Part shown: positions 1-64,000 of the stretch, piece by piece | Layout of the letters: the number at the start of each line of letters is the position of its first letter | How positions within the stretch are numbered: the first letter of the stretch is position 1 | Assembly (NCBI GenBank): GCA_964619465.1 | Contig: CAZUES010000001.1 | Location: 198,730 to 262,729, forward strand | From: an uncultured Gemmatimonas sp. | Lineage (GTDB): Bacteria > Gemmatimonadota > Gemmatimonadetes > Gemmatimonadales > GWC2-71-9 | Reading direction: 5' to 3' | Length of the DNA stretch: 64,000 nucleotides | Program-made: the position numbers and the translations under genes | Notes under the pieces: model-generated | Seen by the model: the letters and a program-made list of their open reading frames with translations, nothing else | What the model was told of the DNA's origin: nothing | The model's database searches: none

Positions 1-2979
1 CTTGGCCAGCGCGGCCACCAGTTCCGTCATCTGCTCGGGCTGACTCGGGTTCACCGCATAGGTCGTCGCATCGATCTGCTGGAATCCGGCGCCCGGCAGG
101 ACCGAGATCACGGTCCCATCGCGTCCCAGGCGGGTTGCAAGTGATGCACCCAGTCCCTGCTCGTCACGGAAAACCAGCCAGCGCATACCGGCCGCCAGTG
201 TCGTCTTCGCAGCAAGTGGGGCGCGCTGCCAGGTGGTTTCGTAGAACCACTGGCCGACATCGTTCCGCCGTGCCAGCGACGGCTTGGCTGCCGTGGCGCC
301 CTTGCCGGGCTGAATGAAGTACTGCTGGTGCTCGAAGGGATAGGTCGGCAGCGGAATCCGACGGCGCTGCTCGCCCTTCCAGAGACTGCTCCAGTTGGGT
401 ACGACACCGCCGAGCCAGAGGCGACCCACCATGGCGAGCGCGTGCGCGACGTCCGAGCCGGCCTCGTCCGGGTGGCGCATCGAGGTCAGCGTCGGTTGAT
501 CTGCCTTGCGATCGGAGTGGAGCGATGCCAGCGTCGCGAGGACTCGGCCCGGGCCGATCTCGAGCAGCACTCGACCTTCATCTCGGAGCAGTACGCCGAT
601 GCCATCGGCAAACCGAACCGTGTGGCGGAGATGTCGGACCCAGTACTCGGGGCTAGTCGCCTCCTCGGGCTTGATCCAGTCGCCCGTCACGTTGGAGACG
701 AATGGACGAGTCGGCGGGCTCAGCGCGATCCGGCGGAAAAACTCGCCGAACTCCTTGAGGATCGGCTCGAGCATGGCCGAATGGGCCGCGATGTTGATGC
801 GGATACGGCGGCAATCGATCTCATCGGCGGCGAGGGCCTTTTCCAGCGCATCGAGCGCGTGAAGGGGGCCGGACGCAACACAGAGTTCCGGCGCGTTGAT
901 CGCGGCAATCGAAAGCTCGGCGGGCAGCCGCTTCTCGAGGTCCGCGACGGCCAGCGGCACGCTGAGCATGCCGCCCGGCGGAATCCGCTCGAACAGCTTG
1001 CCACGCAGCGTAACCAGGGCCAGGCCGTCGGCGAGCGAGAAGACGCCGGCGAGATGGGCGGCGGTGTACTCGCCCATGCTGTGCCCGATCATCGCCTGCG
1101 GTTCGAGGCCCCAGGCCAGGCACAGCTTGGCCATGGCGTACTGGGTGATGAACAGGCAGGGCAGCGAGCGCGACGGGCGTTCGAGTTCCTCGCCCAGGCG
1201 GTCCCGATCGGCCGGAGCCGCCAGCAGCAGGGACTTGAGATCCCAGTCGAGTTGGGGCTGGAGCAGGGCAACGCACTCGTCCACGGCCGCGCGGTAGACC
1301 GGCTCCCGCTCGTAGAGATCCGCACCCATACCCGCGTACTGCGCACCGCCGCCGGCAAACATGAACGCCAGGGCGCGCTTTCGGTCGGAGACCTGAGCGG
1401 TCGGCACGACTTTGGGATCATTTCGCTCGAGCAGGTCGGCCGCTTCCGATGCGCTCTGCGCCACCACCATCCGGCGGTGAGCCAGTGCCTGGCGTCCGTT
1501 GGCGAGCGTAAACGCAACGTCGGCCGGCGAGTTCGGGTCCGTGCGCAGAGACGCAGCCAGGTTGGCACTGGCCGCATCGAGCGCCGTCGGGGTCTTGGCG
1601 GACAGCAGGTAGAGCTGGTGCTCGCGCGACGGTCCTGAGGGCGGCAGTGCCGGTGCCTCTTCGACGATCACATGTGCATTGGTACCGCCGGCACCGAGCG
1701 AACTGATACCGGCGCGGCGCGGGCCGCCATCGGTGGTCCAGTCACGGAGTTTGTCGTTCACGAAGAACGGGCTCGAAGCGAAGTCGATAGCCGGATTCGG
1801 CTCGGTGTAGTGCAGCGAAGGCGGAATCTGTCGATGCTTGAGCGCCTCGACCGTCTTGATCACGCTGGCAATGCCGGCTGCGGTATCGAGGTGCCCGACA
1901 TTCGACTTGAGCGATGCGATGGCGCAATATCCCGTTCGCTCCGCACCGGCGCCCTGGTAGGCCTGGGTCAACGCGGCGATCTCGATCGGGTCGCCGACCG
2001 GCGTCGCGGTGCCATGGCACTCGACGTACTGAATCGATTCCGGATCCACGTCCGCCAGCGCCAGAGCCTCAGCCACGGCCTGGGCCTGGCCGTCGACGCT
2101 CGGCGCCAGGAAACCGACTTTCTGGGCGCCGTCGTTGTTGATCGCGGAGCCCTTGATCACGGCGTGGATCGTGTCGCCGTCGCGGATGGCGTCCGCGAGG
2201 CGGCGGAGGACTACGATTCCTGTGCCGCTGCCGAATACGGTGCCCTCTGCCTTGGCGTCGAACGCGCGGCAGTGGCCATCCGGCGCCATGATCTCGCCCT
2301 CTTTGTACAGGTAGCCGACCGGATGCGGCTGCTTGACGGTGGTGCCCCCCGCGAGTGCCATGTCGCACTCGTTGTTGAGCAGGCTCTGGACCGCCAGGTG
2401 GACCGCCACGAGCGACGTGGAGCAGGCCGTCTGTACGTTGACGCTGGGGCCGCGCAGGTTCATCAGATACGATGCACGGGTGGCGAGGAAGTCCTTATCG
2501 TTGCCGGTGTGCCGGATCAGAAAGAAACCGACGTTCTCGACCAGCTCGGGGTTGGTGAGCAGGTTGAACATCATGTAGACGTTGGCGCCGCAACCGGCAA
2601 AGACGCCGACCGATCCGCCGAAGCGCTCGGGTGCGTGGCCGGCGTGTTCCATTGCCGTCCAGGCGACTTCGAGGAAATGGCGTTGCTGCGGGTCCATGAT
2701 GGCCGCCTCGCGCGGAGCAAACCCGAAGAAGCCCGCGTCGAATCCGGCCATGTCGGGCATCTGAAACGAGGCGCGCACATAGTCCGGATCGGTCAACAAC
2801 TCGTCGGAAACCCCTGCGGCGCGCAACTCCTCGTCGGTCAGTCGAGTGACGCTCTCGACGCCGTCGCGAAGATTGCTCCAGAAAGTGGCGACGTCCGAGG
2901 CACCCGGGAACCGGCCCGCCAGGCCGACGATGGCGATGTCGGTCTCGGCGGAACCGGGAGGAAGCTGCTGCTCGCTCAT
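1..2979 (-). CDS. Type I polyketide synthase (KS-AT-, continuing past the left edge; partial)
   Basis: Missing from the ORF track because there is no stop in the window. Manual translation from ATG 2979 gives MSEQQLPPGSAETDIAIVGLAGRFPGA, KS motifs VQTACSTS, ECHGTATPVGDPIE and KSNVGHL, AT motifs GHSMGEY and NIAAHS, then post-AT LPTYPFE and a WFYETTW...WLVF.D..GLG segment resembling the start of a KR structural subdomain. Motifs sampled along the gene all fall in one frame, down to about position 120. Confidence 0.95.
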   Translation of the reverse strand, partial: MSEQQLPPGSAETDIAIVGLAGRFPGASDVATFWSNLRDGVESVTRLTDEELRAAGVSDELLTDPDYVRASFQMPDMAGFDAGFFGFAPREAAIMDPQQRHFLEVAWTAMEHAGHAPERFGGSVGVFAGCGANVYMMFNLLTNPELVENVGFFLIRHTGNDKDFLATRASYLMNLRGPSVNVQTACSTSLVAVHLAVQSLLNNECDMALAGGTTVKQPHPVGYLYKEGEIMAPDGHCRAFDAKAEGTVFGSGTGIVVLRRLADAIRDGDTIHAVIKGSAINNDGAQKVGFLAPSVDGQAQAVAEALALADVDPESIQYVECHGTATPVGDPIEIAALTQAYQGAGAERTGYCAIASLKSNVGHLDTAAGIASVIKTVEALKHRQIPPSLHYTEPNPAIDFASSPFFVNDKLRDWTTDGGPRRAGISSLGAGGTNAHVIVEEAPALPPSGPSREHQLYLLSAKTPTALDAASANLAASLRTDPNSPADVAFTLANGRQALAHRRMVVAQSASEAADLLERNDPKVVPTAQVSDRKRALAFMFAGGGAQYAGMGADLYEREPVYRAAVDECVALLQPQLDWDLKSLLLAAPADRDRLGEELERPSRSLPCLFITQYAMAKLCLAWGLEPQAMIGHSMGEYTAAHLAGVFSLADGLALVTLRGKLFERIPPGGMLSVPLAVADLEKRLPAELSIAAINAPELCVASGPLHALDALEKALAADEIDCRRIRINIAAHSAMLEPILKEFGEFFRRIALSPPTRPFVSNVTGDWIKPEEATSPEYWVRHLRHTVRFADGIGVLLRDEGRVLLEIGPGRVLATLASLHSDRKADQPTLTSMRHPDEAGSDVAHALAMVGRLWLGGVVPNWSSLWKGEQRRRIPLPTYPFEHQQYFIQPGKGATAAKPSLARRNDVGQWFYETTWQRAPLAAKTTLAAGMRWLVFRDEQGLGASLATRLGRDGTVISVLPGAGFQQIDATTYAVNPSQPEQMTELVAALAK

Positions 2980-2982
2980 TGC

Positions 2983-5900
2983 TTACTGATCCTGTGAATC
3001 TGGACTCGCGCCGGCCGGGCGACGCCCGCGCCGGCGCTGCATCGCTTCGCGCCGGGCATCGGCCCGCGCTTGTGAGACTTCCGTAGTGGCGACGGCCGGA
3101 GCTGCGCCGCCCAAATGTTCCGCCAGCGACCGGATGGTCGGGAAGCGGAAGAGATCGGTGATCGACACCGGACGATCGATCGCGCTCCGAAGCCGCGAAT
3201 GCACTTTCACCGTCAGGAGCGAGTGTCCGCCGATATCGAAGAAATTGTCGTTGACGCCGACCTGGGGAACCCGAAGCGCTTCCTGCCAGATCGCGGCAAT
3301 GGTCTGTTCGAGTTCGCTGCCCGGCTGTACGTAGCTGGCAGCTGGTGCGGCGCTGTGGTCGGGCGCGGGCAGTGCTTTGCGGTCGATCTTGAGATTGGGC
3401 GTCCGCGGCAACCGGTCGAGGACCACGACATGGCTCGGGACCATGTACTCCGGGAGCCGCGCGCCGATGGCCTGGCGGATTTCCATCGGGTCGGGTCGCT
3501 GCCCTGTGCGGGCAACCAGATAGGCCACGATCCGTTTGTCTCCCGGAACATCTTCTCGCGCAATGACCACGGCTTCCCGTACCGTCGGGTGCTGCTCGAC
3601 GATGGCCTCGATCTCGCCCAGTTCGATCCGGTGGCCGCGAATCTTGACCTGGTGATCGAGCCGGCCGAGGAACTCGAGCTGCCCGTCCATGCGCCAGCGC
3701 ACCAGGTCGCCGGTGCGATAGACCCGGTTGCCCGGCGCCAGCGGATCGTCGATGAACCGCTCGGCCGTCAGCTCCGGACGATTCAGATAGCCGCGCACCA
3801 CGCCCGCGCCGCCGATCAGCAGTTCGCCGGCCACGCCGACGGGAACCGGTTCGAGGTTCCGATCGACCACGCGGCAGACCGTATTGGCAATCGGCGTTCC
3901 GAGCGACACCGACGTGACGCCCTGTTCCAGCCGATGGGTGGTCGACCAGATGGTCGTTTCCGTCGGACCGTACATGTTGATGACGTCACCCTGGACCAGC
4001 TGCTCCAGCTCGCCGGCCAGAGCGGGCGGGAACGCCTCGCCGCCGATCATCAGCCTGGTGAGTCCGGCAAAGCCGGGTTTGACCTCGGGCTGCGCGGCCA
4101 GCATCGCCGCCATCGACGGCGTGCACTGGAAATGGGTCACATTCCAGCGGCGGAGCTGGGCAGGAATGTCATAGTCGGCTGAGGCGCTCGCGGAGGACTC
4201 CTCCGAGCGACGGCGCAGTTCCGCGAGATCCTCCAGGCCCGCCAGGGTGTCGTCGATCGAAACCCCGAAGTCGATCAGGCAGGCAATCTCGTCGACGTCC
4301 ATGCCCTTGACCCGCTCGACCATCTCGAACGTCGTCTCGGGCGTTCCCATCAGGGCGCTGGTGTCGAAGTACCGATGGAAGGCATGGTCGAGCAGCGCCT
4401 CCATGTCCTCCTTGGTAAACTCGGCCGATCGCATGTCCTGACCCCGTCCCTCCGCCAGGCCCTTGATCAGGTCTACGGAGGTGCGCAGGTATTCTCGGAA
4501 CGGATGCCAGACCCGGGCTTTGACCTGTTCCATGTCGGGATGGACATAGGTATGGAGCATCAGGCTGACATGCCCGGCTCCCGCGTGGCCGGCTCGGCGC
4601 CAGGCCGCCCGGTACGCAGCAACCTTCTCGCGCAGAATCTCGGGGCTCTGTCCCAGCAGATGGGTCAGGATGTTGGCGCCGAGTTCTCCGGCTTTCTCGT
4701 ACGTCGCGGTGGTGCCGGCGGCGGTTACCCAGATCGGAAGTTCCGGCTGAATCGGGCGCGGCAGCGTCGTGATCGAGACATCCTTACCGGCTCCCCCCGG
4801 CATGGTAACCGCCTCGCCGCGCCAAAGGCGCCGGACGGTATCGATCATTTCCACCATGATCTCGCGCCGCCGCTCGTAGTTCTGCGGAGCAAAGACGAAA
4901 TCGCGATCGTGCCAGCCCGAGGCGAACGCCAGACCGACGCGACCGTTCGACAGGTTGTCGATCACGGCCCAGTCTTCGGCCACGCGGACGGGGCTGTGGA
5001 GCGGAAGCACCACGCTTCCCGTGCGAATCTTGATCCGCGACGTAATGGCCGCGATCGCTCCGCTCACCACCGCCGGGTTCGGGTAGAGACCGCCGAAGGC
5101 GTGGAAGTGTCGTTCGGGCGTCCAGATTGCCTCGAACCCGTTGGCGTCACCGAACTTGGCACCTTCGAGCAGCATGCGGTATCGGTCGCCGGGGGCGGCA
5201 TCGGCGGCGCTCGAGAAGTAGAAGAGGCTGAAGCCCAGCTTGCGATCCGACCGGGGAGTGCCCGTCTGCGCGCGCACTCGTTCGGGGTCGCCCTGGATCA
5301 CGACGTGGAAGCCGCGCGTCAGGGTCCAGAAGAGTTCGAGCACCGAGATGTCGAACGAGATGCTGGTGACCGCGAGCCAGGTGCCCGGCCCGTCGCCGCC
5401 GATCCGCTCGTCCATCCCGAGGAAGAAGTTGACCACGTTTCGGTGCTCGATCATGACGCCCTTGGGACGCCCGGTCGAACCCGAGGTGTAGATCACGTAG
5501 GCCAGGTCACTCGGCGCGGCGCCGCCATCCAGGTTGTCGTCCGGCAGGCGCGCAAATGACACCGCATCCAGGTCGACCCGCAGAACCTTGGCAGTCGTGG
5601 CCGGCAAGCGATCGACCAGGCGACCTTGGGTGATGATGACCGGCGCCGCGCTGTCTTCCAGCATGAAGGCGACCCGATCGGCCGGATAGGCCGGGTCCAG
5701 AGGCAGGTACGCACCTCCCGCCTTGAGGGTCGCCAGCATGCCGACCAGCATCTCGAGCGACCGCTCCGCAAAGATGCCGACCGGAACCCCGGCAGCCACG
5801 CCCAGCTCGCGGAGGCGTCGAGCCAGCCGATTCGCGCGCGTGTTGAGGTCATGGTAGCTCAGCGTCTCGTGCTCGAAGCTTGCGGCGGGCGCATCGGGCG

Positions 5901-8900
5901 TCAGCGCCACTTGGCGTTCGAACTGCGTGACCAGGGTGTCCGCGGCAGGCAGGGCTCGAACTGTGTCGTTCCAGACCCGATCGATCTGCACGTGCTCCGC
6001 CGGCGTCAGGATCCCCAGGCGCTCGATCGGCAGATCGGGTGCTCTGGCGGCTGCGCCGAGCAGCGTGACATAGTGGTTACCCAGGCGCTCGATCGTCGCT
6101 GCGTCGAACAGGTCGGTGTTGTACTCGAGATGGCCGACGTACCCCCCATCTTGCACGGCAAGCGAGAGGGTCAGGTCGAACTTGGCGGCGCCGGCGTCGA
6201 CGTCGATCTGTTCCAGGACCACGCCCGGCAGCGCCAGCGGGTGGACCGGCGTGTTCTGCAGGATGAAGAGCACCTGGAAGAGCGGTGAACGGCTCAGGTC
6301 GCGCGGCAGGTGAAGCCCCTCGACCAGGCGTTCGAATGGCAGGTCCTGATGCTGGAAGGCGCCCAGGGCCACTTCGCGAACCCGGCCGAGCAGCGTCCGG
6401 AAGCTGGGATTGCCGGCCAGGCTGGTGCGCAGCGCCAGGGTATTGACGAAGAACCCGATCAGCCCTTCCGTCTCGAGCCGGGTCCGTCCAGCCGTCGGCG
6501 ATCCGACAATGATGTCATCCTGCCCGGTGTACCGGCTGAGCATGGCCTGAAAGGCGGCCAGCAGCACCATGAACGCGGTGGCATCCTCTTCGGCGCCGAG
6601 TGTTTTGAGTCGGGCGGCGAGTTCGGTCGGAATCTCGAAACGGTGCGTCGAGCCCTTGAAGGTCTGAATAGGGGGACGCGCGCGGTCGGTCGGCAAGTCG
6701 AGTGTCGGCAGCGGTGCGGCGAGCAGACGGGTCCAATGCTCGAGCTGCCGGGCCAGGACCGATTCACTCAGCCAATCCCGCTGCCAGGCCGCGAAGTCGC
6801 CGTACTGGATCGGCAGCTCGGCCAGCGGCGAGGGTTCGCTCGACGCGTAGGCGCGGTAGAGTGCGCCGATTTCCTGATAGAGCACCCCGCGCGACCACCC
6901 GTCGGAGACGATGTGGTGCATCACGATGACCAGGAGGTGGTCGTCTGCGGACGTTTTGAGCAGCGTACCCCGAAACAGCGGTCCATTACTCAGGTCGAAC
7001 GGCTGCGAGGCAAGGTCTGCCGCGCGGCGGGTCAACGTCTCGTCGCTTGCGGGGGAGATCGTCTCGACGGCGAGGGTAAATCCATCGGCCGGTCTGACCA
7101 CCTGGCGGGCCACGCCATCGGTGCTGGGGAACGTCGTGCGCAGCGCCTCGTGACGCCGGACGATTTCCGTCAGGGTGCGTTCGAGTGCGCTCCGATCCAG
7201 TGCGCCGCGCATCCGGAATGCGGCCACCAGATTGTAGGCGGCGCTGTCCGGCTCGATCTGGTTGAGCACCCAGAGTCGTTCCTGAGCAAACGAGAGCGGG
7301 GCCGTCGTCCCCTCGGGCAGCCGGCCGATGGCGATGTCGGCCCCGCCGGATTCCTGGCCGAGTGCCACGACGGCCGCGGTCAGCGCAGCAACCGTTGGCT
7401 GCTCGAACAGTACTCTGAGCGGTGGTTCGGCGCCGAAGACGGAACGCACCCGCGCCAGCACCCGAACGGCCATCAGCGAGTGGCCGCCGATCTCGAAGAA
7501 ATGATCGTGGACGCCGACCGGAGACACTCCGATCACGTCCTCCCAGATGCGCGCCATGGCCCGCTCGGCGTCGGTCCGCGGCGCCAGGTACGCGGCGCCG
7601 TCGGCGCCGAAGGTAACGGGCAGGGACGACAGGGCGCCACGGTCGAGCTTGCCATTCGGCGTCCGGGGCAACGCAGGCAGAACCTGGAAGGCCGACGGGA
7701 CCATGTACTCCGGGACCGAACGGAGCAGGTGTTCCCGAAGCTCTCGACTGGTCGGAGCAGTGCCGTTCGAGGACGTCACGAAGGCAACCAGTGCCGTTTC
7801 GCCCTGGTGCTCGCGGGCCTGCACGGCCGCCGCCGTTACCTGCGGATGGCGCTGCAGCGTTGCTTCGACTTCTTCCACCTCGACCCGGTGGCCGCGCACT
7901 TTGAGCTGGTTGTCACGTCGCCCGGTAAAGGTGAGCAGTCCGTCCGGACGCCGAAGGCCCAGGTCGCCGGTGCGATAGAGCCGCCGCCCGACGGCCGGGT
8001 GTTCAACGAACCGCTCGGCGGTCAGATCCGGGCGATTGTGATAGCCGGGACCGACCGCAGCGCCGCCGATCCAGATCTCTCCGGCGGTACCGTCCGGCAC
8101 CGGTGAGCCCGACTCGTCCAGCAGGTGGATTTCGGTGCGCGGCAAGGGCGATCCAAGCGGAGCGACCGCGCTATCGGCCAGGAGGCTCGGGGTCAGGGTC
8201 ACGGTCGAGACGATGCCTGCCGTCTCGGTCTGTCCATACATGTTGATGAAGCGGGTCTGGCCGCCGGTGAGGGCCAGCCAGCGCTGAACCAGCGCCGATG
8301 GAAGCGGCTCGCTGGCCGACAGCGTCAGGCGCAGCGTCGAGCCTGCCAGCTGCGAGGGATCACTCTCCGCGGTTTCGATCAGGCGTGACCAGTACGACGG
8401 CACCAGGTCGATCACGGTTACCCGGGCGCGGCGGCACACCTGCAGCAGCTCCCGCGGGTCGGCAATCTCGGCGCGGCGCGCAATGACCACGCAGCCGCCC
8501 GTCAGCAGGGGCGCGAACAGCTGACGCACCGACGACGAGAAGGCCAGCGATGCGGTATGGAGGAATCGGTCCTGAGCTGCCAAACCGATCGCTTCTGTGA
8601 TGGCTGCGCTGTAATGGCTGAGGTTCCCATGAGTGATGATGACACCCTTGGGTTGGCCGGTTGAGCCCGACGTATATATCAGATAGGCTGGTGTGCCCGG
8701 TTCGACGTTTTCCGTCTCGGCTGGTTCGGCGGTGGTGGTGTCGTCGAGCAGGATTTCCCGTACGCCGGCCTCGGCCAACTCGCCGGAGCGCGCCCGGCTG
8801 GTGAGCAGGGTGGTTGCACCGGAGTCTCTCAGGATCCAGGTCATGCGGTCGCGCGGGTACGCCGGATCGAGGGGAACCCACGCTGCGCCGAGCTTCAGAA

Positions 8901-9150
8901 TTCCGAGGATTGCGGCGACCATGTCGCCGCCGCGATCGAGGTAGAGGCCGACGAAGTCACCGGACCGGACTCCGGCGGCCTTGAGTCGACCAGCTACCAG
9001 GGCCGCTCTCGCGTCGAGTTCAGCATAGGTCAACTGCTCGTCGCCCCAATGCACGGCCGACGCCCGAGATCGGGCTTCCAGTTGGGTCGCGATTACCTTG
9101 GCGACGCCGCCGGTCCACGGTTGTGCTGCAATGGGCGAAGTCGTGGTCAT
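2983..9150 (-). CDS. NRPS, A-T-C-A(interrupted by a luciferase-like monooxygenase domain)-T, 2055 aa
   Basis: Two A3 motifs (YLIYTSGSTGQPKG, YVIYTSGSTGRPKG), two carrier motifs (FFEIGGHSL, FFDIGGHSL) and C-domain HHIVSDG. LLM segment KLGFSLFYFSS...PERHFHAFGGLYPNP...GLAFASGWH at ~4215-5243. Stop is 3 bp from the PKS start. Confidence 0.96.
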   Translation of the reverse strand: MTTTSPIAAQPWTGGVAKVIATQLEARSRASAVHWGDEQLTYAELDARAALVAGRLKAAGVRSGDFVGLYLDRGGDMVAAILGILKLGAAWVPLDPAYPRDRMTWILRDSGATTLLTSRARSGELAEAGVREILLDDTTTAEPAETENVEPGTPAYLIYTSGSTGQPKGVIITHGNLSHYSAAITEAIGLAAQDRFLHTASLAFSSSVRQLFAPLLTGGCVVIARRAEIADPRELLQVCRRARVTVIDLVPSYWSRLIETAESDPSQLAGSTLRLTLSASEPLPSALVQRWLALTGGQTRFINMYGQTETAGIVSTVTLTPSLLADSAVAPLGSPLPRTEIHLLDESGSPVPDGTAGEIWIGGAAVGPGYHNRPDLTAERFVEHPAVGRRLYRTGDLGLRRPDGLLTFTGRRDNQLKVRGHRVEVEEVEATLQRHPQVTAAAVQAREHQGETALVAFVTSSNGTAPTSRELREHLLRSVPEYMVPSAFQVLPALPRTPNGKLDRGALSSLPVTFGADGAAYLAPRTDAERAMARIWEDVIGVSPVGVHDHFFEIGGHSLMAVRVLARVRSVFGAEPPLRVLFEQPTVAALTAAVVALGQESGGADIAIGRLPEGTTAPLSFAQERLWVLNQIEPDSAAYNLVAAFRMRGALDRSALERTLTEIVRRHEALRTTFPSTDGVARQVVRPADGFTLAVETISPASDETLTRRAADLASQPFDLSNGPLFRGTLLKTSADDHLLVIVMHHIVSDGWSRGVLYQEIGALYRAYASSEPSPLAELPIQYGDFAAWQRDWLSESVLARQLEHWTRLLAAPLPTLDLPTDRARPPIQTFKGSTHRFEIPTELAARLKTLGAEEDATAFMVLLAAFQAMLSRYTGQDDIIVGSPTAGRTRLETEGLIGFFVNTLALRTSLAGNPSFRTLLGRVREVALGAFQHQDLPFERLVEGLHLPRDLSRSPLFQVLFILQNTPVHPLALPGVVLEQIDVDAGAAKFDLTLSLAVQDGGYVGHLEYNTDLFDAATIERLGNHYVTLLGAAARAPDLPIERLGILTPAEHVQIDRVWNDTVRALPAADTLVTQFERQVALTPDAPAASFEHETLSYHDLNTRANRLARRLRELGVAAGVPVGIFAERSLEMLVGMLATLKAGGAYLPLDPAYPADRVAFMLEDSAAPVIITQGRLVDRLPATTAKVLRVDLDAVSFARLPDDNLDGGAAPSDLAYVIYTSGSTGRPKGVMIEHRNVVNFFLGMDERIGGDGPGTWLAVTSISFDISVLELFWTLTRGFHVVIQGDPERVRAQTGTPRSDRKLGFSLFYFSSAADAAPGDRYRMLLEGAKFGDANGFEAIWTPERHFHAFGGLYPNPAVVSGAIAAITSRIKIRTGSVVLPLHSPVRVAEDWAVIDNLSNGRVGLAFASGWHDRDFVFAPQNYERRREIMVEMIDTVRRLWRGEAVTMPGGAGKDVSITTLPRPIQPELPIWVTAAGTTATYEKAGELGANILTHLLGQSPEILREKVAAYRAAWRRAGHAGAGHVSLMLHTYVHPDMEQVKARVWHPFREYLRTSVDLIKGLAEGRGQDMRSAEFTKEDMEALLDHAFHRYFDTSALMGTPETTFEMVERVKGMDVDEIACLIDFGVSIDDTLAGLEDLAELRRRSEESSASASADYDIPAQLRRWNVTHFQCTPSMAAMLAAQPEVKPGFAGLTRLMIGGEAFPPALAGELEQLVQGDVINMYGPTETTIWSTTHRLEQGVTSVSLGTPIANTVCRVVDRNLEPVPVGVAGELLIGGAGVVRGYLNRPELTAERFIDDPLAPGNRVYRTGDLVRWRMDGQLEFLGRLDHQVKIRGHRIELGEIEAIVEQHPTVREAVVIAREDVPGDKRIVAYLVARTGQRPDPMEIRQAIGARLPEYMVPSHVVVLDRLPRTPNLKIDRKALPAPDHSAAPAASYVQPGSELEQTIAAIWQEALRVPQVGVNDNFFDIGGHSLLTVKVHSRLRSAIDRPVSITDLFRFPTIRSLAEHLGGAAPAVATTEVSQARADARREAMQRRRGRRPAGASPDSQDQ

Positions 9151-9333
9151 AGAGCCGAGCTAGAATTGCGTGTTTAGCCTGGTTTGACAGAGCTACCAGG
9201 GCGACCAGTTGTGACGAAGCAAGAATCGGGCGCATCACAGGCAACGACTTGCAGCGGCTTGGCTCGACTTGCTCTTGCGGAACAACACTTTCGTTGCATT
9301 CTAGCCGCAGGACCCCTCCGAAACATCCTTAAG

Positions 9334-9373
9334 TGTTGCGACGACGCAGCGCCACTGTTGCGCATGCGCATGG
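9334..9373. promoter_or_regulatory. Tandem TGTTGC-N4-RCGCA motif (22-bp period), candidate upstream activator site
   Basis: TGTTGCGACGACGCAGCGCCACTGTTGCGCATGCGCATGG; 27/40 identical without gaps to 20642-20681. Confidence 0.6.
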
Positions 9374-9524
9374 CGGTATATCGCTGTGGGCCTCATCCTT
9401 TTGGTCGGCGGCAACTTCGGCAGGCGAGTTGTTTCCGCCAGGTCCCGGTCTTGGTTTGCTCGGCCGGCCTGCTCGGTCCTGTGTAGGGTCCACGCGACAA
9501 CCTGGACGTCCCGGTATTGCATTA

Positions 9525-9540
9525 CGGCACTGGGTTTGCT
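9525..9540 (+). promoter_or_regulatory. Sigma54 (-24/-12) promoter of the glycosyltransferase operon
   Basis: CGGCACTGGGTTTGCT matches GGCAC-N5-TTGC with exact GG-N10-GC spacing; ATG at 9579. Confidence 0.75.
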
Positions 9541-9578
9541 CCTAGGACACCCATAATTTGATCCGAAGCCGGAAGACC

Positions 9579-9971
9579 ATGGTGCCGAGCAGTCGACGAG
9601 GGGCAGACACGGATCCTATCAAGGGTGCCCGAAGCAGGGCGCGTGTTTCTGTCGTGTTACCCTGGAGTCTCCGGGCGACCGTCGAGTCCCTTCGGCACGT
9701 CGCCCGTGTCGAACAATCCGACAGTGTTGAAGTCATCGTTGCAGGGGCGGAGTCTGTGCTGACACCGATCATCCAGGCGAACTTTCCTCCGGATTTCCGG
9801 ATCCTAACGCTACCCGGGAATCCCGACATTGCCGAGCTTCGCCGTCAGGGCGCGCTGGTCGCATCGGGAGACCTCATCAGGTTTGTCGATTTAGTCCGGA
9901 TCGATTCCGTCGTTCGCGACGGGCGCTCGTCCGAAGACAGACTCCGTAGCCTCGTACCGGAACTGGCATGA
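9579..9971 (+). CDS. Short GT2-like (GT-A N-terminal half) protein
   Basis: RVSVVLPW...EVIVAG...ELRRQGALVASGDLIRFVD resembles the N-terminal half of a GT2 fold. Stop overlaps the next ATG (ATGA). Confidence 0.55.
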   Translation: MVPSSRRGADTDPIKGARSRARVSVVLPWSLRATVESLRHVARVEQSDSVEVIVAGAESVLTPIIQANFPPDFRILTLPGNPDIAELRRQGALVASGDLIRFVDLVRIDSVVRDGRSSEDRLRSLVPELA

Positions 9972-11077
9972 GCGTCCAGCTGTCCGTGGTGATCCCGACG
10001 GGCCGAAACCCGACCAACCTGGCGCAGGTTCTTCTGGCCATCGATGCTAGTGATTTGCCACGCGACTTGTGGGAGCTGATCGTCGTCGACGATGGCGGCA
10101 CCGACGAAACCGTAGCGATTGCCGCCCCCTACGCCGACACGATTGTCCGGCTGACCGGTAAACCGCACGGCGCACCCTACGCTCGGAACCGGGGTGCCGA
10201 AGTGGCGCAGGGTGAGATCCTCGTATTTGTCGATGACGACGTCTGCGTCCGCCCGAACACGCTCAGGCGGTTTGCCCTCGCCTTTCTGGACTCGCCGGAT
10301 GTCGCGGCCGTGCATGGTTCGTTCGATGACGAGCCGTCCCGCGGATTGGTATCGCAGTATCGAGATCTGATCGACCACTACCTCCACAACGGCTCGCGCG
10401 GGGAGGCCAGCGGGTTCTGGGCCGACTGTGGCGCGGTACGGCGGGCTCCATTCTTTGCCGTCGGGATGTTCAACGAATGGCATTTCTCGCGGGAGCAGAT
10501 CGAGGCGCTCGAACTTGGTCATCGGTTGCTCGATCAGGGGTTCCGGATCGATTTCCGCTCCGAAATCGCGGCAACCCATCTCAAGCGGTGGACACTTGGG
10601 CGGATGATTGCGACCGATCTCCGCGAGCGCAGCGTTCCCCGCAGTCGCCTCCTCATGAAGCGTGGTGATGCCGCGCTCGGCCCTGCGGTTCCGGAAAAGG
10701 TCTGTGCCGTCCTCACCTGGGTCGGACTGCTGCTGGGCATTCTCTGGGTTGTCAGCGATCGTTCCGTTTTCGGTATCCTGGCAGCTGCAGCGTTCGGCGT
10801 GGTTCTCCTGCTCAACCTGCCCGTCTTCAACGTCTTTCGCCGCCGCCGTGGACTGCCGTTCACGTTGGCCGTGGCGCCGCTTCACCTGCTTCACTTCATT
10901 CTGACCGGGATTGCCCTGGTGCTCGGCGTGGTGCTTCATCACTCGGTTGGTGATCCGCAGCCATCCGCAACCGTCCAGGCATTCTCCGAGGTAGGTGTCG
11001 TGAAATGGCCTCCGGTTCCGCGCCCGGTCGATTCGGCGAGCAAACCGCCGGCGAACGGGAGCCAGAGCGGCGCCTGA
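9968..11077 (+). CDS. GT2 family glycosyltransferase with C-terminal membrane helices
   Basis: LSVVIP, VVDDGGTDET, ARNRGA, FVDDDV; hydrophobic C-terminal segments. Confidence 0.9.
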   Translation: MSVQLSVVIPTGRNPTNLAQVLLAIDASDLPRDLWELIVVDDGGTDETVAIAAPYADTIVRLTGKPHGAPYARNRGAEVAQGEILVFVDDDVCVRPNTLRRFALAFLDSPDVAAVHGSFDDEPSRGLVSQYRDLIDHYLHNGSRGEASGFWADCGAVRRAPFFAVGMFNEWHFSREQIEALELGHRLLDQGFRIDFRSEIAATHLKRWTLGRMIATDLRERSVPRSRLLMKRGDAALGPAVPEKVCAVLTWVGLLLGILWVVSDRSVFGILAAAAFGVVLLLNLPVFNVFRRRRGLPFTLAVAPLHLLHFILTGIALVLGVVLHHSVGDPQPSATVQAFSEVGVVKWPPVPRPVDSASKPPANGSQSGA

Positions 11078-11100
11078 GCGTCACGCGGGAGAGCCCCCCG

Positions 11101-12219
11101 GTGTCCAAGTCTGATGCCGATCGGTTGCTGGTGACGCACGTCGTAGCTCCGGCGCGCTCCGGTGGGCTCGAAACCGTCGTCGCGAGTCTGGCGCTAGGCA
11201 CGGCAGCTCGGGGCCATGCGGTTCGGGTCATTTCGCTGCTTGGTTCCGACGACGACTGTGAGCCATTCCTCCGACTGCCGGACGGCGGTGTTTCTCTGGA
11301 GGAGGTGCGCCTGCCGCCGCGCAGCTACCGTCGCGAAATTGCCGCCGTCCTGAAGACGCTCGCCAGCGGCGGCGCGGGTGTGGTCCATACCCACGGGTTT
11401 CACGGTAACCTGATCGGATGGCGAGCCGCTCGGCGCGCACGGAAGCCGGTGGTTGCGACGGTGCACGGCTACACCGGTGGCGGAGCCAAGGGGCGGCTCT
11501 ACGACTGGCTCGATCAGCGGATCCTGGTTCGCTTCGACGCGGTCGTTCCGGTCTCGTCTCCTCTCGAAGCCCAGTTGCGGGGTGCTGGTGTTCCGCCCGC
11601 CCGTCTGACCTTGATCCGAAATGCCAGGCCGGGGACGCGCGCTCCGCTCACGCGCGCCGAAGCGCGTGGACTGCTCGGGCTGCCGACCGATGGGATGATC
11701 GCCGGATGGATTGGGCGGCTCTCGTTTGAGAAGGGCCCGGACGGGTTTGTCGAGGTCATGCGTCGCCTGCCGGAGGTGTGGCGCGGTTCCGTGATCGGAA
11801 CCGGGCCGATGGCCGCCTCGCTTGCGGAGCAGGCGTCGGCTCAGCTGTCCGATCGCATTACCTGGCATGGGAGTGTTCCCGATGCCGGCTCACTGCTTGC
11901 TGCGTTCGATGTGGTTGCCCTCACGTCTCGGACCGAAGGCACACCGATGGTCGTGCTCGAGGCTATGGCAGCCCGGGTGCCGGTGGTGGCGACTCGGGTC
12001 GGCGGGGTTCCCGATCTGCTGGGTGACGCCGAAGGAGCCGTCGTTCCGCCGAACGATCCCGATGCCATCGCCATCGCGATCGACCGGATCCGCACCGATC
12101 CCGGATCGGCTGCGGAGCGGGTCCGGATGGCAGCGATCAAACTCGAGACGGAATTCGGCTATCCGGCCTGGGTCGAACGATACGAACAACTTTACCGCCA
12201 TCTGGCGCGTGACCTGTGA
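11101..12219 (+). CDS. GT4 family glycosyltransferase
   Basis: GGLETVV, HTHG and FDVVALTSRTEGTPMVVLEAMAARVPVVATRVGG (E-x7-E). The GTG start at 11101 is inferred. Confidence 0.92.
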   Translation: MSKSDADRLLVTHVVAPARSGGLETVVASLALGTAARGHAVRVISLLGSDDDCEPFLRLPDGGVSLEEVRLPPRSYRREIAAVLKTLASGGAGVVHTHGFHGNLIGWRAARRARKPVVATVHGYTGGGAKGRLYDWLDQRILVRFDAVVPVSSPLEAQLRGAGVPPARLTLIRNARPGTRAPLTRAEARGLLGLPTDGMIAGWIGRLSFEKGPDGFVEVMRRLPEVWRGSVIGTGPMAASLAEQASAQLSDRITWHGSVPDAGSLLAAFDVVALTSRTEGTPMVVLEAMAARVPVVATRVGGVPDLLGDAEGAVVPPNDPDAIAIAIDRIRTDPGSAAERVRMAAIKLETEFGYPAWVERYEQLYRHLARDL

Positions 12220-12226
12220 GAGGTTC

Positions 12227-13417
12227 GTGACGCTACTCGGAATCGTACTGGTCCTGTTGCCCCCGGTCATTCTCGCGGCCGCCTACTTCGGTTATCCCGC
12301 GATACTGATGATGTGTCGTAAGCTGCGTAGTGTGCCGTTGCCGCCGCCAAGCGCAGCGGAATGGCCGATGATCACGGTTGTCGTCCCGGTCTACAACGAA
12401 GCAGGGGCCATCGCGGCAACCCTTGATCGTATCCTGGCCTCCGCCTATCCCGCGGATCGGCGCCATGTACTCGTCATTTCGGACGCGTCCTCCGATGGCA
12501 CGGATGAGATCGTCCGTCGCTACGCCGATCGGGGCGTTGCTCTGGTGCGCCTGCCCAAGCGAAGCGGCAAGACGGCCGCAGAAAACGAGGCCGGTCGTCA
12601 CCTGGTCGGCGATATCGTCGTGAATATGGACGCGACCGTCGTCGTGCCACCCGAGGCTCTCCACCACCTCATTGCTGCGTTTCAGGATCCGACCGTGGGA
12701 GTGGCATCCGGGCGCGATGTCAGCATCGGCGACCGTGACCAGGAGCGCAACCAGGGGGAGTCGGGCTATGTCGGCTATGAGATGTGGGTCCGGCGCCTCG
12801 AAACCGATTGCGGGACCATCGTCGGCGCGAGCGGTTGTTTCTTTGCGATCAGACGCAGCCTCTTCGATTCGATCTTTCCGGAGGCGCTGAGTCGTGACTT
12901 TGCGTCGCCGCTGATCGCGCGCGAGCACGGCTACCGGTCGGTGTCCGTAGAAGAGGCCGTGTGCTATGTGGCCCGGACCCGGTCACTGCGGGCGGAGTAC
13001 CGTCGTAAGGTGCGGACAATGACCAGAGGGCTCGAAACCCTCTGGTACAAGCGCGGTTTGCTCAATCCGTTTCGTTTCGGACGGTTTGCGTTCTTCCTGT
13101 TTGCGCACAAGTTGCTGCGTTGGCTGGTGTTCCCCGCGCTGGTGCTGGCGGTGGTCGGTGTAGGCATCCTGACGCTCACGACGTCCTGGGGGTGGGCCCT
13201 TGCGGTACTTGGGATCCTGGCGCTCGGTGCCGGAGCCATCGGATACTACTGGCCGTCCGGTTCGACGGCTCCGCGGTTGCTGACGACCATGGCCTTTGCC
13301 GTGAGTTCGCAGGTTGCGGGGGTCAAGGCGTGGATCGGGGCGCTGCGCGGCGAACTCAATCCGGTGTGGGAACCGACCCGAAGGCCGGATCCGGTCACGC
13401 CGGGAGGTTCTGCTTGA
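12227..13417 (+). CDS. Membrane GT2 family glycosyltransferase (IcaA/CesA-like superfamily)
   Basis: N-terminal TM, VVVPVYNE, ISDASSDGT, GKTAAEN, MDAT, SGCFFAIRR, YRRKVRT, then C-terminal TMs. GTG 12227 lies 7 bp after the GT4 stop; the track's upstream extension overlaps GT4. Confidence 0.9.
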   Translation: MTLLGIVLVLLPPVILAAAYFGYPAILMMCRKLRSVPLPPPSAAEWPMITVVVPVYNEAGAIAATLDRILASAYPADRRHVLVISDASSDGTDEIVRRYADRGVALVRLPKRSGKTAAENEAGRHLVGDIVVNMDATVVVPPEALHHLIAAFQDPTVGVASGRDVSIGDRDQERNQGESGYVGYEMWVRRLETDCGTIVGASGCFFAIRRSLFDSIFPEALSRDFASPLIAREHGYRSVSVEEAVCYVARTRSLRAEYRRKVRTMTRGLETLWYKRGLLNPFRFGRFAFFLFAHKLLRWLVFPALVLAVVGVGILTLTTSWGWALAVLGILALGAGAIGYYWPSGSTAPRLLTTMAFAVSSQVAGVKAWIGALRGELNPVWEPTRRPDPVTPGGSA

Positions 13418-14039
13418 GCTCCACGCTGACGCGGCGGATCAGCTCAGCCGCCATGGCGTCGGCATCGCGCTCTTCCAATTGTCCGTCGAGCGGAAGTACG
13501 ATACGAACCAGTGCCTCTTCGGTACGGCGGGAAATCGCCGCGTCGAGCATGAGATCGAGCTTGACCCGGTACTCGTTCGATTCGGTCCGCCCGCGCCCCT
13601 GATACCAGTAATAGACCACGGCCTTCTGGTCCTTGTTGGCAACCATGAAGCGGTTGACCCGAACCGGGTCGTCGCCTTCGCGGGCGACTTCCATCGGTTG
13701 TGACGCGAGGGCTTCCCAGCCTGCACCGGGAAGGCAGTTCTTGGGCGAGTGAATCGTCTTCCCGCGTGCCTGGCTGGCGTAGTATCCAACGTACACCGAG
13801 AAATCCGGTCGATCGGATGCACGATACAATCGGAACAGGTAGTCGGTTACTCCGGCAACCCGGACCTCGTCGTCCGTCATCGTGATGTCGCTCCCCAGGA
13901 ACCCGTCGATCTGGTTAGGGAATGCGGTAAGGGGCGCGACCAGGTTCATGGTGCGCTGCATCCGGGTCGAGCCGTTGAGCAGGCACCCGACCAGCAGAAT
14001 CGTCGTGGGAACCCAGGCGGTTCGTACGGTAACGGTCAT
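13395..14039 (-). CDS. epsI: EpsI family protein (exosortase-associated)
   Basis: N-terminal TM, YVGYYASQ, IHSPKNCLPGAGW, VYYWYQ, ALVRI; directly downstream of the exosortase. Confidence 0.88.
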   Translation of the reverse strand: MTVTVRTAWVPTTILLVGCLLNGSTRMQRTMNLVAPLTAFPNQIDGFLGSDITMTDDEVRVAGVTDYLFRLYRASDRPDFSVYVGYYASQARGKTIHSPKNCLPGAGWEALASQPMEVAREGDDPVRVNRFMVANKDQKAVVYYWYQGRGRTESNEYRVKLDLMLDAAISRRTEEALVRIVLPLDGQLEERDADAMAAELIRRVSVELKQNLPA

Positions 14040-14920
14040 CCGGCCCGTCTCTTCGCGAATCGGTCTTCCAGCGACGAGATCGCCCAGGCAAACCCGCCCA
14101 GGATGCCAAAGGCAATCACAAACATGGCCCAGCCCTCGGTCATGTGCATGAATCCCTCACCGAGTTCGGGATCGACGAAAAACACCAGAAATCCGGTCAG
14201 GAAAACCCGAACGCCATTCAGAACGACCGCCACCGGAATGGCGCTCATGACCAATGCCAGTCGGGACGCCGGGTAGCGGAGCCAAAGCCCGCCGGCCAGC
14301 ACACCCAGGCTGAGCAGCGCCGTGAGAGAGCGCAGGCCGCTGCAAGCCTCCGTGACGAAAAGACGGTGCCCGGGAAGCAGAATCAGGTTGCCGTCGAGTC
14401 GAACTGGAATCTGTCGCATTTCGAGGAGCGCGGCACCGATTCGTGACGCCTGGAACTGGAGCGGCAGAGCGATGGTGCCGACCAAGACGGCTGGAAGCGG
14501 GATCGACAGCACCAGCAGGGTAAAGGGCAGCCACCAGGCTTTGAGTCGGGCCCAGCCTGCGAAGTACACCACCAGTCCCGCCAGCGCAAAGACCATGGAC
14601 ATCCGCATCGTGAAGAGCTCGGCAGCCAAGCTCGACAGATAGCGGAGTGCGACGGCTCCGCACAGAATCGCGATACCCCAGTTGCGCGCCGGCGCCAAGG
14701 CAACGCCCTGCCGGCTTTTCCAGGCGAGCCAGGCGGCGACCGGTCCGAGCAGTAGACCATGCCCGGCTTCCGGATCATTCCACCAATCGCGGAGGAGGAG
14801 GGCAAACGGCTCGGCGAACAGAATGCCGAAGGCAGCGGCGCCGAATGCGTAGGGGAGCCAGCTACCGGGGAAAACCGACTTGAGGCCCCGGCTTGCGCTC
14901 GGAGCGGCGACGCTCGTCAC
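14036..14920 (-). CDS. Exosortase (EpsH family)
   Basis: Multi-TM protein with HGLL, VTEACSGLRSL (Cys), LNGVRV (Arg) and MHMTEG (His). GTG 14920 overlaps the upstream TGA (GTGA). Confidence 0.92.
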   Translation of the reverse strand: MTSVAAPSASRGLKSVFPGSWLPYAFGAAAFGILFAEPFALLLRDWWNDPEAGHGLLLGPVAAWLAWKSRQGVALAPARNWGIAILCGAVALRYLSSLAAELFTMRMSMVFALAGLVVYFAGWARLKAWWLPFTLLVLSIPLPAVLVGTIALPLQFQASRIGAALLEMRQIPVRLDGNLILLPGHRLFVTEACSGLRSLTALLSLGVLAGGLWLRYPASRLALVMSAIPVAVVLNGVRVFLTGFLVFFVDPELGEGFMHMTEGWAMFVIAFGILGGFAWAISSLEDRFAKRRAG

Positions 14921-15702
14921 CAGCCGCCCTTGCGGAACAGGACGACCGGAATGGTTTTGAGCATGATCGCGAGATCGGTGCGGAAGCTCTGCGTCCGGAC
15001 ATACTCGAGATCGAACTGCAGCTTGCGGGCGACGTCGTCCATGTTGCGGTCGTACTGCTGGCTGACCTGGGCCAGGCCTGTGATACCGGGTCGTGCCCGC
15101 TGGCGGAGCTGATAGTCTTCCAGCTCGTCCGCCAGGCGCAGAAAGATGCTTGGACGCTCCGGCCGAGGTCCGACGACGTTCATGTCGCCCTTGAGCACGT
15201 TGAAAAGCTGCGGCAACTCGTCGAGTCGGGTCTGCCGGAGCAGACCGCCGAGCCAGGTTACCCGGGGATCCTTTTCCTTGGCCCACACCGCGCCGGTGCC
15301 GCTTTCCGCATCGACCCGCATGGTGCGGAACTTATAGATCACGAACGGACGTCCGCCCAGATCGCAGACGCGCCGCCGGCTGATCCGGAGCGGCACGTCG
15401 CCGGGCAGCCGATGATCCATGCCGATTCGGGTTTGCCGGTACAGGATCGGTCCCTTCGAAGTCAGCTTGGTCAAAACCGCGATGACGATCATGATCGGCA
15501 TCGCAATCACCAGCAAAACGATCGCAACTGCTACGTTGAGCCAGCGCCGGGTTCCCTCCACTTGAGGAACCAGCTGTTGCGCCTGCAAGGACGTGCCGCT
15601 TTCCTCCGCCTGAGTCCGACGGACAGGCTGCGGCGAACGAGGTCGCGGATTGACCGCGATGCTCGACCCGCGCAGTTCGGAGGTGCGAGGCACGGATTCC
15701 AT
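14917..15702 (-). CDS. Priming sugar (polyprenyl-phosphate glycosylphosphotransferase, WcaJ/WbaP C-terminal type)
   Basis: One TM, IYKFRTM, RQTRLDELPQLFNVLKGDMNVVGPRPE, PGITGLAQV. ATG at 15702 is coupled to the upstream TGA (TGATG). Confidence 0.93.
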   Translation of the reverse strand: MESVPRTSELRGSSIAVNPRPRSPQPVRRTQAEESGTSLQAQQLVPQVEGTRRWLNVAVAIVLLVIAMPIMIVIAVLTKLTSKGPILYRQTRIGMDHRLPGDVPLRISRRRVCDLGGRPFVIYKFRTMRVDAESGTGAVWAKEKDPRVTWLGGLLRQTRLDELPQLFNVLKGDMNVVGPRPERPSIFLRLADELEDYQLRQRARPGITGLAQVSQQYDRNMDDVARKLQFDLEYVRTQSFRTDLAIMLKTIPVVLFRKGGW

Positions 15703-16547
15703 CAAAATATCGAGATTCCCAGAACGAGGACCCCCAGCAGCAGCTGGGCCGGGAGCAACCACCGCATCATGTTCGACCCGGGAGGCAGCGCCGCGTCCAC
15801 CGATCCGCCAACGATGATTTCGTCGCCGCCGTGCAGGTTCAGATTGTCGAGCGACTGCCCGCCGGCAACGGCAGCCCGCAGCTGCTCGCGTGAGACGATT
15901 TCCCGACTGGCTCGCCGTACGATGGTCTTGTTGACATCGGACGCCATCGTCGGGCCACCGGCCGCCATGATCGCATCGCTGACCAGTCGATCAGCCGGAA
16001 GATTGTAATAGCCGGGGTTCGATACGGCGCCAAGGACGGCGAGCCGAATGTACGACGCCTGAATGAGCACCTGCGGGTTCTTGACGTACTTACCGATTTC
16101 CTTGGTAAGGTACTCGGAACTCTCCGATCGAAGCACGCCTTCGAGCGAGATCGGCGGCAGGTTGGGAAACGCCACGACGCGGCCGGGCAGGATAGTAAAA
16201 GTGCCGGTCAGGCCGGTGTCTCCGACAACCGCAACTTCGATCTGATCGCCAACCTGGAAGTCTCCCTGGACCAGGCGCTGCTGGACCATCGCGGCTTCGG
16301 CTTCCTTGGCTCGCCTGAGCGAGCCGCTGTAGCCCGTAGAGGAGGTGATCTCCCGCAACTGAACCAGGGCCGCTTCGAGCTCCGGGCGGGTTGCCTGGGC
16401 TCTGCGGACGTCGATGAGCGGGTCCTGTGCCTCGAGATGCGAGGCGGTGCCAACGATCAACCCGACAAGGGCAATCCGCACCCACCTTCGTACCCCACCT
16501 GATCGTACCCTCATCCCGAACCCTTTGGCGAAGAATCGATGTAGCAT
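15702..16547 (-). CDS. Polysaccharide export protein (Wza-like, Poly_export + SLBB)
   Basis: Signal-like N-terminus, FQVGDQIEVAV, LPPISLEG, VLGAVSNPGYY, AIMAAGG, LHGGDEIIV and a C-terminal hydrophobic helix. Confidence 0.8.
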   Translation of the reverse strand: MLHRFFAKGFGMRVRSGGVRRWVRIALVGLIVGTASHLEAQDPLIDVRRAQATRPELEAALVQLREITSSTGYSGSLRRAKEAEAAMVQQRLVQGDFQVGDQIEVAVVGDTGLTGTFTILPGRVVAFPNLPPISLEGVLRSESSEYLTKEIGKYVKNPQVLIQASYIRLAVLGAVSNPGYYNLPADRLVSDAIMAAGGPTMASDVNKTIVRRASREIVSREQLRAAVAGGQSLDNLNLHGGDEIIVGGSVDAALPPGSNMMRWLLPAQLLLGVLVLGISIF

Positions 16548-16915
16548 TGTCTGCCTCCTACAGCAGGAGTCGTGCTAACAATAGCATTCCTGGTCCAATG
16601 TCCTGACAACCCTTCTAGAATGCAAATAGCTGCACTCCCTACCGTACCAAATCACCTCGCTGTCACGAAATCGGCCAGAACCTTGCGTAATAGGGGTGAT
16701 CGGGTACGATCGGCCAGGGCTTACCGCAGGGTGACTTATGCTCGTAAGTTATTGTAAATCATATATTTCTGCTGGATTGGCCCGACAACGTTCCAATCCG
16801 GTATCCGAGCGGCATCCGGGCTGCGCTGTTGCGCGCATCCATCGATGCAGGAACCACGACGCAACAGTTGGAGGCGTCAGTGTTCGATCCGGATTCCCTC
16901 ACATGAGCCATTACA

Positions 16916-17806
16916 ATGGGTGAAACGCCCCGTACCGGCTCCCTCACGATCTTGGTTGCGAACGATCAGGAATGGGCTGCTCGCTCGCTCGAGTCGATTC
17001 TGGTCGCAGAGGGATATCGGGTGGTCCGGGCGTTCAACGGCCGCCAAGCGCTCGATCGCGCGGCAGCGAGTAGACCGGACGCCGTCATTCTCGATCTGCA
17101 GATGCCCGACTTGGACGGATTGTCTGTTTGCCAGACGCTCCGTGCCGGGCCTGACTGGCGCAGTTCTACCCCGATCTTCATAACGACGGCCGGCCCCTCG
17201 GGACGGCGGGAACGGTTTGCGGCCTATCGAGCGGGCGCATGGGAATTTTTTGGGCACCCGCTCGATGCGGAGGCCATCCTGATCAAGTTGAAGCTCTTCC
17301 TCGAGGTCCAGTCCGCGTCCGATAGCGGTCGTGAAGACGGCCTGGTCGACACCCCGTCCGGACTCTACAATCGGCGGGGTCTGCTGCGTCGAAGCACCGA
17401 ACTCGTGGCCGACGCTGCGCGGCGCAAGGAGAGAGTCAGTTGTGTCATGCTGCGTCCGACCGAACCCGTCGATGCGGCGTCTGTCGATGCTGCCGACGGC
17501 CTGGTGCGTCAGCTGGGCGAGGTGCTCCGACGGGCCGGCCGGTGTTCGGACGCGATCGGACGCCTTGGTCCGCTGCAGTTTGCGGTGCTGGCGGTTGGGG
17601 CGGGAGATGTCATGGCTACGCAGCTGGCTGATCGGGTCAACGACCTGACCGCACAAGCCGGTCTGGCGGGATCCATCGGTCGTCCGAGTCTCACCTTTGC
17701 CGCGACTCGTCACCTCGTGCCTGATGTCGGCACGATCTTCGATTTTGCCGAATCGGACACGGCAACCGATGCGCGGGGCCTGCCCCTAGGCCTTACACCA
17801 TCCTGA
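16916..17806 (+). CDS. Response regulator with degenerate GGDEF-like domain
   Basis: REC with ILDLQMPDLDG. GGDEF-like DTPSGLYNRRG...RCSDAIGRLGPLQFAV: the active site is degenerate, the RxxD site is present. Confidence 0.8.
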   Translation: MGETPRTGSLTILVANDQEWAARSLESILVAEGYRVVRAFNGRQALDRAAASRPDAVILDLQMPDLDGLSVCQTLRAGPDWRSSTPIFITTAGPSGRRERFAAYRAGAWEFFGHPLDAEAILIKLKLFLEVQSASDSGREDGLVDTPSGLYNRRGLLRRSTELVADAARRKERVSCVMLRPTEPVDAASVDAADGLVRQLGEVLRRAGRCSDAIGRLGPLQFAVLAVGAGDVMATQLADRVNDLTAQAGLAGSIGRPSLTFAATRHLVPDVGTIFDFAESDTATDARGLPLGLTPS

Positions 17807-17810
17807 AGTA

Positions 17811-17842
17811 AGGGTCGCCCCACCTACGCGGCGGCCGACCCT
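17811..17842. terminator. Possible hairpin terminator between convergent genes
   Basis: AGGGTCG (17811-17817) and CGACCCT (17836-17842) inverted repeat; no clear U-tract. Confidence 0.3.
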
Positions 17843-17860
17843 CCACGCTCCGATAGGTCC

Positions 17861-20287
17861 TCAGTTCCGCGGGAGCGAGATCGGCTGATCGGCCGGTGTC
17901 GCCGATTCCTCGTTTTCTCCTCGCGTCGTGTACTCGTAGGCGTAGTACTTGTACGATCCCTTGCCGATATCGATGTGATTCAGGACGGCACCGAGCAACC
18001 GAGTCGGCAGTCGATCCATCAGCTGGATCTTCGCCTCGGCCAGTTCACGGTCCGTTTCCCCGGCGCGCAGTACCAGGATGGCATTCCCGGTGACGGTGCT
18101 GAGCACGAACGGATCGATGCCGGCGCCGAGCGGCGGACTGTCGATCAGGACGACCTGGTATTGTGAGCGAAGCGTCTTGACCAGGTCGACCATCGCAGAT
18201 GAGCCGAGCAGCTCCGGGCCGCGCGAGGCACGGGTTCCACAAGGAATCAACGTCAGCTGCGGATGCGCAGCGGTCTGACGGCAGACCTGTTCCAGGGTTG
18301 CTTCACCATTCAGGTAGTCCAGCAGGCCGGGGCGGCGATCGCCACCGAAGACGCGGTACAACTCGCCTCGACGGGTGTCGCCGTCGATCAGTACCGTTTC
18401 ATAGCCCGCTTGCGCGAACGACATGGCCAGGTTCGATGAGATCAGAGACTTACCGTCCCCGGCCATCGGGCTGGTGATGGTGAGCAGAATCGGGTCACCG
18501 TCGGCAAAAGAATGCGCCAGGTTGAGCCGAATTGAGCGGAAGGCCTCGACGATCTGAGCCGTTTCCACATCAGAGAGCACCGCACCTCGACTCTTGCGCA
18601 CCACGGGAATCGCTCCCAGGATCGTCAGCCCGAGACCTTGCGAGACCTGGTCGGGATAGCGGAACCGCTTATCGAGCCGATCGAGGACGATTGCGAGAGC
18701 GAGGGCCAGCCCTAAGCTGGCGACAACGCCGAACAGGACGATTCGCGGGGCCGTATTGGACGTCGGGTAGCCTGCGATTTCGGCGCGGTCGAGAATCCGG
18801 ACATCGGGTGTCGCGGTCAGTTCGGCCAGCCGGGCTTCCTGCATCCGTGCCTGCAGATTCTGACGCAGCGTGACGGTCGACTGCGCATCGCGCGCAAGCC
18901 TGTCTTCCATGGCCGTCCGGACCGGAATCTGCCGCAACTCGCGGGAGTCGCGATCGATTTCGGCCTGCAGCGTGGCTTCCTGTGTGCGCAGCTGGCTGAT
19001 CAGGCGCTCCGCGTAGAGCGGGACGGTGCGTGAGGTGAGTTCACCGAGATCGGCCACCAGTTTTTTGATGCCGCCGTACTCGTCGGTGTAGCGAGTGCGG
19101 AGTCCCCGCAACTCGGCTTCCGTCCGAGACACTTCGCTCAGCACGGTCATCAGATCCGGGGCATTACGGACGGCAGGGACCATATTGTAGGCGTCAACGG
19201 GAACCGACCCGGTTTGCCCGCCCTGACGGACCAGCGCTTCGATGGCTCGCCGGTCCTTCTCGAGATTGCTCAACTCGAGGCGTTTGGCCGTGAAGCTGGT
19301 CATCACCGTTGTCTGCGTCTGCTGCAGGCCTGCAGGGAGGGGCGCCTGCTGCTCGAGGCGTGGCTCGGTGATCGTAGTGACGCGATAGGTTTCGAGGGCC
19401 GTTTCCGCGTTGCGCATTGCGGAGTCGGCGATGCGGATCTGTTCCCCGAGATCTTTCGTGACGTTGGCGATCTGATCTCGCTTGAGACCATCTGCGACCT
19501 TCATGAACTGATCGAGGATCGCATTGAGAATGGTCGCCGCCCGCTCGGCGTTCGAGTCCTGGAGCCCGATGACCATCAGGGCGCTGTTCTGGACCACTCG
19601 CACCTGGAGAGCGCTGGCGAGTCCTTCCGAAATGTTGCGCGGGACAGTGACCGTGAACGGTACCTCGACACCGGCTGCGAGTGACCCCTGAGGCGGAGCC
19701 CACTGAAATCCGATCGATCGTCCGATCGAGTCCCCGATGATGCCGGTCTCGACGGGGATGCTCTTACCCATGATCAGGCTGTACCGCTGGCCCGACGCAT
19801 CGACCTGAAGCCGGTAGTCACCGGGCTGGAACCGAGGGGCCAGATCGAACTGCTGGAAAGCCCCGCCAGTTTCCGGAGGATGCCAAAGATAGAGGCGATT
19901 GTCCCGGACCACCGGGTCGATCACTGCAAAGCTGCGAATCAGCTGGGGCCACGAGTTGTCCCGCAGAACCCCATCCGGCCGGATCGGTCCGCTTCCCGAC
20001 TGACCCGAGGGGGCGATATACACGGTTGCGGACGAGGTGTACGATGGTTGGATGAAGCGAGTAGCGAAAATGCTCCCGACCGTTCCAAGGGCCAAGATGG
20101 TCAACACGAGCCACTTATACCGGAATACGGCCGAGATCATCCGGCCGATATTGAGGCCTCCCGCTTCGTCGCCCTCATCATGCGCGTCGGGGGATGCCAG
20201 GCTGGCGTCGACCTGACCGAGCGCGGAGCCGGTCGTGGGTTGGAGAGCACTGCCCTGGGCAGATCCGCCGAACATCTGATTCTTCAT
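17861..20287 (-). CDS. wzc: Wzc-like polysaccharide co-polymerase / tyrosine autokinase
   Basis: Two TMs flanking a coiled-coil periplasmic region; EAFRSIR, Walker A SPMAGDGKS, LIDGDTRRG, LIDSPP and Tyr cluster YKYYAYEY. Confidence 0.93.
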   Translation of the reverse strand: MKNQMFGGSAQGSALQPTTGSALGQVDASLASPDAHDEGDEAGGLNIGRMISAVFRYKWLVLTILALGTVGSIFATRFIQPSYTSSATVYIAPSGQSGSGPIRPDGVLRDNSWPQLIRSFAVIDPVVRDNRLYLWHPPETGGAFQQFDLAPRFQPGDYRLQVDASGQRYSLIMGKSIPVETGIIGDSIGRSIGFQWAPPQGSLAAGVEVPFTVTVPRNISEGLASALQVRVVQNSALMVIGLQDSNAERAATILNAILDQFMKVADGLKRDQIANVTKDLGEQIRIADSAMRNAETALETYRVTTITEPRLEQQAPLPAGLQQTQTTVMTSFTAKRLELSNLEKDRRAIEALVRQGGQTGSVPVDAYNMVPAVRNAPDLMTVLSEVSRTEAELRGLRTRYTDEYGGIKKLVADLGELTSRTVPLYAERLISQLRTQEATLQAEIDRDSRELRQIPVRTAMEDRLARDAQSTVTLRQNLQARMQEARLAELTATPDVRILDRAEIAGYPTSNTAPRIVLFGVVASLGLALALAIVLDRLDKRFRYPDQVSQGLGLTILGAIPVVRKSRGAVLSDVETAQIVEAFRSIRLNLAHSFADGDPILLTITSPMAGDGKSLISSNLAMSFAQAGYETVLIDGDTRRGELYRVFGGDRRPGLLDYLNGEATLEQVCRQTAAHPQLTLIPCGTRASRGPELLGSSAMVDLVKTLRSQYQVVLIDSPPLGAGIDPFVLSTVTGNAILVLRAGETDRELAEAKIQLMDRLPTRLLGAVLNHIDIGKGSYKYYAYEYTTRGENEESATPADQPISLPRN

Positions 20288-20348
20288 TAACGAGGTCCTC
20301 GTTGTTGACTGCCCCAGTCCAGCCTCGGGGGATCCGAGAGCAGCTTAT

Positions 20349-20364
20349 TGCAAGGTCGGTACCC
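20349..20364 (-). promoter_or_regulatory. Sigma54 (-24/-12) promoter of wzc
   Basis: Minus strand GGGTACCGACCTTGCA: GG-N10-GC with TTGCA, about 60 bp upstream of ATG 20287. Confidence 0.6.
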
Positions 20365-20641
20365 AGACGGTCAGACCGGACCTTCTCCCTTCGAGACCAT
20401 TACCTGCTGCCCAATGGCCCGCCTGACGGCAACACATCAACGCGATTGTGTAGCATTTTCGGTCCATCTGGTTGGTCAGGCCTGCCATCGACACGCACCT
20501 CTTGTGGCTAAAAACAGCACACTTTTGCAAGTTGGTGCTCTCATCTCTTCACTGTAACACGCCCGCTCCAGTTCCGGTGCACAATCTCGGCACATCGCGG
20601 AGTGTGTAGTTGTTTCATCCATCCATCACCAAAGCTATAGA

Positions 20642-20681
20642 TGTTGCTTGCACGCCGCATTATTGTTGCATGTGCGCATTG
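20642..20681. promoter_or_regulatory. Second copy of the tandem TGTTGC-N4-RCGCA motif
   Basis: TGTTGCTTGCACGCCGCATTATTGTTGCATGTGCGCATTG; same 22-bp period as 9334-9373. Confidence 0.6.
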
Positions 20682-20750
20682 GTGAAAATTGCCGGTGTTG
20701 TCAGCGACCCGCATCAAGGTCAGGAAACGGATCTAGAGCTGCTGTCTTTA

Positions 20751-20765
20751 CGGCACAGTTCTCGC
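20751..20765 (+). promoter_or_regulatory. Sigma54-like promoter upstream of the activator gene
   Basis: CGGCACAGTTCTCGC: GGCAC-N5-TCGC with correct spacing and one mismatch to TTGC. Confidence 0.45.
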
Positions 20766-20798
20766 CTGAAAGTGATGCAACCGGGCAGCGCAGAACCT

Positions 20799-22355
20799 AT
20801 GGATACACGGGGTAGCAGGTCGATGGGAGTACCCCCACATCTCGAAAACGGTCCAAAGGATCCCCCCCAGGTGGAGACGCCAGGGGCGCGGGATCCCTTG
20901 TCGATCCCGTCGGACGTCAAAGCCGGGATCCGGATTCTCTTAGTCGATGACGAACGGACCCTTCGGGAGAGTTGCGCCAGCGTCCTCCAGATGGACGGAT
21001 ACTCTGTCACATTAGCCGGCCGTGGTGAAGAAGCGCTCGACCTGCTCAAGAGCCGCCGCTTCGACATCGTGCTGGTCGACCTGTACATGTCGCAGGTCTC
21101 CGGCCTGGCCATCCTCCAGGCCGCGCTCGGCGCCCATCGCGATACCATCGTCGTCGTGATGACCGGCAACCCGAGTGTCACCACGAGCATCGAAGCGCTT
21201 CGTGCCGGTGCCTGGGACTACCTGCCCAAACCGTTTTCTGCCACGCATCTGCAGGTGCTGATTGGCCGCGCCTCGCACGCCGTCATGGTGGCTCGCGAAG
21301 CGAGCGACCTGCGCCAGCAGTTGCTGCACCAGCACAGTCACAGCGACAACATCGCGCTGATCGGTATCTCTCCGCTGTTCCGGAAGGCCATCGAGCTGGC
21401 CCGCAAAGTCGCGCCGACCGACGCCTCCGTCTTCATCAGCGGCGAGAGCGGAACCGGTAAAGAGGTGGTGGCGCAGTTCATCCATCAGAACAGTCGCCGC
21501 GCCAAGAAGACGCTGGTGCCGATCAACTGCGCCGCGTTGCCGGAGCAACTGCTCGAATCGGAGATGTTCGGGCATCGGAAAGGCGCCTTTACCGGCGCAG
21601 ACCGCGACAAGCCCGGGCTGCTCGAGATGGCCAACGGCGGCACGCTGTTCCTCGACGAACTGACCGAGATGCCGTTGCCGATCCAGGCCAAACTGCTCCG
21701 CGCAGTCCAGGATGGCGTGGTCCGCCGCGTCGGCTCGGAAACGTCGGACGCCACGGTCGATGTCCGATTCATCTCGGCGACCAACCGGGAACCGCAGCAA
21801 GCCGTCGAAAACGGGATTCTGCGGGGCGACCTGTACTATCGGCTTCGAGTGGTGCCGATCACCTTGCCGCCCCTCCGGAAACGCCTGGAAGACATCCCGC
21901 TGCTCGCCAATCACTTCCTGACGCACTACTGGGCCCGTCATCGCGGGATGCCCGATCGGACGCCGCGGATTTCGGAGGCTTGCATTGCGCACCTGCGCAG
22001 CCGGGCCTGGTACGGCAACGTCCGCGAACTCCAGAACGTGATCGAACATGTCGCCGTGCTGGCCGAACCCGATCAGGTGCTCGGTCCGGACGACATTCCG
22101 ACCTATGATGATCACGACGAGGCGCCTCGCGAAGCCCCGGCGCTGGCGCTGCCGGTAGCCGACGAAGCCTATCACCCGGCCAAAGAAAAAATCATTGCGC
22201 AGTTCGAACGTGATTACCTGGTGCGGTTGGTGGCGCGCGCCAACGGCAACATGTCGAAAGCTGCGCGGCTTGCCAGTGTCGACCGCACCACGCTGTATCG
22301 CCTGATGGACAAGCACAGCGTGCCGCGCGCCAAGGGAGCGGAGGACGGCGAATGA
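20799..22355 (+). CDS. Sigma54-dependent response regulator (NtrC family, REC-AAA+-HTH)
   Basis: LVDDE, LVDLYM, DYLPKPF, GESGTGKE, ESEMFGHRKGAFTGA, LFLDE, WYGNVRELQN and C-terminal HTH AARLASVDRTTLYRLM. Start uncertain (20799 or 20823). Confidence 0.94.
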   Translation: MDTRGSRSMGVPPHLENGPKDPPQVETPGARDPLSIPSDVKAGIRILLVDDERTLRESCASVLQMDGYSVTLAGRGEEALDLLKSRRFDIVLVDLYMSQVSGLAILQAALGAHRDTIVVVMTGNPSVTTSIEALRAGAWDYLPKPFSATHLQVLIGRASHAVMVAREASDLRQQLLHQHSHSDNIALIGISPLFRKAIELARKVAPTDASVFISGESGTGKEVVAQFIHQNSRRAKKTLVPINCAALPEQLLESEMFGHRKGAFTGADRDKPGLLEMANGGTLFLDELTEMPLPIQAKLLRAVQDGVVRRVGSETSDATVDVRFISATNREPQQAVENGILRGDLYYRLRVVPITLPPLRKRLEDIPLLANHFLTHYWARHRGMPDRTPRISEACIAHLRSRAWYGNVRELQNVIEHVAVLAEPDQVLGPDDIPTYDDHDEAPREAPALALPVADEAYHPAKEKIIAQFERDYLVRLVARANGNMSKAARLASVDRTTLYRLMDKHSVPRAKGAEDGE

Positions 22356-23428
22356 GCGAACGCGGTGACGGCGCGGCCGAACTCCTCGGCATGCTGACGA
22401 CCGCGACCGAACGCGCTTCCTCGAGCTGGGATTCGATCCGCGAGGACGCGGCGTCTCCGGAGGAAGTGGCCGCCACTGCCCGTCAACTCGCCGATGGCGT
22501 GCGCCACCGGCTGTCCGGTACCGGGCCGCCGCCGCCGGTATCCGGGAGCCCGCTCAGCCGGCGGATGCTCGGCCTCCTGCGCCGGGAGTTCGTCCGCCTC
22601 AATGAAACACAGCCCCATGCCGATGCCGCCGAGTTGATCCGGATGCTGGCGGCATTCGAACGATTGAGCACCGAGCTCGAGCCGGCCTGGGATCAGCGGT
22701 TCACCGACCGTCTCTCCGGGCCGGACGGCCTGGAGCTGGTCGTCGAGGTCGCCCATGATCTCCGATCGCCGCTGACCTCGATCCTGTTCTTGGCGGAAAC
22801 GCTCAACCGGGGACGGAGCGGTCCCGTCACACCCCTGCAGGAGCGCCAGCTGGGCTTGATCTACAGCGCGGCGTTCGGCCTGAGTTCCGTAGCAAGCGAT
22901 GTGATCGAACTGGCCCGCGGCGGCGACCGGCTGGTCGACCTGGAGCCGATGCCGTTCTCGGTGGCGGATATCCTCGAGTCGGTGCGCGACATCGTCCAGC
23001 CGATTGCCGAGGAAAAGGGCCTCGAGGTCAGGGTCACCGCGCCCGCCTCCAACTCGCGACAGGGCCATCCGGTTGCCCTGAGTCGTATCCTGCTCAACTT
23101 GACGACCAACGCCCTCAAGTTCACGGACGAAGGGTTCGTCGAGATCCGAGTTGCCGAAACGAGCTCCGGCGCACTCGAGTTTTCGGTTCGTGACAGCGGG
23201 CGCGGCATCCCGGCATCTGCTATGGCTACGCTGTTCGAGCCGTTCCGCCGTCGGCAGAAGGATCGTGACTATGCCTTCTCCGGCTCGGGACTGGGCCTTT
23301 CGATCTGTCGGAAACTGGTCGAGGCGATGCAAGGTGAGCTCAAGGTCGAGACCGGTTCGACCGGGACTCGATTCTTCTTCGTGCTCGATCTGCCCAGGAT
23401 CGACGCTGAATTTGGCTTGATCGGATAA
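22352..23428 (+). CDS. Cytoplasmic histidine kinase (HisKA + HATPase_c)
   Basis: H-box VAHDLRSPLTSI, N-box LNLTTNALKFT, DSGRGI, GSGLGLSI; no TM segment. Confidence 0.92.
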   Translation: MSERGDGAAELLGMLTTATERASSSWDSIREDAASPEEVAATARQLADGVRHRLSGTGPPPPVSGSPLSRRMLGLLRREFVRLNETQPHADAAELIRMLAAFERLSTELEPAWDQRFTDRLSGPDGLELVVEVAHDLRSPLTSILFLAETLNRGRSGPVTPLQERQLGLIYSAAFGLSSVASDVIELARGGDRLVDLEPMPFSVADILESVRDIVQPIAEEKGLEVRVTAPASNSRQGHPVALSRILLNLTTNALKFTDEGFVEIRVAETSSGALEFSVRDSGRGIPASAMATLFEPFRRRQKDRDYAFSGSGLGLSICRKLVEAMQGELKVETGSTGTRFFFVLDLPRIDAEFGLIG

Positions 23429-23431
23429 TCC

Positions 23432-24529
23432 ATGCCGACTTGGCTCCATATCGTCGGTGCCCGCCCAAATTTCATGAAGGTTGCCCCTGTGCTGACCGCC
23501 GGGGCCCTGCGCAATGTGCGGCAGTGCCTGGTCCATACCGGCCAGCACTACGACGCCGCCATGAGCGACACGTTCTTCTCCGATCTGGGCTTGCCAACCC
23601 CCGATGAAAACCTGGGCATCGGTTCAGGCACCCATGCCGAACAGACCGCGCGGATCATGCTGGCATTCGAGCCGGTGCTGGACCGGGTCCGACCCGATTG
23701 GGTCGTCGTCTACGGCGATGTCAACTCGACCATTGCCTGTGCCCTGGTAGCTGCGAAAAAAGGGGTCCGGATTGCGCACGTCGAAGCGGGCCTGCGGAGC
23801 GGCGACTGGTCGATGCCGGAGGAGGTCAACCGGGTTCTGACCGATCGGCTGTCGGATCTGTTGCTGACGCCGAGCCGGGACGCCGACGCCAATCTCCGGG
23901 CAGAGGGCATTGCCAGCGAACGGATCAGGTTCGTCGGCAATGTCATGGTCGATACCTTGCTCCGATTGGCCGATACCGCCCGGGCCATGAAGGTACCTGA
24001 GCGCTGGAACCTGCCGCCGCAGGGCTATGCGGTGGTGACCTTGCACCGGCCATCCAACGTCGACGATCCCGCCGTGCTGCGAGAGCTGGTTGGTGCGCTC
24101 GACGACCTCGCGCAATCCATGCCGGTCTGTTTTGCGGTGCATCCGCGCACCCGCCAGCGGATGCACGAGGCCGGGGTGCTGCCGTCCAACGCCGCGGTTC
24201 GACTGCTCGACCCGCTCAGCTATCTGGAGACGATCGGGCTGGTGGATTCCTCGCGGCTCGTGCTCACTGATTCGGGCGGCTTGCAGGAAGAAACGACGGT
24301 GCTGGGCATTCCCTGCCTTACGGCACGTCCCAACACCGAACGGCCGGTCACCGTCACCGAGGGCACCAACCGTCTGGTCGCGTCGACACGTTCGGCCATT
24401 GCCGCTGCGGTTGCCGATGTTCTCGCCCATGGGGCTGACGGGCCGCGCCAGTCGCGCCGTCCCGAAGGTTGGGACGGCGCGGCCGGCGTTCGGGTGGCCG
24501 AGGCGTTGCTCGGGACCCGGCAGGGCTGA
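23432..24529 (+). CDS. wecB: UDP-N-acetylglucosamine 2-epimerase (non-hydrolysing)
   Basis: GARPNFMK, HTGQHYD, HVEAGLRS, PEEVNR, TLHRPSN, TDSGGLQEE, TERP. Confidence 0.95.
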   Translation: MPTWLHIVGARPNFMKVAPVLTAGALRNVRQCLVHTGQHYDAAMSDTFFSDLGLPTPDENLGIGSGTHAEQTARIMLAFEPVLDRVRPDWVVVYGDVNSTIACALVAAKKGVRIAHVEAGLRSGDWSMPEEVNRVLTDRLSDLLLTPSRDADANLRAEGIASERIRFVGNVMVDTLLRLADTARAMKVPERWNLPPQGYAVVTLHRPSNVDDPAVLRELVGALDDLAQSMPVCFAVHPRTRQRMHEAGVLPSNAAVRLLDPLSYLETIGLVDSSRLVLTDSGGLQEETTVLGIPCLTARPNTERPVTVTEGTNRLVASTRSAIAAAVADVLAHGADGPRQSRRPEGWDGAAGVRVAEALLGTRQG

Positions 24530-24533
24530 CCGG

Positions 24534-25682
24534 TCAGAAGCGGTAGGTGGCCGCTGCCCCCGTGCTCGTCGGCATGCGCTCGGCGGGCACGACCACCACA
24601 TCTCCCTTAGCACGCAGAACCGCTTCCGCCAGGTCGTCCAGGAGGTCGTCGGCCGCAACGCCGTCGGTGTCGCTGTTCACGATTGCTCCGGACGTATGGT
24701 CGATCGCGCCCGGAATGATCCGATCGGCCTCGACCAGCAGGGTGTCGACCCGTCCGGCCGTCGTGGCGCTGGTAATGTCCTCGAGCGTGTCGGATGCCAG
24801 GTTCCGATTCTTTGCTCCCCGATAGACGTCGATCAAGCGAGCCAGGCGTTCGAGGTAGCGCGGGCTCATGACCTCCCATGCGGCCGCCCGCAACTCCTGG
24901 ATGTCGAGCGCATCCGGGTTGATGGTAATCCCCTGCGGCATCAGGGCGCTATTGTGGCTCAGTGCCCGGAACATGGTATGATGCTCAGGCAGCGCCGCGA
25001 GAATCAGCGGAAGGCCCGAGGGCTTGGAGTAATGCTCGAGGATGCCCCGGTCGATGACCCGGAAGAACCGTTCGGTGTCGAGGTCGACCTCGTCTTTGCG
25101 CTGGCCGCTTCCGTGGTGTACGGCGCCCTGGCTCCCCCCTCCGAATGAGCGGACCGCGGTATGTCCTTCGGTCAGCTTGTCTCCCAGCGCATCGGTGAGC
25201 GTGGCCGGAACATGTTCCAGGGGAATCAGGTCGAGCGCGTCACGATTCCCTTCGTAGAGCTTGGCTTCGTGGCGGTTGAGGCTCAGAATCTGGTATCGGT
25301 CGGCCGACTGGAGGATGCGCAGCATCGGCTTGGTGTGGAAGCTGTTCGCCACGACGACGCGTTCCCGAACCGGGCGCTGCAGGTCGAAGATCTCGAAATG
25401 ATCCGGCAGCCACGCCAGGATTGCCAGGCCGTCGGTGCGGTGATTCCAGAAGTGGGTGTCGTGCGCCAGGCTCTCGAAGCGTGCCAGCAGGGCGCGCGCA
25501 TCCCGAGCCGGATATCGTTCACGCAGCGAGGTTTCCATGGTGCGCAGCAGGTTCCGATAGCGGATCGGGTCCTGCTGATTGGCTGGATGATGCCGGTGAG
25601 TCGGCTGATACAGCGAGATGCAAGGCGGTTCGTAGTCGGTTGGCAGAGTCGCCAGGCGGCCGGGGGTCGAGAGTCGACGCAT
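24534..25682 (-). CDS. baeRF3-like (bacterial archaeo-eukaryotic release factor homolog) protein
   Basis: PCISLYQPTH, FHTKPML, YQILSL, FFRVIDR, LPLILAALPEH, GRVDTLLV, DDLLDDLAEAVLRAKGDVVVV, AAATYRF, as recalled for this family. RBS AAGGAG precedes ATG 25682. Confidence 0.7.
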   Translation of the reverse strand: MRRLSTPGRLATLPTDYEPPCISLYQPTHRHHPANQQDPIRYRNLLRTMETSLRERYPARDARALLARFESLAHDTHFWNHRTDGLAILAWLPDHFEIFDLQRPVRERVVVANSFHTKPMLRILQSADRYQILSLNRHEAKLYEGNRDALDLIPLEHVPATLTDALGDKLTEGHTAVRSFGGGSQGAVHHGSGQRKDEVDLDTERFFRVIDRGILEHYSKPSGLPLILAALPEHHTMFRALSHNSALMPQGITINPDALDIQELRAAAWEVMSPRYLERLARLIDVYRGAKNRNLASDTLEDITSATTAGRVDTLLVEADRIIPGAIDHTSGAIVNSDTDGVAADDLLDDLAEAVLRAKGDVVVVPAERMPTSTGAAATYRF

Positions 25683-25805
25683 CGAGGTCTCCTTGCGGTT
25701 GATACGGTGGCGGCGCGAGGGTCGCACCGCCCGGCGATCCGGTGATCGGAAAGCAGCCGCGTGTAAGTGCAGCCTTTCCTATAATAGCCAACCCGGCGGG
25801 AAGTG

Positions 25806-25845
25806 GATGAAGCCGGCCTCAAACAATCTTGAAGGCCGGCTCATC
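25806..25845. terminator. GC-rich hairpin downstream of the 25863-26315 gene
   Basis: GATGA-A-GCCGGCCT ... AGGCCGGC-TCATC, about 13 bp of stem; weak U-tract. Confidence 0.4.
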
Positions 25846-25862
25846 ATGTGTTTGGGGATCTC

Positions 25863-26315
25863 TCAGTTGTTTCGAGGAGGGCTTTGCCAGAGGACCATCC
25901 GGATCATCCAGCGGTCGCCGTCTTTGGCCAGCAGGAGGTAGTCGGTGCCCCAGGCTGCCGTGAGTTTGGCGCTGGCCGTTTTATCGAGGACGTCGTAGAT
26001 CGCGATTTCCTTGGGGGCGTCCGGCGGTGCGAATGACCGTCGTGCGCGGACGTTCCGCACATAGGTCAGAAACTCGCTCCATGGCATCGCGCTTTCTTCG
26101 TATGCCGGTGCGTTCCCTGGCGCGTAGAATCCCTGCTTGATGACATCGGGGCGCACACTGCGGACCAGTTTGGTGCTGTCGCCCTCATAGAATCCTTCGA
26201 CGTAATCGAGTACGGCACGATGGACCGCGGCGCGATCGGCCGCCGGCTGGCCGAAAGCGCCGGCGGGAAGGACCAGGACAGCGAGCAGGGTTGTGGTGAC
26301 GGATCGGAATGTCAT
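25863..26315 (-). CDS. Secreted NTF2-like / putative lumazine-binding family protein
   Basis: Signal peptide; AVLDYVEGFYEGD...ASAKL.A.WG.DYLLLAK.G..W.I..VLW. Confidence 0.7.
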   Translation of the reverse strand: MTFRSVTTTLLAVLVLPAGAFGQPAADRAAVHRAVLDYVEGFYEGDSTKLVRSVRPDVIKQGFYAPGNAPAYEESAMPWSEFLTYVRNVRARRSFAPPDAPKEIAIYDVLDKTASAKLTAAWGTDYLLLAKDGDRWMIRMVLWQSPPRNN

Positions 26316-26386
26316 GCTGCCTCGGCGAGAGATCGATCTGATCCCTACGGCGGCGGCCGAGGCCCGGTTTCCGATCTCGTGCGATG

Positions 26387-26932
26387 CTAGTGAGTCATGG
26401 TGCCGCGCGCGAGGCCAAGGTGGTGCGTGGTGTGGTGAGCATCGAGGGCCAGCCAGCCGATGACGCCGAGTCCGCGCAGTTTGGTCACGGCCTTGGTGTC
26501 GGCCGGCGTCGCGGCGCGGAGAGCTATCCGTGCTCCTGTCGCCACAGGCGTGACGGTTGCCCGAAACGGCGACTGCGCGTTCATGAACTCCGCGTGGTTG
26601 CGAAGCATGCTTTGGATCGAGGCAACCGTCCGTCCGGTTCCCGTCACCTCCGCATCGATCCCGCCGGGAACGGTGCGGGTAGTGATCACGCTGCGCAGCG
26701 TCACGTCATCCATGTCGAGCAGGTGCTGGCGGAGTCCCTCCAGATCGACCTTGCTCCAGTCCGTCTGTGGGTCGCTTTCCAGGATGCGGACCACTTCGGC
26801 CAGAGCGGCAAAGGCGGCCTGCCCGCCTTCCTTGGCTTCGGTGCCGGGGTGAGTCATCCCGGGGGTATGCCGATGGTTTTGCGCGGCGAGTGGTGCGGCT
26901 GCCATCAGGGTCAACAGGATCGTCGCTCGCAT
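26387..26932 (-). CDS. Secreted His/Met-rich hypothetical protein
   Basis: Signal peptide MRATILLTLMAAAPLAA, then QNHRHTPGMTH; GGQAAFAAL.E...DWSKVDLEGLRQHLLDMD; C-terminal HHTTHH...MTH. Confidence 0.75.
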   Translation of the reverse strand: MRATILLTLMAAAPLAAQNHRHTPGMTHPGTEAKEGGQAAFAALAEVVRILESDPQTDWSKVDLEGLRQHLLDMDDVTLRSVITTRTVPGGIDAEVTGTGRTVASIQSMLRNHAEFMNAQSPFRATVTPVATGARIALRAATPADTKAVTKLRGLGVIGWLALDAHHTTHHLGLARGTMTH

Positions 26933-27152
26933 AGTCTGCACCTCGTATGGTCGTGATGGGCTGAGAGTGTCGATGCTGGCGGAGGCAGGTAAGGCCCGCA
27001 CCTTGAGGTGTTGGATCCGAGTGATCCAGGGTTAAGACAGCAATATATCGTGCCTCATGTCGAGCCTGAAATGAGAGGATGCTGGCATGGCTTTCGGCGG
27101 CCTCGCCGCGTCGGGATCTCCACTCAGCGGAGTGACACGGTCGATTCGGGGA

Positions 27153-28103
27153 TCAATTGCCGATGGTAAAGCTGACGCGCTGCGAGACCAGCATTGGAAC
27201 CGGACATCCGCGCACCAGGGCCGGGCGATATTCACTCGCGAGGATGGCATCGGCCGCGGATCGGGCGAATTCGATCGCGACGGGGTCCGCCGACCGACGG
27301 GTGCCGACGCTGATGTGCGCAATCTGGAGCGAGAGGGAATCCGCCCGGCCGTCTTCGCGCACGATGTACTGCAGGTCGATCCGCGCGTGTTCACGTCGCC
27401 ACTGCATGGCACGGGGGTACTTCGGGCGTTCCATCCGGAGCGACTCGACCAGTGAGTCGCCCTTGTAGATTCGCACGCGCGATTGCGCAATCGGAATGCC
27501 GCGCGTGGGCGCGCCTGCTGTCACGATGATCGATAGTGAGATCGGGTCTGGCTTTGATTGTTTGACCCAGGCATCGATTCGCACCGGCCGTTGCTTGGCC
27601 AGTCGCTGCGCTGCCGCGATGAGTGCCTCGTCGATAGCCGGAATCCCTGAAGTGGCGGCGGGTCGTCCATCGGACTTGATCGGAGGGTAAAATGTACCAC
27701 TTAGCCTGAGGGACGTGCTATCGGGGGCATTGCCGAGCTGATTGATAATGACGACGGGCCGAACCTGGACGTCGAGCTGACTGGGCGCCTGATAGTGTTT
27801 CAGAAGGGCGTGAAGGTAGTCGGTTGCTTGCTGCCGAACTCGAGGGTTGCTGTCGCTATCCTGCGGGATGGCGAGCGAAACCACCATCGGAATCGTCATA
27901 GTGGCATCGGTCGTGTCGAATGCGCACACAGCCGGTTTGGGCCGTAGTGGTGGCGTTGTTTGGCCCGATCCAGTCGAGGGCAGGACGACACCGCACACCA
28001 GTGAGACGGCGACGATCGACCAAGCCGGCGGGAGTCGGTCATTGAACCAGCGCGGCACGAACCGGTCGCTCGTCGGATTTTCTATCGGCCGCATGCGGTT
28101 CAT
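27153..28103 (-). CDS. TonB C-terminal domain-containing protein
   Basis: N-terminal TM. C-terminal PKYPRAM...IDLQYIVREDGRAD...YRPA...G.PV...VSQRVSF fits TonB_C. Confidence 0.65.
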   Translation of the reverse strand: MNRMRPIENPTSDRFVPRWFNDRLPPAWSIVAVSLVCGVVLPSTGSGQTTPPLRPKPAVCAFDTTDATMTIPMVVSLAIPQDSDSNPRVRQQATDYLHALLKHYQAPSQLDVQVRPVVIINQLGNAPDSTSLRLSGTFYPPIKSDGRPAATSGIPAIDEALIAAAQRLAKQRPVRIDAWVKQSKPDPISLSIIVTAGAPTRGIPIAQSRVRIYKGDSLVESLRMERPKYPRAMQWRREHARIDLQYIVREDGRADSLSLQIAHISVGTRRSADPVAIEFARSAADAILASEYRPALVRGCPVPMLVSQRVSFTIGN

Positions 28104-28753
28104 TCCTGTCGAGTCAGACGGAGATGATAGTTGAACGTCCCGGTAAGGTAGTGCTGGGTGCGTCGATTCTCGGTGCGAGCAATCGTGTTACTCATGACCA
28201 CTTCGAACGCTCCGGTCCTTTTGGGAGCCCAGGCCACTGCCAGGCGAACGGCCCCGGCCGTGCGATCGCCGGCGTAGACTGGGGCCGGGGCCCCTGGTAC
28301 TTCGATGCCGCAGGTACAGTCGATAGGCTTGAAGGTACGGGCGGCGAATCCGGTTCCGGCCATCAACCGCAAAGGCGACCCCTCGGTTGGTCGCACCCAG
28401 AAGCTCGTGCTGACGAAGGCAAGGCGAAAGTCCTGCTTCGATCCGACAGGGCATCCCGCTCCCGTGCAGGTTGCGGCGGGGCGAATCGTGAGGGGCGTCC
28501 GAAATACCAGTGTTCCGTCGATCTGCCCACCGATGCGGTTGCCGGAGACGGGAAGATGGAGGCCTAAGTGGAGCCCGGGAGCGGTGGCAAGATCGGCGTC
28601 CCAACCCGACACTTCGAGTCGCCTCAGCGGGTGGACGATCCCCGCCCCGACGACGAAAGCGGGATGACCAAGCTGGGCATCGAGCCGGGTGTTCCAGAGG
28701 CCAGCCAGCAGGGTGGCCGCGCTAAGCGTCGCCAGCCGTGAAGAACGGATCAT
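28100..28753 (-). CDS. Putative outer-membrane beta-barrel protein
   Basis: Signal peptide, alternating hydrophobic/polar strands and aromatic-rich C-terminus. ATGA overlap with the TonB-like gene. Start at 28753 is inferred. Confidence 0.5.
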   Translation of the reverse strand: MIRSSRLATLSAATLLAGLWNTRLDAQLGHPAFVVGAGIVHPLRRLEVSGWDADLATAPGLHLGLHLPVSGNRIGGQIDGTLVFRTPLTIRPAATCTGAGCPVGSKQDFRLAFVSTSFWVRPTEGSPLRLMAGTGFAARTFKPIDCTCGIEVPGAPAPVYAGDRTAGAVRLAVAWAPKRTGAFEVVMSNTIARTENRRTQHYLTGTFNYHLRLTRQE

Positions 28754-28885
28754 CCTGATACGATAGCGGGTGATTCGATCTCCGGCTGTGTGCCATGTCA
28801 CAACGGTTGGCAGGCACCCCTTGGTGCCCGGACCTGGGGTGCGTTCCGGAGCCGTAGATGTCGATGAACGGGTATCTTTGATCCT

Positions 28886-29518
28886 ATGCGATATGACCTT
28901 GTTTCATCCCTCCGCCTCGTGGCCGTAACCGATGATACGGTGCTGGCCGGGCGAGATCTCGTCGAGGCATGCGCAGCAGCTGTGTCCGGCGGGGCGACCA
29001 TGGTTCAATTGCGGCTCAAGCACACCTCCGCCCGTGAACTGGTTGGCCTCTGTCGAGCGCTGCTGGCGCGTGTGACCGTCCCGGTGCTCGTCAATGATCG
29101 CTTGGATGTGGCGTTGGCAGCCGGGGCTCATGGCGTTCATCTCGGCTCGGATGATATCGAGCCTGCCCGAGCGCGGACCGTCGCTCCGCCCGGGTTCTTC
29201 ATCGGGGCGTCCGTCGGTACCGAGGAGGAGATTGCCCGCGGGCTCGAGACGGATTATTGGGGCATCGGTCCCTGGCGGGTCACCCGGACCAAGGCGGATG
29301 CGGGAAATGCGCTGGGTGAGAAGGGCTTTGCCGACCTGGTGCGTCGCGCGAATGGCAAACCCTGTGTTGCAATCGGAGCAGTCGATCCCGACGACGTCGT
29401 ACCGGTTATGGCTGCCGGCGGTACCGGGGTGGCGGTCGTGTCGGGAATCTTTGCCGTGGCGGATATCGAAAGCGCCACTCGTCGGTACACTGCCGCTTTG
29501 CAGGCTGCCGGCCGGTAG
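28886..29518 (+). CDS. thiE: Thiamine-phosphate synthase
   Basis: VQLRLK, VNDRLDVALAAGAHGVHLGSDD, DYWGIGP, TKAD, VAIG, GVAVVSGI. Confidence 0.93.
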   Translation: MRYDLVSSLRLVAVTDDTVLAGRDLVEACAAAVSGGATMVQLRLKHTSARELVGLCRALLARVTVPVLVNDRLDVALAAGAHGVHLGSDDIEPARARTVAPPGFFIGASVGTEEEIARGLETDYWGIGPWRVTRTKADAGNALGEKGFADLVRRANGKPCVAIGAVDPDDVVPVMAAGGTGVAVVSGIFAVADIESATRRYTAALQAAGR

Positions 29519-29589
29519 TGACATGCGCAGCATGTGTAAGGTTGGCCGTCTGATCTTCCGGCGTTCGGCGAGTCTGCTCGGCAAGGATA

Positions 29590-32500
29590 TCAGTGAAAGT
29601 CGTGCGAGGTGAATGCCAACGATCGCTTCGGCCGGATCTGCTTGATTCGCTCGGCGATGACATGGACCACCGGCCCGTCGCGCTGAACGGTGCCGGTGAC
29701 GAGCAGGAATCGAGCGTGCCGCGCTGCCTCCCGTGACGCTTCATCCAGGTCGGGGCGTACGATCACATTGAGAAAGCCGTCTTCGTCCTCGAGCAGGACG
29801 AAGATCACGTCCCCGGCACTCGGGGGTTGCTGACGAGTCACCACCAGGCCTCCCACGAGCGCCGGGGCTCCGTGTAACGCTGCGGCCAGTGTGCGGCTGT
29901 CGATCGCCCCTGCCGCCTGCAACCGCGAGCGCAGGTGCTCGACCGGATGCCCCTCCAGGCTCGATCCCGTGGCGAAATAATCGAGGAAGATCCGCTCGGT
30001 GCGGCCGAGCGCCCTCGGGTGATGGGGTGCCGCGTGCGACGGCGCGAGCGGCATCGGTGTTCCCACGTGGCGGATCGCTTCCCAGGCGGCTTTCCGCCGG
30101 TCCGCTTCCCAGACGCCGAATGCCCCGGCACGCGCCAGCGCGATCGCATCCCGGCGCGTCGTTCCCGCGCGACGGATCACATCGGCGATGCCGGTAAATG
30201 GGCCAGCGGAGCGGGCCGCATCGAGAGCCTCGACGGCTTGCGTTTTGATGCCGCGAATGAAGCGCCAGCCGAGGCGGAGGAAATGATCCGGTTCGGTACC
30301 TTCGATGGTACAGTCGGCGGCGCCCAGAGCAAGGCAGGGTCCGGTCACCCGAACGCCATGGCGCTTGGCGTCATGGATCAGGGTCGCAATGGGATAGAAG
30401 CCCATCGGCTGCGCATTGAGGAGCCCCATCAGCAGCTCGGTCGGATAGTGACACTTGAGATACGCCGTCGCATAGGCAATCAGCGCGAAGCTCCAGGAAT
30501 GTGACTCCGGGAATCCGTAATTGGCGAAGCTGGTCAGGTCCTCTCGAATTTGTTCGGCAACGTCCTCGGTAATTCCGTTATCGATGAGTCGACATCGCAG
30601 TTCTTCCAGTGCCGCTTCGAGCTTGGGCAGCTTGCGGATATGTCCCATGGTGCGGCGAAGCAGGTCGGCCTTCGCCGGGGTATATCCCGCAAGGGCAATG
30701 GCGATGTTCATGGCCTGTTCCTGAAAAATCGGAATGCCCTGCGTCCGCTTGAGGATCGGCTCGAGCTTCGGGTGGAGATAGGTCACCACTTCCTGGCCCC
30801 GCCGGCGTCGGGTATACGGTCCGACGAACCGGGCCTGGATCGGTCCGGGCCGGACCAGGGCGACCTGCACCACGATGTCGTAGAGATGCTCAGGTTTAGT
30901 GTGCAGGATCGAGGCGATCTGCGCCCGGCTCTCGATCTGAAAAGTGCCGATCGTCTCACCTTTGCTGATCAGTGCGTAAGTCTTCTCGTCGTCGGTCGGC
31001 AGGTTATACATCTCGAGGTGCCGACCGGTGCGCGCCTCGACGGCTCGAAATGCCTTCCGGACCACCGTCAGCGCACCAAGGCCAAGGAAGTCGAACTTCG
31101 GAATGCCGAGATCGTCCAAGTCGTCTTTGTCGAACTGGATGATGGTCCGCCCCATCGATGTAGTTTCGATCGGGAGGTAGTTCCCGAGCGGGGCGGAAGA
31201 CAACACGAACCCGCCAGGATGGGTCGAACGCAACCTGGGCAGATCCTGGCAGGCGGCCACGATGGCGAGGACAGCCTCGGCGCGCGGTTCACTCAGATCG
31301 AATCCCTGGGCCACTGCCAGTCCTTCCCGCAGTTTTTTCACGCCCTTCACGCAATCCGCCCGGTGGAGGCGCTTCGAAAGCCCGAGCGCAAGCTCCACAG
31401 GATAACCGTAGGCGCGCATGGCATCCTGGATGGCGGTGCAGGCGCTGTAAGTCTGCGTAACAGCCGTGAGCGCTGCCTGGGGTCGCCGATATTTAGCGTA
31501 GATATACTCGAGAACTTCTTCTCGCCGGGAATGTTCGAAGTCGACGTCGATGTCCGGCGCCTCCGTCTTGCCGTCGACCCGCGCTTCCGAGAGGAATCGT
31601 TCGAAGAGCAGTCCCTCTCGCACCGGGTCGATCGGTGTGATGCCCAGGCAGTAGGCGACCGTCGAATTGGCAGCACTGCCTCGGCCCTGAGCCAGGATGC
31701 CGAGCTTGTGCGCATGATGAACTGCATCCCACATCACCAGGAAAAATCCTGAATACCCCAGATCCCTGATGATGCGGAGCTCATGCTCGAGTTGGGCGCG
31801 GTGCTTGTCGTTATAGTCCTTTCCCCAGCGCAGCTTCGCTCCCTCGAACACCAGATGCTCCAGGTAGGAGTCGTCACCGTCGTAACCGTCCGGGACCGCG
31901 AACTTGGGAAGGGGTGGGCGGATCCAATCCCGATCGAAGACGCATTCTCGAGCGAGCCGGACCGTCGTTTCCAGGCCGGCTTCAGCCCCGCGGAATCGTT
32001 TCGCCATCGTCTTCGGATCGATGAGACTCCACTCCCCGTTGGGGTGCAGCAGGCCTCGCGCAGTCGCATCGGCTACGGTGGTGTCGTGGCGGAGTGCGGT
32101 GAGCGCATCGTGAACCAGGCGAGAACCTTCGTCGAGGTAACGAGGGTTCCTGGTCGGAAACCAGGGTACCCCGCGTTGATGGGCCAGGGTAACGAGCGCT
32201 CCCGCCAGCGCCTCTTCGGAACGGCCCGCCGAGTGAAAATGGACCTCGACGGCGACACGGTCGCCGAAGGCGGATCGATAGCTGGCCAGCAGGTGATCCG
32301 CCCGTTCGAGTTGTCGGTGCAGCAACGCCTGCGCCAGCGCACCTGACGGCGGTCCGGTGAGGAGTTGCAGCCCTGCGCTTTGCTCGGCCACATCGTCCCA
32401 ACGGAGCCGCGGGCGGCCTCGCGTGGCCGTGGTGCGATCCCACTGCTCCAGCGGGCCGACCCGCGCCTTGGTGATCAGAGCCGCCAGATTGTTGAAACCG

Positions 32501-32751
32501 GTGGCATCCCGAACCAGGAACGCGAGCGGGTAGCCGTCGACCAGCAGCTCCGCACCAACCACCGGATCGATCTCGGCTTGCTTGCATGCCACCAGAAACT
32601 TGACGATACCGCCCAGGTCGGCCCGGTCCGTCAGTCCAATGGCATGGTACTCGAGTTGCTTGGCGCGATCGACCAGAGCTGCCGGCGTTACGGCCCCATC
32701 GCCGAAGGAGTAGGCGGACAGGGCACGGAGTTCGACGAAAGGAGCTTGCAT
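29590..32751 (-). CDS. dnaE2: Error-prone DNA polymerase III alpha subunit
   Basis: Degenerate PHP (ELRALSAYSFGDG), GRGSAANS, APDIDVDFE, THPGG, KFDFLGL, QIESRAQ, YGFPESH and C-terminal SAGDVIFVLLEDE; follows imuA-imuB. Confidence 0.95.
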   Translation of the reverse strand: MQAPFVELRALSAYSFGDGAVTPAALVDRAKQLEYHAIGLTDRADLGGIVKFLVACKQAEIDPVVGAELLVDGYPLAFLVRDATGFNNLAALITKARVGPLEQWDRTTATRGRPRLRWDDVAEQSAGLQLLTGPPSGALAQALLHRQLERADHLLASYRSAFGDRVAVEVHFHSAGRSEEALAGALVTLAHQRGVPWFPTRNPRYLDEGSRLVHDALTALRHDTTVADATARGLLHPNGEWSLIDPKTMAKRFRGAEAGLETTVRLARECVFDRDWIRPPLPKFAVPDGYDGDDSYLEHLVFEGAKLRWGKDYNDKHRAQLEHELRIIRDLGYSGFFLVMWDAVHHAHKLGILAQGRGSAANSTVAYCLGITPIDPVREGLLFERFLSEARVDGKTEAPDIDVDFEHSRREEVLEYIYAKYRRPQAALTAVTQTYSACTAIQDAMRAYGYPVELALGLSKRLHRADCVKGVKKLREGLAVAQGFDLSEPRAEAVLAIVAACQDLPRLRSTHPGGFVLSSAPLGNYLPIETTSMGRTIIQFDKDDLDDLGIPKFDFLGLGALTVVRKAFRAVEARTGRHLEMYNLPTDDEKTYALISKGETIGTFQIESRAQIASILHTKPEHLYDIVVQVALVRPGPIQARFVGPYTRRRRGQEVVTYLHPKLEPILKRTQGIPIFQEQAMNIAIALAGYTPAKADLLRRTMGHIRKLPKLEAALEELRCRLIDNGITEDVAEQIREDLTSFANYGFPESHSWSFALIAYATAYLKCHYPTELLMGLLNAQPMGFYPIATLIHDAKRHGVRVTGPCLALGAADCTIEGTEPDHFLRLGWRFIRGIKTQAVEALDAARSAGPFTGIADVIRRAGTTRRDAIALARAGAFGVWEADRRKAAWEAIRHVGTPMPLAPSHAAPHHPRALGRTERIFLDYFATGSSLEGHPVEHLRSRLQAAGAIDSRTLAAALHGAPALVGGLVVTRQQPPSAGDVIFVLLEDEDGFLNVIVRPDLDEASREAARHARFLLVTGTVQRDGPVVHVIAERIKQIRPKRSLAFTSHDFH

Positions 32752-32759
32752 GCGATGCG

Positions 32760-34094
32760 TCAATCCCACCATCCGGCCAGGACCCACTCCTCCTCGGCCC
32801 GGTTCCGATAGAGCAGGACCATGACGCCGTCGCCGCGGACACCGGTGTAGTAGTCGCGCTCGAACCGTTCGTCGCCGAACCCGCCCGTGATTCTATCCGG
32901 ACCTACCGTGGTCATGAACTCGTGATGCTGCCGATTGTCGCGGTATCCCGTCGGAATCAGGTCGTCGCGCCGTGTCGTCGTGGTCACTTCGACCCGTTGC
33001 ATGGCCGTCGGCTGCTGGAGCGTTAGGCGGGGCGTGCCGGTTCCGGTCAGCATCAGGCCGTCGGCGTTCGGCTCTGCCACCTGCCCGCTGAGATCCGGAA
33101 CCCAGGCGACTCGTCGCTCGGGAAGGGGATGCTCGGTGTATCGAGGCGTCACGACCGCATTCCCCTGCTTGTCGAGCAGCTGAGCCAGCGCGGTGTCGGC
33201 GGCCCCGGCGGTGGCAAAGCCGGCATCGAAGAGATCGCCCTGGCGGTGACCGACGGCCACAGCGGCTTTGACCTCGAGGGTGATCCGTGTGATGCCTGCC
33301 GTGAGTGCCAGGGGCTCGAGTGTCGCCCGGGTCACCCGCGCCCAGGTGGCCCGGTCGGCGGTGGGCGACGAACAGTGGATCGGCAGTGTCGCCCGGCTCT
33401 GATCGGCCAGATGGAAGGTCAGCTCCATGAGATGCGCACCTTCCGAGCGACGGATCAGCTCGTCACAGACCGAGATCAGGAGTCCATTCACCACGAACAA
33501 CGCCTGCGCCTCGGCGGCGAGTTCGTAGTCGACCCATTCGAGTTCGGCAAAGGGATGCTTTGAACGACGCGCGCCGAAGATGAGACGCGGGTCATCGGCA
33601 CGGGCCAGCTTCCAGAGCCGGACCCCGTCGATGCCGAGCCGGACTTCGACCGATTGGAGATCGAGGGCGGCAAGATCGCCGCAATGCTCGATGCCGACGC
33701 CATCCAGCAGCGACGCGAGGGTCTGATCCGGCCAAAGCGCGGCCACGGGAAACGACGCCAGAAAAGACCGATCGGAACCCGATGGCACCAGAGTGAGCCC
33801 CGGCAGATCGGCACGGGTCATCTCATGTCCGGCGCCGTACCGAGCTGCTATCTCGGCAGCAATCGGAGTCGTGGCCGTCCCGACGCGGGTGTCCGCCAGT
33901 CCGGCCCGATGCGCAGCTGCCAGGAGCTTCCGCCCGATCACGAGCGCGTCGAGGCTCCGGATATCGGCCCAGAGCCTGCTCCGCTCGGGTTCGACCGTGA
34001 TCCGAGGCGCGATGCGGAGCGCCCGCGGGACCAGCTCAGTCGAGCTGGCCGCGCCGGTCGGCCAGTGCGGGGTCCAGAGACAGGCGAAGCTCAT
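32760..34094 (-). CDS. imuB: ImuB (Y-family polymerase-like, catalytically degenerate)
   Basis: Y-family-like N-terminus without an obvious catalytic acidic motif, LDGVGIEHCGDL, PDRITGG...RDYY and C-terminal GWWD; located between imuA and dnaE2. Confidence 0.85.
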   Translation of the reverse strand: MSFACLWTPHWPTGAASSTELVPRALRIAPRITVEPERSRLWADIRSLDALVIGRKLLAAAHRAGLADTRVGTATTPIAAEIAARYGAGHEMTRADLPGLTLVPSGSDRSFLASFPVAALWPDQTLASLLDGVGIEHCGDLAALDLQSVEVRLGIDGVRLWKLARADDPRLIFGARRSKHPFAELEWVDYELAAEAQALFVVNGLLISVCDELIRRSEGAHLMELTFHLADQSRATLPIHCSSPTADRATWARVTRATLEPLALTAGITRITLEVKAAVAVGHRQGDLFDAGFATAGAADTALAQLLDKQGNAVVTPRYTEHPLPERRVAWVPDLSGQVAEPNADGLMLTGTGTPRLTLQQPTAMQRVEVTTTTRRDDLIPTGYRDNRQHHEFMTTVGPDRITGGFGDERFERDYYTGVRGDGVMVLLYRNRAEEEWVLAGWWD

Positions 34095-34767
34095 GTGCGG
34101 CAACCTCGAGCGTGAGAATGACGGCGCGCGACCATCCGGAAGTCGTCGCACGGATTTCCAGTGCCACCCGGTCGAGACGTGCCGGCTCGCCGAACGGCCC
34201 CAACGCCCACTGGAACCGGCTCGGGAGAAAGCGGGAACGGAGTTTGAGGGTGGCCCCCTGGGTCCGTTCCGAGAGCGCGATCAGGACGCCCTGGCCTTCG
34301 TGTACCATTCTGGAGAGCCTGAGCATCTCCTGGGGTTCGGGGGTAACGCCGGTCAGGACGACCAGGGGGAAGCCTCCCGAACGCACCAGGATCTCGGCCG
34401 CCCGGACTGCCAGGGCGTCATTGGCCGGCCGGACCACGGTCGGCCCGTTGGCCCAGGCCGGTCCTAGGGTTCGCCGTCCGTCGACCCAGGCCACCCGTTC
34501 TCCCCGGGCCAGCAGGTGGTCGCAGGTGGCCCGGAGCAGGGCGGTGGCGCCCCCGGAGCCGGACGACCAGACCGAAACTCGACCGCGAGGCAGCCCCCCG
34601 TTGGGCAGGATCTGGTCGAGCGCCGAAACTCCCGTAGCCAGGCTCGGTCTGACTTGCTCGGCGAGGGGGAGCGCCTCGGGAAACCGTGCCGCCAGGATGG
34701 CCCGCAGATGGCTGGTACGCCGATCCGCCGGCACGGAGGCCAGGGCGGTGGCGGCTGAACGGGCCAT
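34036..34767 (-). CDS. imuA: ImuA / RecA-like accessory protein
   Basis: TGVSALDQILPNGGLPRG, GATALL, RVAWVD, EILVRSGGFPLVVL; first gene of the cassette. Confidence 0.85.
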   Translation of the reverse strand: MARSAATALASVPADRRTSHLRAILAARFPEALPLAEQVRPSLATGVSALDQILPNGGLPRGRVSVWSSGSGGATALLRATCDHLLARGERVAWVDGRRTLGPAWANGPTVVRPANDALAVRAAEILVRSGGFPLVVLTGVTPEPQEMLRLSRMVHEGQGVLIALSERTQGATLKLRSRFLPSRFQWALGPFGEPARLDRVALEIRATTSGWSRAVILTLEVAAHELRLSLDPALADRRGQLD

Positions 34768-34802
34768 GTCGAGGGGGCTCCAGGAGGCGACCACAAGAGA
34801 AT

Positions 34803-34819
34803 ACCGAAGAAAAACCGAA
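34803..34819. promoter_or_regulatory. ACCGAA-N5-ACCGAA direct repeat upstream of imuA, candidate SOS-type operator
   Basis: Perfect 6-bp repeat with 11-bp period in an AT-rich intergenic, 36 bp from the imuA start. Confidence 0.45.
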
Positions 34820-34869
34820 AATCAAGACTCGAGCACTTTGGCGCTTTTTGGTGCTATTGTTTTTGCTCC

Positions 34870-35673
34870 ATGTCTGCCTCCAGCCGTCGAGTCCGGATCT
34901 ACCTCGCCGCGACCTTTGCCATTACCTGGGGCGCGTGGTGGGGACTCGTCTTGATTGCCCGTGCCGGCATCTCCGCGTTCGGTGAGCCGCTCTTCATGAC
35001 CCTCTACCTGCTGGGCGGATTCGGGCCGACCATCGCGGCGTATCTCGCGGTTCGGGCAACCCGGGATGACGCCCCGCTGGCCGAATTCCACGGTCGCTTG
35101 TTGCGCTGGAGGGTGGCGGGGCGCTATTGGCTGATGGCGCTGGTCTTCCCCTTCGTGCTGGCGGGACTGATCGTGCTCGGTGTGCTCTGGTGGGAGCCGG
35201 CTGTCCGGAGCGAACTTGTCCTCAGGCCCTGGTGGATGGCGCTGCCGCTGCTGCTCGGCATGGTCATCGGCGGTGGGCTCGAGGAACTGGGGTGGCGGGG
35301 TGTTGCGCAGCCGGCGTTCGATCGCCGTTTCGGGAAGTGGCCGGCGGTTTTCCTGCTGGGTTCGATCTGGGCGGTGTGGCATCTGCCGCTCTTCTCGATG
35401 CCGGGGACGGGGCAGTTCGGTACCCCCTTTCTCCCGTACTTCATCTCGACCGTCGGGATGGCTGCCCACTTGGCGTGGCTCTACCGCCGGACCGAAAGCA
35501 TCCTCTGCTGCATCGTCTTCCATGCAGCCGTCAATGCCGCGTTCGGGCTCGGGCTGGTGGTGAGCCCTGAGCGGACCGGCCTGCAGTTGGCCGCCGGCGT
35601 ATTCGTGTTGCTGGTCGGGCTCGGTTTGTTGCTGACTGATCGGCTGAGGCCAGCCGCCGCGTTGCGGTCCTAG
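34870..35673 (+). CDS. CPBP family intramembrane glutamic endopeptidase (CAAX protease-like)
   Basis: EELGWRG, WAVWHLP, FHAAVN; multiple TMs. Confidence 0.9.
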   Translation: MSASSRRVRIYLAATFAITWGAWWGLVLIARAGISAFGEPLFMTLYLLGGFGPTIAAYLAVRATRDDAPLAEFHGRLLRWRVAGRYWLMALVFPFVLAGLIVLGVLWWEPAVRSELVLRPWWMALPLLLGMVIGGGLEELGWRGVAQPAFDRRFGKWPAVFLLGSIWAVWHLPLFSMPGTGQFGTPFLPYFISTVGMAAHLAWLYRRTESILCCIVFHAAVNAAFGLGLVVSPERTGLQLAAGVFVLLVGLGLLLTDRLRPAAALRS

Positions 35674-36005
35674 CTTCTATCTGCCGAGCTGGCGTTGTCG
35701 GGGTGCCAGCCCAGCCCGTCGAGAAAATCCGTGGTGCCGGGTGGGCCGGTTACCACGAGGCGGTGGGGTTCGGGGCGGGGGCCGACCCGAAGCTCGAAGC
35801 GCAGGAACGGGCAGCACTGGGCCTCGAGGCGAATCAGTTCCAGCAGATCCGCCAGCAGCGACTCGTCGTCGCCAAAAGTGAGTTCGAGGCCGTTCGGCTG
35901 TGCCGTTGCCCGCTCTGCTCGTTGTCGCACCGAGGCGAGCAGTCCGGATTTCCGTCGTTGCAGTTCGGGGTCGGAGAGGGCGCAGGCCAACGGTATGTCG
36001 CTCAC
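35670..36005 (-). CDS. Small hypothetical protein with Cys and vicinal CC motif
   Basis: (V)SDIPLACAL...LIRLEAQCCPFLRFEL. GTG 36005 is inferred as the start. Confidence 0.65.
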   Translation of the reverse strand: MSDIPLACALSDPELQRRKSGLLASVRQRAERATAQPNGLELTFGDDESLLADLLELIRLEAQCCPFLRFELRVGPRPEPHRLVVTGPPGTTDFLDGLGWHPDNASSADRS

Positions 36006-36181
36006 GGGGGTGCTCCGGGTCGAGTGCCTGGCAGGATAGCCGGTCGAGTCTCTCTCCGGCAACGTCATGGCGACACGCTGCTTTTTCGCCGACTGCGAAA
36101 TCTCTTGCCATGATTCCGGGATCGTAGTAGCGTCATGCGCCGTCCCCCGACAACTCCCCAGCCATTCGACGAGGCCTGCCC

Positions 36182-37450
36182 GTGCGTCTGATCCTCCAGC
36201 CCGCCGTCCTGCTGCTTGCCGTGCTCTCCGCGTCCTGTGCCCAGCAGGCGGACTCCAACGACTATCTGGAGCGCGCGCGCCGGCTCCATCGGGAAATTCC
36301 CATGATCGACACCCACAACGATCTGCCGTGGGTCGTCTTTGCCGAAGGGGGTGGCCGGTTCGACCGGTTCGATCCCGACCAGTCACTGCCGTCGATCGAC
36401 ACGGATATTCCGCGGCTCAAGGAAGGGCTCGTTGGCGGGCAGTTCTGGGCGGCGTACGTCCCGTCGCTCTTCATGGAGCATGGGGCCGCGATGCCGACGC
36501 TGGGCCAGATCGATCTGGTCCACCGGATGATCGAGCGTTCGCCCACCCTCGAGTACGCCACCACCGCGGATGACATCGTTCGGATCCACAAGGCAGGGAA
36601 GATTGCCTCGCTGATCGGGATCGAGGGTGGTCATTCGATCGACAATTCACTGGCCGTCCTCAGGATGTTCCATGAGCTTGGGGTCCGTTATCTGACGCTG
36701 ACCCACAGCGCCACGCTGCCGTGGGCCGACGCCGCCACCGATGTTGCGACGCACGGCGGTCTCTCACGCTTCGGTGAGGAAGTGGTGCGGGAGATGAACC
36801 GGGTCGGCATGATGGTCGATCTCTCACATGTATCCGACGGCACCATGTCCGACGCGCTCCGGGTTTCCGAGGCGCCGGTCATCTTCAGCCACTCCTCGGC
36901 GCGCGCCCTGGCCGATCACGTCCGGAACGTGCCCGACAGCATCCTGGCGCAGTTGCCCGGGAACGGCGGGGTGGTGATGATCAACTTCTTTCCCGGCTTC
37001 CTCGACCCGCAGGCGGCCAAAGAGGCGGCGGGGGTGCTGCAGATGGAGCGGGAGATCAAGGCCAAGCATCCCAAGGATCCCAACGCAGCTGCCGCCGAGT
37101 TCGCCACCTACATCCGGAACTTCCGTACCAACGATGCCACGCTTGCGCAGGTAGCTGACCACATCGAACATGTCGTGAAAGTTGCCGGGGTCGACCACGT
37201 CGGTTTGGGCGCCGACTATGCCAGCCTGGGCCAGCATCCGATCGGGCTCGAGAACGTGAGCCGGTACCCCTATCTGTCGGCCGAGTTGCTGCGGCGGGGC
37301 TGGAGCGACGAGGACGTCAAGAAGGTGATCGGGCTCAACCTGCTCAGGGTGATGCGGAGCGTCGAGCAGACGGCGGCTACGCTGCGGCAGAGCCGCCCGG
37401 CCTCGGCCGCGACGATCGAAGAACTCGACAATCATGCGGGGAGTCGGTAA
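36182..37450 (+). CDS. Membrane dipeptidase (peptidase M19), copy 1
   Basis: DTHND, GGQFWAAY, IEGGH, YLTLTH, DLSH, IFSHS, HIEH, GLGAD. Confidence 0.93.
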   Translation: MRLILQPAVLLLAVLSASCAQQADSNDYLERARRLHREIPMIDTHNDLPWVVFAEGGGRFDRFDPDQSLPSIDTDIPRLKEGLVGGQFWAAYVPSLFMEHGAAMPTLGQIDLVHRMIERSPTLEYATTADDIVRIHKAGKIASLIGIEGGHSIDNSLAVLRMFHELGVRYLTLTHSATLPWADAATDVATHGGLSRFGEEVVREMNRVGMMVDLSHVSDGTMSDALRVSEAPVIFSHSSARALADHVRNVPDSILAQLPGNGGVVMINFFPGFLDPQAAKEAAGVLQMEREIKAKHPKDPNAAAAEFATYIRNFRTNDATLAQVADHIEHVVKVAGVDHVGLGADYASLGQHPIGLENVSRYPYLSAELLRRGWSDEDVKKVIGLNLLRVMRSVEQTAATLRQSRPASAATIEELDNHAGSR

Positions 37451-37454
37451 CCGG

Positions 37455-38714
37455 ATGCGCTCGGTTCTCATGGCAGTGGCGCTTGCGGGCGCCATCGTAT
37501 CGACGGGTATTGCGCAGCAGGCTGATTCGACGACGTTGCTCGAGCGGGCGCGCCGGCTTCATCGCGAGGTGCCGTTGATCGACGGGCATAACGATCTCTC
37601 TTCGGCAGTCTTGTCGACCGGGAAGGGCAGTTTCGAGCGTTTCGATCCGGACAAGGGCTTACCCGATCTCGACACCGACATTCCGCGGCTTCGGACCGGC
37701 CTGGTCGGGGGACAGTTCTGGTCCGCCTATGTGCCGTCGTCGCTGATGGGGAACGGGGCCGGGAACTATGCGCTGCAGCAGATCGATGCGATCCGTCGGA
37801 TGGTGGCGCGGTCGCCGTCGCTCGAGTTTGCCACCACGGCCGACGATATCGTTCGGATCCATCAGGCGGGGAAGATTGCCTCGTTGATCGGGATCGAGGG
37901 CGGCCATGCCATCGAGAACTCGCTGCCCGCGCTCCGCCAGTTCTACGCGCTTGGCGTACGCTACATGACGCTGACCCACAGTGCCACGACGCCGTGGGCC
38001 GACGCCGCCACGGACGAGGCGCGCCACGGCGGGCTTTCCCGATTTGGGGAGGAAGTGGTGCGGGAAATGAATCGACTCGGCATGCTGATCGATCTCTCCC
38101 ACGTATCCGATGGCACCATGTCCGACGCGCTCAGGATTGCCGAGGCGCCGGTGATCTTCAGCCACTCCTCGGCGCGGGCGCTGGCCGACCATGTCCGGAA
38201 CGTGCCTGACAGCATCCTTGCCAAGCTGCCCGGCAACGGTGGCGTGGTGATGATCAACTTCTTCCCGGGTTTCATTGATCCGCAAGCTGCGCATGAGGCC
38301 GCCGGGGTGCTGCAGAAGGAGCGGGAGTTCAAGACACAGTTTCCCAACAATCCGAAAGCGGTGAGCGAGGCGTTCGGGGCCTGGATCCGGAACTTCCGGA
38401 CCAACGATGCCACGCTGGCGCAGGTGGTCGACCACATCGAACACATTCGCAAGGTGGCCGGGGTCGATCATGTCGGCATCGGCGCGGACTACGCCGGCCT
38501 GGGCCAGCATCCGATCGGACTGGGCGACGTGACGCGGTACCCCTATCTGACTGCCGAACTGCTCCGGCGTGGCTGGAGCGACGAGGATGTCAAGAAGGTG
38601 CTTGGCTTGAATGTTCTTCGGGCTATACGTGGAGCAGAGCAGGCTGCAGTCAAGCTCCGTAAGGACCGTCCGGCGTCAACCATGACGTTTGAACAGCTCT
38701 CCACGGCTCCATAA
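37455..38714 (+). CDS. Membrane dipeptidase (peptidase M19), copy 2
   Basis: DGHND, GGQFWSAY, IEGGH, YMTLTH, DLSH, IFSHS, GIGAD; close paralog of the preceding gene. Confidence 0.93.
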   Translation: MRSVLMAVALAGAIVSTGIAQQADSTTLLERARRLHREVPLIDGHNDLSSAVLSTGKGSFERFDPDKGLPDLDTDIPRLRTGLVGGQFWSAYVPSSLMGNGAGNYALQQIDAIRRMVARSPSLEFATTADDIVRIHQAGKIASLIGIEGGHAIENSLPALRQFYALGVRYMTLTHSATTPWADAATDEARHGGLSRFGEEVVREMNRLGMLIDLSHVSDGTMSDALRIAEAPVIFSHSSARALADHVRNVPDSILAKLPGNGGVVMINFFPGFIDPQAAHEAAGVLQKEREFKTQFPNNPKAVSEAFGAWIRNFRTNDATLAQVVDHIEHIRKVAGVDHVGIGADYAGLGQHPIGLGDVTRYPYLTAELLRRGWSDEDVKKVLGLNVLRAIRGAEQAAVKLRKDRPASTMTFEQLSTAP

Positions 38715-38850
38715 CGTTCGGCGGGAACGGCGACGCGAACAAGTCCGAAGTTGTAGTTCAACGAGTTCGAATGGCGGACAACGAGGAACGCCGTTTCCTC
38801 TGATTTGCCAAGTGGACGAAGGCCCCGCTCGCCGCGGGGTCAAGGAGAGG

Positions 38851-39099
38851 TTACCCCGCTGCCCGTTCTTTAGGGGTCAACTCATTCCGGTACAAGCGCA
38901 CCGCTTCCAGCACCATCTCGTCGAGTCCGGCGCCGCCCGTCTCGTCGATATGCGCAAGCAGCGCCTGCCGCATCCGTGGATCCCAGGATCGCCGGATGTG
39001 CATCGCCGTGCCGCTCAACCCCTCGGCCCGATCCGGGAAGCTCCGGTGGAACTGCCCGATTTGGTTGGCCATCTGAATCAGGAGTGCCGTATCCGTCAT
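38851..39099 (-). CDS. fdsD: NAD-dependent formate dehydrogenase delta subunit
   Basis: LIQMANQIGQF...HIRRSWDPRMRQAL; overlaps the fdsA stop. Confidence 0.88.
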   Translation of the reverse strand: MTDTALLIQMANQIGQFHRSFPDRAEGLSGTAMHIRRSWDPRMRQALLAHIDETGGAGLDEMVLEAVRLYRNELTPKERAAG

Positions 39100-41939
39100 G
39101 AGGTAATCCGCTGCTCGAGCAGCGCCAGCTGCTCCTCGGTGAACTGCTGGAACCGGTTCTGCCACTCCGACGACCGGAACACCGGCATCACCTGCACCGC
39201 GGTGACCTTGTACTCGGGACAGTTGGTGGCCCAGTCCGAATTTTCCGTGGTGATCACGTTGGCGCCCGACTCCGGGTGGTGAAACGTGGTGTAGACCACG
39301 CCCGGCTGGACCCGTTCGGTGATGGTCGCGCGCAGCGTCGTCTCGCCGGCCCGACTCATGATGCCGACCCAGTCGCCCTCGCGGATACCGCGCTCTTCCG
39401 CATCGTGCGGATGGATCTCGATCCGGTCTTCCTCGTGCCAGTCGACGTTATGCGTCCGCCTGGTCTGTGCACCGACATTGTACTGCGACAGGATCCGCCC
39501 GGTGGTGAGGATCAGCGGGTACTTGCGATTGACCTTTTCCGCCGTCGGGACATACTCGGTCAGCAGGAAACGGCCCTTGCCACGCACGAACTGATCGATG
39601 TGCATGGTCGGCGTCCCTTCCGGGCTGGCGTCGTTGCAGGGCCACTGGATGCTGCCCAGCTCCTCCAGCCGCTGATAGCTCACCCCGGTAAAGGTCGGCG
39701 TCAGCCGCGCGATCTCGTCCATGATTTCGGACGGGTGGTTGTAGTGCATCGGGTAGCCCAGCGCGTTGGCGAGCGCCACCGTGATTTCCCAGTCCTCCAT
39801 GCCCGCCACCGGCTCGGTAACCTTCCGAACCCGCGAAATTCGCCGCTCCGCATTGGTGAAAGTGCCGTTCTTCTCGAGGAACGACGACCCCGGGAGAAAG
39901 ACATGGGCGAATTTAGCCGTCTCGTTGAGGAAGAGATCCTGCACCACGATGCATTCCATCGCCGTCAGTGCGGCGGTGACATGCTGCGTATTCGGATCGG
40001 ACTGCGCGATGTCCTCGCCCTCGAGGTAGAGGCCCTTGAAGGAGCCGTCGAGTGCTGCGGAAAACATGTTGGGAATCCGGAGCCCGGGCTCGGGTTCGAG
40101 ACTGACGCCCCAGGCGGACTCGAAGGTCGACCGGACCGCATCGTCGAGTACATGGCGGTAGCCGGGCAGCTCGTGGGGGAAGGAGCCCATGTCGCAGGAG
40201 CCCTGGACGTTGTTCTGCCCCCGGAGCGGATTGACGCCCACCCCTTCTCGACCCACGTTCCCGGTGACCATGGCGAGGTTGGCAATGCCGATCACCGCCG
40301 TCGAGCCCTGGCTGTGCTCGGTCACACCGAGTCCGTAATAGATCGCGGCGTTGCCCCCGGTGGCGAAGAGACGGGCCGCGCCCCGCACCAGCTCGGCAGG
40401 AACACCGGTGACGTCTTCGAGCGCCTCGGGCGAATGCTCCGGCCGGGCCACGAACTCCTTCCAACTGGCAGAGCTGGCAGGGTCGCACCGCTCGGCGATG
40501 TAGTCGTCCTGGGCCAGTCCCTCGGTCACCACGACGTGCGCCAGAGAATTGAGCAGCGCGACGTTGGTTCCCGGACGGAGCTTGAGATGGTAATCGGCCT
40601 CGACGTGCGCCGAGCGGACCAGGTCGATCTGGCGCGGGTCGGCCACGATCAGCCGGGCTCCCTCGCGGATCCGCCGCTTCATGTAGGAGGCAAAGACCGG
40701 GTGCCCGTCGGTCGGATTGGCGCCGATCACGAAGATCACGTCCGCCTTCATTACCGAGTCGAAGTTCTGGGTCCCTGCCGATTCGCCCAGCGTCTGCTTG
40801 AGGCCGTACCCGGTCGGCGAATGGCAAACCCGTGCGCAGGTGTCGATGTTGTTGTTGCCGAATGCCGTGCGTACCAGCTTCTGCATCAGATAGGTCTCTT
40901 CGTTGCTGCAGCGCGACGAGGAGATGGCTCCCACGGCTCCGCGGCCATGTTTGGCCTGAAGCCGCTTGAACTCCGAGGCGGCGTAGCCGATGGCCTCTTC
41001 CCAGCTGACCTCACGCCACGGGTCGGTGATCTTTTCGCGGATCATCGGCTTGGTGATCCGGTCCTTATGCGTAGCATAGCCCCAGGCAAAACGCCCCTTG
41101 ACGCAGGAATGCCCGTGGTTGGCCTGGCCGTTCTTGTGCGGCGTCATCCGCACCACGACGTTTCCCTTCATCTCGGCTTCGAAGGAGCAACCAACGCCGC
41201 AGTAGCCGCAGGTCGTGACGACCGAGTGGCTGGGCGTCCCGGCCTCGATGACCGAGTTCTCCATCAGCGTGGCGGTCGGGCAGGCCTGCACGCAGGCTCC
41301 GCAGGAAACGCACTCCGACTCCATGAATGATTCGAGCTGCCCAGGTGATACTACCGAATCGAAGCCGCGGCCCGAGATGGTCAGCGCAAAGGTGCCCTGG
41401 ATGTCTTCACAAGCCCGAACGCAGCGCGAGCAGACGATGCACTTGCTCGGATCGAAGGTGAAGTACGGATTGGAGGTATCCTTTTCCGCCTTCAGGTGAT
41501 TGGCGCCCTCGTATCCGTAGCGCACCTCCCGGAGGCCCACTTCGCCCGCGACGTCCTGCAACTCGCAGTCGCCGTTGGCTGAGCAGGTCAGGCAGTCGAG
41601 CGGGTGGTCGGAGATGTACAGCTCCATCACGCCCCGACGCAGCTTGCCGATCTGCTGGTTCTGGGTGGTGACCTTCATGCCGGGTTCGACCGGCGTGGTG
41701 CATGATGCGGGGAAGCCGCGGCGCCCCTCGATCTGCACCAGGCAGAGCCGACACGACCCGAATGCGTCGAGGCTGTCGGTGGCGCACAGTTTGGGGATAC
41801 TGACACCCGCCGTGACGGCGGCGCGCATCACCGAGGTGCCCTCCGGCACGGTTACCGGAATGCCGTCGACGGTGAGCGCCACGGTCGCCGCACCTGGTCG
41901 GGCAGGGGTGCCGTAGTCGAGTTCGTGAATTGCAGTCAT
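39096..41939 (-). CDS. fdsA: NAD-dependent formate dehydrogenase alpha subunit (Mo, Cys ligand)
   Basis: Fe-S motifs CRLC, HPLDC, CIVCSRC, CVSCGAC, CGYCGVGC; active site CARVCHSPT; PLRGQNNVQG. Confidence 0.95.
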   Translation of the reverse strand: MTAIHELDYGTPARPGAATVALTVDGIPVTVPEGTSVMRAAVTAGVSIPKLCATDSLDAFGSCRLCLVQIEGRRGFPASCTTPVEPGMKVTTQNQQIGKLRRGVMELYISDHPLDCLTCSANGDCELQDVAGEVGLREVRYGYEGANHLKAEKDTSNPYFTFDPSKCIVCSRCVRACEDIQGTFALTISGRGFDSVVSPGQLESFMESECVSCGACVQACPTATLMENSVIEAGTPSHSVVTTCGYCGVGCSFEAEMKGNVVVRMTPHKNGQANHGHSCVKGRFAWGYATHKDRITKPMIREKITDPWREVSWEEAIGYAASEFKRLQAKHGRGAVGAISSSRCSNEETYLMQKLVRTAFGNNNIDTCARVCHSPTGYGLKQTLGESAGTQNFDSVMKADVIFVIGANPTDGHPVFASYMKRRIREGARLIVADPRQIDLVRSAHVEADYHLKLRPGTNVALLNSLAHVVVTEGLAQDDYIAERCDPASSASWKEFVARPEHSPEALEDVTGVPAELVRGAARLFATGGNAAIYYGLGVTEHSQGSTAVIGIANLAMVTGNVGREGVGVNPLRGQNNVQGSCDMGSFPHELPGYRHVLDDAVRSTFESAWGVSLEPEPGLRIPNMFSAALDGSFKGLYLEGEDIAQSDPNTQHVTAALTAMECIVVQDLFLNETAKFAHVFLPGSSFLEKNGTFTNAERRISRVRKVTEPVAGMEDWEITVALANALGYPMHYNHPSEIMDEIARLTPTFTGVSYQRLEELGSIQWPCNDASPEGTPTMHIDQFVRGKGRFLLTEYVPTAEKVNRKYPLILTTGRILSQYNVGAQTRRTHNVDWHEEDRIEIHPHDAEERGIREGDWVGIMSRAGETTLRATITERVQPGVVYTTFHHPESGANVITTENSDWATNCPEYKVTAVQVMPVFRSSEWQNRFQQFTEEQLALLEQRITS

Positions 41940-41954
41940 GATCGACTCCCTCGT

Positions 41955-43510
<1,556 letters not shown>

Positions 43511-43514
<4 letters not shown>

Positions 43515-43999
43515 GACTCGCGCGCCTCGGTCAGGAGGGCGTCGAACACCTGAGGTGTGACGCGACCGTGGATCCGGCCTCCCAGAGTCAGCGCGGGCGA
43601 CAGGGCGCAGTTACCGAGACAGTAGACCGGTTCGAGGGTCACGGCGCCGTCCGCGGTCGTCTCGTGCCAGTCGATTCCCAACACCTCTCGCGCCCGCGAA
43701 ATCAGCCCCTCGGCGCCGACCGCCTGGCAGGATTCGGCCCGGCAGATGCGCAGCACGGTCCGCCCGGCCGGTGTCTCACGGAAGTCGTGATAGAACGACA
43801 CCACGCCGTGGACTTCCGCCCGGGACAGATTCAGTTGCTGCGCAATGACGGCGACCGCTTCACCGGGAATGTGGCCGAGTGTCTCCTGAACCTGATGAAG
43901 AATGGGGAGGAGGGGGCCGGGTCGGTGTCGGTGCTGCCGGACGGCTGCGTCGATCGCTTTGCCGACGTCGGGAGTCGGAATTGATACATCATCAGACAT
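43511..43999 (-). CDS. fdsG: NAD-dependent formate dehydrogenase gamma subunit (NuoE-like)
   Basis: LLPILH, SRAEVHGVVSFYHDF, ICRAESC, YCLGNC. Confidence 0.93.
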
Positions 44000-44055
44000 C
44001 CTTCTAAGGTTCCCAGGCCGGCCCGGAACCGCAAATTGAGGTTCCCGATAGACTG

Positions 44056-44070
44056 ATAGGCGGGGTCTAT
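44056..44070. promoter_or_regulatory. LysR-type box ATAG-N7-CTAT (T-N11-A)
   Basis: ATAGGCGGGGTCTAT between divergent fdsG and the transporter gene, nested in ATAGAC-N11-GTCTAT (44048-44070). Confidence 0.6.
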
Positions 44071-44153
44071 GATCTTCCAGATCGGCCTCCTCCTAACCCG
44101 GCGCCGATGGCTGGGTCACTTGTCCGGCGATCCGGCGTGGATGAACTTGGGCG

Positions 44154-45716
44154 ATGCCGCCGTCGATCTCCCTCGACCGCTTTCGCGTTCCCGCCGTGCT
44201 GGCCGGTCCACTCCTGGGCTTGGTCATGTACCTGATATTGCCCGCCCGGTACGACGGCCTCGACGGCGAGACCATTGCGTTGTCCCATGCCGCGCGAGCG
44301 ACGCTGGCCGTGGTCGTCTGGATGGCCACCTGGTGGCTCACGGAGGCGATCGACATTGCCGCGACGGCGTTGCTGCCCGTGGCCGTCTTCCCGCTGCTCG
44401 GGGTCATGCCGATCAGTCGAGCCGCTGCGCCCTACGGCTCGGAGCTGATCTTCCTGTTCATGGGCGGGTTCATCCTGGCGCTTTCGCTCCAGCGCTGGCA
44501 ACTGGACCGGCGGATTGCGCTCTTCACGCTCCGCATCGTGGGTTCGAAGCCCGCCAATATCATCGGCGGCTTCATGCTGGTGACCTTCGTGATCGGGATG
44601 TGGGTCTCCAATACGGCGACGGCTGCGATGATGGTCCCGATTGCCGTGAGCGTCATCTATCTCCTCCGAAGCGATACCGATGCCGGCGACCAGGCCGACC
44701 AGACCAGCCGCCGCTTCGCGGTGGCGCTCATGCTCGGCATTGCCTATGCGGCCTCGATCAGCGGTGTCACCACGATCATCGGATCGCCGCCCAACGGGAT
44801 CCTGGTGCAGTTCGTCGAGCTGCAGTACGGCCGGGAAATCGGGTTTGCGCAGTGGATGCTCATCGGCGTGCCGCTGGCCATCGTGTTCCTGCCGATCACC
44901 TGGTTGCTACTAACCCGAGTGATCTATCCCGTCGGTGAGACGCCGATTCGCGGCGGGCCGGCCCTCTTCGACCGCGAGTTCCGCAAGCTGGGCCCGATGA
45001 AGCGCGGCGAGTGGGTGACCATGGTCGTCTTTGCGGCCACCGCGCTGCTCTGGATCACGCGGCCGCTGCTGGCAAGCATCGTCGTCGGCACCGGTTCCGA
45101 CGCGCGGCGGCTGTTCGCGGGCCTGTCCGACCCGGGCATCGCCATCTGTGCCGGGCTGGCGCTCTTTCTCATTCCCGTCGCCGGTGCTCCGTCGGCCGAG
45201 GCTCCAGCGGGCCGCCGCCGCAAGGCGGTGTTTGCCATGGACTGGCAGACGGCGGTCAAGTTGCCGTGGGGGATTCTCGTCCTGTTCGGTGGCGGCTTGA
45301 GCCTCGCCGCCGCCATTCAGGCGACCGGTGTCGCCGAGTTTCTTGCTGCGCAGGCCCGGGGGCTTGGCGGGGTGCCGCCGATCGTCGTGGTACTGGCGGT
45401 GACCACGGGCGTCATGTTTCTGACCGAGCTGACGAGCAACACCGCGACCGCCGCCACGCTCGTGCCCGTCCTGGCCGGCCTGGCGCCCGGGCTCGGTGTA
45501 GGCCCCGAGATGCTGCTCCTGCCGGCGATCTTCGCAACCAGCTGCGCATTCATGATGCCCGTGGCCACGCCCCCGAACGCGATCGTCTTCGGTTCGGGGT
45601 TCGTCTCCATCCGCGAGATGGTAAAGGCCGGTTTCTGGCTCAGCCTCATCGGCATCGTTCTCATCGTCGCGGCGCTGTATCTCCTGGTCATTCCCGTCCT
45701 GGGAACGTTTTCGTGA
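44154..45716 (+). CDS. DASS/SLC13 family anion transporter
   Basis: WWLTEAI, FLFMGGF, WVSNTATAAMM, TIIGSPPN, LTSNTATA, FMMPVATPPNAIV. Confidence 0.92.
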   Translation: MPPSISLDRFRVPAVLAGPLLGLVMYLILPARYDGLDGETIALSHAARATLAVVVWMATWWLTEAIDIAATALLPVAVFPLLGVMPISRAAAPYGSELIFLFMGGFILALSLQRWQLDRRIALFTLRIVGSKPANIIGGFMLVTFVIGMWVSNTATAAMMVPIAVSVIYLLRSDTDAGDQADQTSRRFAVALMLGIAYAASISGVTTIIGSPPNGILVQFVELQYGREIGFAQWMLIGVPLAIVFLPITWLLLTRVIYPVGETPIRGGPALFDREFRKLGPMKRGEWVTMVVFAATALLWITRPLLASIVVGTGSDARRLFAGLSDPGIAICAGLALFLIPVAGAPSAEAPAGRRRKAVFAMDWQTAVKLPWGILVLFGGGLSLAAAIQATGVAEFLAAQARGLGGVPPIVVVLAVTTGVMFLTELTSNTATAATLVPVLAGLAPGLGVGPEMLLLPAIFATSCAFMMPVATPPNAIVFGSGFVSIREMVKAGFWLSLIGIVLIVAALYLLVIPVLGTFS

Positions 45717-45770
45717 GATGAGTCGGGCCGATCGGGACGTATATTGGGACCTCTCCAGTCCGGTGGAGCC

Positions 45771-46616
45771 ATGGAAGCATTCGAGTCAGAAGCGGGGCCG
45801 GGGCTCACCCGGTTGGGGTTTGCGGCGCCGATCGAGGAGACGCCGGCGGTGCGGTGGACGGGCGCCGAGGCCGTAGAGACGGTCGAGCCGATTGCCCAGG
45901 AGGTGCCGGTTTCCCTGGCGTACAACGGGATGCCGCACCTGGTCATGATGGCGACTCCGCAGGACCTGGAGGACTTCGCGCTCGGTTTCAGCTACACCGA
46001 GGAGCTCGTCACGGCGCCGACGGAGATGCGGAGCGTCGAGGTGGTGCGATTCAGCCAGGGCATCGAGCTGCAGGTCGAAGTGGCGGAAGAGCGGATGGCG
46101 GCGATTCAGGGCCGCTCGCGCCGCCTCACGGGACGGACCGGTTGCGGGATCTGCGGCGCGGAGGCCTTTCGCGACGTGCTGCGCGAGGTCCGTCCGGTCG
46201 CCGCCGGGCAGCCGGTCTCGGGCGCCGTGCTCGCGGATGCGCTTGCTGCGCTAAACCGGGCCCAGCCCCTCAACGCCGCGGCCGGTGCGGTCCATGCCGC
46301 CGGCTGGGCCCGATTCGACGGCACGCTCGGCCGGGTGCGCGAGGATGTGGGCCGGCACAACGCGCTCGATAAGCTGATCGGTGCGCTGCTCCGCGACGGG
46401 GTCGATCCGGGCAGCGGCTTCGTGGTGGTCACCAGCCGGGCGAGCTTCGAAATGGTCCAGAAGACGGCCCGGTTCGGGGCGCCGATCCTCGCGGCCATCT
46501 CGGGGCCGACCGGTCTGGCCATTCGGGTTGCGGAGCAGGCGGGTATGACGCTGGTCGGTTTTGCGCGGGGCGACCGCCGCACCGTCTATGCGGGGCCTGA
46601 GCGGATCACGGCTTAG
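45771..46616 (+). CDS. fdhD: Formate dehydrogenase accessory sulfurtransferase
   Basis: MATPQDLEDFALGF, GCGICG, VHAA, EDVGRHNALDKLIG, SRASFEMVQK, SGPTGLA. Confidence 0.93.
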   Translation: MEAFESEAGPGLTRLGFAAPIEETPAVRWTGAEAVETVEPIAQEVPVSLAYNGMPHLVMMATPQDLEDFALGFSYTEELVTAPTEMRSVEVVRFSQGIELQVEVAEERMAAIQGRSRRLTGRTGCGICGAEAFRDVLREVRPVAAGQPVSGAVLADALAALNRAQPLNAAAGAVHAAGWARFDGTLGRVREDVGRHNALDKLIGALLRDGVDPGSGFVVVTSRASFEMVQKTARFGAPILAAISGPTGLAIRVAEQAGMTLVGFARGDRRTVYAGPERITA

Positions 46617-47515
46617 CGGGCCAGGGCCGCGTCCAGATCGAGGGTCTCGGCCAACCGGGTCAGCTCGCGGGCCGACGGGGTGAGGGGTTCACGGTCCGGA
46701 ATCGCCACGCCGATGGTGAACCCCTGGTCCGGGGCCTCGATCGGAATGACCGCAAGGTCCGCTGGCGTGCCGAAGAGGTGCAGGAAGGTCTGGGGGAGCA
46801 CGCTCGCCCACCGACCGGTCTGCAGATGGGCCCAGAGTGCCAGCACTGAATTGGTTTCCACGGCCGGCGTGGCCCCGATGCCGGCTGCTGCAAAGTGGCC
46901 GTCGATGATGCGCCGGTTCTGCATGTTCGGGGTCAGCAGGCAAAGCTCCAGCCGAGCGGCGTCTGCCCAGCTGACGACCGGTCGATCCGCCAGCTGGCCG
47001 GTTCGTGAGGTGAACAGGAAATACCGTTCCCGGTAGAGCGGGATGCCATGCACGTTAGCCAGCGGTTCGTTGTCGAGATAGGTGATGCCCGCATCGAGGC
47101 TGAAGTCGTCGAGCCCGCGCTGGATTTCCTGGGATGACAGCGAGATGACCTGCACCGCCACCTTGGGGTGGGTTGCAACGAAGGGGCCGGTTAGCAGCGC
47201 CACCATGGGCAGCGCGGTCGGAATCACGCCGAGGCTCAAGCGTCCGGAGAGGCCGCCGCGGAGTTCACTGGCTTCCTGCAGCAGGCTGTCGTAGTCGCCC
47301 AGAACGCGGAAAGCCCACTCGAGTACCCGGTCGCCCTCTGGGGTCAGACCTTCGAACCGCTGGGCCCGCCGGACCAGCAGCAGGCCCAACTCTTCCTCCA
47401 GTTGCTTGATACCGGCCGACAGGGTCGGCTGGGTCACGCCGCAGGCCGCGGCCGCGCGGGCGAAATGTTTTTCCCGCGCGAGGGCGACCAGGTACTGGAG
47501 GTTCTTGAGGATCAC
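46613..47515 (-). CDS. LysR family transcriptional regulator (FdsR-like by context)
   Basis: HTH HFARAAAACGVTQPTLSAGIKQLEEELG followed by a LysR substrate-binding domain. Confidence 0.92.
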   Translation of the reverse strand: MILKNLQYLVALAREKHFARAAAACGVTQPTLSAGIKQLEEELGLLLVRRAQRFEGLTPEGDRVLEWAFRVLGDYDSLLQEASELRGGLSGRLSLGVIPTALPMVALLTGPFVATHPKVAVQVISLSSQEIQRGLDDFSLDAGITYLDNEPLANVHGIPLYRERYFLFTSRTGQLADRPVVSWADAARLELCLLTPNMQNRRIIDGHFAAAGIGATPAVETNSVLALWAHLQTGRWASVLPQTFLHLFGTPADLAVIPIEAPDQGFTIGVAIPDREPLTPSARELTRLAETLDLDAALAR

Positions 47516-48126
47516 GGCTTCCGGGTCTTGGCCGCGTAGAGCGAGTCCAGGACCGCGCGGAAGAGACCAAGCGGCTGCGAACCGACGATCAGGCCACCTT
47601 CGACGTAGAAGGTCGGGGTGCTCTGGGCGCCGCTCTTGACGGCGCCTTCAGCATCGGATCGGATCTGCGCCACCGTTTCTTCCGTTTCCAGACAGGCGGA
47701 CATCGCCGCCTTGGGCAGCCGGAGCGAGTCGACCAGGGTCAGGAAGAACGGCGCCGGGTTCCGGAGCGGCCCCCAGGTTTCCTGATGGCGGAAAATCAGA
47801 TCGTGCGCGGGCCAGAACTTCCCGTGCTTGGCGGCGCACATGGCTACCGAGGCCGCGGGAACCGCGTTGGGGTGGATCGAGGTGAGCGGCAGATTGACGA
47901 AGACCCAGCGAACCTTGCCGGTCTGGATGTACTCACGATCGAGCGCAGGGAACGTTTCCAGCGCATGCCGGCGGCAGAAGGGACACTGGAAATCCGACAT
48001 CTCGTAGACGACGATCGGCGCCGAGGGCGCTCCCTTGGAGCGGGCCGAGAGCGGAATGTTCTGGGCGTCCGCCACCGCAGCCAGCGCTGTGCCTAACGAC
48101 AGGGCGAGCAGGAATGCACGCAGCAT
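47512..48126 (-). CDS. DsbA family thiol-disulfide oxidoreductase
   Basis: Signal peptide, KGAPSAPIVVYEMSDFQCPFC, cis-Pro loop STPTF. Confidence 0.9.
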   Translation of the reverse strand: MLRAFLLALSLGTALAAVADAQNIPLSARSKGAPSAPIVVYEMSDFQCPFCRRHALETFPALDREYIQTGKVRWVFVNLPLTSIHPNAVPAASVAMCAAKHGKFWPAHDLIFRHQETWGPLRNPAPFFLTLVDSLRLPKAAMSACLETEETVAQIRSDAEGAVKSGAQSTPTFYVEGGLIVGSQPLGLFRAVLDSLYAAKTRKP

Positions 48127-48128
48127 GA

Positions 48129-48839
48129 TCAGTACCTGGGCCGGTGCCGGCCGGTTCGAGAGTCGAGATAGACGGTATCGCCGTCGATCGGGATGTTCCA
48201 GTACCACTCGCCGTTAGGGTCGACCGGATCGAGTGCCTGGGCCGTGATCCACCACTTCCGTCCGACCAGCCGGATCGACGCCCAGCCCTGCGGGTCGGTG
48301 GTGTCGGCAAAGGGACGGGAGAAGAATCCGCGCCCGGTATTGCGTGCCAATCCCCGGAACTCGCGATAGGTGGTATCTTCCCATCGTCGGCTTTCGTCCC
48401 TGAGACGGGCGATGGCCGGTCCAACGGTGTCGCGCATGGCGTCCAGCGCTGTCCGCGCCGTGGCAAGTTCGTGATCGATTCGGGTGGCCGAGTCGGCCAG
48501 GGCCCGAACCTCCGCATCGTCTGCGCCGCGAGAGGCGCGCAGACTGTCATGCAGCCGTCGAGTCGCCCGCGCGCGTTCGCTCGCGCGGACGTAGGCAGCG
48601 AACGGCGTCCGAAACAGCCGAAACAGACTGTCGAGCTCCTGCGTATGAGGACGCGGCCCGGCCTTGTCCTCCAGTTGAGCGAGGATCTCGTCGCGGTCAT
48701 ACGGCAGGAAGGTGACGATCACCCCGGCGAGCGGGGTGTCGATACCGTCGAGGTCGGGAACCGACACGCGCACGGAGACGTCGGGCCGACCACACGCGGC
48801 AACGAAGAGGCATGACGCGACGAATGCGGCTCGGAACAC
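48129..48839 (-). CDS. Hypothetical lipoprotein
   Basis: Lipobox-like FVAAC; stop is 2 bp from the DsbA start. Confidence 0.7.
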   Translation of the reverse strand: MFRAAFVASCLFVAACGRPDVSVRVSVPDLDGIDTPLAGVIVTFLPYDRDEILAQLEDKAGPRPHTQELDSLFRLFRTPFAAYVRASERARATRRLHDSLRASRGADDAEVRALADSATRIDHELATARTALDAMRDTVGPAIARLRDESRRWEDTTYREFRGLARNTGRGFFSRPFADTTDPQGWASIRLVGRKWWITAQALDPVDPNGEWYWNIPIDGDTVYLDSRTGRHRPRY

Positions 48840-49738
48840 GCGGGAAAGTTAGTCTGGTACTGGGTCTGCTCCAATGCATTGCGGGGGCAGCCGGCGCGCA
48901 GCGCGCCTCGGTGGAACAGCTGTTCCCGCCGGCGCCGTCCGGCTATGTGGTGGATCAGGCGGGCGTGATTCCGGCCGACCGTGCTGCCAGCATTGCGGCT
49001 CGTATCGACCTGCTGCGCCAGCACACCGGTGCCGAGGTCGCCGTGGTTACCTTGCCGACGCTGGGCAGTTACGAGCCGGTCGATGTCGCGGTTGCCATCG
49101 GACGGACCTGGAAAGTCGGCGCCGCGGCCGAGATCGGCGACCCCCGTCGGAATGCCGGCGTGGTCATGTTGATCGTGCCGCGGACCGACTCGACGGCTGG
49201 TCGGATGTTCATCGCGACGGGCCGTGGCGTGGAAGGCTTCGTGACTGATGCCGTGGCCGGTCGAATCCGCGACCGGATGCGGCCGCTCCTCTCGGCCGGC
49301 GATTACGGAGCGGGAATCGAGCGTGGTGTGACCGATTTGGCGTCGGTCATCGCGAGAGGCTTCGGCGTTACTGACACCAGCCTGGTGGGCGAGGACCGCT
49401 CGATTTTCGAGCGGGCCGACCGCCCCATTCCGCGGGAAGCCATCGGGATCATCGCTGCCGGAGTGATCATCCTGGTTGTAATGGCGATTGCGATTTCGCG
49501 CGGCGGCGGCGGATCGGGACCGGGCGGCGGCCGCGGGGGACGACACCGTTCGGGACGCGGTTCGGACGACGACTGGGCCTATTGGCTCGGCGCGGTCCTG
49601 GGCAGTCAAACGGGGCGCCGGTCCGGTGGCGGCTGGGGCGGCGGAAGTAGCGGAAGTTGGGGCGGCGGGGGTGGCGGGTTCGGGGGATTCGGCGGGGGTG
49701 GCGGATTCACCGGCGGGGGAGCAGGGGGAAACTTCTGA
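48812..49738 (+). CDS. TPM domain-containing membrane protein (true start probably slightly downstream)
   Basis: YVVDQAGVI, AEVAVVTLPTL, WKVG, GVVMLI, IATGRGVEG, one TM and a Gly-rich tail GGGFGGFGGGGGFTGGGAGGNF. Confidence 0.88.
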   Translation: MTRRMRLGTRGKVSLVLGLLQCIAGAAGAQRASVEQLFPPAPSGYVVDQAGVIPADRAASIAARIDLLRQHTGAEVAVVTLPTLGSYEPVDVAVAIGRTWKVGAAAEIGDPRRNAGVVMLIVPRTDSTAGRMFIATGRGVEGFVTDAVAGRIRDRMRPLLSAGDYGAGIERGVTDLASVIARGFGVTDTSLVGEDRSIFERADRPIPREAIGIIAAGVIILVVMAIAISRGGGGSGPGGGRGGRHRSGRGSDDDWAYWLGAVLGSQTGRRSGGGWGGGSSGSWGGGGGGFGGFGGGGGFTGGGAGGNF

Positions 49739-50460
49739 TGCGACCAGAGGTCAGGGCGATCATCGAGAAAGTCGGCGTCAGCGTGAGCGAGTCGTTAGGC
49801 GCAACCGCCTCGGCCGTGCTCTACGGCTCGGCCGCCCGGGACGAACATCTCGACGACTACTCCGATCTCAACGTTCTGCTGGTGGCCGAGTCGTTGGAAC
49901 CGCAGGTGCTGCAGCGGCTGCGCGCGGCAATCGAACCGCTCCGGGCGCACTCGCGGGTGCCGCCGCTCATTTTTACGCTCGACGAATGGCGCCGCTCGGC
50001 CGATGTTTTCCCGATCGAGATCGTCGACATGCAGGTGGCCCGTCGGATCCTGGCAGGTCCCGATCCGCTCGAGCGCATGGCGGTGGCGCCCGACGACCTC
50101 CGGCGCGCGTTGGAGCGTGAGTTCCGCGGCAAACTGCTGCGGTTGCGCCAGGCGTATGCCCTGCTCGACGATCAACCGGGCGTGCTGGCCGAAACGGTGG
50201 TGCGCAGCATCTCCGTGCTGGCGGTGCTGTTCCGCGCCACGCTGGTACTGGCGGACGGACGGGCACCGGTTGACACCCAGCAGGTCATGGCGCGGGCGGC
50301 GACCGTCATCGGTTTCGATGCGGAGTCGGTAACTTCGATCTATCAGGCGCGCGGGAGCAGGCGGCCCGCGGTTGGGCGCGAGGCAACCGAACGGTATCTG
50401 GCCGCGGTTGGTCGCGCCGTGCAGTTCATCGATCAATTCCATCTGGGAGGGACCCCGTAA
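49738..50460 (+). CDS. Nucleotidyltransferase-fold protein
   Basis: VLYGSAAR...SDLNVLLV, PLIFT, DVFPIEIVDM and a helical C-terminal domain; coupled TGATG to the TPM gene. Confidence 0.75.
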   Translation: MRPEVRAIIEKVGVSVSESLGATASAVLYGSAARDEHLDDYSDLNVLLVAESLEPQVLQRLRAAIEPLRAHSRVPPLIFTLDEWRRSADVFPIEIVDMQVARRILAGPDPLERMAVAPDDLRRALEREFRGKLLRLRQAYALLDDQPGVLAETVVRSISVLAVLFRATLVLADGRAPVDTQQVMARAATVIGFDAESVTSIYQARGSRRPAVGREATERYLAAVGRAVQFIDQFHLGGTP

Positions 50461-51026
50461 TGCTCGCCGTGATTCGCCCCATTGCGTTGGCTGCGCTCGT
50501 GATCGGCGCCGGAACCGGGTGCGGGTACAATCAGATCCAGGCCAAGGACGAGGGGGTCAACAAGGCTCTTGGCGATGTCCAGGCCCAGTTGCAGCGACGG
50601 GCGGACCTGATTCCGAACCTGGTTGAAGTGGTGCGTGGTGTCGCCAAGCAGGAATCGACCATCTTCATCTCGGTTGCCGAGGCACGCTCGCGGCTGGCGG
50701 GCGCGGTCCAGTCGGGCAGCGTGGCCGACATGGCGCAGGCCGACGAAGCGCTCCGCCAGCCGCTCGGCCGGTTGCTGGCGCTGGTGGAGAACTATCCCGA
50801 ACTCAAGTCGAACCAGAACTTTCTGGATCTCCAGAGTCAGCTCGAGGGCACGGAAAACCGGATTTCGGTAGCCAGGCAGGATTACAACGGCGCGGTGCGG
50901 GACTACAATACCTTCGTCCGGACTTTTCCGTACAATCTGACTGCCAAGGTATTTGGAGCGGGAACGACGAAACCGTATTTCGAAGCGAGCCCAGGCGCGG
51001 AGGCCGCGCCACAGATCAAGTTCTAG
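50460..51026 (+). CDS. lemA: LemA family protein
   Basis: CGYN, QLQRRADLIPNLV, ENYPELKSNQNF, LEGTENRI, YNGAVRDYN. Confidence 0.93.
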   Translation: MLAVIRPIALAALVIGAGTGCGYNQIQAKDEGVNKALGDVQAQLQRRADLIPNLVEVVRGVAKQESTIFISVAEARSRLAGAVQSGSVADMAQADEALRQPLGRLLALVENYPELKSNQNFLDLQSQLEGTENRISVARQDYNGAVRDYNTFVRTFPYNLTAKVFGAGTTKPYFEASPGAEAAPQIKF

Positions 51027-51033
51027 CCGGCGA

Positions 51034-51951
51034 TCAGTCCGTCACGACGTCCGGGAGCAGGTACCGGAGCGGGTTGACCGGACGGCCGTTGACGTGCACC
51101 TCGTAGTGCAGGTGGGGGCTGGTGGACAGGCCGCTGTTGCCGACCAGCGCAATCCGCTGGCCCCGCTCGACCCGGACGCCCACCTTGACGAGCAGTCGTG
51201 ATGCGTGGGCAAACCGGGTGACGATGCCGTATCCGTGGTCGATCGTCACCACGTTACCGTAGCCGGCCTCCCATCCCGCGAACGTCACGCGTCCTCGGGC
51301 CGGGGCCTCGATCGGGGTGCCCATCGGAGCCGTGATGTCGACGCCTTCATGGGGCCGCGCGGTGTGGAGGATCGGATGGTCACGCATGGCGGTGAAGGCG
51401 CTGCTCAGCCAGCCGCGCGTCGGCATGATCGACGGAGTGGCGGCAAGCCGGTCGGTATGTGATGCCAGGCTGTCGGCGGCTTCCCGGAACGACCGCGTCA
51501 GCAGATTGGCGCGCCGGATCAGCGCGTCGACATCGACCCGCACCACGCTCGCGCGGGACTCGAGTTCTCCAGCCGGCGCACTGCCGTTGACCGGGGCGGG
51601 ACCGCCGATGCCTGCGGCGTGTACCTGCGGATCGATCGGCTCCAGATTGGCGAGCAGTCGAATTTTGCTATCGTGGACTTCGAGGGTCGAGATCGAATCG
51701 GTCAGCCGGGCAAGGCGGCTCTGGATGGCATTGAGGTCGGCTGCCAGGCGCGTATTCTCTTCCGCAATGGCCTGGGCTTCGTACATGTTGATCGAGCGGG
51801 CCACGGTGCCGTAGCCCAGGAAGAGTGTGACGATCACCGCGCCCAATGCCAGAATGGCGCCGAGCTTCATAGCGGTTTCGGTGATCTCGATGACACGAGA
51901 TCGGCTCGAACCCTGTGGAACGACGATGATAGTCCAGCGGTTCTTCTTCAT
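51034..51951 (-). CDS. M23 family metallopeptidase
   Basis: TM plus coiled coil, PSIMPTRG, HEGVD (HxxxD), GYGNVV, GLSTSPHLHYEV. Confidence 0.92.
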   Translation of the reverse strand: MKKNRWTIIVVPQGSSRSRVIEITETAMKLGAILALGAVIVTLFLGYGTVARSINMYEAQAIAEENTRLAADLNAIQSRLARLTDSISTLEVHDSKIRLLANLEPIDPQVHAAGIGGPAPVNGSAPAGELESRASVVRVDVDALIRRANLLTRSFREAADSLASHTDRLAATPSIMPTRGWLSSAFTAMRDHPILHTARPHEGVDITAPMGTPIEAPARGRVTFAGWEAGYGNVVTIDHGYGIVTRFAHASRLLVKVGVRVERGQRIALVGNSGLSTSPHLHYEVHVNGRPVNPLRYLLPDVVTD

Positions 51952-52115
51952 GCCCACCTGGCACAAACCGAGTCTGATCGTCTTTTGAACGACGGTTGGC
52001 GGTCCGGCAAATTTCATGATTTGTGAGGGGCTAAAGCGCCCCACGCCTTCCTGGCGGAAACCAGGCCCCCGGCGCTTGTCCGTTCAGCAAGTTTCCCGCC
52101 CGAACAGACCGACCA

Positions 52116-52144
52116 ATAATGCGTCTCGATCCGGGCCCTGTCAA
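52116..52144 (-). promoter_or_regulatory. Sigma70-type promoter for the M23 gene
   Basis: Minus strand TTGACA-N17-CATTAT. Confidence 0.55.
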
Positions 52145-52185
52145 GCATTGACATTCAACAAGCTATGTCGTTGCTGTGTAATAGT

Positions 52186-53709
52186 TTAGCTGTTCGATCC
52201 CGGGGCGGGCTTGGGAAAGAGGATGTCCGGTCGCGCAACAGTGAGTCCCGCTCCGGACGCATTCTGCAGCAGGGCCCAGGACGCGGAGTCGATCGGAGCG
52301 GAATAACCCAGGGCATTCCAGATCTTGGTGGCGCGGTCGGGCAGGTAGGGCGAAGCCAGGATGGCCAGGCGCGTCAAGGTCCGATGCAGCGCGGCGAGGA
52401 CCGTGTCGAGTTCCTGGTCGGCCCCGGCCTTGGCCAGACTCCAGGGTGCGGATCGGGTGATGTACAGGTCCGCGGCCGTGACCAGGCCCCAGGCCGCTTC
52501 GAGCGCACCTTTCAGGTCGTAGCGGTCGAGTGCCGTCTGATAGGCGGGCAGATGCTGGTCCCGTGCCGCCTGGTCGAGCTCGGTGTCCGGACCTGCCGGT
52601 ACCAGCCCGCCCCGATAGCGCTCGATCATGGCGAGAGAACGGGCGGTGAGGTTGCCGAGGCCATCCGCCAGGTCCGCATTATATCGGGCGTCGAAGCGAT
52701 CCCAGGTAAAATCACCGTCGTTCTCGAAACCCACTTCGCGCATCAGGAAATAGCGGAGCGCATCGGAGCCGTAGCGATTGATGGCATCGTCCAGATTGAC
52801 TGCCGTGCCCGCCGTCTTGGACATCTTGGTGCCCAGCCACTGGACGTAGCCGTGGGCCCAGACGGCCCGGGGTGGTGCAATGCCGGCCGCCAGGCACATG
52901 GCCGGCCAGAGCACGCAGTGGAACCGGGAGATGCCCTTGCCGATGATATGGAGGTCGGCCGGCCAGAGGCGCTGGTAGCCCTCGTCAGGGAAACCCGTGG
53001 CCGAGAGGTAGTTGATGACTGCGTCGAACCAGACGTAGATGGTATGCTGGCTGCTCTGCGGGAAGGGAATGCCCCACGGCAGCCGCGACCGCGAAATCGA
53101 AATATCCTGCAGCCCGCTTTCCAGCAGTCGCAGCATCTCGTTGCGCCGGATGGCCGGCTCGACCGACAGCTCGCCCGAGGTGATCATGCCGAGCAGGCGA
53201 TCGCCATAGGCGGAGAGGCGGAAGAAGTGGTTCCGCTCCTTGGTCGGGACCAGGGCCAGCGTGGGATGCTCACCGCAGCGTCCGTCGACGATCTGGCTTT
53301 CGGTCTTGAACTCCTCACAACCGGTACAGTAGAGCCCCTCGTAGTCCGCCAGGTAGACGTCATTCGGGCTGCGTTCCTGAATCCGACGCAGCAGGTCTTC
53401 GACCGCGCGGACATGCCGCGGCTCAGTGGTCCGAATCCAGTCGTCGTAGCTGCAGTCGAGCCGGCTCCAGAATCGGGCAAACCGATCGGCCATCTGATCG
53501 ACCCAGGCCTGCGGCGAAACCCCGTGCCGTTCCGACATCTGGATCACGCTCTGCGAGTTCTCGTCCATTCCCATCAGGAAATGCACGTCGTCACCCCGCA
53601 GCCGCCGGTAGCGCGCGATCACGTCGGCGCCGACCTTTTCGAGCGCGTGCCCCAGGTGCGGGTCGCCGTTGGAGTAGTCGATCGCGGTCGTGAGGAAGAA
53701 CTTGGCCAC
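52186..53709 (-). CDS. metG: Methionine--tRNA ligase (short form)
   Basis: TTAIDYSNGDPHLGH, CTGCE knuckle, YVWFDA, KMSKT, LGNL. Confidence 0.96.
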   Translation of the reverse strand: MAKFFLTTAIDYSNGDPHLGHALEKVGADVIARYRRLRGDDVHFLMGMDENSQSVIQMSERHGVSPQAWVDQMADRFARFWSRLDCSYDDWIRTTEPRHVRAVEDLLRRIQERSPNDVYLADYEGLYCTGCEEFKTESQIVDGRCGEHPTLALVPTKERNHFFRLSAYGDRLLGMITSGELSVEPAIRRNEMLRLLESGLQDISISRSRLPWGIPFPQSSQHTIYVWFDAVINYLSATGFPDEGYQRLWPADLHIIGKGISRFHCVLWPAMCLAAGIAPPRAVWAHGYVQWLGTKMSKTAGTAVNLDDAINRYGSDALRYFLMREVGFENDGDFTWDRFDARYNADLADGLGNLTARSLAMIERYRGGLVPAGPDTELDQAARDQHLPAYQTALDRYDLKGALEAAWGLVTAADLYITRSAPWSLAKAGADQELDTVLAALHRTLTRLAILASPYLPDRATKIWNALGYSAPIDSASWALLQNASGAGLTVARPDILFPKPAPGSNS

Positions 53710-54795
53710 TTAAACGTCCGGTGTAGAAGGATTCGAGGGGCCGCTGCCGCCGCGCCCCCGGCGGCGGCGCCGCCGCTTGGTGCGCCCGCCCGGACGCTCC
53801 GGCTCGGTCGCGGGCGCATCGGAGGGCTCGACGGCAGCCTGAGGAGCGGGCTCCGGCCGACTCGGTTGCTGCGCTATGGGCGGGCGGGCGGGGCGCTCAG
53901 CGCGCTCGGCGCGGGGCCGAGCTGCCGGCTCTGCCGCCGGTGCCGCCTGGTCGACCCCCTCCATTTCCTCGCGCAGATCCGCCAGCAGTACGGTGCGGTG
54001 GCCGTGCTCGTCACCGCGCAGGAAGACCCGCTCGCGGAAAATGTCGACGGCAATCACCTTCTCGGCGCCCCGCCCGGTTCGCACCGTCTTGCCCTCTTTG
54101 GGAAAGCGTTTGCGCGAGGTGACGTAGAACTCGTGCTCGTACTTGAGGCAGCAGAGCAAGCGACCGCAGCCGCCCGAGATCTGCGCCGGGTTGAGCGAAA
54201 GATGCTGGTCCTTGGCCAGCGCCAGGCTGACCGGGTCGAGCGACTTGAGCCAGGTCGAACAGCAGTATTCCTTGCCGCAGCGGCCCACGCCGCCCAGGCG
54301 CGCGGCTTCGTCGCGCACGCCGATCTGGCGCAGCTCGATCCGGGTCTTGAAGGTCGAGGCCAGGTCGCGCACCAGGTCGCGGAAATCGACCCGTTTCTCT
54401 GCCGTGAAATAGAAGGTGAGCTTCTTGCGATCCCACTGCCACTCGGCATCCGAGACCTTCATCTCGAGGCCGTAGTGGCGGACTCGCTCGGTGGCACGGA
54501 TCCTGGTGGTATCCTCCGACCGCCGGAGGTCGTTGGCGGCGCGGATCTCATCTTGCGTAGCAACCCGGAGCACCGGCCGGGTGGGGGCGGGCGGTGTGCT
54601 GCCTGAGGCGCAACCACTGCAGCCGGCTGCGCATTTCTTCGCCGCAGTGTCTCCGGTAACGCCCACGCGGCCAAAATCGAGTCCCCGCTCCACTTCCACC
54701 ACGACCGGCTGGTGAAGGTGCAGGGATTCGGGCCCGTCCCAGAGAAAGTAGTCTTTCCGGTTGCCCTTGAAGCGTACTTCGACGGTGGTCGGCAT
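53710..54795 (-). CDS. PSP1/RicT (YaaT) family protein
   Basis: VEVRFKG, YFTAEKRVDFRDLV, RIELRQIGVRDEA, CCSTW, ISGGCGRLLCCLKYE; Arg-rich tail. Confidence 0.92.
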   Translation of the reverse strand: MPTTVEVRFKGNRKDYFLWDGPESLHLHQPVVVEVERGLDFGRVGVTGDTAAKKCAAGCSGCASGSTPPAPTRPVLRVATQDEIRAANDLRRSEDTTRIRATERVRHYGLEMKVSDAEWQWDRKKLTFYFTAEKRVDFRDLVRDLASTFKTRIELRQIGVRDEAARLGGVGRCGKEYCCSTWLKSLDPVSLALAKDQHLSLNPAQISGGCGRLLCCLKYEHEFYVTSRKRFPKEGKTVRTGRGAEKVIAVDIFRERVFLRGDEHGHRTVLLADLREEMEGVDQAAPAAEPAARPRAERAERPARPPIAQQPSRPEPAPQAAVEPSDAPATEPERPGGRTKRRRRRRGRGGSGPSNPSTPDV

Positions 54796-55754
54796 CAGAC
54801 CTCCGCGAAGACCCCCATCGCCCCGTACTTGTCGGCGCGGCGCTTGACCAGCTTCTCGGGTCGAATCTTCCGAAGTTCGTTGACGTGCTTGACCAGCGTG
54901 GCGCGGAGCGACTCACCCGCGGCCTCCGGGTCCTGGTGCGCCCCCCCGACCGGTTCCGGGATGATCTCGTCGATGATCTTGAAGCGCAGCAGATCGGTCG
55001 CCGTGATCTTGAGCGCTTCGGCCGCGCGCTCGCGCTGACTGGCATCTTTCCAGAGAATCGCTGCGCAGCCTTCGGGCGAAATCACCGAATAGACCGAATT
55101 TTCGAACATCAGGACGCGATCAGCCACGCCGAGCGCCAAGGCGCCGCCCGAGCCGCCCTCGCCGATGACGCAGCTGATGATCGGCGTCGGCAGCGCGGCC
55201 ATCTCCAGGATATTGGTGGCCAGCGCTTCCGATTGTCCGCGCTCTTCCGCGCCGATACCGGGATACGCGCCCGGCGTGTCGATCAGGGTGACGACGGGCG
55301 CATGGAAACGGGCCGCCAGCTTCATCAGCCGGAGCGCCTTGCGATACCCCTCCGGGTGCGGCATGCCGAAGTTCCGCCGGATGTTCTCCCGGGTATCGCG
55401 GCCCTTCTGGTGGCCGATCACCATCACCGTCTGCCCGGCCAGACGAGCCCAGCCGCCGACGATGGCGAGGTCGTCGCGGAACAGGCGGTCGCCGTGCAGC
55501 TCGACGAAATCGGTGAAGATCGAACCGAGGTAGTCGAGGGTGTAGGGACGCTTGGGATGGCGCGCGACGCTGACCCGCTGCATCGGGGTCAGACTGCGGT
55601 AGATGTCCTGCCGCAGGCTCACCAGCTTGCCTTCGAGCGTCGCAATTTCCTCGTCGACGTCGATCTGCCGTTCCTCACCGACGCGGCGAAGCTCCTCGAT
55701 CTGGCGTTCCAGCTCGAGCAGCGGCTTTTCGAAGTCCAAGGTATGTACGGCCAT
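54795..55754 (-). CDS. accA: Acetyl-CoA carboxylase carboxyltransferase alpha subunit
   Basis: LDFEKP, ARHPKRP, GMPHPEGYRKA, DTPGAYPG, GEGGSGGALA, SVISPEGCA. Confidence 0.97.
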   Translation of the reverse strand: MAVHTLDFEKPLLELERQIEELRRVGEERQIDVDEEIATLEGKLVSLRQDIYRSLTPMQRVSVARHPKRPYTLDYLGSIFTDFVELHGDRLFRDDLAIVGGWARLAGQTVMVIGHQKGRDTRENIRRNFGMPHPEGYRKALRLMKLAARFHAPVVTLIDTPGAYPGIGAEERGQSEALATNILEMAALPTPIISCVIGEGGSGGALALGVADRVLMFENSVYSVISPEGCAAILWKDASQRERAAEALKITATDLLRFKIIDEIIPEPVGGAHQDPEAAGESLRATLVKHVNELRKIRPEKLVKRRADKYGAMGVFAEV

Positions 55755-55756
55755 AT

Positions 55757-58700
55757 CTATCCGGCTTTCACCAGTCGCACCGCATCGGGCCCGAGCAGGG
55801 TCCTGAGCGAGTGGACCAGGTCTTCTTCAGGGGTGACGCGAAGCCGGCGGGACTGCATCCGGGCCGACTCCCCGTTGCCATCGTTCCACTCAATATAGAC
55901 CGGCGCCGGTCCATCGTGGCTGGCGCAGAGCGCGGCCAGAGCCCGCATGTCGTTGGCGGACGGCGGGTTAGGAGCCGACCACCGGATGGACAGGGCCACC
56001 GCTCCGATCTTCCGGAAATCCGACAACATCCGGGCCGACTCGACCACGAACGGGGCCCGGTCCTCGCCCCGGTCCCGCTGGCTGTACCCCCCGGTCAGCA
56101 GCATGCAGCCGTCGAGCACGATGGTCTGGTTGAGCTGGGCCCAGGCATCGGGAAAGACCAGGGCCTCCGCCGTCCCATGGAAATCTTCCAGCACCAGCCG
56201 CGCGTACTCCTTGCCCGTCTTCTTCGAGATCTGCCGTTTGACGGCGGTGACCACGGCGCCGATGGTGACCTGTTGCTCGCTCCAGGTCGAGAGGGTCGCA
56301 GTGGTCCGGGTGCCGAACAGTTCGACCTCGCTCCGGAACGGCTCCAGCGGGTGGCCGGAGATGAAAAAACCCAGCAACTCCTTTTCCCGGGCCAGCCGCT
56401 CTGCCTCGGTCCATTCCGGCATGTCGGGCAGGTCCGAGGACGCAGGTCGAGCCGGGGCGGGGGCATCGCCGAACAGAGAGCCCTGGCCGGCCTCACGTTC
56501 CTGGTGGAGAAGTTGCGCTTCGCCCAGGGCGTTGTCGAGGGCTGCCATCAACTGGGCCCGGTGACCGGGCATCGAGTCGCAGGCGCCGGCCGCGATCAGC
56601 GACTCGATCACCCGCTTGTTGCAGAGCCGCAGGTCGATCCGGGACACCAGATCGGTCAGGCTGATGATCGGCCCATCCACCCGGGTGCCGACGATCGATT
56701 CGATGGCGCCTCGTCCGACGTTGCGCACCGCACCGAGCCCGAACCGGATCCGGGTATCCTCGATCACCGTGAACTTGAAGCCGGATTGGTTGACGTCCGG
56801 GGGGAGGACTTCGAGCCCCAGCTCCCGGGCTTCATTGATATACTGGACCACCTTGTCCGTGTCGCCGATTTCTGATGACAGGAGCGCCGCCATGAACTCG
56901 GCCGGGTAGTGCGCCTTGAGCCAGGCGGTCTGGTACGACAGGACCGAGTAGGCCACCGAGTGCGACTTGTTGAAGCCGTAGCGGCCGAAGGTTTCGATCT
57001 GCCCCGAGAGTTCCTCCATCAGGTCGGCGTCGTGACCCAGCGCAATGCCGCGTTCGACGAACTTGCCCAGCTCCTTCTTGATCAGCTCGGCGTCCTTCTT
57101 ACCGACCGCTTTGCGGAGTACGTCGGCTTCGGCGAGCGAGAAGCCCGCCAGCACGTTGGCAATCCGCATCACCTGTTCCTGGTAGGTGATGACGCCGTAG
57201 GTCGGCTCCAGCACCTCGACCAGGGACGGATGCGGATAGGAAACCGGCTCCTGACCGAGCTTCCGCTTGATGAAGACCAGGTGCATCCCGGTGTCGAGCG
57301 GTCCCGGGCGGAGCAGCGCGTTGGAGGCGACCAGGTCGTCGAACCGGTCGCAGCGCATCTGGCGGAGCGTTTCGGTTGCCAGCGACGATTCGAACTGGAA
57401 GACGCCGGCGGTACGCCCGCGACGGAGCAACTCGTAAACGGCCGGGTCGTCGAGCGTGAGTGCGCCCATGTCGAGGTCGATGCCGTGGCGCGTCTTGACC
57501 ATGGCAACCGCGTCGTGGATCACAGTCAGCGTCTTGAGGCCCAAGAGATCCATCTTGAGCATGCCGACCTTCTCGAGCGCCACCATGTCATACTGCGTGA
57601 TCATGGCGCTCTCACCGTCCTGTGACGCTCCCGCCCCCTTGGTGGGCGCGGTGCAGACCGGGACGTAATCGGGCAACGGACCGGGGGCAATGACCACGCC
57701 AGCCGCGTGCACCGACAAATGGCGTGAGATCCCCTCGATCCGCGAGGCGAGTTCAGCCATCCGCGCGTACTGCGGCGAGAGTCGCACCAGTTCCGCCAGC
57801 TCCGGAACCTTCTTCACAGCTTCGGGAATGGTCAGGCTGTAGGCCGGCCCCGACGGGATCAGCTTAGTGATCTTGTCGGCTTCGCCCGGCGGGATCTTCA
57901 TGACCCGGGCAACGTCCTTGACCGCCGCGCGGGCCTTCATGGTTCCGAAGGTGACGATCTGTCCGACGCTCTCGCGGCCGTAGCGGGTCCGGACATACTC
58001 GATCACTTCGCCCCGGCGTTCGAAGCAGAAGTCGACGTCGATATCCGGCATCGAGACGCGCTCGGGGTTCAGGAAGCGTTCGAAGAGGAGGTCGAACTTG
58101 AGGGGACAGACGTCGGTAATGCCGAGACTGTAGGCCACCAGCGACCCCGCAGCCGAGCCGCGGCCCGGCCCGACCGGGATGCCGCGTTCCCGGGCGGCGG
58201 CGATGAAGTCCTGGACGATCAGGAAGTAGCCGGAGTAGCCGGCCGTGACGATGACACCGAGTTCGTAACGGAGCCGCTCGGCCACCGGATCGGGCATCGG
58301 GGCGCCGTAGCGCTGCTCGGCTCCCTGCGTAGCAAGAGCGGTGAGCAGAGCGTTGTCGTCGGCATACTCCACCGGGCGCGGGAAGCTCGGAAGGAAGTAC
58401 CGCTTCTCGAAGTCGAATTCGCAGAGGTTGGCGACCGTGACGGTATTGTCGAGCGCCTCGGGCACCTGCGAGAAGAGCTTCCGCATCTCCTCTTCGCTCT
58501 TGACGTAGGTCTCGGACCCGGTAAAGCGGAACCGTTTCGGGTCGTCCAGGTCGGCGCCCGTGCCGATTGCCAGCAGGACGTCGTGCGCTTCGGCGTCTTC
58601 TCTGCGCAGGTAGTGCGCGTCGTTGGTGGCCACCACCGGCAGCCCCAAGTCCCGGGAGAGCTCGAGCATCCCGTCGAGGACTTTCTTCTCGTCCGGGATA

Positions 58701-59239
58701 CCGTGGTCCTGGATTTCGAGCCAGAAGCCCTCGGGGCCGAAAGTCTGCGAGAACCACTGCGCCGAGCGCTTGGCTTCGTCGTACCGGTCGGCGCGCAGAG
58801 CCAGCGCCACCTCGCCGGACAGGCAGGCGGCCAGACAGATGACGCCATTGGAGTGCTGCGCCAGCACCTCTTTGTCGATCCGGGGCCGACGGTAGAACCC
58901 TTCGGTGTACCCGATCGAACTCAGCTTGATCAGGTTCTGGTAGCCGACCCGGTTTTTGGCCAGCAGCACCAGGTGGCTGTAGTAGGCCGGCGCGTCCGCC
59001 GGCTTCTGGTTGGAGCGTCGGTCGCCAAAGGCCAGGTAGGCCTCGAAGCCGAGAATGGGGCGGAGCTTGCGCGCTTTGGCCGCCTCATAAAACTCCCAGG
59101 CGCCGTGCATGTTGCCGTGGTCCGTAACGGCCAGGCTGTCCATGCCCAGGGTCTGGACGTAGTCGGCCAGAACGGGGATCTGGTTGGCCCCGTCCAGCAG
59201 GGAGTACTCGCTGTGCGTGTGGAGATGGACGAATCCCAT
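55757..59239 (-). CDS. dnaE: DNA polymerase III alpha subunit
   Basis: HLHTHSEYSLLDG, GRGSAAGS, MPDIDVDF, KMDLLGL, YGFNKSH and a C-terminal OB fold; start MGFVHL at 59239. Confidence 0.97.
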   Translation of the reverse strand: MGFVHLHTHSEYSLLDGANQIPVLADYVQTLGMDSLAVTDHGNMHGAWEFYEAAKARKLRPILGFEAYLAFGDRRSNQKPADAPAYYSHLVLLAKNRVGYQNLIKLSSIGYTEGFYRRPRIDKEVLAQHSNGVICLAACLSGEVALALRADRYDEAKRSAQWFSQTFGPEGFWLEIQDHGIPDEKKVLDGMLELSRDLGLPVVATNDAHYLRREDAEAHDVLLAIGTGADLDDPKRFRFTGSETYVKSEEEMRKLFSQVPEALDNTVTVANLCEFDFEKRYFLPSFPRPVEYADDNALLTALATQGAEQRYGAPMPDPVAERLRYELGVIVTAGYSGYFLIVQDFIAAARERGIPVGPGRGSAAGSLVAYSLGITDVCPLKFDLLFERFLNPERVSMPDIDVDFCFERRGEVIEYVRTRYGRESVGQIVTFGTMKARAAVKDVARVMKIPPGEADKITKLIPSGPAYSLTIPEAVKKVPELAELVRLSPQYARMAELASRIEGISRHLSVHAAGVVIAPGPLPDYVPVCTAPTKGAGASQDGESAMITQYDMVALEKVGMLKMDLLGLKTLTVIHDAVAMVKTRHGIDLDMGALTLDDPAVYELLRRGRTAGVFQFESSLATETLRQMRCDRFDDLVASNALLRPGPLDTGMHLVFIKRKLGQEPVSYPHPSLVEVLEPTYGVITYQEQVMRIANVLAGFSLAEADVLRKAVGKKDAELIKKELGKFVERGIALGHDADLMEELSGQIETFGRYGFNKSHSVAYSVLSYQTAWLKAHYPAEFMAALLSSEIGDTDKVVQYINEARELGLEVLPPDVNQSGFKFTVIEDTRIRFGLGAVRNVGRGAIESIVGTRVDGPIISLTDLVSRIDLRLCNKRVIESLIAAGACDSMPGHRAQLMAALDNALGEAQLLHQEREAGQGSLFGDAPAPARPASSDLPDMPEWTEAERLAREKELLGFFISGHPLEPFRSEVELFGTRTTATLSTWSEQQVTIGAVVTAVKRQISKKTGKEYARLVLEDFHGTAEALVFPDAWAQLNQTIVLDGCMLLTGGYSQRDRGEDRAPFVVESARMLSDFRKIGAVALSIRWSAPNPPSANDMRALAALCASHDGPAPVYIEWNDGNGESARMQSRRLRVTPEEDLVHSLRTLLGPDAVRLVKAG

Positions 59240-59471
59240 CGTCGGAAGCTTTCTTCGGCGGCCAGCGGGCCACCCCAGCAAATTCGTGCCTTCTGATCCG
59301 GCTCCGGACGCGGCTCCGGTCAGGGGGGCACAGTCAATACCTTGTCGCTGGTCGGAGACGCTCGCGCGGGCTAGCTTTTGCTGGTTCCCAGAGCGCACAT
59401 TCGGGCGACGTTTCGGAAGCTATCCGTGGTGGCCAACGTTGTCAAAACGCATTGATTTTCAACGAGTTATC

Positions 59472-61211
59472 ATGCAAGTGACCGATACAGAGGTGTGCTA
59501 TGCCTCGCCCCGAATCCTGGGGGCGGCCCTGGCGGTTGCCGTGCTGGCCGGGTGCTCGTCGGAGCCGACCGACCCGCCGCCGCCCCCGCCGCCGCCCCCG
59601 TCCGGGGTAACGGCATGTGCCAGTCAGCCGGTCACCCAGCTCTCGGTCGGCCAGCATACCCTGATCGACCCCTCGACCCGGAACGGCTGCGTCCGAGTTC
59701 CGGTGGCTGGGGCGAATGGAGCCGAATATCTCCTGGTCGTGGCCTCCGGAACGGGGAACCGATCGACCTCCGGGGTGTCCGGTCCCTATCATCTGAGTGC
59801 GGGGAATCCTGCCTCTGCCTTATCCGCGACGGCAGCCGTGGTGCGCGACCAGAAGCCGCTTCGCATCGGGCGGCGCACCGTCGCCGATGACTTTCACGAC
59901 ATGCTGCGCCGGAGGGAGTCGGAGCTGGTGGCCAGCGGCGCCGCGCGGATCCAGGCCGCGCCGGTACCGGGCATTGCGGCAGCTCCGCCCGTGGTCGGGC
60001 ACCAGCGCACCTTCAAGGCCTGTCGGACCGTGACCTGTTCTCAGTTCGACGACGTGGCAGCCGTGGCGCGCTACGTGGGCACCAAGGCCGCGATCTACAT
60101 GGAGGTCGACGTCCCGACCGCCGATACGCTGCTCGAAGTGGACTACCAGGATCTGGGCCGTACCTTCGACATCTATCATTATCCGATCAATGCCGCGGCG
60201 TTCGGAACGGAATCCGATCTCGACAGCAACGAACGAATCGTGATTCTGCTGACCAAGTCGGTCAACAACCTCACCCCCGATTGCACCAACGGCCGGGTGC
60301 TTGGCTACTTCTATGGCGCCGACCTGATCAGCGGACCGAATTCGAATCAAGGCGAAATTTTCTACACCCTGGTGCCCAGCCCGGCAACGGCGACTTGTTC
60401 CGCCCTGAGTCGCGCCACTGCGGTACGCATCATCAAACCGACGCTGATTCACGAACTGCAGCACATGATCAACTGGAATCAGCGCGTCATCAGGCGGGGG
60501 CTCAGCAACGAGGAAGGCTGGGTCAACGAGGCGTTGTCGCACTTTGCGGAGGAACTGGGCGGACGGCTGATTCCCGATCAGGAATGCGTCGGCTACTCCT
60601 CGTGCCGGAGCCAGTATGTCTCGAGCAACATCATCAATTCGTACGATTATCTGGTCGACCCGGAAAGCCATTTCCTGGTCTTTCCGACCTCATCCAACGG
60701 CACCCTGGAGGAACGGGGCGCAAGCTGGCTCTTCCTGCGCTGGGTCGTCGATCACTTTGCAGCCGATTCGATCCTGGGGAGTGATTTCACGCCGGGTTTC
60801 GTGAGCGCAGCCGGCGGTGCAGCGTCGTTTGCGGCGCGCACCGGGATCTCATTCGCCGATCTGGTCACCGAGTGGCATCTGGCTAATTATCTCGACGATA
60901 TGCCGGGGTTCGTCGCTTCGAGTTCACGCCTCCGCCTCAAGAGCTGGGGCCTCAGGGGCGTCTGGACCAATCCGGTCAACCAGTCCACCGCCAGTCCGCC
61001 CGGACCGTTCAACGGCTTTCCGCTCACGCCGGATCAGGTTACCGGGAACTTCACCCGGTCGGGCACGCTTCGAGGTGGCAGCGCGCGGCACGTCCGGCTG
61101 GTCCAAAGCGCCAACGGCGCGGCGCTCGACGTCCGGCTGGCGCGGAATGCTGCGGGAGACGCCATCGATCCCGCTCTCGGTGCCCGGTTCGGCATCGTCC
61201 GGATCCGCTAG
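59472..61211 (+). CDS. Lipoprotein zinc metallopeptidase-like protein (M30/hyicolysin-like)
   Basis: Lipobox LAGC, poly-Pro linker, GYF, TLIHELQHMI (HExxH) and WVNEALSHFAE (third-ligand-type Glu). Confidence 0.7.
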   Translation: MQVTDTEVCYASPRILGAALAVAVLAGCSSEPTDPPPPPPPPPSGVTACASQPVTQLSVGQHTLIDPSTRNGCVRVPVAGANGAEYLLVVASGTGNRSTSGVSGPYHLSAGNPASALSATAAVVRDQKPLRIGRRTVADDFHDMLRRRESELVASGAARIQAAPVPGIAAAPPVVGHQRTFKACRTVTCSQFDDVAAVARYVGTKAAIYMEVDVPTADTLLEVDYQDLGRTFDIYHYPINAAAFGTESDLDSNERIVILLTKSVNNLTPDCTNGRVLGYFYGADLISGPNSNQGEIFYTLVPSPATATCSALSRATAVRIIKPTLIHELQHMINWNQRVIRRGLSNEEGWVNEALSHFAEELGGRLIPDQECVGYSSCRSQYVSSNIINSYDYLVDPESHFLVFPTSSNGTLEERGASWLFLRWVVDHFAADSILGSDFTPGFVSAAGGAASFAARTGISFADLVTEWHLANYLDDMPGFVASSSRLRLKSWGLRGVWTNPVNQSTASPPGPFNGFPLTPDQVTGNFTRSGTLRGGSARHVRLVQSANGAALDVRLARNAAGDAIDPALGARFGIVRIR

Positions 61212-61275
61212 AAGGGTGGTTCGGGCAGGCGGTCCGGCTTGAGCCCGCCGCCTGCTTGGGACAGATTCCCGAGCC

Positions 61276-62157
61276 ATGAAGGCCTTCCGCTTCCTCCTCG
61301 GTATCGTATGCGGCGTCTCGCCGCTTGCTGCGCAGTCGACGCGGCCCACGCCCGCCATCCTGTCCTTCCCGGCCAATGTGCGCGCCGCCGGGCTTGCCGG
61401 TGCCGGCGTCGCCATGCCGGGGTATGCGGGCTCCGTCTTCAGTAATCCGTCCGGCCTGGCCCCGATCCGCGCCTTGAGCCTCGAGGGTACCCTGGCCCGT
61501 CTGCCCGACCGGTCGACCTACAACATGGGGAGCGCGGCGTTCCGGGTCGCGGATTTCAACTTTGGCGGCGGGTACCAATACCTGCGCCTTCCCAGGAACA
61601 GCCCGGTGCACGACAATCTGAGCTGGGTTGGTACCGCGGTATACCGGCGCAGTGGTCTGGCGCTCGGCACCAGCGCCAAGTACGTCTCGGTCGAAGATTC
61701 GGCCGGGACGATTGCCCGCGCGGTGACGACGGATGTCGGGACCACCATCGCGTTCTTCGATATCGCGGCGCTCGCCCTCTCGGTCCACAATCTCGGCGAC
61801 TGGACCGTTTCGTCTGGTGGTCTCGAGTTGCCGCGTTCCTGGCGGCTCGGCTTCAGCATGAATCTGCTCGATACCTATTCCAACGGGCGGCTGCTGGCGA
61901 CGATCGAGACGGCCTGGACCGAAGGTCAGAGCCGTCGCACCGTGTTCGGACTCGAGGCGGGCGCGGTGTTCTACGGGTTGGGGCTGGTCGGGCGGATCGG
62001 ACACGGCGGGCAGCCGGACCACGTCTCAGGGACGCTGTCCAAGACGACCTACGGCGGCAGTGTCGTCGCGGGCGGTGCCCGGTTCGACTACGCCTATCAA
62101 CCTGAAAGTCCGCTCGGTAAGGGCGTCCACCTCTTCGGGGTTCGCTGGACCCCGTGA
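61276..62157 (+). CDS. Outer-membrane protein (PorV/PorQ- or FadL-like N-terminus)
   Basis: Signal peptide, AGLAGAGVA...SVFSNPSGLA, amphipathic strands, terminal FGVRW. Confidence 0.55.
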   Translation: MKAFRFLLGIVCGVSPLAAQSTRPTPAILSFPANVRAAGLAGAGVAMPGYAGSVFSNPSGLAPIRALSLEGTLARLPDRSTYNMGSAAFRVADFNFGGGYQYLRLPRNSPVHDNLSWVGTAVYRRSGLALGTSAKYVSVEDSAGTIARAVTTDVGTTIAFFDIAALALSVHNLGDWTVSSGGLELPRSWRLGFSMNLLDTYSNGRLLATIETAWTEGQSRRTVFGLEAGAVFYGLGLVGRIGHGGQPDHVSGTLSKTTYGGSVVAGGARFDYAYQPESPLGKGVHLFGVRWTP

Positions 62158-63305
62158 GAAAGAAGCGGATTGGCATGGGTATCCTGATTGCGGCGATTGC
62201 GTTGTTCGTCGGCTATGGTACGGCGTACGTGGCAAGCGATGACGTTCGCTACCTGAGCCGAGCCGGGCTCGAGCAGACCCGAATCCTGCAGAAACGGAAG
62301 CCGCTCGAGAAGATGCTGAGCGACTCGACCATTCCGGCTCGGGATCGCGCCTTTCTACAGCTGGTGCTCGAGGTGCGTGAACATGCGGCGGCCATCGGCC
62401 TGGAGGCGAAGGACACTTACACGGCATATACCGATATCGGCCGTGATACGCTGCTTTTGTCGCTCACCGGCTCCCGCAAGGACTGCATCTGCCCCGTGAC
62501 ATGGAAGTATCCCATCGTCGGACGGGTGCCGTACAAGGGGTTCTTCGACGTGGCCATGGCGGAGAAGGAAGCCGCCAAGTGGGCCGATCGCGGCTATGAC
62601 ATCTCGCTGCGTCCGGCGGCGGCGTACTCGACGCTGGGCTGGTTCAACGATCCGCTGCTGTCGACCGCGCTGGTTCGCGACTCGGTGGAGCTGGCGGCGC
62701 TCGTCTTTCATGAGATCGCCCACAATACGCTGTATCTCAAGAGCGCCACGCCGTTCAACGAGAGTGCCGCGCAGATGATCGGCTACCGGGCGGCCGAGGC
62801 GTTTTTCCGGGGTCGCGGCGACTCGGCGCGGGCGGATCGCGCCCGGGACCGCTGGCTCGATGAGATCGTGCTGGCGGAGTACTACAAGGGTCTGATCGAC
62901 ACGCTAACGGTATTCTACGGCAGTAAACCGGAGGGAGCTGCCCTGGATGAAGGACGGGCGGCCATCGGCCGCTGGTCGAAAGAGCAGCTGGAAGGCCCGG
63001 TCGGGGCGCGTCTACGTACCTACCAGGTGACCCGGCTGGCCGAGCGGCCGATCAATAACGCGCAGCTGGTGGGCGTACTGATCTACCGGACCCATCTCGA
63101 CTGGTTCGAACGCTGGTTCCAGCAGCACCAGGGCGACGTGCAGCGCAGTGTCGCCGAACTGGTGACGCTGATGGAAGGCGCCGAGGGAAGCGCCGGCTTC
63201 GATCGGTTGGCAGCCGCCATCGGCGCCGATCGCAACGCGGGCGATCAGCCGCTCAGCGGGCAGCCATTGCCGGACTCGGCTCTTTCGGAGCCGGCGGCGC
63301 CATGA
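62154..63305 (+). CDS. Predicted aminopeptidase (zinc, HExxH)
   Basis: WKYPIVGRVPYKGFF, AAYSTLGWFNDPLLST, FHEIAH, TPFNES. Confidence 0.85.
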   Translation: MRKKRIGMGILIAAIALFVGYGTAYVASDDVRYLSRAGLEQTRILQKRKPLEKMLSDSTIPARDRAFLQLVLEVREHAAAIGLEAKDTYTAYTDIGRDTLLLSLTGSRKDCICPVTWKYPIVGRVPYKGFFDVAMAEKEAAKWADRGYDISLRPAAAYSTLGWFNDPLLSTALVRDSVELAALVFHEIAHNTLYLKSATPFNESAAQMIGYRAAEAFFRGRGDSARADRARDRWLDEIVLAEYYKGLIDTLTVFYGSKPEGAALDEGRAAIGRWSKEQLEGPVGARLRTYQVTRLAERPINNAQLVGVLIYRTHLDWFERWFQQHQGDVQRSVAELVTLMEGAEGSAGFDRLAAAIGADRNAGDQPLSGQPLPDSALSEPAAP

Positions 63306-64000
63306 GATCCCGCACCGCGCCGCGGTAGCGTTCGATGTTGCCCCGCTTGATCCCTTCGTAACCGCGGATCATGTCGGGCAGGCGGGCCAGCGCCACCGCC
63401 CGGGTGTGGGTCACTTCCGACAGTGCAGCTAATTCTGCTTCGATCATCTCCCGGTATTCGACGATCAGCGCCCGTTCGAGCCGGCGGATCGCGTCGCGCC
63501 CGAACGGGTCGAGCCAGGAGCCACGCAGACCGCGCACTGCGCGCAACAAGCGGAACGCCGGCCGGAACCAGGCGCCGAGTGCGAGCTTCCGCTTGAGCCC
63601 CATGGCGCGCAGCACCGGCGGGTGCAGCCGGAACTGAATCGCGGCGCCGGCCCCGACGGCCTCATCCAGCGACGTCTGAAACGCCGGATCGAGCATCAGG
63701 CGGGCCACCTCGTACTCGTCTTTGTACGCCATCAGCTTGTAGAGATAACGGGCGACCGCTTCCGCCAGCTCGGAACCGAGCCCGAGCGCCTGCTCCCGTG
63801 CTGCCACCTGTTCGACGAAGGCAAGGTAGCGTTCTGCATAGCCGAGGTTCTGGTACGCGACCAGATCCGCCGTGCGCATCGTGAGCAGGCGTTCGAGTTC
63901 CGGGCTGGTTGCGGCGGTTTGAATACGGCTTCGCAGCTGTTCGGGAAGGGCAGCGGACGGGGCCGGAGCGGTGGCGCCGTGGTCGGCCCCGGCTGTCGCT
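63253..64000 (-). CDS. Indolepyruvate ferredoxin oxidoreductase family protein, C-terminal part (partial)
   Basis: LVAYQN..YA.RY, YKLMAYKDEYEVARL, FRLHPP, LRGSWLDPFG, PDMIRGYE.IK; open to the right edge. Confidence 0.8.
   Translation of the reverse strand, partial: ATAGADHGATAPAPSAALPEQLRSRIQTAATSPELERLLTMRTADLVAYQNLGYAERYLAFVEQVAAREQALGLGSELAEAVARYLYKLMAYKDEYEVARLMLDPAFQTSLDEAVGAGAAIQFRLHPPVLRAMGLKRKLALGAWFRPAFRLLRAVRGLRGSWLDPFGRDAIRRLERALIVEYREMIEAELAALSEVTHTRAVALARLPDMIRGYEGIKRGNIERYRGAVRDLMAPPAPKEPSPAMAAR

Follow-up and report, generated by a model that had tools for sequence, protein, structure and literature searches.

Type I polyketide synthases (PKSs) occur in the capsule loci of Sinorhizobium (RkpA) and Burkholderia (WcbR), which are ABC-transporter-dependent, and are thought to make lipid. 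The accessory gene set of exosortase A (XrtA, type 1 PEP-CTERM) is catalogued in TIGRFAMs/NCBIfam as an acyl-CoA ligase (TIGR03098), an ACP, a PLP decarboxylase (TIGR03099), hydrolase 1 (TIGR03100), and hydrolase 2 (TIGR03101); its function is uncharacterised. In MtaG and MelG (myxothiazol, melithiazol), a Gly-specific adenylation (A) domain is interrupted by a monooxygenase (MOx), and C-alpha of the glycine unit is hydroxylated (PMC11342130). An association of N-acyl amino acid synthases with PEP-CTERM/exosortase loci has been described (Craig, Cherry and Brady 2011, as related in PMC7293339 and PMC5484115). Here we describe an NRPS/PKS assembly line in a 4.37-Mb soil Gemmatimonadales MAG, based on a window of 64,000 nucleotides and its left flank. 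Since this assembly line lies inside an exopolysaccharide (EPS)/exosortase cluster and the same arrangement is found in several phyla, the most likely fate of its product is use by the cell-surface polymer machinery rather than release as a free antibiotic.

Gene content of the locus

Pfam and NCBIfam searches reproduced the gene content and order given for this stretch in the preliminary description and added a REC-GGDEF gene.

1..2979, - strand: type I PKS, N-terminal 993 aa within the window (KS, AT, start of KR; Pfam/NCBIfam)
2983..9150, - strand: NRPS, 2055 aa, A1-T1-C-A2(LLM insert)-T2 (Pfam/NCBIfam)
4213..5238, - strand: luciferase-like monooxygenase, MupA/Atu3671 family, inserted in A2 (TIGR04020, PF00296)
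9558..9971, + strand: orf137, short GT2-like fragment with no Pfam match (87% identity in the same-genus genome G147)
9968..11077, + strand: GT2 glycosyltransferase (Pfam)
11005..12219, + strand: GT4 glycosyltransferase (Pfam)
11822..13417, + strand: cellulose-synthase-like GT2, 531-aa ORF, start uncertain (Pfam)
13395..14039, - strand: EpsI, exosortase-associated (TIGR02914, 106.5 bits vs cut-off 42.8; PF11984 match)
14036..~14920, - strand: exosortase (PF09721, 204 bits)
14917..15762, - strand: priming polyprenyl glycosylphosphotransferase (TIGR03025, 253 bits)
15702..16547, - strand: Wza-like polysaccharide export protein (Poly_export + SLBB; domain search)
16916..17806, + strand: REC-GGDEF, response-regulator receiver plus GGDEF (domain search)
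17861..20287, - strand: Wzc-type chain-length determinant/tyrosine autokinase (Pfam/NCBIfam)
20610-22355, + strand, likely start 20823: sigma54-dependent response regulator, REC-AAA+-HTH_8 (domain search)
22352..23428, + strand: histidine kinase (HisKA + HATPase_c), not PrsK-like (Pfam/NCBIfam)
23432..24529, + strand: UDP-GlcNAc 2-epimerase, WecB (domain search)

The start of the cellulose-synthase-like GT2 is uncertain because its ORF overlaps the GT4 ORF; an equal-length homolog adjoins the cassette in locus L005. The exosortase matches no named NCBIfam subtype, the closest models (XrtD and XrtA) both being under cut-off. The sigma54 activator is PrsR-like but falls under the family cut-off (TIGR02915, 371 bits vs 502.6).

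Retrieval of the left flank yielded the rest of the PKS, Wzx, and Wzy, as the preliminary description had anticipated, but not the thioesterase (TE) or PPTase it had also expected: the locus yielded no Sfp-type PPTase, and a regex search gave only an AcpS-like ORF. Beyond a pair of hydrolase genes, this flank encodes an Asn-synthase-like amidotransferase, GT4, Wzx, Wzy, AT3, SGNH, and a deacetylase; the locus as a whole contains AT3 and three SGNH/GDSL proteins. EPS genes are thus present on both sides, and the assembly line is embedded in the polysaccharide/exosortase locus as first proposed. The priming transferase, Wzx, and Wzy make up an undecaprenyl-PP route, accompanied by Wza/Wzc, and an ABC transporter of the KpsMT type did not turn up between -20 and +25 kb.

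Assembly line and hydrolase pair

The cassette consists of four translationally coupled genes, NRPS, PKS, Hyd2, and Hyd1, with start/stop overlap or abutment from the NRPS through Hyd1 and a GT4-like gene next. The PKS gene extends past the left end of the window; its complete 1879-aa product has the order KS-AT-KR-DH-(A-domain C-terminal subdomain)-PCP, and its full translation retains the KS TACSTS Cys, AT GHSMG with IAAHS, KR GGxGxxG, DH HPALLD, and carrier GGHSL motifs. The full PKS and NRPS contain no TE or other release domain, the PKS terminating 14 residues past the PCP. There is a single extension module, and FAAL and starter C domains are absent from the assembly line of this genome. 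A-domain code positions were mapped and cross-checked against LgrA. A2 has the Gly code DILQMGMIWK and is interrupted between motifs A4 and A5 by the monooxygenase (TIGR04020, 511 bits vs cut-off 244; PF00296 at residues 1305-1616). The code of A1, S-S-R-D-T-S-M-G-I-K, is kept in 8 homologs and is without Asp235, the alpha-amino-binding Asp; its pocket is polar and charged (Arg239, Asp278). These domains are consistent with the acyl-glycine-derived, oxygenated unit with one ketide extension that had been predicted.

The PKS is followed by two translationally coupled alpha/beta-hydrolase-fold genes, Hyd2 and then Hyd1. This pair, absent from the preliminary description, provides the actual clue to how assembly line and EPS genes are linked. 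Its best and only matches are TIGR03101/TIGR03100 ("exosortase A system-associated hydrolase 2/1"), both sub-threshold. Alignment with serine hydrolases of known structure confirmed the nucleophile positions, which hold an invariant Cys in Hyd1 (16/16 and 12/12 aligned sequences), accompanied by invariant Asp and His, and an invariant Arg in Hyd2 (16/16 and 18/18), making the latter a pseudo-enzyme. Neither protein has a signal peptide. Among 80 Hyd2/Hyd1 loci of GTDB species from Gemmatimonadota, Myxococcota, Gammaproteobacteria, Verrucomicrobiota, Bacteroidota, and Acidobacteriota, Hyd2 is immediately 5' of Hyd1 in 78, and the two are fused in genome G086. Wherever the flank permits judging, a PKS and/or NRPS with a terminal carrier domain lies just 5' of the pair. 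In L054, from a related Gemmatimonas genome, a minimal A-T + Hyd2' + Hyd1' set that also shows the Arg/Cys signature lies directly against an XrtA-like exosortase; the pair also directly abuts an exosortase in L105.

Promoters and tandem motif

The NRPS and glycosyltransferase (GT) operons diverge from an intergenic region of ~410-430 bp at 9151-9557 (taking the ATG at 9580 as its boundary gives 429 bp). The following elements were identified here and farther downstream.

9216..9234, - strand: 19-nt element TGCGCCCGATTCTTGCTTC, at -84..-66 of the NRPS start codon (identical in same-genus G147)
9334..9373, + strand: tandem TGTTGC-N4-RCGC, 22 bp apart, candidate enhancer-binding-protein UAS (motif search; partly conserved in G147)
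9525..9540, + strand: sigma54-type promoter CGGCACTGGGTTTGCT aimed at the GT operon (conserved in G147)
20349..20364, - strand: sigma54-like element GGGTACCGACCTTGCA aimed at wzc (promoter-motif search)
20642..20681, + strand: second tandem TGTTGC copy (motif search)
20751..20766, + strand: sigma54-type promoter 5' of the activator gene (identical in G147)

The tandem motif originally noted in both intergenic regions is indeed present in each, as TGTTGC-N16-TGTTGC at 9334-9361 and 20642-20669, and just three such tandems exist across the 4.37-Mb genome. The first copy and the start of the NRPS are 184 bp apart, and the GT-operon promoter follows ~150 bp 3' of this copy. Both precede a + strand sigma54-type promoter, GGCAC-N5-TYGC (9526-9539 and 20752-20765); the location of the second one 5' of the activator gene implies probable autoregulation. 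TGCGCCCGATTCTTGCTTC is unchanged in G147 although the remainder of the intergenic region has diverged. It resembles the GGG-N-TTCTTGCT sigma54-type elements 5' of NRPS homologs, with CG in place of the -24 GG; in L047, the GGGTAC-N5-TTGC form, the same as that of the wzc element, sits 5' of the NRPS homolog. No canonical GG-N10-GC promoter toward the NRPS was found in the shared intergenic region. A search of RNA runs found none containing this sequence. The genome encodes one clear PEP-CTERM protein, whose gene has the same GTTGC-N6-GCAAC dyad upstream.

Recurrence across genomes

Homologous loci at 54-92% identity and loci from different phyla were compared; the cultured Marinobacter lipolyticus SM19 is among the carriers. 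A check of whether such clusters are usually unlinked from EPS/exosortase genes found the linkage kept through gene-order rearrangement and across phyla; they are therefore not usually unlinked. EPS markers were detected in the flanks of 31 of 48 loci (65%) versus 23 of 300 random windows from their own genomes (7.7%; P = 7e-18); no marker was detected in 35% of well-flanked loci, in a test that was insensitive (tblastn with proteins of this genome). Cassette and exosortase share a contig in 23 genomes, where their proximity is significant with one genome per lineage (combined P = 1e-7). The Pfam-annotated contexts include Wzc, Wza, PGT, sigma54 activator, Wzx, GT4, AT3, and cellulose-synthase-like GT2. 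As a negative control, A(LLM) NRPSs without a PKS/Hyd pair (genomes G347 and G249) have zero EPS neighbours.

Possible roles of the product

Taken together, the gene content suggests, at a confidence no better than even, that the cassette forms an integral part of a Wzx/Wzy-type EPS and exosortase locus under sigma54 control and that its product decorates the exported glycan as a non-sugar substituent. The primary partner is the glycan pathway rather than exosortase-processed proteins, because about half of the cassette genomes have no exosortase. In the predicted pathway, A1 would load a polar carboxylic acid other than an alpha-amino acid, which the C domain would couple to glycine, and the monooxygenase would hydroxylate the glycine C-alpha, as in MtaG/MelG. 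The PKS would then add one malonate unit, followed by reduction and dehydration, and the chain would finish on the terminal PCP. Hyd1 may then take over the chain through an acyl-S-Cys intermediate, Hyd2 serving as a putative non-catalytic docking partner. The cargo, probably a small acyl-(hydroxy)glycyl-ketide, would be handed over by Hyd1/Hyd2 to the polysaccharide pathway in the cytoplasm, with an undecaprenyl-PP-linked repeat unit as the putative acceptor. Alternatively, the chain might travel via the acyl-transfer proteins encoded here (AT3/SGNH), much as in the DltA/DltC/DltB/DltD system. Several points weigh against glycan decoration. A Cys hydrolase might do no more than cleave the thioester by hydrolysis, and the nearby glycosyltransferases could act on a small molecule instead of a polymer. 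Should the monooxygenase act like MtaG, fragmentation of the N-acyl-alpha-hydroxyglycine is possible, and the PKS substrate would then depart from the simple colinear prediction. The 35% of well-flanked loci with no EPS marker detected and the absence of an Sfp-type PPTase from the locus also count here. Also, the putative NRPS-side element is without the -24 GG, and the predicted canonical sigma54 promoter serves the GT side only.

A free small molecule (for instance a signal, a surfactant, or a metabolite associated with the matrix, akin to long-chain N-acyl amino acids) hydrolysed off by Hyd1, with genes merely co-located or co-regulated with those for biofilm polysaccharide, is a tentative alternative. 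Released metabolites are the normal output of NRPS/PKS systems, thioesterases usually have an alpha/beta hydrolase fold, and an exosortase is absent from about half of the carriers. However, the cassette lies within EPS operons and not alongside them, no efflux or ABC/MFS exporter was found next to it in nine Pfam-annotated contexts, and a Cys enzyme strictly partnered by, and in one case fused to, an Arg pseudo-enzyme is foreign to known type I/II thioesterases. It is rather improbable that the product is a chemical handle or acceptor with which the exosortase attaches PEP-CTERM proteins covalently to polysaccharide or envelope. The distance to a same-contig exosortase (<=60 kb in 22 of 23 genomes and 1-8 kb in several), the relationship of the hydrolases to exosortase A-associated families, their abutment in L054 and L105, and the dyad upstream of the PEP-CTERM gene are consistent with such a role. 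Yet 10/21 and 22/50 carrier genomes have no exosortase, and the cassette therefore functions without one; moreover, no free amine nucleophile is apparent in the predicted product, and exosortase chemistry is extracytoplasmic, in contrast to Hyd1 and Hyd2 with no signal peptide.

The lipid carrier or anchor of the preliminary description, modelled on RkpA/WcbR, shares with those systems a type I PKS within a surface-polysaccharide locus. It is unlikely, and we give it very little weight, considering the single extension module with neither FAAL nor starter C domain in this copy, the polar, charged A1 pocket, and a Wzx/Wzy/Wzc/Wza locus with a priming transferase and no KpsMT-type transporter. 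Of that interpretation, locus membership and the acyl-glycine-ketide chemistry are supported, and the lipid role and the Rhodobacteraceae framing of what is a Gemmatimonadales genome are not. Adjacency with no functional meaning, the result of an unrelated biosynthetic cluster having inserted into a variable part of an EPS island, is strongly disfavoured by the enrichment statistics. EPS loci are hot spots of gene-content variation, and A(LLM) NRPSs are patchily distributed (2/7 genomes of the genus and 21/401 of the phylum sample); against this, the association recurs in at least eight independent lineages with rearranged gene order, and the GC content (0.664 vs 0.656 for the genome) shows no compositional anomaly.

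Comparison with known systems

The likeness to RkpA and WcbR, a type I PKS placed in a surface polysaccharide locus, is one of gene context; the present locus depends on Wzx/Wzy, and so short a line could yield lipid only from a long starter. As described in the citing sources, N-acyl amino acid synthases resemble this system in that an acyl-amino-acid-type product is encoded beside exosortase/EPS genes, but they are small, GNAT-like, acyl-ACP-using enzymes with no homology to the assembly line or hydrolase pair. MtaG and MelG share the luciferase-like monooxygenase within a glycine-activating A domain; their module is terminal and followed by a TE, leaving a terminal amide, whereas here a full PKS extension module follows with no TE. 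By analogy with teichoic acid D-alanylation, where DltA, DltC, DltB, and DltD load a carrier through an A domain and pass the acyl group to a surface polymer by dedicated proteins, AT3 and the three SGNH/GDSL proteins could fill the membrane and extracytoplasmic transfer roles. Unlike Dlt, there is no MBOAT or DltD homolog, transfer is predicted to involve a Cys alpha/beta hydrolase and an Arg pseudo-enzyme, and the cargo comes from a multi-module line. The XrtA accessory set differs in that a 2055-aa NRPS and an 1879-aa PKS stand in place of its ligase and ACP, its PLP decarboxylase was not seen here, the scores are below the curated cut-offs (102 vs 203, 77 vs 168; XrtA 158 vs 208), and the exosortase, separate from EpsI, is of a type other than XrtA. 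Both nonetheless combine an adenylating enzyme and carrier protein with a tandem hydrolase 2/hydrolase 1 in an exosortase/EPS locus, and L054, with its A-T + Hyd2' + Hyd1' beside an XrtA-like exosortase, represents an intermediate minimal form.

The assembly line lies within an exopolysaccharide locus

Pfam and NCBIfam scans of the source Gemmatimonadales assembly (4.37 Mb, 91 contigs) bore out all the genes, and their order, listed in the preliminary description, which had placed a nonribosomal peptide synthetase-polyketide synthase (NRPS-PKS) line within an exosortase and exopolysaccharide (EPS) locus. The leftmost genes of the window, and one gene absent from the earlier list, are as follows.

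1-2979, minus strand: type I PKS fragment (Pfam/NCBIfam)
2983-9150, minus strand: NRPS of 2055 aa (Pfam/NCBIfam)
9558-13417, plus strand: orf137-GT2-GT4-GT2, after the divergent intergenic region
16916-17806: REC-GGDEF gene, absent from the earlier list

Beyond the glycosyltransferase (GT) genes, the order is EpsI, exosortase, priming glycosylphosphotransferase (PGT), Wza-like exporter, Wzc, sigma54 activator, histidine kinase, and WecB. The GT4 ORF (11005-12219) and the 531-aa GT2 ORF (11822-13417), the start of which is uncertain, share as much as ~400 nt, read in different frames, and this overlap (window 11822-12219) is present in the same-genus genome G147 too. Immediately beyond WecB, where the EPS locus has its right edge, is a gene for a 397-aa protein with a baeRF family 3 domain (bacterial archaeo-eukaryotic release factor; PF18845, E = 1e-44; 24534-25727, minus strand).

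A further 40 kb of sequence was retrieved left of the window, where the preliminary description had proposed to look for the rest of the PKS, a thioesterase (TE), a phosphopantetheinyl transferase, and wzx/wzy. The PKS remainder, Wzx, and Wzy are indeed encoded there; a TE was sought in the PKS remainder and the rest of the operon, and none was found. The PKS gene is followed by genes for two tandem alpha/beta-hydrolase-fold proteins, Hyd2 and Hyd1, which overlap the PKS stop and one another, and then by a GT4-like gene. Beyond a convergent junction are genes for an XrtA-type Asn-synthase-like amidotransferase, SGNH proteins, an ATP-grasp protein, and a stp2-like GT4, together with a polysaccharide deacetylase, Wzx, an AT3 acyltransferase, and Wzy. 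Since EPS genes are also present on this left flank, the EPS locus spans at least 45 kb, and the assembly line sits within it and not at its edge. A regex search for phosphopantetheinyl transferases matched only an AcpS-like ORF at C1:~73 kb, and no Sfp-type enzyme was found by this means.

The NRPS-PKS assembly line

Motifs of the KS, C, KR, and DH domains and of three carrier domains are intact. The first A domain of the NRPS (A1) has FSSSVRQ in place of the expected FDxS and the code S-S-R-D-x-S/T-M-G-I-K (positions checked against LgrA), which is kept in eight homologs at 54-92% identity. Because A1 lacks FDxS and its code is conserved, its substrate is predicted not to be an alpha-amino acid; the A1 pocket is polar. 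A special kinship of A1 to the LgrA Gly domain (531 bits) was considered and rejected, as this score is the sum of two ordinary A-domain matches (~255 + 273 bits). The second A domain (A2) has a glycine code (DILQMGMIWK) and is split by a TIGR04020-family luciferase-like monooxygenase (LLM or MOx; 511 bits, cut-off 244; residues 1307-1646) that falls between FDISVLE (A4) and NMYGPTE (A5). Some NRPS homologs have an extra N-terminal C domain.

The full PKS is a 1879-aa protein in which KS-AT-KR-DH is followed by an NRPS-like end.

PKS residues ~1700-1865 (retrieved locus L006, 6111-6608, left of the window): remnant of an A domain (C-terminal subdomain, PF13193) fused to a carrier of the NRPS type (GGHSL) in place of an ACP

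No TE, R, or terminal C domain was found in the full-length PKS. Its AT motif is IAAHS, not HAFH or YASH. Read colinearly, the domain order predicts an acid-Gly(OH)-C2(enoyl/hydroxy) product on the last carrier, the hemiaminal of which could fragment.

A paired Cys hydrolase and Arg pseudo-hydrolase

The sole family match of Hyd1 is TIGR03100 (76.6 bits, below the cut-off of 168.45), and that of Hyd2 is TIGR03101 (102.3 bits, below the cut-off of 202.75). Alignments reveal that the Hyd1 elbow (G-L-C-S-G) has an invariant Cys (Cys112) at the nucleophile position, with Asp135 and His255 also invariant, and that in the Hyd2 elbow (G-L-R-x-G) an invariant Arg replaces the nucleophile and no His is conserved. 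When aligned to solved serine hydrolases, the Hyd1 Cys and the Hyd2 Arg both fall exactly on the catalytic Ser. Structure models yielded confident alpha/beta-hydrolase folds (pLDDT 77 for Hyd1 and 87 for Hyd2), and fold searches with these models returned only generic lipases and feruloyl esterases, which offered no functional clue. A signal peptide was found in neither protein. The pair is arranged here as Hyd2 (Arg) then Hyd1 (Cys) in tandem, directly behind a gene with a terminal carrier domain. In genome G086 (C11 ~21567-23444; loci L021/L022), Hyd2 and Hyd1 are fused in one frame after an NRPS without a PKS.

Conservation across genomes

Taken together, this locus and 232 related ones identify a Cys/Arg hydrolase-fold pair as the conserved core, one that ends carrier-protein lines of very different size in polysaccharide loci. 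The NRPS with an LLM-split A domain is present in 21 of 401 genomes of our Gemmatimonadota sample, and 40 kb was retrieved around each of the 21 matches. The NRPS-PKS-Hyd2-Hyd1 cassette is kept together in eight genomes (G147, G171, G271, G294, G203, G282, G288, and G394), near genes for Wzx, GT4, Asn synthase, AT3, ATP-grasp, Wzc, or exosortase plus EpsI. For the NRPSs of G347 and G249, which have no PKS or Hyd genes, EPS neighbours were not found within the retrieved 40 kb. Metagenomic homologs, judged by precomputed Pfam annotations, have a similar neighbourhood in differing gene orders, including Wzc, Wza, PGT, the sigma54 activator (with kinase), Wzx, GT4, AT3, and a cellulose-synthase-like GT2 with TPR and GH8. 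The linkage to an EPS locus proposed in the preliminary description is kept in the eight phylum genomes and the metagenomic homologs, with varying gene order. In G288 (C3 ~3077-3092 kb; L033/L034), the NRPS and PKS homologs are broken into many short in-frame pieces, followed by a partial second PKS-Hyd2-Hyd1 copy; the fragmentation reflects either a decayed cassette or long-read indel errors.

Scanning GTDB species genomes with a Hyd1 alignment recovered 232 relatives, in Gemmatimonadota, Myxococcota, Marinobacter, Oleiphilus, Cellvibrio, Verrucomicrobiota, Chitinophaga, Acidobacteriota, and others. Among the best 80 of these 232 loci, Hyd2 is ahead of Hyd1 in 78, with a PKS and/or NRPS directly upstream, and none of the hosts belongs to the Rhodobacterales. 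EPS markers, sought by tblastn with proteins of the source genome (an approach that is insensitive in distant phyla), occur at 31 of the 48 loci whose downstream flank spans 8 kb or more, versus 23 of 300 random windows from the same genomes (P = 7e-18). Cultured, non-pathogenic strains with homologous loci include Marinobacter lipolyticus SM19 and M. albus M216. Gene order in these two is NRPS-Hyd2-Hyd1-...-GT2-deacetylase-GT4-pyruvyl transferase-GT4-Wzx, and an exosortase is encoded at a distance of 11-19 kb. In SM19, the gene that immediately follows Hyd1 (L124 11161-12789) encodes a 542-aa protein carrying Golvesin_C and bacterial TSP3 repeats, and it separates the cassette from the sugar genes.

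At the small end of the size range, a second, minimal cassette is located 3 kb downstream of the full NRPS-PKS-Hyd2-Hyd1 set in the metagenome-assembled genome Gemmatimonas sp. S07.Bin148 (L054 14073-19109). It consists of a stand-alone A-T protein (598 aa), Hyd2' (Arg), and Hyd1' (Cys), and directly adjoins an XrtA-like exosortase-EpsI fusion. This minimal set forms a bridge between the large assembly line and the XrtA accessory cassette known from family catalogues, which comprises a ligase (TIGR03098), an ACP, a decarboxylase (TIGR03099), and hydrolases 1 and 2 (TIGR03100 and TIGR03101).

Association with exosortase and PEP-CTERM

The exosortase and EpsI of the window score above cut-offs (PF09721, 204 bits; TIGR02602, 146.8 bits, cut-off 105.55; TIGR02914, 106.5 bits, cut-off 42.8). 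The exosortase scores 157.6 bits against the XrtA model (TIGR03109), below its cut-off of 208, and its best model is XrtD (198 bits, below the cut-off of 400). The sole clear PEP-CTERM protein of the genome is encoded outside the window (C23:4886-5599, minus strand); it is 237 aa long, has a signal peptide, and bears the tail TPEPASMVLMATGMLGLGVATAVRRRR, after which 14 more residues follow (TIGR02595, 21.2 bits, cut-off 16). A regex search of the genome, which is 90% complete, found no further PEP-CTERM proteins.

PF09721 is present in 113 of the 401 phylum genomes versus 11 of the 21 genomes with the LLM-split NRPS (P = 0.014), and in 28 of 50 Hyd1-bearing genomes of other lineages. Where cassette and exosortase share a contig (23 genomes), they are 0.85-59 kb apart in 22, contigs of 0.7-6.4 Mb included. 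Since distances skew small in fragmented assemblies, P values were scaled according to the length of the contig; when each lineage contributes a single genome, the combined P for proximity is 1e-7. Exosortase is absent from about half of the carrier genomes, so the cassette is independent of it, and the same-genus genomes G190 and G197 have an exosortase and no such NRPS.

Regulation

The tandem motif that the preliminary description had noted both in the NRPS/GT intergenic region and upstream of the activator is real: TGTTGC-N16-TGTTGC occurs at 9334-9361 and 20642-20669, with three copies genome-wide. Both copies have a GGCAC-N5-TYGC sigma54-type promoter downstream on the plus strand. The motif breaks down into GTTGC-N6-GCAAC-like dyads, perfect versions of which number 12 in the genome. 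Four of these cluster at C1:146-188 kb, either inside the locus or to its left, over a 42-kb stretch on the left side of the NRPS cassette.

C1:146536 (window -52193): dyad
C1:165228 (window -33501): dyad
C1:178624 (window -20105): dyad
C1:187631 (window -11098): dyad

This cluster suggests that the activator regulon and the EPS region reach at least 50 kb leftward. Another of the 12, a perfect GTTGCTGGTACGCAAC dyad, is present ~150 bp upstream of the PEP-CTERM gene start (C23:4886-5599). TGTTGC-N4-ACGC is not enriched genome-wide (12 sites versus 9.6 in shuffles), and only the clustering and tandem arrangement of the motif are informative.

Compared with G147, the conserved islands of the intergenic region are the sigma54 promoter of the GT operon, one dyad, and a 19-mer at -84 to -66 of the NRPS start, and the remainder has diverged. 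The 19-mer is similar to sigma54-type elements upstream of NRPS homologs, with CG instead of the -24 GG; a canonical sigma54 promoter toward the NRPS was sought and not found. The GT, wzc, activator, and PEP-CTERM genes plausibly share a regulon, in which membership of the NRPS operon is only suggested. Sequence matches came from three DNA metagenome runs only, and none from RNA runs.

Proposed function

In the best-supported reading, the cassette would build a small acyl-glycyl-ketide bound to a carrier. Hyd1, as the Cys enzyme, would take this unit off the carrier together with the pseudo-enzyme Hyd2, and Hyd1 would then hand it to the polysaccharide pathway. The proposed decoration of a surface polymer would follow a logic like that of Dlt. 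The main rival is that the line releases a free metabolite; no efflux pump was found in the Pfam-annotated contexts of the metagenomic homologs. The preliminary description had also offered a lipid anchor of the kind proposed for RkpA and WcbR, type I PKSs of capsule loci. This option is unlikely, given the shortness of the line, the polar starter (A1) pocket, and the Wzx/Wzy machinery of the locus.

A bolder extension of the glycan-decoration reading, which we consider improbable, is that Hyd2/Hyd1 represent an unrecognised class of carrier-protein-to-glycan transacylase and that, in exosortase genomes, the grafted unit is a reactive handle through which exosortase covalently joins PEP-CTERM proteins to exopolysaccharide. 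The pair would then serve lines ranging from minimal A-T cassettes up to NRPS-PKS lines, and the unit grafted here would be an N-acyl-hemiaminal/enoyl-bearing glycyl-ketide. These ideas bear on the acceptor chemistry of exosortase, a question standing since 2006, and on the role of the catalogued "exosortase-associated" ligase, ACP, and hydrolase genes. If the pair moves its cargo onto a glycan, this would be a new way of decorating bacterial matrix polymers with peptide-polyketide units, and many "orphan NRPS/PKS clusters" would shift from antibiotic discovery to cell-surface biology. Because homologous loci exist in cultured Marinobacter strains, the idea of glycan transfer is directly testable.

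Comparison with known systems

One of the nearest known systems is the XrtA accessory cassette, from which the locus differs in several respects. The NRPS scores 467 bits against the ligase model TIGR03098, below the cut-off of 592 and summed over three A-domain stretches, and the scores for hydrolases 1 and 2 and for XrtA all fall below their cut-offs. Carriers here are integral T/PCP domains rather than a small ACP, and no PLP-dependent decarboxylase (TIGR03099) was found among annotated ORFs from -20 kb to +25 kb. The activator and kinase resemble the PrsR system in being a sigma54-dependent pair with candidate sites upstream of a PEP-CTERM gene, but are not equivalogs: the activator scores 371 bits against PrsR (TIGR02915), below the cut-off of 502.6, and the 358-aa kinase has no match to PrsK (TIGR02916).

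The MOx within the A domain of MtaG/MelG hydroxylates the C-alpha of glycine (PMC11342130), and the line described here shares the insertion of an LLM/MOx in a glycine-specific A domain. In MtaG/MelG, however, this module is terminal and is followed by a TE, yielding a terminal amide, whereas here the Gly-MOx module precedes a KS-AT-KR-DH-PCP protein and no TE is present anywhere in the operon. RkpA and WcbR sit in capsule loci with KpsMT-type ABC transporters, in contrast to the PGT, Wzx, Wzy, Wza, and Wzc of this locus, among the annotated ORFs of which no KpsM/T was found. In the literature searched, we found no description of NRPS/PKS lines ended by a Hyd2/Hyd1 pair in EPS loci; TIGRFAMs/NCBIfam list the minimal cassette and assign it no function. 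The locus belongs to a kind that is known and uncharacterised; what is new is that its line is a hybrid of NRPS and PKS containing a Gly-MOx module, that it occurs in Gemmatimonadales, and that its exosortase is not XrtA.

What the first reader, a model, noticed from the sequence alone, without database searches (positions are those of the whole stretch)
3110..5950. Glycine-type adenylation domain split by a ~340-aa luciferase-like monooxygenase at an uncommon site
Seen: the LLM (~4215-5243) lies between the A4 motif (FDISVLELFW) and the helix leading to THFQCTPS, i.e. between A4 and A5. Established: characterised interrupted A domains mostly carry inserts at A2-A3 or A8-A9, and LLM-in-NRPS (MupA/Atu3671-like) is known but its chemistry is poorly defined. 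By-eye alignment to GrsA PheA gives the code D-I-L-Q-M-G-M-I-W-K, close to the glycine code DILQLGLIWK, although the pocket residues fall on both sides of the insert. Inference: FMN-dependent on-line oxidation of the tethered acyl-glycyl intermediate.
Basis: partly seen in the sequence, partly recalled or inferred. Interest (0 to 1): 0.62.

Follow-up and report, generated by a model that had tools for sequence, protein, structure and literature searches.

The report
Glycine-loading domain with built-in oxygenase
The gene really does encode a glycine-activating peptide-synthetase domain with a complete flavin oxygenase spliced into it. This design has been known since the myxothiazol pathway and is common in bacteria; what remains unstudied is the small assembly line it serves inside a slime (exopolysaccharide) gene cluster.

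Summary
On the minus strand (window 2983-9150) lies a 2055-aa NRPS with the layout A*-T-C-A(LLM)-T. A 342-residue MupA/Atu3671-type luciferase-like monooxygenase (window 4213-5238) sits between motifs A4 (FDISVLELFW) and A5 (NMYGPTE) of the second adenylation domain. The specificity code is DILQMGMIWK.

The site is not unexplained. The myxothiazol and melithiazol modules MtaG and MelG carry their monooxygenase at a4-a5, also in a glycine domain (PMC10204066). Four MOX-type Gly domains have the code DILQLGMIWK, one residue away (PMC12283262).

The arrangement is very common. A homologue search hit its 8000-candidate ceiling, and all 112 analysed relatives have DILQxGxxWK and an A4-A5 spacing near 460 aa. 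The oxygenase keeps 79 of 80 family-conserved positions. An AlphaFold model rebuilds a normal A-domain fold around it.

The most likely function is FMNH2/O2-dependent alpha-hydroxylation of the N-acylglycyl thioester on T2.

It differs from MtaG in that the module is internal. It feeds a KS-AT-KR-DH-T polyketide module followed by two alpha/beta hydrolases, and this four-gene operon recurs in polysaccharide loci.

Verdict: a new member of a known kind, set in an orphan cassette linked to glycan loci. Interest is modest.

The parts
2983..9150 (-). NRPS gene, 2055 aa: A*(starter)-T-C-A(LLM)-T
   Evidence: ORF list and translation; Pfam and NCBIfam domain hits
7621..9084 (-). First adenylation domain (residues ~23-510). 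It is uninterrupted and lacks the amino-binding Asp (FSSS in place of FDxS). This is the subject of another finding.
   Evidence: Pfam AMP-binding 23-371 plus AMP-binding_C; sequence LAFSSSVRQ; TIGR03098 'exosortase A-associated acyl-CoA ligase' 467 bits, below the 592 cut-off
7369..7554 (-). Carrier domain T1 (residues 533-594, GGHSL)
   Evidence: Pfam PP-binding
5986..7308 (-). Condensation domain (residues 615-1055), with an intact HHIVSDG motif at 6898-6918
   Evidence: Pfam Condensation 376 bits; motif position
5287..5913 (-). N-terminal part of the Gly adenylation domain (motifs A1-A4). A3 YTSGSTGRPKG is at 5458-5490 and A4 FDISVLELFW at 5326-5355.
   Evidence: Translation; motif coordinates; AF2 model residues 1-218 fold as A-core
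4213..5238 (-). Embedded luciferase-like monooxygenase (residues 1305-1646), TIGR04020 family. It is flanked by two short low-confidence linkers.
   Evidence: TIGR04020 511 bits vs cut-off 244; 370 bits to PDB 6KET PuwE; 79 of 80 columns that are >=95% conserved are kept; ERHF at 5089-5118 and GR at 4933-4950 align to LuxA-type E43-H44-H45-F46 and R107
3361..4167 (-). C-terminal part of the Gly adenylation domain (rest of the core with A5-A8, plus the A-sub domain with A9-A10). THFQCTPS is at 4114-4137, A5 NMYGPTETT at 3952-3978 and the A10 Lys motif at 3370-3399.
   Evidence: Pfam AMP-binding and AMP-binding_C 1846-1920; motif coordinates; Foldseek matches to whole A domains across the insert
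3112..3315 (-). Carrier domain T2 (residues ~1946-2013, GGHSLLTV at 3208-3231). It is the presumed tether for the glycyl substrate of the monooxygenase.
   Evidence: Pfam PP-binding second stretch; coordinates
1..2979 (-). Start of the downstream PKS gene (KS-AT in the window). The full protein is 1879 aa, KS-AT-KR-DH-pseudoAsub-T, and runs to 2657 bases before the window start. The start codon lies 3 bases after the NRPS stop.
   Evidence: Translation and Pfam; KS Cys/His/His motifs present

Best explanation
This is an MtaG/MelG-type 'MOx-interrupted' glycine adenylation domain working in an elongation module.

1. The two A-domain pieces fold together around the inserted TIM-barrel oxygenase. 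They activate glycine and load it on T2.
2. The C domain acylates the glycine nitrogen with the acid carried on T1.
3. The embedded two-component-type flavin monooxygenase takes FMNH2 from a reductase encoded elsewhere in the genome. It hydroxylates C-alpha of the N-acylglycyl thioester while this hangs on T2.
4. The module has no thioesterase and is followed by an intact KS-AT-KR-DH-T module. I therefore favour that the N-acyl-alpha-hydroxyglycyl unit is handed on intact, as in solanimycin B. It would be extended by one malonate, reduced and dehydrated to a carrier-bound 4-(acylamino)-4-hydroxybut-2-enoyl unit.
5. The two downstream alpha/beta hydrolases then release or transfer this unit.

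Shown here: domain identities, the insertion site, the Gly-type code, conservation, and the operon structure. Inferred: glycine activation, alpha-hydroxylation, the order of steps, and retention of the hemiaminal.
For: - Site and code: the insert is between A4 and A5, the same site as in MtaG/MelG (PMC10204066). The code DILQMGMIWK is one residue from DILQLGMIWK, shared by four MOX-type Gly domains (PMC12283262). All 112 LLM-interrupted relatives have DILQxGxxWK.
- Oxygenase state: the LLM scores 370 bits to the PuwE oxygenase domain (PDB 6KET). PuwE is assigned alpha-hydroxylation of a carrier-bound acyl chain (PMC4219810). Other TIGR04020 members are also proposed alpha-hydroxylases of thioester intermediates (PMC8739492). 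The LLM keeps 79 of 80 positions that are >=95% conserved.
- Fold: the AF2 model has pLDDT 82, with low confidence only in the two linkers. Complete A-domain structures superpose across the insert (TM per target 0.73 for 1AMU, 0.80 for 4D56).
- Cofactor supply: flavin reductases are present in the genome.
- Internal position: the KS catalytic motifs are intact, and the C, T1, T2 and A core motifs are present.
- Onward passage is normal for this domain type. At least 25 of 112 relatives have a C domain in cis after the LLM module. Relatives carrying both LLM and a methyltransferase sit mid-line before a KS.
- The same LLM-Gly module is paired with KS-AT-KR-DH modules in many phyla.
Against: - There is no biochemical evidence for this protein or its close relatives.
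- Glycine specificity rests on the 10-residue code alone. My first apparent support from LgrA was an artefact of summing two domains.
- In the only genetically studied a4-a5 cases (MtaG/MelG), the hydroxylated glycine collapses rather than being passed on.
- The retained case (SolF) has its oxygenase at a8-a9, not a4-a5.
- LuxA's catalytic His44 position is Arg here, although this holds for the whole family.
- No flavin reductase lies in the cluster.
Confidence: 0.5

Rival explanations
1. MtaG-type cleavage in mid-line. The LLM hydroxylates C-alpha and the carbinolamide collapses on T2. The starter acid leaves as its primary amide. The remaining glyoxylyl-S-T2 primes the PKS, which converts it to a 4-oxobut-2-enoyl thioester. 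The N-acyl cap is sacrificial.
For: This is the documented fate in myxothiazol and melithiazol, with the oxygenase at the same a4-a5 site, and the fate proposed for FshJ. Two cassette types with quite different N-caps converge on the same LLM-Gly module plus KS-AT-KR-DH partner. One uses an Asp-less A-T-C, the other a formyltransferase. This fits a cap that does not end up in the product.
Against: A whole A-T-C loading unit would be spent on a leaving group. There is no TE next to T2. Many relatives continue with C-A-T modules in cis, or add an O-methyltransferase that would stabilise the hemiaminal. alpha-Hydroxyglycine is retained in solanimycin B and skyllamycin.
Confidence: 0.28
2. The LLM acts on a different carrier-bound substrate or performs different chemistry. 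It might hydroxylate the starter acyl on T1 or the polyketide on T3. It might instead perform a Baeyer-Villiger-type chain shortening, as proposed for CalD and MndB.
For: TIGR04020 members are assigned several reactions on thioester intermediates (PMC8739492). Three carrier domains are within reach in this two-protein system.
Against: The LLM insert is strictly coupled to a Gly-type code in all 112 relatives, whatever lies upstream or downstream. This points to the glycyl unit as the substrate.
Confidence: 0.1
3. The LLM is an inactive structural remnant, and the module simply incorporates glycine.
For: LuxA His44 is replaced by Arg. No reductase gene lies in the cluster.
Against: 79 of 80 highly conserved family positions are retained. 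LLM identity to relatives (60%) is as high as that of the flanking A domain (58%) and the two co-vary (r = 0.86). The Arg is conserved across the family, including in PuwE. The full-length TIGR04020 score is twice the cut-off.
Confidence: 0.03

Closest known systems
MtaG (myxothiazol) and MelG (melithiazol) modules, C-A-MOX-A-T-TE
   Same: A luciferase-like/flavin monooxygenase is inserted between a4 and a5 of a glycine-specific A domain. The Gly code is one residue from the MOX-type code DILQLGMIWK. The expected reaction is C-alpha hydroxylation of the tethered N-acylglycine.
   Different: MtaG and MelG are terminal modules with a TE, and release a terminal amide plus glyoxylate. Here the module is internal, has no TE, and is followed by a KS-AT-KR-DH-T PKS and two alpha/beta hydrolases. 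I did not align the MtaG/MelG sequences themselves.
SolF module 4 of solanimycin biosynthesis (Dickeya solani)
   Same: An internal glycine module with an embedded flavin monooxygenase. The alpha-hydroxyglycine is kept and the chain goes on.
   Different: The oxygenase in SolF sits between a8 and a9, not a4 and a5.
PuwE oxygenase domain (puwainaphycin), PDB 6KET
   Same: The closest solved relative of the inserted domain: 370 bits, aligned end to end, with the ERHFHAFGG and GRVG motifs identical. It is assigned alpha-hydroxylation of a carrier-bound chain.
   Different: PuwE's oxygenase lies between PKS and NRPS modules, not inside an A domain. Its substrate is a beta-amino fatty acyl chain.
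MOx-bearing crz-like NRPSs (Serratia, Pseudomonas) and FshJ (fischerazoles)
   Same: MOx lies inside a glycine-recruiting A domain. These were recognised by genome mining, and the Gly code is recovered after excising the insert in silico.
   Different: Those modules are terminal (T-TE), and truncated or amide products are proposed for them.
F-A(LLM)-T plus KS-AT-KR-DH-ACP-TE orphan cassette (Roseobacter-type; Cellvibrionaceae, Planctomycetota and others)
   Same: The same LLM-interrupted Gly domain (about 45-53% identity) is paired with the same kind of PKS module, next to glycosyltransferases.
   Different: The cap is a formyltransferase instead of A-T-C. The PKS ends in ACP-TE instead of pseudo-A-sub/T followed by two separate hydrolases.

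Membership tests
MtaG/MelG-type MOx-interrupted glycine A domain | Luciferase-like (TIGR04020) monooxygenase embedded within an NRPS adenylation domain | tested here: met
   PF00296 180 bits; TIGR04020 511 bits (cut-off 244). It is flanked on both sides by AMP-binding stretches in one ORF.
MtaG/MelG-type MOx-interrupted glycine A domain | Insert lies between core motifs a4 and a5 | tested here: met
   FDISVLELFW is at 1266-1275, the LLM at 1305-1646 and NMYGPTE at 1725. Spacing is 459 aa vs 99 aa in the uninterrupted A1. The a4-a5 site for MtaG/MelG is taken from PMC10204066, not from my own alignment.
MtaG/MelG-type MOx-interrupted glycine A domain | Glycine-type specificity code (MOX-type domains: DILQLGMIWK) | tested here: met
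   DILQMGMIWK, one conservative change (L to M). All 112 of 112 relatives have DILQxGxxWK (PMC12283262).
MtaG/MelG-type MOx-interrupted glycine A domain | Terminal module followed by a thioesterase; chain release as a terminal amide | tested here: not met
   No TE in the protein. T2 is followed by a separate KS-AT-KR-DH-T gene 3 bases downstream.
MtaG/MelG-type MOx-interrupted glycine A domain | C-alpha hydroxylation of tethered N-acylglycine | not testable with these tools
   Needs enzyme assay and mass spectrometry.
TIGR04020 MupA/Atu3671 natural-product LLM family | Full-length match above the curated cut-off, with family-conserved residues retained | tested here: met
   Model positions 1-341 of 341, 511 bits. 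79 of 80 columns at >=95% conservation are kept. It is the only copy above the cut-off in this genome.
TIGR04020 MupA/Atu3671 natural-product LLM family | Binds reduced FMN supplied by a separate reductase | not testable with these tools
   R1404 aligns to LuxA-type Arg107 (phosphate site, from my own knowledge of LuxA). Two PF01613 reductases lie elsewhere in the genome.
SolF-type internal alpha-hydroxyglycine module | Oxygenase inserted between a8 and a9 | tested here: not met
   The insert is at a4-a5. The a8-a10 region is contiguous.
SolF-type internal alpha-hydroxyglycine module | Internal position with chain extension after the hydroxylating glycine module | tested here: met
   A downstream PKS with intact KS motifs follows. 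Retention of the hydroxyl itself was not tested.
Exosortase A system-associated ligase/hydrolase cassette (TIGR03098, TIGR03100, TIGR03101) | Scores above the curated cut-offs for the ligase and the two hydrolases | tested here: not met
   A1 scores 467 bits against a cut-off of 592. Hydrolase 2 scores 102.6 against 202.75, and hydrolase 1 scores 76.6 against 168.45. These are relatives, not members.
Exosortase A system-associated ligase/hydrolase cassette (TIGR03098, TIGR03100, TIGR03101) | Located beside an exosortase (EpsH) gene | tested here: inconclusive
   EpsH is at window 14036-15286, about 5 kb from the NRPS start. The same holds in G147 and L002. G171 and G271 have the operon but no exosortase in the genome.

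The most novel reading that the evidence does not exclude
The four-gene operon is a dedicated, widely distributed pathway for decorating a surface glycan. The operon comprises NRPS A*-T-C-A(LLM)-T, PKS KS-AT-KR-DH-pseudoAsub-T, and two hydrolases of the exosortase-A-associated type. It would build a carrier-bound, reactive C4 unit from glycine. This unit is either a vinylogous N-acyl-alpha-hydroxyglycine or, after hemiaminal collapse, 4-oxobut-2-enoate. The two hydrolases, or a neighbouring AT3 acyltransferase, would then transfer the unit onto the exopolysaccharide or a PEP-CTERM protein. That would make an NRPS-PKS product a covalent glycan or cell-surface modification rather than a free metabolite.
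Probability: 0.13. Interest if true: 0.7.

Novelty: new member of a known kind. Interest (0 to 1): 0.3.

Why it matters
The domain itself adds nothing new. It is another copy of the MOx-in-glycine-A-domain design, described for myxothiazol in 1999 and now seen in thousands of database proteins.

The useful points are practical:

- Substrate predictors fail on such domains unless the insert is excised.
- The a4-a5 version is used far more often inside assembly lines than at their ends. The textbook 'terminal amide' role is therefore probably a minority use.
- Here it belongs to a conserved but uncharacterised NRPS-PKS-hydrolase operon that keeps turning up in exopolysaccharide loci of several phyla.

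If that operon decorates a glycan, it would link assembly-line chemistry to biofilm matrix biology.

Tried and rejected
1. LgrA as support for glycine. With the LLM cut out, LgrA topped the PDB search at 689 bits, and I first took this as support. The alignment showed that the score sums two A domains (Val 319 + Gly 369 bits). It also showed that LgrA's Gly pocket differs at the code positions. I dropped this argument.

2. Literature on NRPS/PKS genes in exosortase or EPS loci. The search found nothing. Searches for 'interrupted adenylation' with 'luciferase-like monooxygenase' and for DILQLGLIWK also found nothing.

3. Strict exosortase linkage. I rejected it: two genomes carry the operon but have no exosortase.

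4. Flavin reductase in the cluster. None was found; there are two elsewhere in the genome.

5. MtaG/MelG sequences. I did not obtain them, so identity of the site rests on a published statement and on the MOX-type code.

6. Foldseek on the LLM part. The hit list was filled with A-domain structures and did not list the LLM part separately. The LLM fold rests on the 6KET sequence match and the predicted beta/alpha pattern.

7. One Pfam call failed on a wrong frame and was repeated.


Full report
**What is there**

The feature lies on the minus strand. ORF 2983-9150(-) encodes a 2055-aa protein. Pfam finds the following domains:
- AMP-binding, in three stretches
- two AMP-binding_C
- two PP-binding
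- one Condensation domain (615-1055)
- Bac_luciferase at 1305-1616

NCBIfam TIGR04020 is the MupA/Atu3671 family of natural-product luciferase-like monooxygenases. It matches residues 1307-1646 over the whole model, at 511 bits against a cut-off of 244. The architecture is therefore A*-T-C-A(LLM)-T.

The LLM occupies window 4213-5238. It follows the A4 motif FDISVLELFW (5326-5355). It precedes THFQCTPS (4114-4137) and the A5 motif NMYGPTETT (3952-3978). The A4-to-A5 distance is 459 residues, against 99 in the uninterrupted first A domain of the same protein.

All other core motifs of the split domain are present: A2, A3, A7, A8 and the A10 lysine. So are the HHxxxDG motif of the C domain and the GGHSL serines of both carriers.

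**Specificity code**

I read the code at the GrsA-equivalent motif positions. This mapping comes from established knowledge of the Stachelhaus code.

A 2025 survey reports that four MOX-type Gly-activating domains all share DILQLGMIWK (PMC12283262). That is one conservative change away.

I withdrew one argument. With the LLM cut out, LgrA topped the PDB search. The alignment showed that the score summed LgrA's two A domains, and that its Gly pocket differs.

**Is the oxygenase intact, and does the A domain reassemble?**

- *Closest structure.* The closest solved relative of the insert is the PuwE oxygenase domain (PDB 6KET). It scores 370 bits, aligned end to end.
- *Conservation.* In an alignment of 112 LLM-interrupted homologues, 80 LLM columns are at least 95% conserved. 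The window protein keeps 79 of them, and the exception is Ile for Val. Identity to relatives is 60% in the LLM and 58% in the A-domain parts. The two co-vary (r = 0.86), as expected for one unit under joint selection.
- *Comparison with LuxA.* Against a LuxA-type chain, the ERHF motif aligns to E43-H44-H45-F46, and R1404 aligns to Arg107. The Arg at the His44 position is a family trait shared with PuwE.
- *Model.* An AlphaFold2 model of residues 1068-1935 (19-sequence alignment) has mean pLDDT 82. Low confidence is essentially limited to the two linkers and a few loops.
- *Fold comparison.* Foldseek superposes complete stand-alone A domains across the insert. The TM-score normalised to the target is 0.73 for GrsA-PheA (1AMU) and 0.80 for ApnA A1 (4D56). 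Both folds are therefore predicted to form.

**How common it is**

The homologue search hit its ceiling of 8000 scored candidates. All 120 listed proteins except one carry PF00296 inside an NRPS. They come from Gemmatimonadota, Acidobacteriota, Chloroflexota, Myxococcota, Bacteroidota, Verrucomicrobiota and Proteobacteria. JGI even has a standing product name for the combination.

All 112 analysed relatives have DILQxGxxWK. Their A4-A5 spacing is 446-477 aa.

Within Gemmatimonadota, TIGR04020 is found in 16 of 301 genomes, in 10 of 127 genera. It is mostly embedded in open frames of 1550-2490 aa. It is thus a patchy accessory trait.

**Comparison with what is known**

Published statements place the flavin monooxygenase of MtaG (myxothiazol) and MelG (melithiazol) in a loop between a4 and a5 of a glycine-specific A domain. 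It hydroxylates C-alpha. The carbinolamide then collapses to a terminal amide, and the TE hydrolyses the glyoxylyl thioester (PMC10204066; PMC11411415; PMC11342130).

The same design has been reported elsewhere:
- 38 crz-like clusters
- FshJ of the fischerazole pathway

SolF of solanimycin has such an oxygenase at a8-a9, in an internal Gly module, and keeps the alpha-hydroxyglycine.

For this particular insert, however, it is the canonical site, and the chemistry is defined at the pathway level.

**What differs here**

The module is internal. The NRPS stop is followed after 3 bases by a PKS gene. Using the whole genome, I read this gene as an 1879-aa protein with the order KS-AT-KR-DH, then an AMP-binding_C-like pseudo-subdomain, then a PCP-type carrier.

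Two alpha/beta hydrolases follow. Their best NCBIfam matches are 'hydrolase 2' and 'hydrolase 1, exosortase A system-associated', both below cut-off.

The operon sits among the following genes:
- GT2 and GT4 glycosyltransferases
- an exosortase (EpsH, 14036-15286)
- Wza-like and Wzc-like genes
- a sigma-54 activator/kinase pair

The same four-gene operon recurs in these settings:
- a cellulose-synthase-like locus with an AT3 acyltransferase (L001)
- an exosortase/Wzc locus (L002)
- two other Gemmatimonadales genomes (L003, L004)
- two genomes without any exosortase, where it lies next to a Wzx flippase, an AT3 acyltransferase and a PPTase

A second, very widespread cassette pairs the same LLM-Gly domain with the same kind of PKS module, but capped by a formyltransferase and ending in ACP-TE. 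It again lies next to glycosyltransferases.

Among the 112 relatives, none has a TE directly after the LLM module. At least 25 continue with a C domain in cis. Relatives with both LLM and a methyltransferase sit mid-line in FAAL-primed assembly lines, ahead of a KS.

**Mechanism**

I commit to the following, with a confidence of 0.5:
1. The reassembled A domain loads glycine on T2.
2. The C domain N-acylates it with the T1-bound acid.
3. The embedded oxygenase uses FMNH2 from a reductase encoded elsewhere (two PF01613 genes) and O2. It hydroxylates C-alpha of the N-acylglycyl thioester.
4. The hemiaminal is passed to the KS.
5. It is extended, reduced and dehydrated to a 4-(acylamino)-4-hydroxybut-2-enoyl thioester.
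6. The hydrolases release or transfer it.

The main rival (0.28) is MtaG-like collapse on T2. In that case a glyoxylyl starter would enter the PKS. That two unrelated caps converge on the same downstream module is compatible with this rival. An oxygenase acting on a different substrate (0.1) or a dead oxygenase (0.03) is unlikely, given the strict Gly-code linkage and the conservation.

**Verdict**

The domain is a new member of a known kind. The surrounding NRPS-PKS-hydrolase operon, linked to glycan loci, is uncharacterised and is the more interesting object. Earlier notes of this scan describe the same domain type in at least a dozen other genomes, which agrees with its being common.

Noticed in passing
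outside the window, G000:C1:196072-196700 (about 2000-2657 bases before the window start), minus strand: The PKS downstream of the NRPS ends with an AMP-binding_C-like 'pseudo A-subdomain' (28.9 bits, PF13193). A PCP-type carrier (GGHSL) follows, instead of the usual ACP-TE. This layout is conserved in L001-L004, G171 and G271.
   Followed up: partly
window 769-792 (-): The AT domain of the PKS has IAAHS where malonyl- or methylmalonyl-specific ATs have HAFH or YASH (the motif assignment is from my own knowledge). The extender unit is therefore uncertain.
   Followed up: no
outside the window, G000:C1:194376-196072 (-): Two tandem alpha/beta hydrolases follow the PKS. Their best hits are TIGR03101 (102.6 bits) and TIGR03100 (76.6 bits), the 'exosortase A system-associated' hydrolases, both below cut-off. 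The first A domain likewise hits the exosortase-A-associated ligase TIGR03098 at 467 bits (cut-off 592). The operon looks like an expanded relative of that uncharacterised cassette.
   Followed up: partly
L001:23484-24695 and L041:7073-8263: A membrane AT3-family acyltransferase (PF01757) lies right next to the NRPS-PKS-hydrolase operon in two unrelated genomes. It may be the enzyme that moves an acyl product onto a polysaccharide.
   Followed up: no
L006:8252-12961 and L006:15069-21587 (also L005, L007, L009-L011, L015, L017-L021): A widespread F(formyltransferase)-A(LLM)-T gene is paired with a KS-AT-KR-DH-ACP-TE gene. In L006 the pair is interleaved with GT2 glycosyltransferases and a hexapeptide acyltransferase. 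It occurs in Cellvibrionaceae, Shimia, Planctomycetota, Myxococcota and others.
   Followed up: partly
L039:10001-18541, L040:10001-18574: Relatives have the Gly A domain interrupted twice, by the LLM and by an FkbM-type methyltransferase (PF05050). They sit mid-line in FAAL-primed lipopeptide-like assembly lines ahead of a KS.
   Followed up: partly
window 14036-15286 (-), 15702-16547 (-), 17861-20287 (-), 20610-23428 (+): Exosortase EpsH, a Wza-like exporter, a Wzc-like co-polymerase/kinase and a sigma-54 response regulator plus histidine kinase lie just upstream of the NRPS operon.
   Followed up: no

What the first reader, a model, noticed from the sequence alone, without database searches (positions are those of the whole stretch)
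7650..9150. Starter A domain lacks the alpha-amino-binding Asp (FDxS becomes FSSS) and has Arg in the pocket
Seen: A4 reads LAFSSSVRQLF (codons 8541-8515), the GGE motif is SASE and A5 is NMYGQTET. Established: Asp235 binds the alpha-amino group, and domains lacking it activate non-amino acids. The approximate by-eye code is S-S-R-D-L-A-M. Inference: the A-T loading module activates a carboxylic acid, possibly with a second anionic group paired to Arg. This would determine the product's starter unit.
Basis: partly seen in the sequence, partly recalled or inferred. Interest (0 to 1): 0.68.

Follow-up and report, generated by a model that had tools for sequence, protein, structure and literature searches.

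The report
Asp-less NRPS loading domain, conserved family
The first enzyme domain of this peptide–polyketide assembly line really lacks the residue that grips an amino acid's amino group; it belongs to a large, apparently unstudied family found in many bacterial phyla, which probably loads a keto or hydroxy acid and often sits in slime (polysaccharide) gene clusters.

Summary
A1 of the 2055-aa NRPS (window 2983-9150, minus strand) reads FSSSVRQLF at A4, SASE for GGE and NMYGQTET at A5. Its ten-residue code is SSRDLAMGIK. All catalytic core motifs and the carrier serine are intact.

New here:
- The same code is identical in about 25 loci at only 27-56% identity, from Gemmatimonadota, Acidobacteriota, Cyanobacteria, Planctomycetota, Binatia and Rickettsiales.
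- In a tree, one fully supported branch separates this "xxRD" group from all canonical A domains sampled.
- Relatives carry telling partners: fused Ldh_2 reductases, a fused glycolate/lactate-oxidase-type domain, inserted FkbM methyltransferases, and adjacent TauD hydroxylases with His-less C-like domains.
- Seventeen relatives sit behind catalytically intact C domains, so the loaded unit must offer a nucleophile.

Best reading, about 0.5: A1 activates a 2-oxo or 2-hydroxy acid, possibly carrying a distal anionic group, as the starter. It is then joined to glycine by the LLM-bearing second module.

The substrate is inferred, not shown. No paper in the searched library holds any of these codes. 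It is a new variant of a known kind, of moderate to high interest to NRPS specialists.

The parts
7621..9150 (-). A1 adenylation domain (aa 1-510) of the 2055-aa NRPS, with specificity code SSRDLAMGIK
   Evidence: Pfam AMP-binding covers aa 23-371. PDB A-domain alignments. Code extraction.
8515..8541 (-). A4 motif FSSSVRQLF. Ser at position 235 is at 8536-8538, Ser236 at 8533-8535, Arg239 at 8524-8526.
   Evidence: Sequence read, aligned to FDxS of LgrA. FSSSVRQ is present in 141 of 160 family members.
8407..8409 (-). Asp at pocket position 278, the invariant partner of Arg239
   Evidence: It is invariant in the family. L016 has Lys239/Glu278 instead.
8308..8319 (-). SASE in place of the usual xGGE. 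Ala at position 301 is at 8314-8316.
   Evidence: SASE or TASE occurs in 114 of 160 family members.
8221..8244 (-). A5 motif NMYGQTET. Met322 is at 8239-8241. Gln replaces the canonical Pro of NxYGPTE.
   Evidence: Gln occupies this position (xGQ[TS]E) in all 160 aligned family members; 159 read GQTE.
7648..7650 (-). Lys517 equivalent in A10 (PNGKLDR)
7369..7554 (-). T1 carrier domain (aa 533-594, GGHSL serine)
   Evidence: Pfam PP-binding.
5986..7308 (-). C domain (aa 615-1055) with an intact HHIVSDGWS motif. It joins the A1 unit to glycine.
   Evidence: Pfam Condensation, 376 bits. Motif seen.
3355..5901 (-). A2 domain with glycine-type code DILQIGMIWK. It is split by a luciferase-like monooxygenase (aa 1305-1646, window 4213-5238).
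   Evidence: Pfam Bac_luciferase. TIGR04020, 511 bits. Code.
3112..3306 (-). T2 carrier domain
   Evidence: Pfam PP-binding reports two matched stretches in P0001. The phmmer T1 probe hits aa 1949-2013.
1..2979 (-). 5' part of the downstream 1879-aa PKS, KS-AT-KR-DH-(Asub)-T. It runs off the window to C1:196069.

Best explanation
A1 is a working NRPS adenylation domain of a distinct, widespread clade, here called xxRD. The clade's signature is Ser235-Ser236-Arg239-Asp278, Gly330 and YGQTE. It has given up the alpha-amino-binding Asp.

A1 most likely adenylates a short 2-oxo acid, or the matching 2-hydroxy acid, and loads it on T1. Candidates are oxaloacetate/malate or 2-oxoglutarate if Arg239 binds a distal anion. 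They are pyruvate/lactate or glyoxylate/glycolate if Arg239-Asp278 only plug the pocket.

The intact C domain then joins this acyl starter to glycine held on T2. The embedded luciferase-like monooxygenase probably oxidises the glycyl unit. The KS-AT-KR-DH PKS adds one reduced ketide.

Shown: the motif, its conservation, the clade, the domain fusions and the gene contexts. Inferred: the substrate class and every chemical step.
For: 1. Position 235 is Ser while all ATP-binding and catalytic motifs and the T1 serine are intact. The same holds in 160 relatives.
2. The ten-residue code is identical at 27-56% identity in at least six phyla. Only 52 of 525 columns are invariant in the family alignment. 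The pocket is therefore under strong selection for one ligand class.
3. One branch with 100% SH-aLRT support separates all 41 xxRD rows from all 47 canonical A domains.
4. Enzymes of 2-oxo/2-hydroxy acid chemistry are fused to the same pocket:
- A-T-Ldh_2 in P0448, which has the identical code SSRDLAMGIK, and in L034.
- The nearest solved relatives of that Ldh_2 domain are archaeal malate dehydrogenase and sulfolactate dehydrogenase.
- A-T-TE-FMN_dh in P0339, whose nearest solved relatives are L-lactate and glycolate oxidases.
- A ThDP enzyme and an enolase-superfamily gene lie in locus L066.
5. Intact HHxxxD C domains sit directly upstream in L011, L034 and 17 C-A-T-TE proteins. This fits a hydroxyl acceptor, as in depsipeptide modules.
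6. TauD genes lie next to His-less C-like domains, and FkbM methyltransferases are inserted in some relatives. This fits a unit with an oxidisable beta-carbon.
7. Published rule: keto-acid A domains lose Asp235 (PMC13643306, PMC10949194).
Against: - No assay was done and no characterised member was found.
- Classical keto-acid A domains carry an aliphatic residue at 235, not Ser, and have a KR in the module. The window's module has no reductase.
- The Ldh_2 and FMN_dh fusions are few: three proteins among about 200 examined.
- FMN_dh and Ldh_2 enzymes normally act on free acids, so they may only supply precursors.
- Most relatives (A-T-TE, A-T) give no chemical hint.
- Arg239/Asp278 also fit an amino diacid bound in reverse. 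The TauD plus interface-like domain pairing is best known for aspartate (from memory of Reitz et al. 2019).
Confidence: 0.5

Rival explanations
1. A1 activates the side-chain (omega) carboxyl of an acidic amino acid such as Asp, Glu or a relative. Arg239 holds the alpha-carboxylate and Asp278 the alpha-ammonium at the pocket floor, so Asp235 is not needed.
For: - Arg at position 239 is the hallmark I recall for the aminoadipate (ACVS) and iso-linked Glu/MeAsp (McyE, McyB) codes. This is from memory, not tested here.
- An amine nucleophile would explain the intact upstream C domains.
- The pairing of TauD with a His-less C-like domain resembles aspartyl beta-hydroxylase systems.
- AsnB-like amidotransferases lie beside the A-T genes in L030 and L031, which fits a free carboxylate on the loaded unit.
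Against: - The remembered omega-activating codes keep Asp or Glu at 235; this clade never does.
- The Ldh_2, FMN_dh and ThDP partners point to oxo/hydroxy acids, not amino acids.
- The Lys/Glu swap in L016 suggests positions 239 and 278 pair with each other.
Confidence: 0.15
2. A1 activates a plain carboxylic acid with no alpha substituent, for example succinate or another simple dicarboxylate, or a short fatty acid. It serves only as an N-terminal cap.
For: - In the window it is a pure loading module.
- In most relatives with an upstream C-like domain the catalytic His is lost, as expected if the unit cannot accept an acyl group.
- Succinate is de-amino-aspartate, which would fit the TauD partners.
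Against: - Intact C domains lie upstream in L011, L034 and 17 C-A-T-TE proteins with the same SSRD signature at positions 235/236/239/278.
- The two invariant serines at 235 and 236 suggest a polar alpha group.
- The domain groups with amino-acid-type A domains in the solved-structure search, where every listed match is an NRPS-type adenylation enzyme. Acyl-CoA/fatty-acid ligase models score far below their curated cut-offs.
Confidence: 0.12
3. A1 is a relic or structural domain that no longer adenylates anything, and the starter unit is supplied in trans.
For: Asp235 is missing and GGE is changed to SASE. Degenerate A domains are known elsewhere, for example the Ax domain in PMC13643306.
Against: - A3, A5, A7, A8, A10 and Lys517 are intact here and in 160 relatives.
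- The ten pocket residues are under much stronger constraint than the rest of the domain.
- Stand-alone A-T and A-T-TE versions have no other adenylating domain.
Confidence: 0.03

Closest known systems
Alpha-keto-acid-activating NRPS A domains (CesA/CesB of cereulide, Vlm of valinomycin, CrpD-M2 of cryptophycin, StsA)
   Same: They are embedded in the amino-acid-type A-domain fold and have lost Asp235. They load a 2-oxo acid that an in-module reductase converts to a hydroxy acid, which a C domain then esterifies. Relatives of A1 carry a fused reductase (Ldh_2) and sit behind intact C domains.
   Different: - Position 235 is Ser, with Ser236, not an aliphatic residue as the published rule states (PMC13643306, PMC10949194).
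- Where a reductase is present it is an Ldh_2 domain after T, not a KR inserted in A.
- The window's module has no reductase.
- The clade has its own signature (Arg239-Asp278, Gly330, YGQTE) and forms a separate branch.
MtaG/MelG-type glycine module with embedded monooxygenase (myxothiazol/melithiazol); TIGR04020 MupA/Atu3671 LLM family
   Same: The module directly after A1-T1 is C-A(Gly code DILQIGMIWK)-LLM-T. The pairing of an SSRD A domain with an LLM-interrupted A domain recurs in Gemmatimonadota and in an acidobacterial locus, L004.
   Different: Here the module is not terminal and has no TE. It hands on to a PKS, so terminal-amide release as in myxothiazol (from memory) is not the obvious outcome.
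Aspartyl beta-hydroxylase / interface-domain systems of siderophore NRPSs (Reitz et al. 2019, recalled; mentioned in bioRxiv 10.64898/2026.07.24.740629)
   Same: In six related loci a TauD/TfdA gene lies directly upstream of the SSRD A-domain gene. In four of these (L004, L009, L019 and L017) it is flanked differently: L004, L009 and L019 have a C-like domain lacking both catalytic His (SSLCAD, PSLLID) immediately before the A domain. L019 continues with Orn-like and Ser modules plus a TE, which looks like a siderophore.
   Different: The A domain is not an Asp-type domain (DLTKxGHxGK, from memory) and has no Asp235. The window's own genome has no TauD homologue, and the window's A1 has no such N-terminal domain.
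NRPS-like A-T-TE enzymes (TdiA/AtrA/RalA type, aryl-pyruvate users; recalled)
   Same: The commonest architecture of the clade is a stand-alone A-T-TE of about 900 aa without Asp235. The known A-T-TE enzymes use 2-oxo acids.
   Different: The pocket is not comparable and the TE has a Ser nucleophile (GYSFG). Many of these genes sit in Wzx/Wzy polysaccharide loci. No quinone- or furanone-type chemistry is implied.

Membership tests
NRPS adenylation domain (ANL superfamily, TIGR01733 / PF00501+PF13193) | Core motifs A3, A5, A7, A8 and A10 with Lys517, and the AMP-binding fold | tested here: met
   Pfam AMP-binding and AMP-binding_C. TIGR01733, 843 bits summed over three matched stretches of the whole protein (A1 plus the two halves of A2). 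Motifs read. Best PDB matches are NRPS A domains.
NRPS adenylation domain (alpha-amino-acid type) | Asp235 in FDxS, which binds the alpha-amino group | tested here: not met
   Ser (TCG 8538-8536) aligns with Asp of FDGS/FDIS in LgrA. The same holds in all SSRD relatives.
NRPS adenylation domain | Followed by a carrier domain with a phosphopantetheine-accepting serine | tested here: met
   PP-binding at aa 533-594 with GGHSL.
Alpha-keto-acid A domains (Ak; cereulide/valinomycin/cryptophycin type) | Asp235 replaced by an aliphatic residue | tested here: not met
   Ser235 here. The rule is taken from PMC13643306 and PMC10949194. The sister group ALRD/VVRD does have Ala or Val at 235.
Alpha-keto-acid A domains (Ak) | A ketoreductase in the same module that reduces the tethered 2-oxoacyl group | tested here: not met
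   There is no KR or other reductase between A1 and T1 or after T1 in the window. Relatives P0448 and L034 carry an Ldh_2 domain after T.
Alpha-keto-acid A domains (Ak) | Demonstrated preference for a 2-oxo acid over the amino and hydroxy acid | not testable with these tools
   This needs an ATP-PPi exchange or loading assay.
Aryl-acid A domains (DhbE/EntE type) and fatty acyl-AMP ligases | Membership of those ANL subfamilies by sequence | tested here: not met
   All 60 PDB matches listed are NRPS-type adenylation enzymes, and no aryl-acid ligase or FAAL appears among them. NCBIfam acyl-CoA and fatty-acid ligase models score far below their cut-offs.
Omega-carboxyl-activating A domains (ACVS aminoadipate, McyE/McyB iso-Glu/MeAsp) | Arg at position 239 together with a retained acidic residue at 235 (codes recalled from memory) | tested here: inconclusive
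   Arg239 is present and the acidic residue at 235 is absent. The reference codes were not re-derived here.
xxRD clade (defined here, not a curated family) | No Asp at 235/236, Arg239 + Asp278, Gly330 and YGQTE; one side of a fully supported branch | tested here: met
   The window's A1 groups with its own paralogue on contig C33 and with other SSRDLAMGIK domains.

The most novel reading that the evidence does not exclude
The xxRD domains are an unrecognised, cross-phylum class of NRPS adenylation domains. They would be a second, independent solution to selecting 2-oxo or 2-hydroxy acids, using Ser235/Ser236/Gln325 rather than an aliphatic 235. They may be dedicated to anionic central metabolites such as oxaloacetate/malate or 2-oxoglutarate. 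Their frequent position inside Wzx/Wzy or exosortase polysaccharide loci would mean that carrier-protein-bound acyl or peptidyl units are attached to, or made together with, surface glycans in Gemmatimonadota, Acidobacteriota and Cyanobacteria.
Probability: 0.3. Interest if true: 0.78.

Novelty: new variant of a known kind. Interest (0 to 1): 0.66.

Why it matters
A-domain codes are the basis of every NRPS product prediction. A code that recurs unchanged in well over a hundred proteins from six or more phyla, and that no paper in the searched library mentions, is a blind spot for genome mining.

Assigning its substrate once would do three things:
- Fix the starter or terminal unit of a whole set of orphan clusters, including siderophore-like, polysaccharide-linked and Rickettsiales clusters.
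- Show how an amino-acid-type pocket was rebuilt for a non-amino acid by a route different from the known keto-acid domains.
- Test whether NRPS modules decorate exopolysaccharides.

Tried and rejected
- The whole-library phmmer search with A1 returned only giant multi-module NRPSs, ranked by summed score. It was useless for finding orthologues.
- The first word-indexed search had the same problem, but it did yield five true orthologues.
I therefore could not check TIGR03098 (XrtA-associated ligase) members for the same pocket, nor scan relatives' genomes. The link between this NRPS and the ligase/ACP/decarboxylase trio of XrtA loci stays an untested idea.
- Full-text searches for ten variants of the code found nothing. 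Supplements were not searched.
- The idea that L017/L018 carry a KR inside the A domain was rejected: the insert is an FkbM-type methyltransferase.
TE domains of the SSRD A-T-TE proteins have a Ser nucleophile.
- I did not run structure prediction. The tool returns no coordinates, so the Arg239-Asp278 geometry could not have been read from it.
- The genomic context of the second copy on contig C33 gave no biosynthetic hint.
Full report
**What is in the window.** Window 2983-9150 (minus strand) is one ORF of 2055 aa. Pfam and NCBIfam give the architecture A1-T1-C-A2-T2. A2 is split by a luciferase-like monooxygenase of the MupA/Atu3671 family (TIGR04020, 511 bits). The next gene downstream runs off the window start. 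In the genome copy it is an 1879-aa PKS of the form KS-AT-KR-DH-(lone A-subdomain)-T, with no TE.

Around the pair lie these genes:
- a weak hydr1_PEP-like alpha/beta hydrolase;
- a GT4-like protein;
- an XrtA-type amidotransferase-like Asn synthase homologue;
- an ATP-grasp protein;
- a GT2;
- exosortase and EpsI;
- a Wzc-like kinase;
- a sigma-54 activator.

The synthetase therefore sits inside an exosortase/PEP-CTERM-type exopolysaccharide locus. The closest genome matches are Gemmatimonadales MAGs.

**Checking the observation.** A4 is LAFSSSVRQLF. FSSSVRQLF is encoded at 8541-8515, the Asp235 position is Ser (TCG 8538-8536), and position 239 is Arg (CGT 8526-8524). HMMER alignments to LgrA A domains put FSSS opposite FDGS/FDIS and SASE opposite ACGE. 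The complete code is SSRDLAMGIK.

A3 (TSGSTGQPKG), A7 (YRTGD), A8 (GRRDNQLKVRG), A10 (PNGKLDR with the Lys517 equivalent) and the T1 serine (GGHSL) are canonical. On sequence grounds the domain is not a wreck. A2 has the code DILQIGMIWK, which I recognise from memory as glycine-type.

**The pocket is not a local oddity.** Five orthologous synthetases at 58-88% identity keep FSSSVRQL. A scan of one genome per species found about 25 further loci whose A domain is only 27-56% identical to A1 but has the same ten-residue code. They come from these groups:
- Gemmatimonadota;
- Acidobacteriota (Pyrinomonadaceae, Chloracidobacterium);
- Cyanobacteria (Nostoc, Dolichospermum, Calothrix, Scytonema, Fischerella);
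- Binatia;
- Longimicrobiales;
- Brocadiaceae;
- a Rickettsia MAG and a Holosporales MAG.

The window's own genome holds a second copy on contig C33. It is a 736-aa protein of the form A-(extra A-subdomain)-T, 55% identical to A1, in a context with no biosynthetic hint.

In a 20-sequence alignment of these domains, with median pairwise identity 45%, only 52 of 525 columns are invariant. Family-specific invariant residues include Ser235, Ser236, Gln240, Asp278, Ala301, Ser302, Met322, Gly330 and Ile331.

Two further protein searches added about 160 members with Ser-Ser-x-x-Arg at A4:
- Their codes follow SSRD[LVI][AST][MIV]G[INT]K.
- A3, A7, A8 and A10 are kept.
- Gln replaces the Pro of NxYGPTE in all 160, and 159 read GQTE.

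A sister set has ALRD or VVRD, that is Ala or Val at 235. One Clostridia relative has SAKE, with Lys239/Glu278 in place of Arg/Asp.

In a maximum-likelihood tree of 88 A-domain cores, one branch with 100% SH-aLRT support puts all 47 canonical domains on one side and all 41 xxRD domains on the other. The canonical side includes the other modules of the same synthetases. This is a distinct clade with a single loss of Asp235.

**What the relatives say about the substrate.** The domain occurs in many architectures:
- A-T-TE of about 900 aa, the commonest form;
- A-T;
- C-A-T and C-A-T-TE;
- A with an FkbM-type methyltransferase inserted in the C-terminal subdomain;
- the first module of larger synthetases.

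Four kinds of partner are informative.

(i) Oxidoreductases of 2-oxo/2-hydroxy acids fused to the module.
- P0448 is A(SSRDLAMGIK)-T-Ldh_2, with exactly the window's code.
- The Brocadiaceae locus L034 encodes acyl-ligase-T-C-A(SSRD)-T-Ldh_2 once two frameshifts in the MAG are read through.
- The nearest solved relatives of that Ldh_2 domain are an archaeal malate dehydrogenase (1v9n) and L-sulfolactate dehydrogenase (2x06). These rank ahead of ureidoglycolate dehydrogenase and piperideine-carboxylate reductase.
- P0339 is A(SSRDVSIG-K)-T-TE-FMN_dh. Its nearest solved relatives are L-lactate oxidase and glycolate oxidase/HAO1.
- The P0448 locus also encodes an A-T-TE fused to a ThDP enzyme, and an enolase-superfamily protein.

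(ii) TauD/TfdA dioxygenase genes lie directly upstream of the A-domain gene in six loci. In six loci (L004, L009, L010, L019, L020, L027) the C-like domain in front of A lacks both catalytic histidines (SSLCAD, PSLLID). Three of these (L004, L009, L019) are also TauD loci. In the Gemmatimonadaceae orthologues and three metagenomic ones only the second His is lost (HNALLDGRS, HPALLDERS). This resembles the interface-domain/beta-hydroxylase pairing described for aspartate in siderophores, which I cite from memory of Reitz et al. 2019.

(iii) FkbM-type methyltransferase inserts are common, about 25 of the 120 closest single-module relatives.

(iv) Intact C domains lie directly upstream in L011 (HHIVSDGWS), L034 (HHIVFDGWS) and 17 orphan cyanobacterial C-A-T-TE proteins. 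In those the unit on T must act as acceptor, so it must have or acquire a hydroxyl or amino group.

**Reading.** Published work states that keto-acid A domains lose Asp235, usually to an aliphatic residue, and that an in-module reductase then makes the hydroxy acid that a C domain esterifies (PMC13643306, PMC10949194). The xxRD clade shows the same logic with different parts:
- no Asp235;
- polar Ser-Ser in the SSRD members, or Ala/Val in the sister group;
- occasional Ldh_2 in place of KR;
- intact C domains in some members.

I therefore take a 2-oxo acid, or directly the 2-hydroxy acid, as the most likely substrate class of A1.

- For it: the nearest solved relatives of the fused Ldh_2 are enzymes of oxaloacetate and sulfopyruvate. 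AsnB-like amidotransferases lie beside the Rickettsiales A-T genes. The code also resembles the x-D278-L299 pattern of Glu/Gln codes, which I cite from memory.
- Against it: the strict pairing of Arg239 with Asp278, and the Lys/Glu swap in L016, look like an internal salt bridge that could simply shorten the pocket. The fused oxidase is of the glycolate/lactate type.

In the window, the loaded acyl group would be condensed with glycine by the intact C domain. It would then be modified by the LLM and extended once by the PKS. No reductase or TauD for the starter is encoded nearby or elsewhere in this genome.

**Rivals.**
- An acidic amino acid bound in reverse would explain Arg239/Asp278 and the intact C domains. 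It does not explain the oxidoreductase partners, and the omega-activating codes I recall keep an acidic residue at 235.
- A plain acid such as succinate fits the loading position and the many His-less C-like domains. It does not fit the intact ones.
- An inactive domain is very unlikely, given motif integrity and the selective constraint on the pocket.

**Context worth noting.** Polysaccharide genes lie within 10 kb of the xxRD A-domain gene in the window and in 11 of the 27 other loci examined, from four phyla. These genes are:
- GT4 (PF00534), in nine loci;
- priming sugar transferase (PF02397), in six loci;
- Wzx, Wzy and Wzc.

Other members sit in siderophore-like lines, for example L019: SSRD, then an Orn-like module, then Ser, then TE. 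Others are orphans.

**Novelty.** No paper in the searched library contains any of ten spellings of these codes. NCBIfam has no specific model. Losing Asp235 for a non-amino acid is a known principle. This particular clade, its signature and its distribution appear undescribed. I rate it a new variant of a known kind.

**Limits.**
- No assay and no structure with coordinates were available.
- Several reference codes (Gly, Glu/Gln, Asp, aminoadipate, McyE/McyB, beta-Ala) and the interface-domain literature are cited from memory.
- The fusion evidence rests on few proteins.

Noticed in passing
window 1-2979 (-) continuing to C1:196069; own genome C33:19728-21938 (-): The PKS ends in a lone A-domain C-terminal subdomain (AMP-binding_C only, with GKVDR) followed by T. 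The second SSRD protein of the genome has the same extra Asub-T unit after a complete A domain. The role of this orphan subdomain is unknown.
   Followed up: partly
L005, L009, L013, L014, L015, L017, L019, L021, L023, L032, L001 and the window: A-domain genes with the SSRD pocket lie within 10 kb of polysaccharide genes in the window and in 11 of 27 other loci from four phyla. The genes are GT4, the priming transferase PF02397, Wzx, Wzy and Wzc. This suggests an NRPS-made unit linked to surface glycans.
   Followed up: partly
L004 7533-8576, L009 7425-8495, L017 8706-9830, L019 4555-5589, L030 8943-9908, L031 8946-9905: TauD/TfdA dioxygenase genes lie directly upstream of the SSRD A-domain gene. 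In L004, L009 and L019 (and in L010, L020 and L027, where no TauD was seen) the A domain follows a C-like domain lacking both catalytic His (SSLCAD/PSLLID). This looks like an interface-domain/hydroxylase pair acting on a non-aspartate unit.
   Followed up: partly
L017 9830-12577; L018 1892-4657; P0297, P0300, P0304 and about 25 proteins: An FkbM-type methyltransferase (PF05050) is inserted in the C-terminal subdomain of SSRD A domains. This is a common sub-architecture that I did not find described in the interrupted-A-domain survey I opened (PMC8341866 has no mention of FkbM).
   Followed up: partly
L030 and L031 (Rickettsia and Holosporales MAGs): A conserved cluster in intracellular Alphaproteobacteria. 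It holds a roughly 2980-aa NRPS-PKS with two beta-alanine-like codes (IDTVISFGDK, VDAVISFA-K), a TauD gene, A(SSRD)-T, an AsnB-like amidotransferase and an ABC exporter.
   Followed up: no
L034 8270-12750: Two frameshifts interrupt the C-A(SSRD)-T-Ldh_2 gene in this long-read MAG. They are probably assembly errors rather than pseudogenisation.
   Followed up: partly
L063 3265-4350 and L064 4608-5681: Both orphan cyanobacterial loci, A-T-TE-FMN_dh and C-A-T-TE, have a chlorophyllase/PAF-AH/PETase-like hydrolase gene about 5 kb upstream. This may be coincidence.
   Followed up: no
L066 2041-6525: A 1494-aa protein fuses A-T-TE to a complete ThDP-dependent enzyme (TPP_enzyme N, M and C). It lies next to the A(SSRD)-T-Ldh_2 gene.
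   Followed up: no
window 2983-9150 versus P0051, P0054, P0090, L003 and L006-L008: More distant orthologues of the whole synthetase carry an extra N-terminal degenerate C domain of about 440 aa (HPALLDERS / HNALLDGRS) before A1. The window's protein and its closest relatives have lost it.
   Followed up: partly

Follow-up and report, generated by a model that had tools for sequence, protein, structure and literature searches.

A candidate enhancer box for an NtrC-family activator upstream of sigma-54 promoters in a Gemmatimonadales exopolysaccharide/exosortase cluster

Described sigma-54 enhancers and the locus examined

At glnAp2, phosphorylated NtrC, a REC-AAA-HTH activator, forms an AAA+ oligomer nucleated by two adjacent dyads that precede a -24/-12 promoter; NtrC has its own operon among its targets and a site of the form TGCACC-N5-GGTGCA. 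The upstream activating sequence of NifA, a GAF-domain protein, is TGT-N10-ACA, the LuxO box is TTGCA-N3-TGCAA and the CbrB box is TGTTAC-N12-GTAACA. The described system closest in genomic setting is the "PEP-CTERM box", a conserved and sometimes repeated element tens of bases upstream of a sigma-54 promoter, ascribed to the NtrC-family response regulator PrsR, which is encoded with the kinase PrsK near exosortase and exopolysaccharide genes (Haft et al. 2006, PMC1569441). PrsR motif 1 is 17 nt long and ends TTTACA, the box was found only in Proteobacteria, and further regulators and motifs were predicted to await discovery (PMC1569441). Our literature search found no paper on sigma-54 or exopolysaccharide regulation in Gemmatimonadota, and a search for the box motif described below returned primer-type matches only.

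We analyzed a stretch of 64,000 nt (the window; C1:198730-262729) from a 4.37-Mb genome of 91 contigs and 65.6% G+C (G000), and compared it with metagenome-assembled genomes of relatives, whose contigs are labeled Gemmatimonadales or Gemmatimonadota. The source genome carries a single rpoN gene, and 11 of its genes encode a full sigma-54 interaction domain. Two 40-mers flagged in the window sit within an exopolysaccharide/exosortase locus, as judged from Pfam and NCBIfam matches (Table 1), and the NtrC-family response regulator encoded there is referred to below as the local activator. A second NtrC-type response regulator, bEBP2 (C1:143826-145202), lies with a kinase (145199-146461) at the far end of the cluster. 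The histidine kinase and WecB genes directly 3' of the local activator, on the same strand, probably form one operon with it.

Table 1. Features of the window. Scores come from an orthologue-derived matrix; distances are to the GG of the -24 element.
Feature	Position	Strand	Sequence or basis	Remarks
NRPS	2983-9150	-	Pfam/NCBIfam
Distal unit A1	9334-9351	+	TGTTGCGACGACGCAGCG	13.0 bits; left half perfect, right half GCAGCG; start 192 bp before GG
Distal unit A2	9356-9373	+	TGTTGCGCATGCGCATGG	<9 bits; 22 bp after A1; contains palindrome TGCGCATGCGCA
Promoter-proximal degenerate dyad	9482-9499	+	TGTAGGGTCCACGCGACA	12.3 bits; start 44 bp before GG
Sigma-54 -24/-12 promoter, GT operon	9525-9540	+	CGGCACTGGGTTTGCT	kept in G006 and G001
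130-aa ORF (GT operon)	9579-9971	+	Pfam, ORF list, translation	downstream of the 9525 promoter
GT2 (GT operon)	9968-11077	+	Pfam, ORF list, translation	downstream of the 9525 promoter
GT4 (GT operon)	11005-12219	+	Pfam, ORF list, translation
Second GT2 frame (GT operon)	11822-13417	+	Pfam, ORF list, translation	true start uncertain
EpsI	13395-14039	-	Pfam, NCBIfam
Exosortase	14036-15286	-	Pfam, NCBIfam
Wza-like	15702-16547	-	Pfam, NCBIfam
Wzc-like kinase (wzc)	17861-20287	-	Pfam, NCBIfam
Sigma-54-like promoter facing wzc	20349-20364	-	GGGTACCGACCTTGCA
Weak extra site	20611-20628	+	TGTTTCATCCATCCATCA	13.9 bits; similar site at same position in G006
Unit B1	20642-20659	+	TGTTGCTTGCACGCCGCA	13.7 bits; start 110 bp before GG
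Unit B2	20664-20681	+	TGTTGCATGTGCGCATTG	9.7 bits; 22 bp after B1; start 88 bp before GG
Sigma-54 promoter, activator operon	20751-20766	+	CGGCACAGTTCTCGCC
Local activator (bEBP1), NtrC-family response regulator	20799-22355	+	REC, AAA+ sigma-54 interaction domain, HTH_8
Histidine kinase	22352-23428	+	NCBIfam
WecB-type UDP-GlcNAc 2-epimerase	23432-24529	+	NCBIfam

The arrangement follows the PrsK/PrsR logic, in which a spacer separates a box from a sigma-54 promoter and an NtrC-type response regulator is encoded in an exosortase/exopolysaccharide setting, the setting being represented here by exosortase, EpsI, Wza-like and Wzc-like genes at 13395-20287. However, the box here is TGTTGC-N6-GCAACA rather than a 17-nt motif ending TTTACA, the host phylum is Gemmatimonadota rather than Proteobacteria, and the targets seen are glycan synthesis and export operons rather than single PEP-CTERM protein genes. 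Furthermore, the local activator scores 371.7 bits on TIGR02915 and bEBP2 381.7, both below the cut-off of 502.6. Equivalog membership of PrsR, AtoC, NtrX, LuxO or NtrC was rejected, all scores being below the cut-offs. The box is thus analogous to, yet distinct from, the "PEP-CTERM box" of PrsR.

The other systems supply partial parallels. As with NtrC, two adjacent dyads precede a -24/-12 promoter and the activator's own operon is among the targets, whereas the sequence, spacing and physiology differ and the window copies keep one good half-site each. The half-sites recall those of LuxO (TTGC...GCAA) and CbrB (TGTTAC, against TGTTGC here), and LuxO ranks with the best matches of the local activator in structure and sequence; however, the half-site spacing differs and the local activator is below both cut-offs (for LuxO, 353.8 against 800 bits). 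The NifA site likewise has a TGT...ACA core dyad upstream of sigma-54 promoters, but the most conserved core here is TGT-N12-ACA instead of N10, and where NifA has a GAF domain the local activator is a response regulator. By analogy, the mechanism would be that of an ordinary NtrC-type tandem enhancer, a conventional gene switch.

The 18-bp dyad and its regulon

The first-pass annotation had reported that the 40-mers at 9334-9373 (TGTTGCGACGACGCAGCGCCACTGTTGCGCATGCGCATGG) and 20642-20681 (TGTTGCTTGCACGCCGCATTATTGTTGCATGTGCGCATTG) align without gaps at 27/40, that each holds two TGTTGC units 22 bp apart, and that plus-strand -24/-12 elements stand 151 bp and 69 bp past them. Reading both sequences reproduced the match, the paired units (starts 9334/9356 and 20642/20664) and the two elements. 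As evidence in its own right, the 27/40 score was rejected: intergenic segments of the window, roughly called at ~6.6 kb and probably including some miscalled coding sequence, gave one further pair at 27/40 and seven at 26, which places the score at the top of the chance distribution and not beyond it. When chance matches were checked, it was the pairing that withstood the comparison. TGTTGC-N4-RCGC has four matches in the window, solely the flagged units, where 0.44 are expected (36 genome-wide), and the direct pair TGTTGC-N16-TGTTGC is confined to the two flagged loci when both strands of the 4.37-Mb genome are counted, two occurrences against a chance expectation of ~0.28 at one spacing.

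Motif-defined positions agree at 20/20 between the 40-mers and the remaining positions at 7/20; the likeness therefore resides in motif and register alone, and the low identity outside the motif rules out recent duplication as its origin. We also rejected the units as sigma-54 promoters in themselves, with the TTGC within TGTTGC as the -12 part, because the window copies have no GG 10 nt upstream. A search of 9000-21000 for RNA elements gave no Rfam match at E up to 1.

A genome-wide scan redefined the unit. The repeat itself stands, but its description as TGTTGC-N4-RCGC(A) gives way to an 18-bp dyad, TGTTGC-N6-GCAACA. The consensus across sites is a clear dyad, of which the window units keep the left half TGTTGC and GCA; taken singly, these units rank among coding false positives. 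The perfect dyad has four copies in the source genome. Three of them (C1:165227, 178623 and 187630) stand 11-33 kb before the window; the remaining one, on C37, is in coding-like sequence and turns up again in relatives as a match within coding DNA. A further copy matching at 17/18 positions is found at C1:146535. All four C1 sites are intergenic, and they are among the top five genome hits of a matrix built from other genomes' sites only. In 25 same-family genomes, the perfect dyad occurs 44 times and a reversed control pattern 8 times.

A -24/-12 element stands 47-69 bp downstream of the dyads at 146535, 165227 and 178623. According to Pfam, the sigma-54 promoters outside the window precede a carbamoyltransferase gene (GGCACCGAACTTGCT), a Wzy-like gene followed by SGNH and acyltransferase-3 genes (TGGCACCGGCCATGC), and a gene for a CarboxypepD_reg/TonB-type outer-membrane protein, OMP (TGGCATTGCTTCTGC). 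At the dyad pair 187630/187660, a weaker -24/-12 element read by eye, TGGACTGAAAATTGC, is 71/41 bp downstream and precedes an operon for a Wzb phosphatase and an ATP-grasp protein (Pfam). The proposal of a single regulon over several operons is thus borne out, the box recurring at sigma-54 promoters that include those of four operons outside the window. Its extent had been set too narrowly: it takes in more than two promoters and reaches ~60 kb upstream of the window. We observe the sites, their arrangement, their coupling to -24/-12 elements and their conservation in the genomes themselves, and there is good support from these comparisons for reading the 40-mers as real, weakened copies of a predicted activator-binding box used across the exopolysaccharide/exosortase cluster.

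A binder from outside the sigma-54 activators, such as a repressor or nucleoid-associated protein, would agree with one relative (G017), in which a kinase operon without an evident -24/-12 element begins close to a dyad. Such a binder is nevertheless extremely unlikely, given that four of the five best intergenic dyads fall in the cluster, three with a -24/-12 element 47-69 bp downstream and the fourth with a weaker one read by eye, and that the dyad-to--24 distance is kept across genomes.

Several further elements were seen outside the window. The right half of the 187630 dyad doubles as the -12 part of a minus-strand sigma-54-like element, TGGCAGAAGTGTTGCA, which faces a GDSL-family gene, so that box and promoter overlap at C1:187641-187656. 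At C1:181220, a sigma-54 promoter of perfect consensus, TGGCACCATGATTGCT, precedes an acyltransferase-3 gene by 63 nt. The 260 bp upstream of this promoter contain no dyad scoring at least 9 bits; either the promoter is an internal one of the Wzy operon or a different activator serves it. The OMP leader from promoter to start codon, TAGGGCAATGCCATTGTCCGGAACGAGTACCAGACATC (C1:146620-146683; locus L154 ~6620-6683), is identical in G000 and its relative G005 amid heavily diverged spacers, and may be a conserved 5' leader element. At C14:31510-31800 (locus L157 ~9510-9800), a type II thioesterase gene (PF00975) has a good sigma-54 promoter, CGGCACGGTCGTTGCC, in front of it, and upstream of that promoter are three TGTTGC-type sites of 12-16 bits, two of them copies of TGTTGCAA at a distance of 32 bp; these sites possibly tie the regulon to secondary-metabolite genes elsewhere in the genome. 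Additionally, a sigma-54 promoter at C26:44756, CGGCACACCCTTTGCC, has a 15.7-bit dyad 211 bp upstream and precedes the gene for a 3210-aa repetitive surface-type protein.

Enhancers of the activator and GT operons

For the activator gene, conservation was assessed over 72 orthologous activator loci with upstream DNA. In these regions TGTTGC/GCAACA is the most enriched hexamer, with 102 occurrences against 7.1 expected. Dyads with at most one mismatch number 23 in 20 kb of upstream DNA versus 5 in the remaining 477 kb, and a dyad of at least 12 bits lies upstream in 36/72 loci, compared with 0/72 in an equal-length coding control. Dyad starts are most often 22 bp apart (7 pairs), and one group uses 19 bp (3 pairs). 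The distances from the strongest dyad to the GG gather at 83-89 and 107-112 bp; orthologues place one dyad 106-110 bp and a second 84-88 bp before their GG, the source genome having 110 and 88. Dyads, single or paired, stand 64-110 bp before the GG in about 13 of 19 relatives; in the same relatives the dyads are at about -160/-138 from the start codon and the promoter motif GGCAC-N5-T(T/C)CGC, kept in relatives, is at about -50. Upstream of the activator gene, then, the conservation that the first-pass annotation had asked about is found, the two-dyad geometry being kept across Gemmatimonadales. Because G000 has exactly the layout of the orthologues, we regard 20642-20681 as the local degenerate version of a conserved two-site enhancer. 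The divergent wzc promoter may use the same enhancer; near-identical GGTACCGACCTTGCA occupies the corresponding position in 10 orthologous loci, and two others have looser variants.

One clade of activator orthologues (L040-L076) has no good TGTTGC dyads upstream and carries instead recurring TGTAG(C/G)-N6-(C/A)CCACG and TGTTGT-N4-GGCGCGGCA elements, the activator helix-turn-helix being unchanged. This clade suggests a looser core, TGT-N12-AC(A/G).

At the GT operon the same check had a different outcome. GT2 orthologues were found in 15/40 relatives. In the closest relative, G006, the counterpart of window 9482-9540 contains the promoter and a strong dyad, TGTTGCGTTGACGCAGCA (23.0 bits); the alignment with G000 ends upstream of that region, and a different gene, not an NRPS gene, lies there. 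In G001, TGTTGCGTTAGTCCTACG is followed by GGCATCGGCCTTGCT, adjoining a divergent carbamoyltransferase gene. The tandem at 9334-9373 is absent in G006, where the proximal site 9482-9499 is kept instead, and on sequence comparison this tandem is specific to G000. We therefore take the proximal site, which aligns with the strong dyad of G006 and with a similar site in G001, as the conserved enhancer of the 9525 promoter.

This raises the alternative that the 9334-9373 tandem is functionless, a match that arose by chance or is decaying in a rearranged stretch between genes, with 9482-9499 as the working GT enhancer. Its absence in G006, where a different gene abuts the promoter, would fit such an account, as would its low scores (13.0 and <9 bits), its start 170-192 bp from the GG compared with 41-71 bp at other target promoters, and the 27/40 similarity being within chance. 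We nevertheless consider it distinctly unlikely. TGTTGC-N16-TGTTGC is exclusive to this tandem and the conserved activator enhancer, and the two share the 22-bp register, the strand relative to the promoter and an RCGCA extension that fits the matrix. Moreover, the proximal site of G000 is itself degenerate, so that extra sites could compensate. From the uniqueness of the pair in the genome and the shared register, we infer that the 9334-9373 tandem is functional, perhaps compensating for the weakened proximal site.

The first-pass annotation had also drawn NRPS expression into the regulon, and this link was not borne out: the 9525 promoter faces the GT operon, no -24/-12 element faces the NRPS gene, and the neighboring gene differs in G006. 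A search of 9100-9620 for a sigma-70 promoter of the NRPS gene found no consensus.

Two other features of the window deserve mention. The 130-aa ORF, which has no family match, shares 4 nt with the GT2 start, and the open frame of the GT2 orthologue in relatives is 440-500 aa or more; the two may constitute one fused protein in relatives that is split in G000. At 16827-16866, TGTTGC (16827) and GCAACA (16861) form the outer halves of two would-be dyads (16827-16844 and 16849-16866) in the 22-bp register, just before a REC-GGDEF gene (16916-17806) and downstream of weak GG-N10-GC matches at 16672 and 16810. This may be a further regulon site or a chance occurrence.

Candidate activators and significance of the box

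The local activator has the domains PF00072, PF00158 and PF02954, the GAFTGA motif and the Walker A sequence GESGTGKE, and its closest structures are NtrC4, NtrC1 and LuxO. Its helix-turn-helix, ...NMSKAARLAxxDRTTLYRLMDKH, is almost invariant in ~70 orthologues, in line with the widespread box, and boxes lie directly upstream of its orthologues in 3/3 families sampled. On this evidence from sequence, the local activator is the probable binder of the box.

The main alternative keeps the same sites and regulon but assigns them to bEBP2, with the local activator as a target that has another box of its own, a cascade comparable to that from FleQ to FleSR. bEBP2 has GAFTGA and a conserved helix-turn-helix, TDRANLYRRMKRLG, with DR..LYR.M common to the local activator; it is present in 40/41 relatives, and a dyad lies before its operon at 74 bp in G000 and 57 bp in G017. 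Furthermore, orthologues of the local activator and of wzc are absent from G005 and G017, yet these relatives keep boxes that are apparently under selection. G005 matches G000 letter for letter in the two elements before the OMP gene, and the spacers between them have diverged; in G017, three perfect dyads lie within 12.5 kb, one with a near-perfect minus-strand sigma-54 promoter, GGCACCGTTCTTGC. The segment carrying wzc and the activator may, however, be missing from these two through assembly or binning loss, as both are metagenome assemblies of 95-97% completeness.

The dyad next to bEBP2 (146535) appears to belong to a different gene: it follows the divergent OMP gene, being present in 7/7 genomes with the OMP gene there and 2/10 without it (absent in 8/10). 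In 10 loci checked outside the genus, no dyad was found within ~2 kb upstream of the bEBP2 gene, although the helix-turn-helix is unchanged. Outside the genus, some of the perfect dyads stand immediately upstream of local-activator orthologues (G022, G031 and G036), and G036 has such a box and no bEBP2 match. Control by bEBP2 in place of the local activator is therefore unlikely. Co-variation of helix-turn-helix and box cannot name the binder, because both activators' helix-turn-helix motifs are nearly invariant.

It is also conceivable that both activators, or another of the 11 paralogues, read the same box, in which case two sensor kinases would feed one enhancer set. Both activator genes flank the same cluster in G000, G006 and G007, their recognition helices have some features in common, and the arrangement would account for boxes both before local-activator orthologues and in genomes that lack that activator. 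However, the two proteins are ~40% identical overall and ~38% in the helix-turn-helix (hand count), no closer to each other than to other paralogues, and we judge a box shared in this way very unlikely. More broadly, we entertain tentatively, as a minority possibility, that the box is read by two two-component sigma-54 activators at opposite ends of an 80-kb supercluster, or that a near-universal bEBP2 acts as master with a local relay; if true, this would explain the survival of the box in relatives without the local activator.

Returning to the local activator as the favored binder, the reading of the 40-mers as tandem upstream activator sites agrees with their position upstream of gene-facing -24/-12 (GG-N10-GC) promoters, with the 22-bp register and with the conserved geometry at the activator gene. 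We infer the identity of the binding protein and every biochemical step of the model that follows. Both 40-mers would be upstream activating sequences of sigma-54 promoters, built as tandem degenerate dyads. In the window, the box would serve the GT operon (9525) and the activator-kinase-WecB operon (20751), and probably wzc (20364, minus strand); outside it, the box would serve at least four more promoters. The local response regulator would be phosphorylated by the adjacent kinase, bind the boxes via its Fis-type helix-turn-helix, assemble as an AAA+ ring and contact the sigma-54 holoenzyme by DNA looping. As the copies are 22 bp apart, about two helical turns, two activator dimers would share roughly the same DNA face. 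The outcome would be activation of glycan genes and of the activator's own operon, a positive feedback. We put the probability of this whole explanation, including the local activator, at roughly 0.6.

Conceptually, the proposed element is a standard sigma-54-activator enhancer. For Gemmatimonadota, which are abundant soil bacteria, our analysis offers a concrete cis-element, TGTTGC-N6-GCAACA, together with a promoter architecture and a candidate two-component system for a very large cluster of exopolysaccharide and exosortase genes. The concept of a sigma-54 "box" linked to exosortase, described until now for proteobacterial PrsR, would thereby extend to a second phylum, in which both regulator and box are different, and the box can be used for predicting regulon members in metagenome assemblies of Gemmatimonadales.
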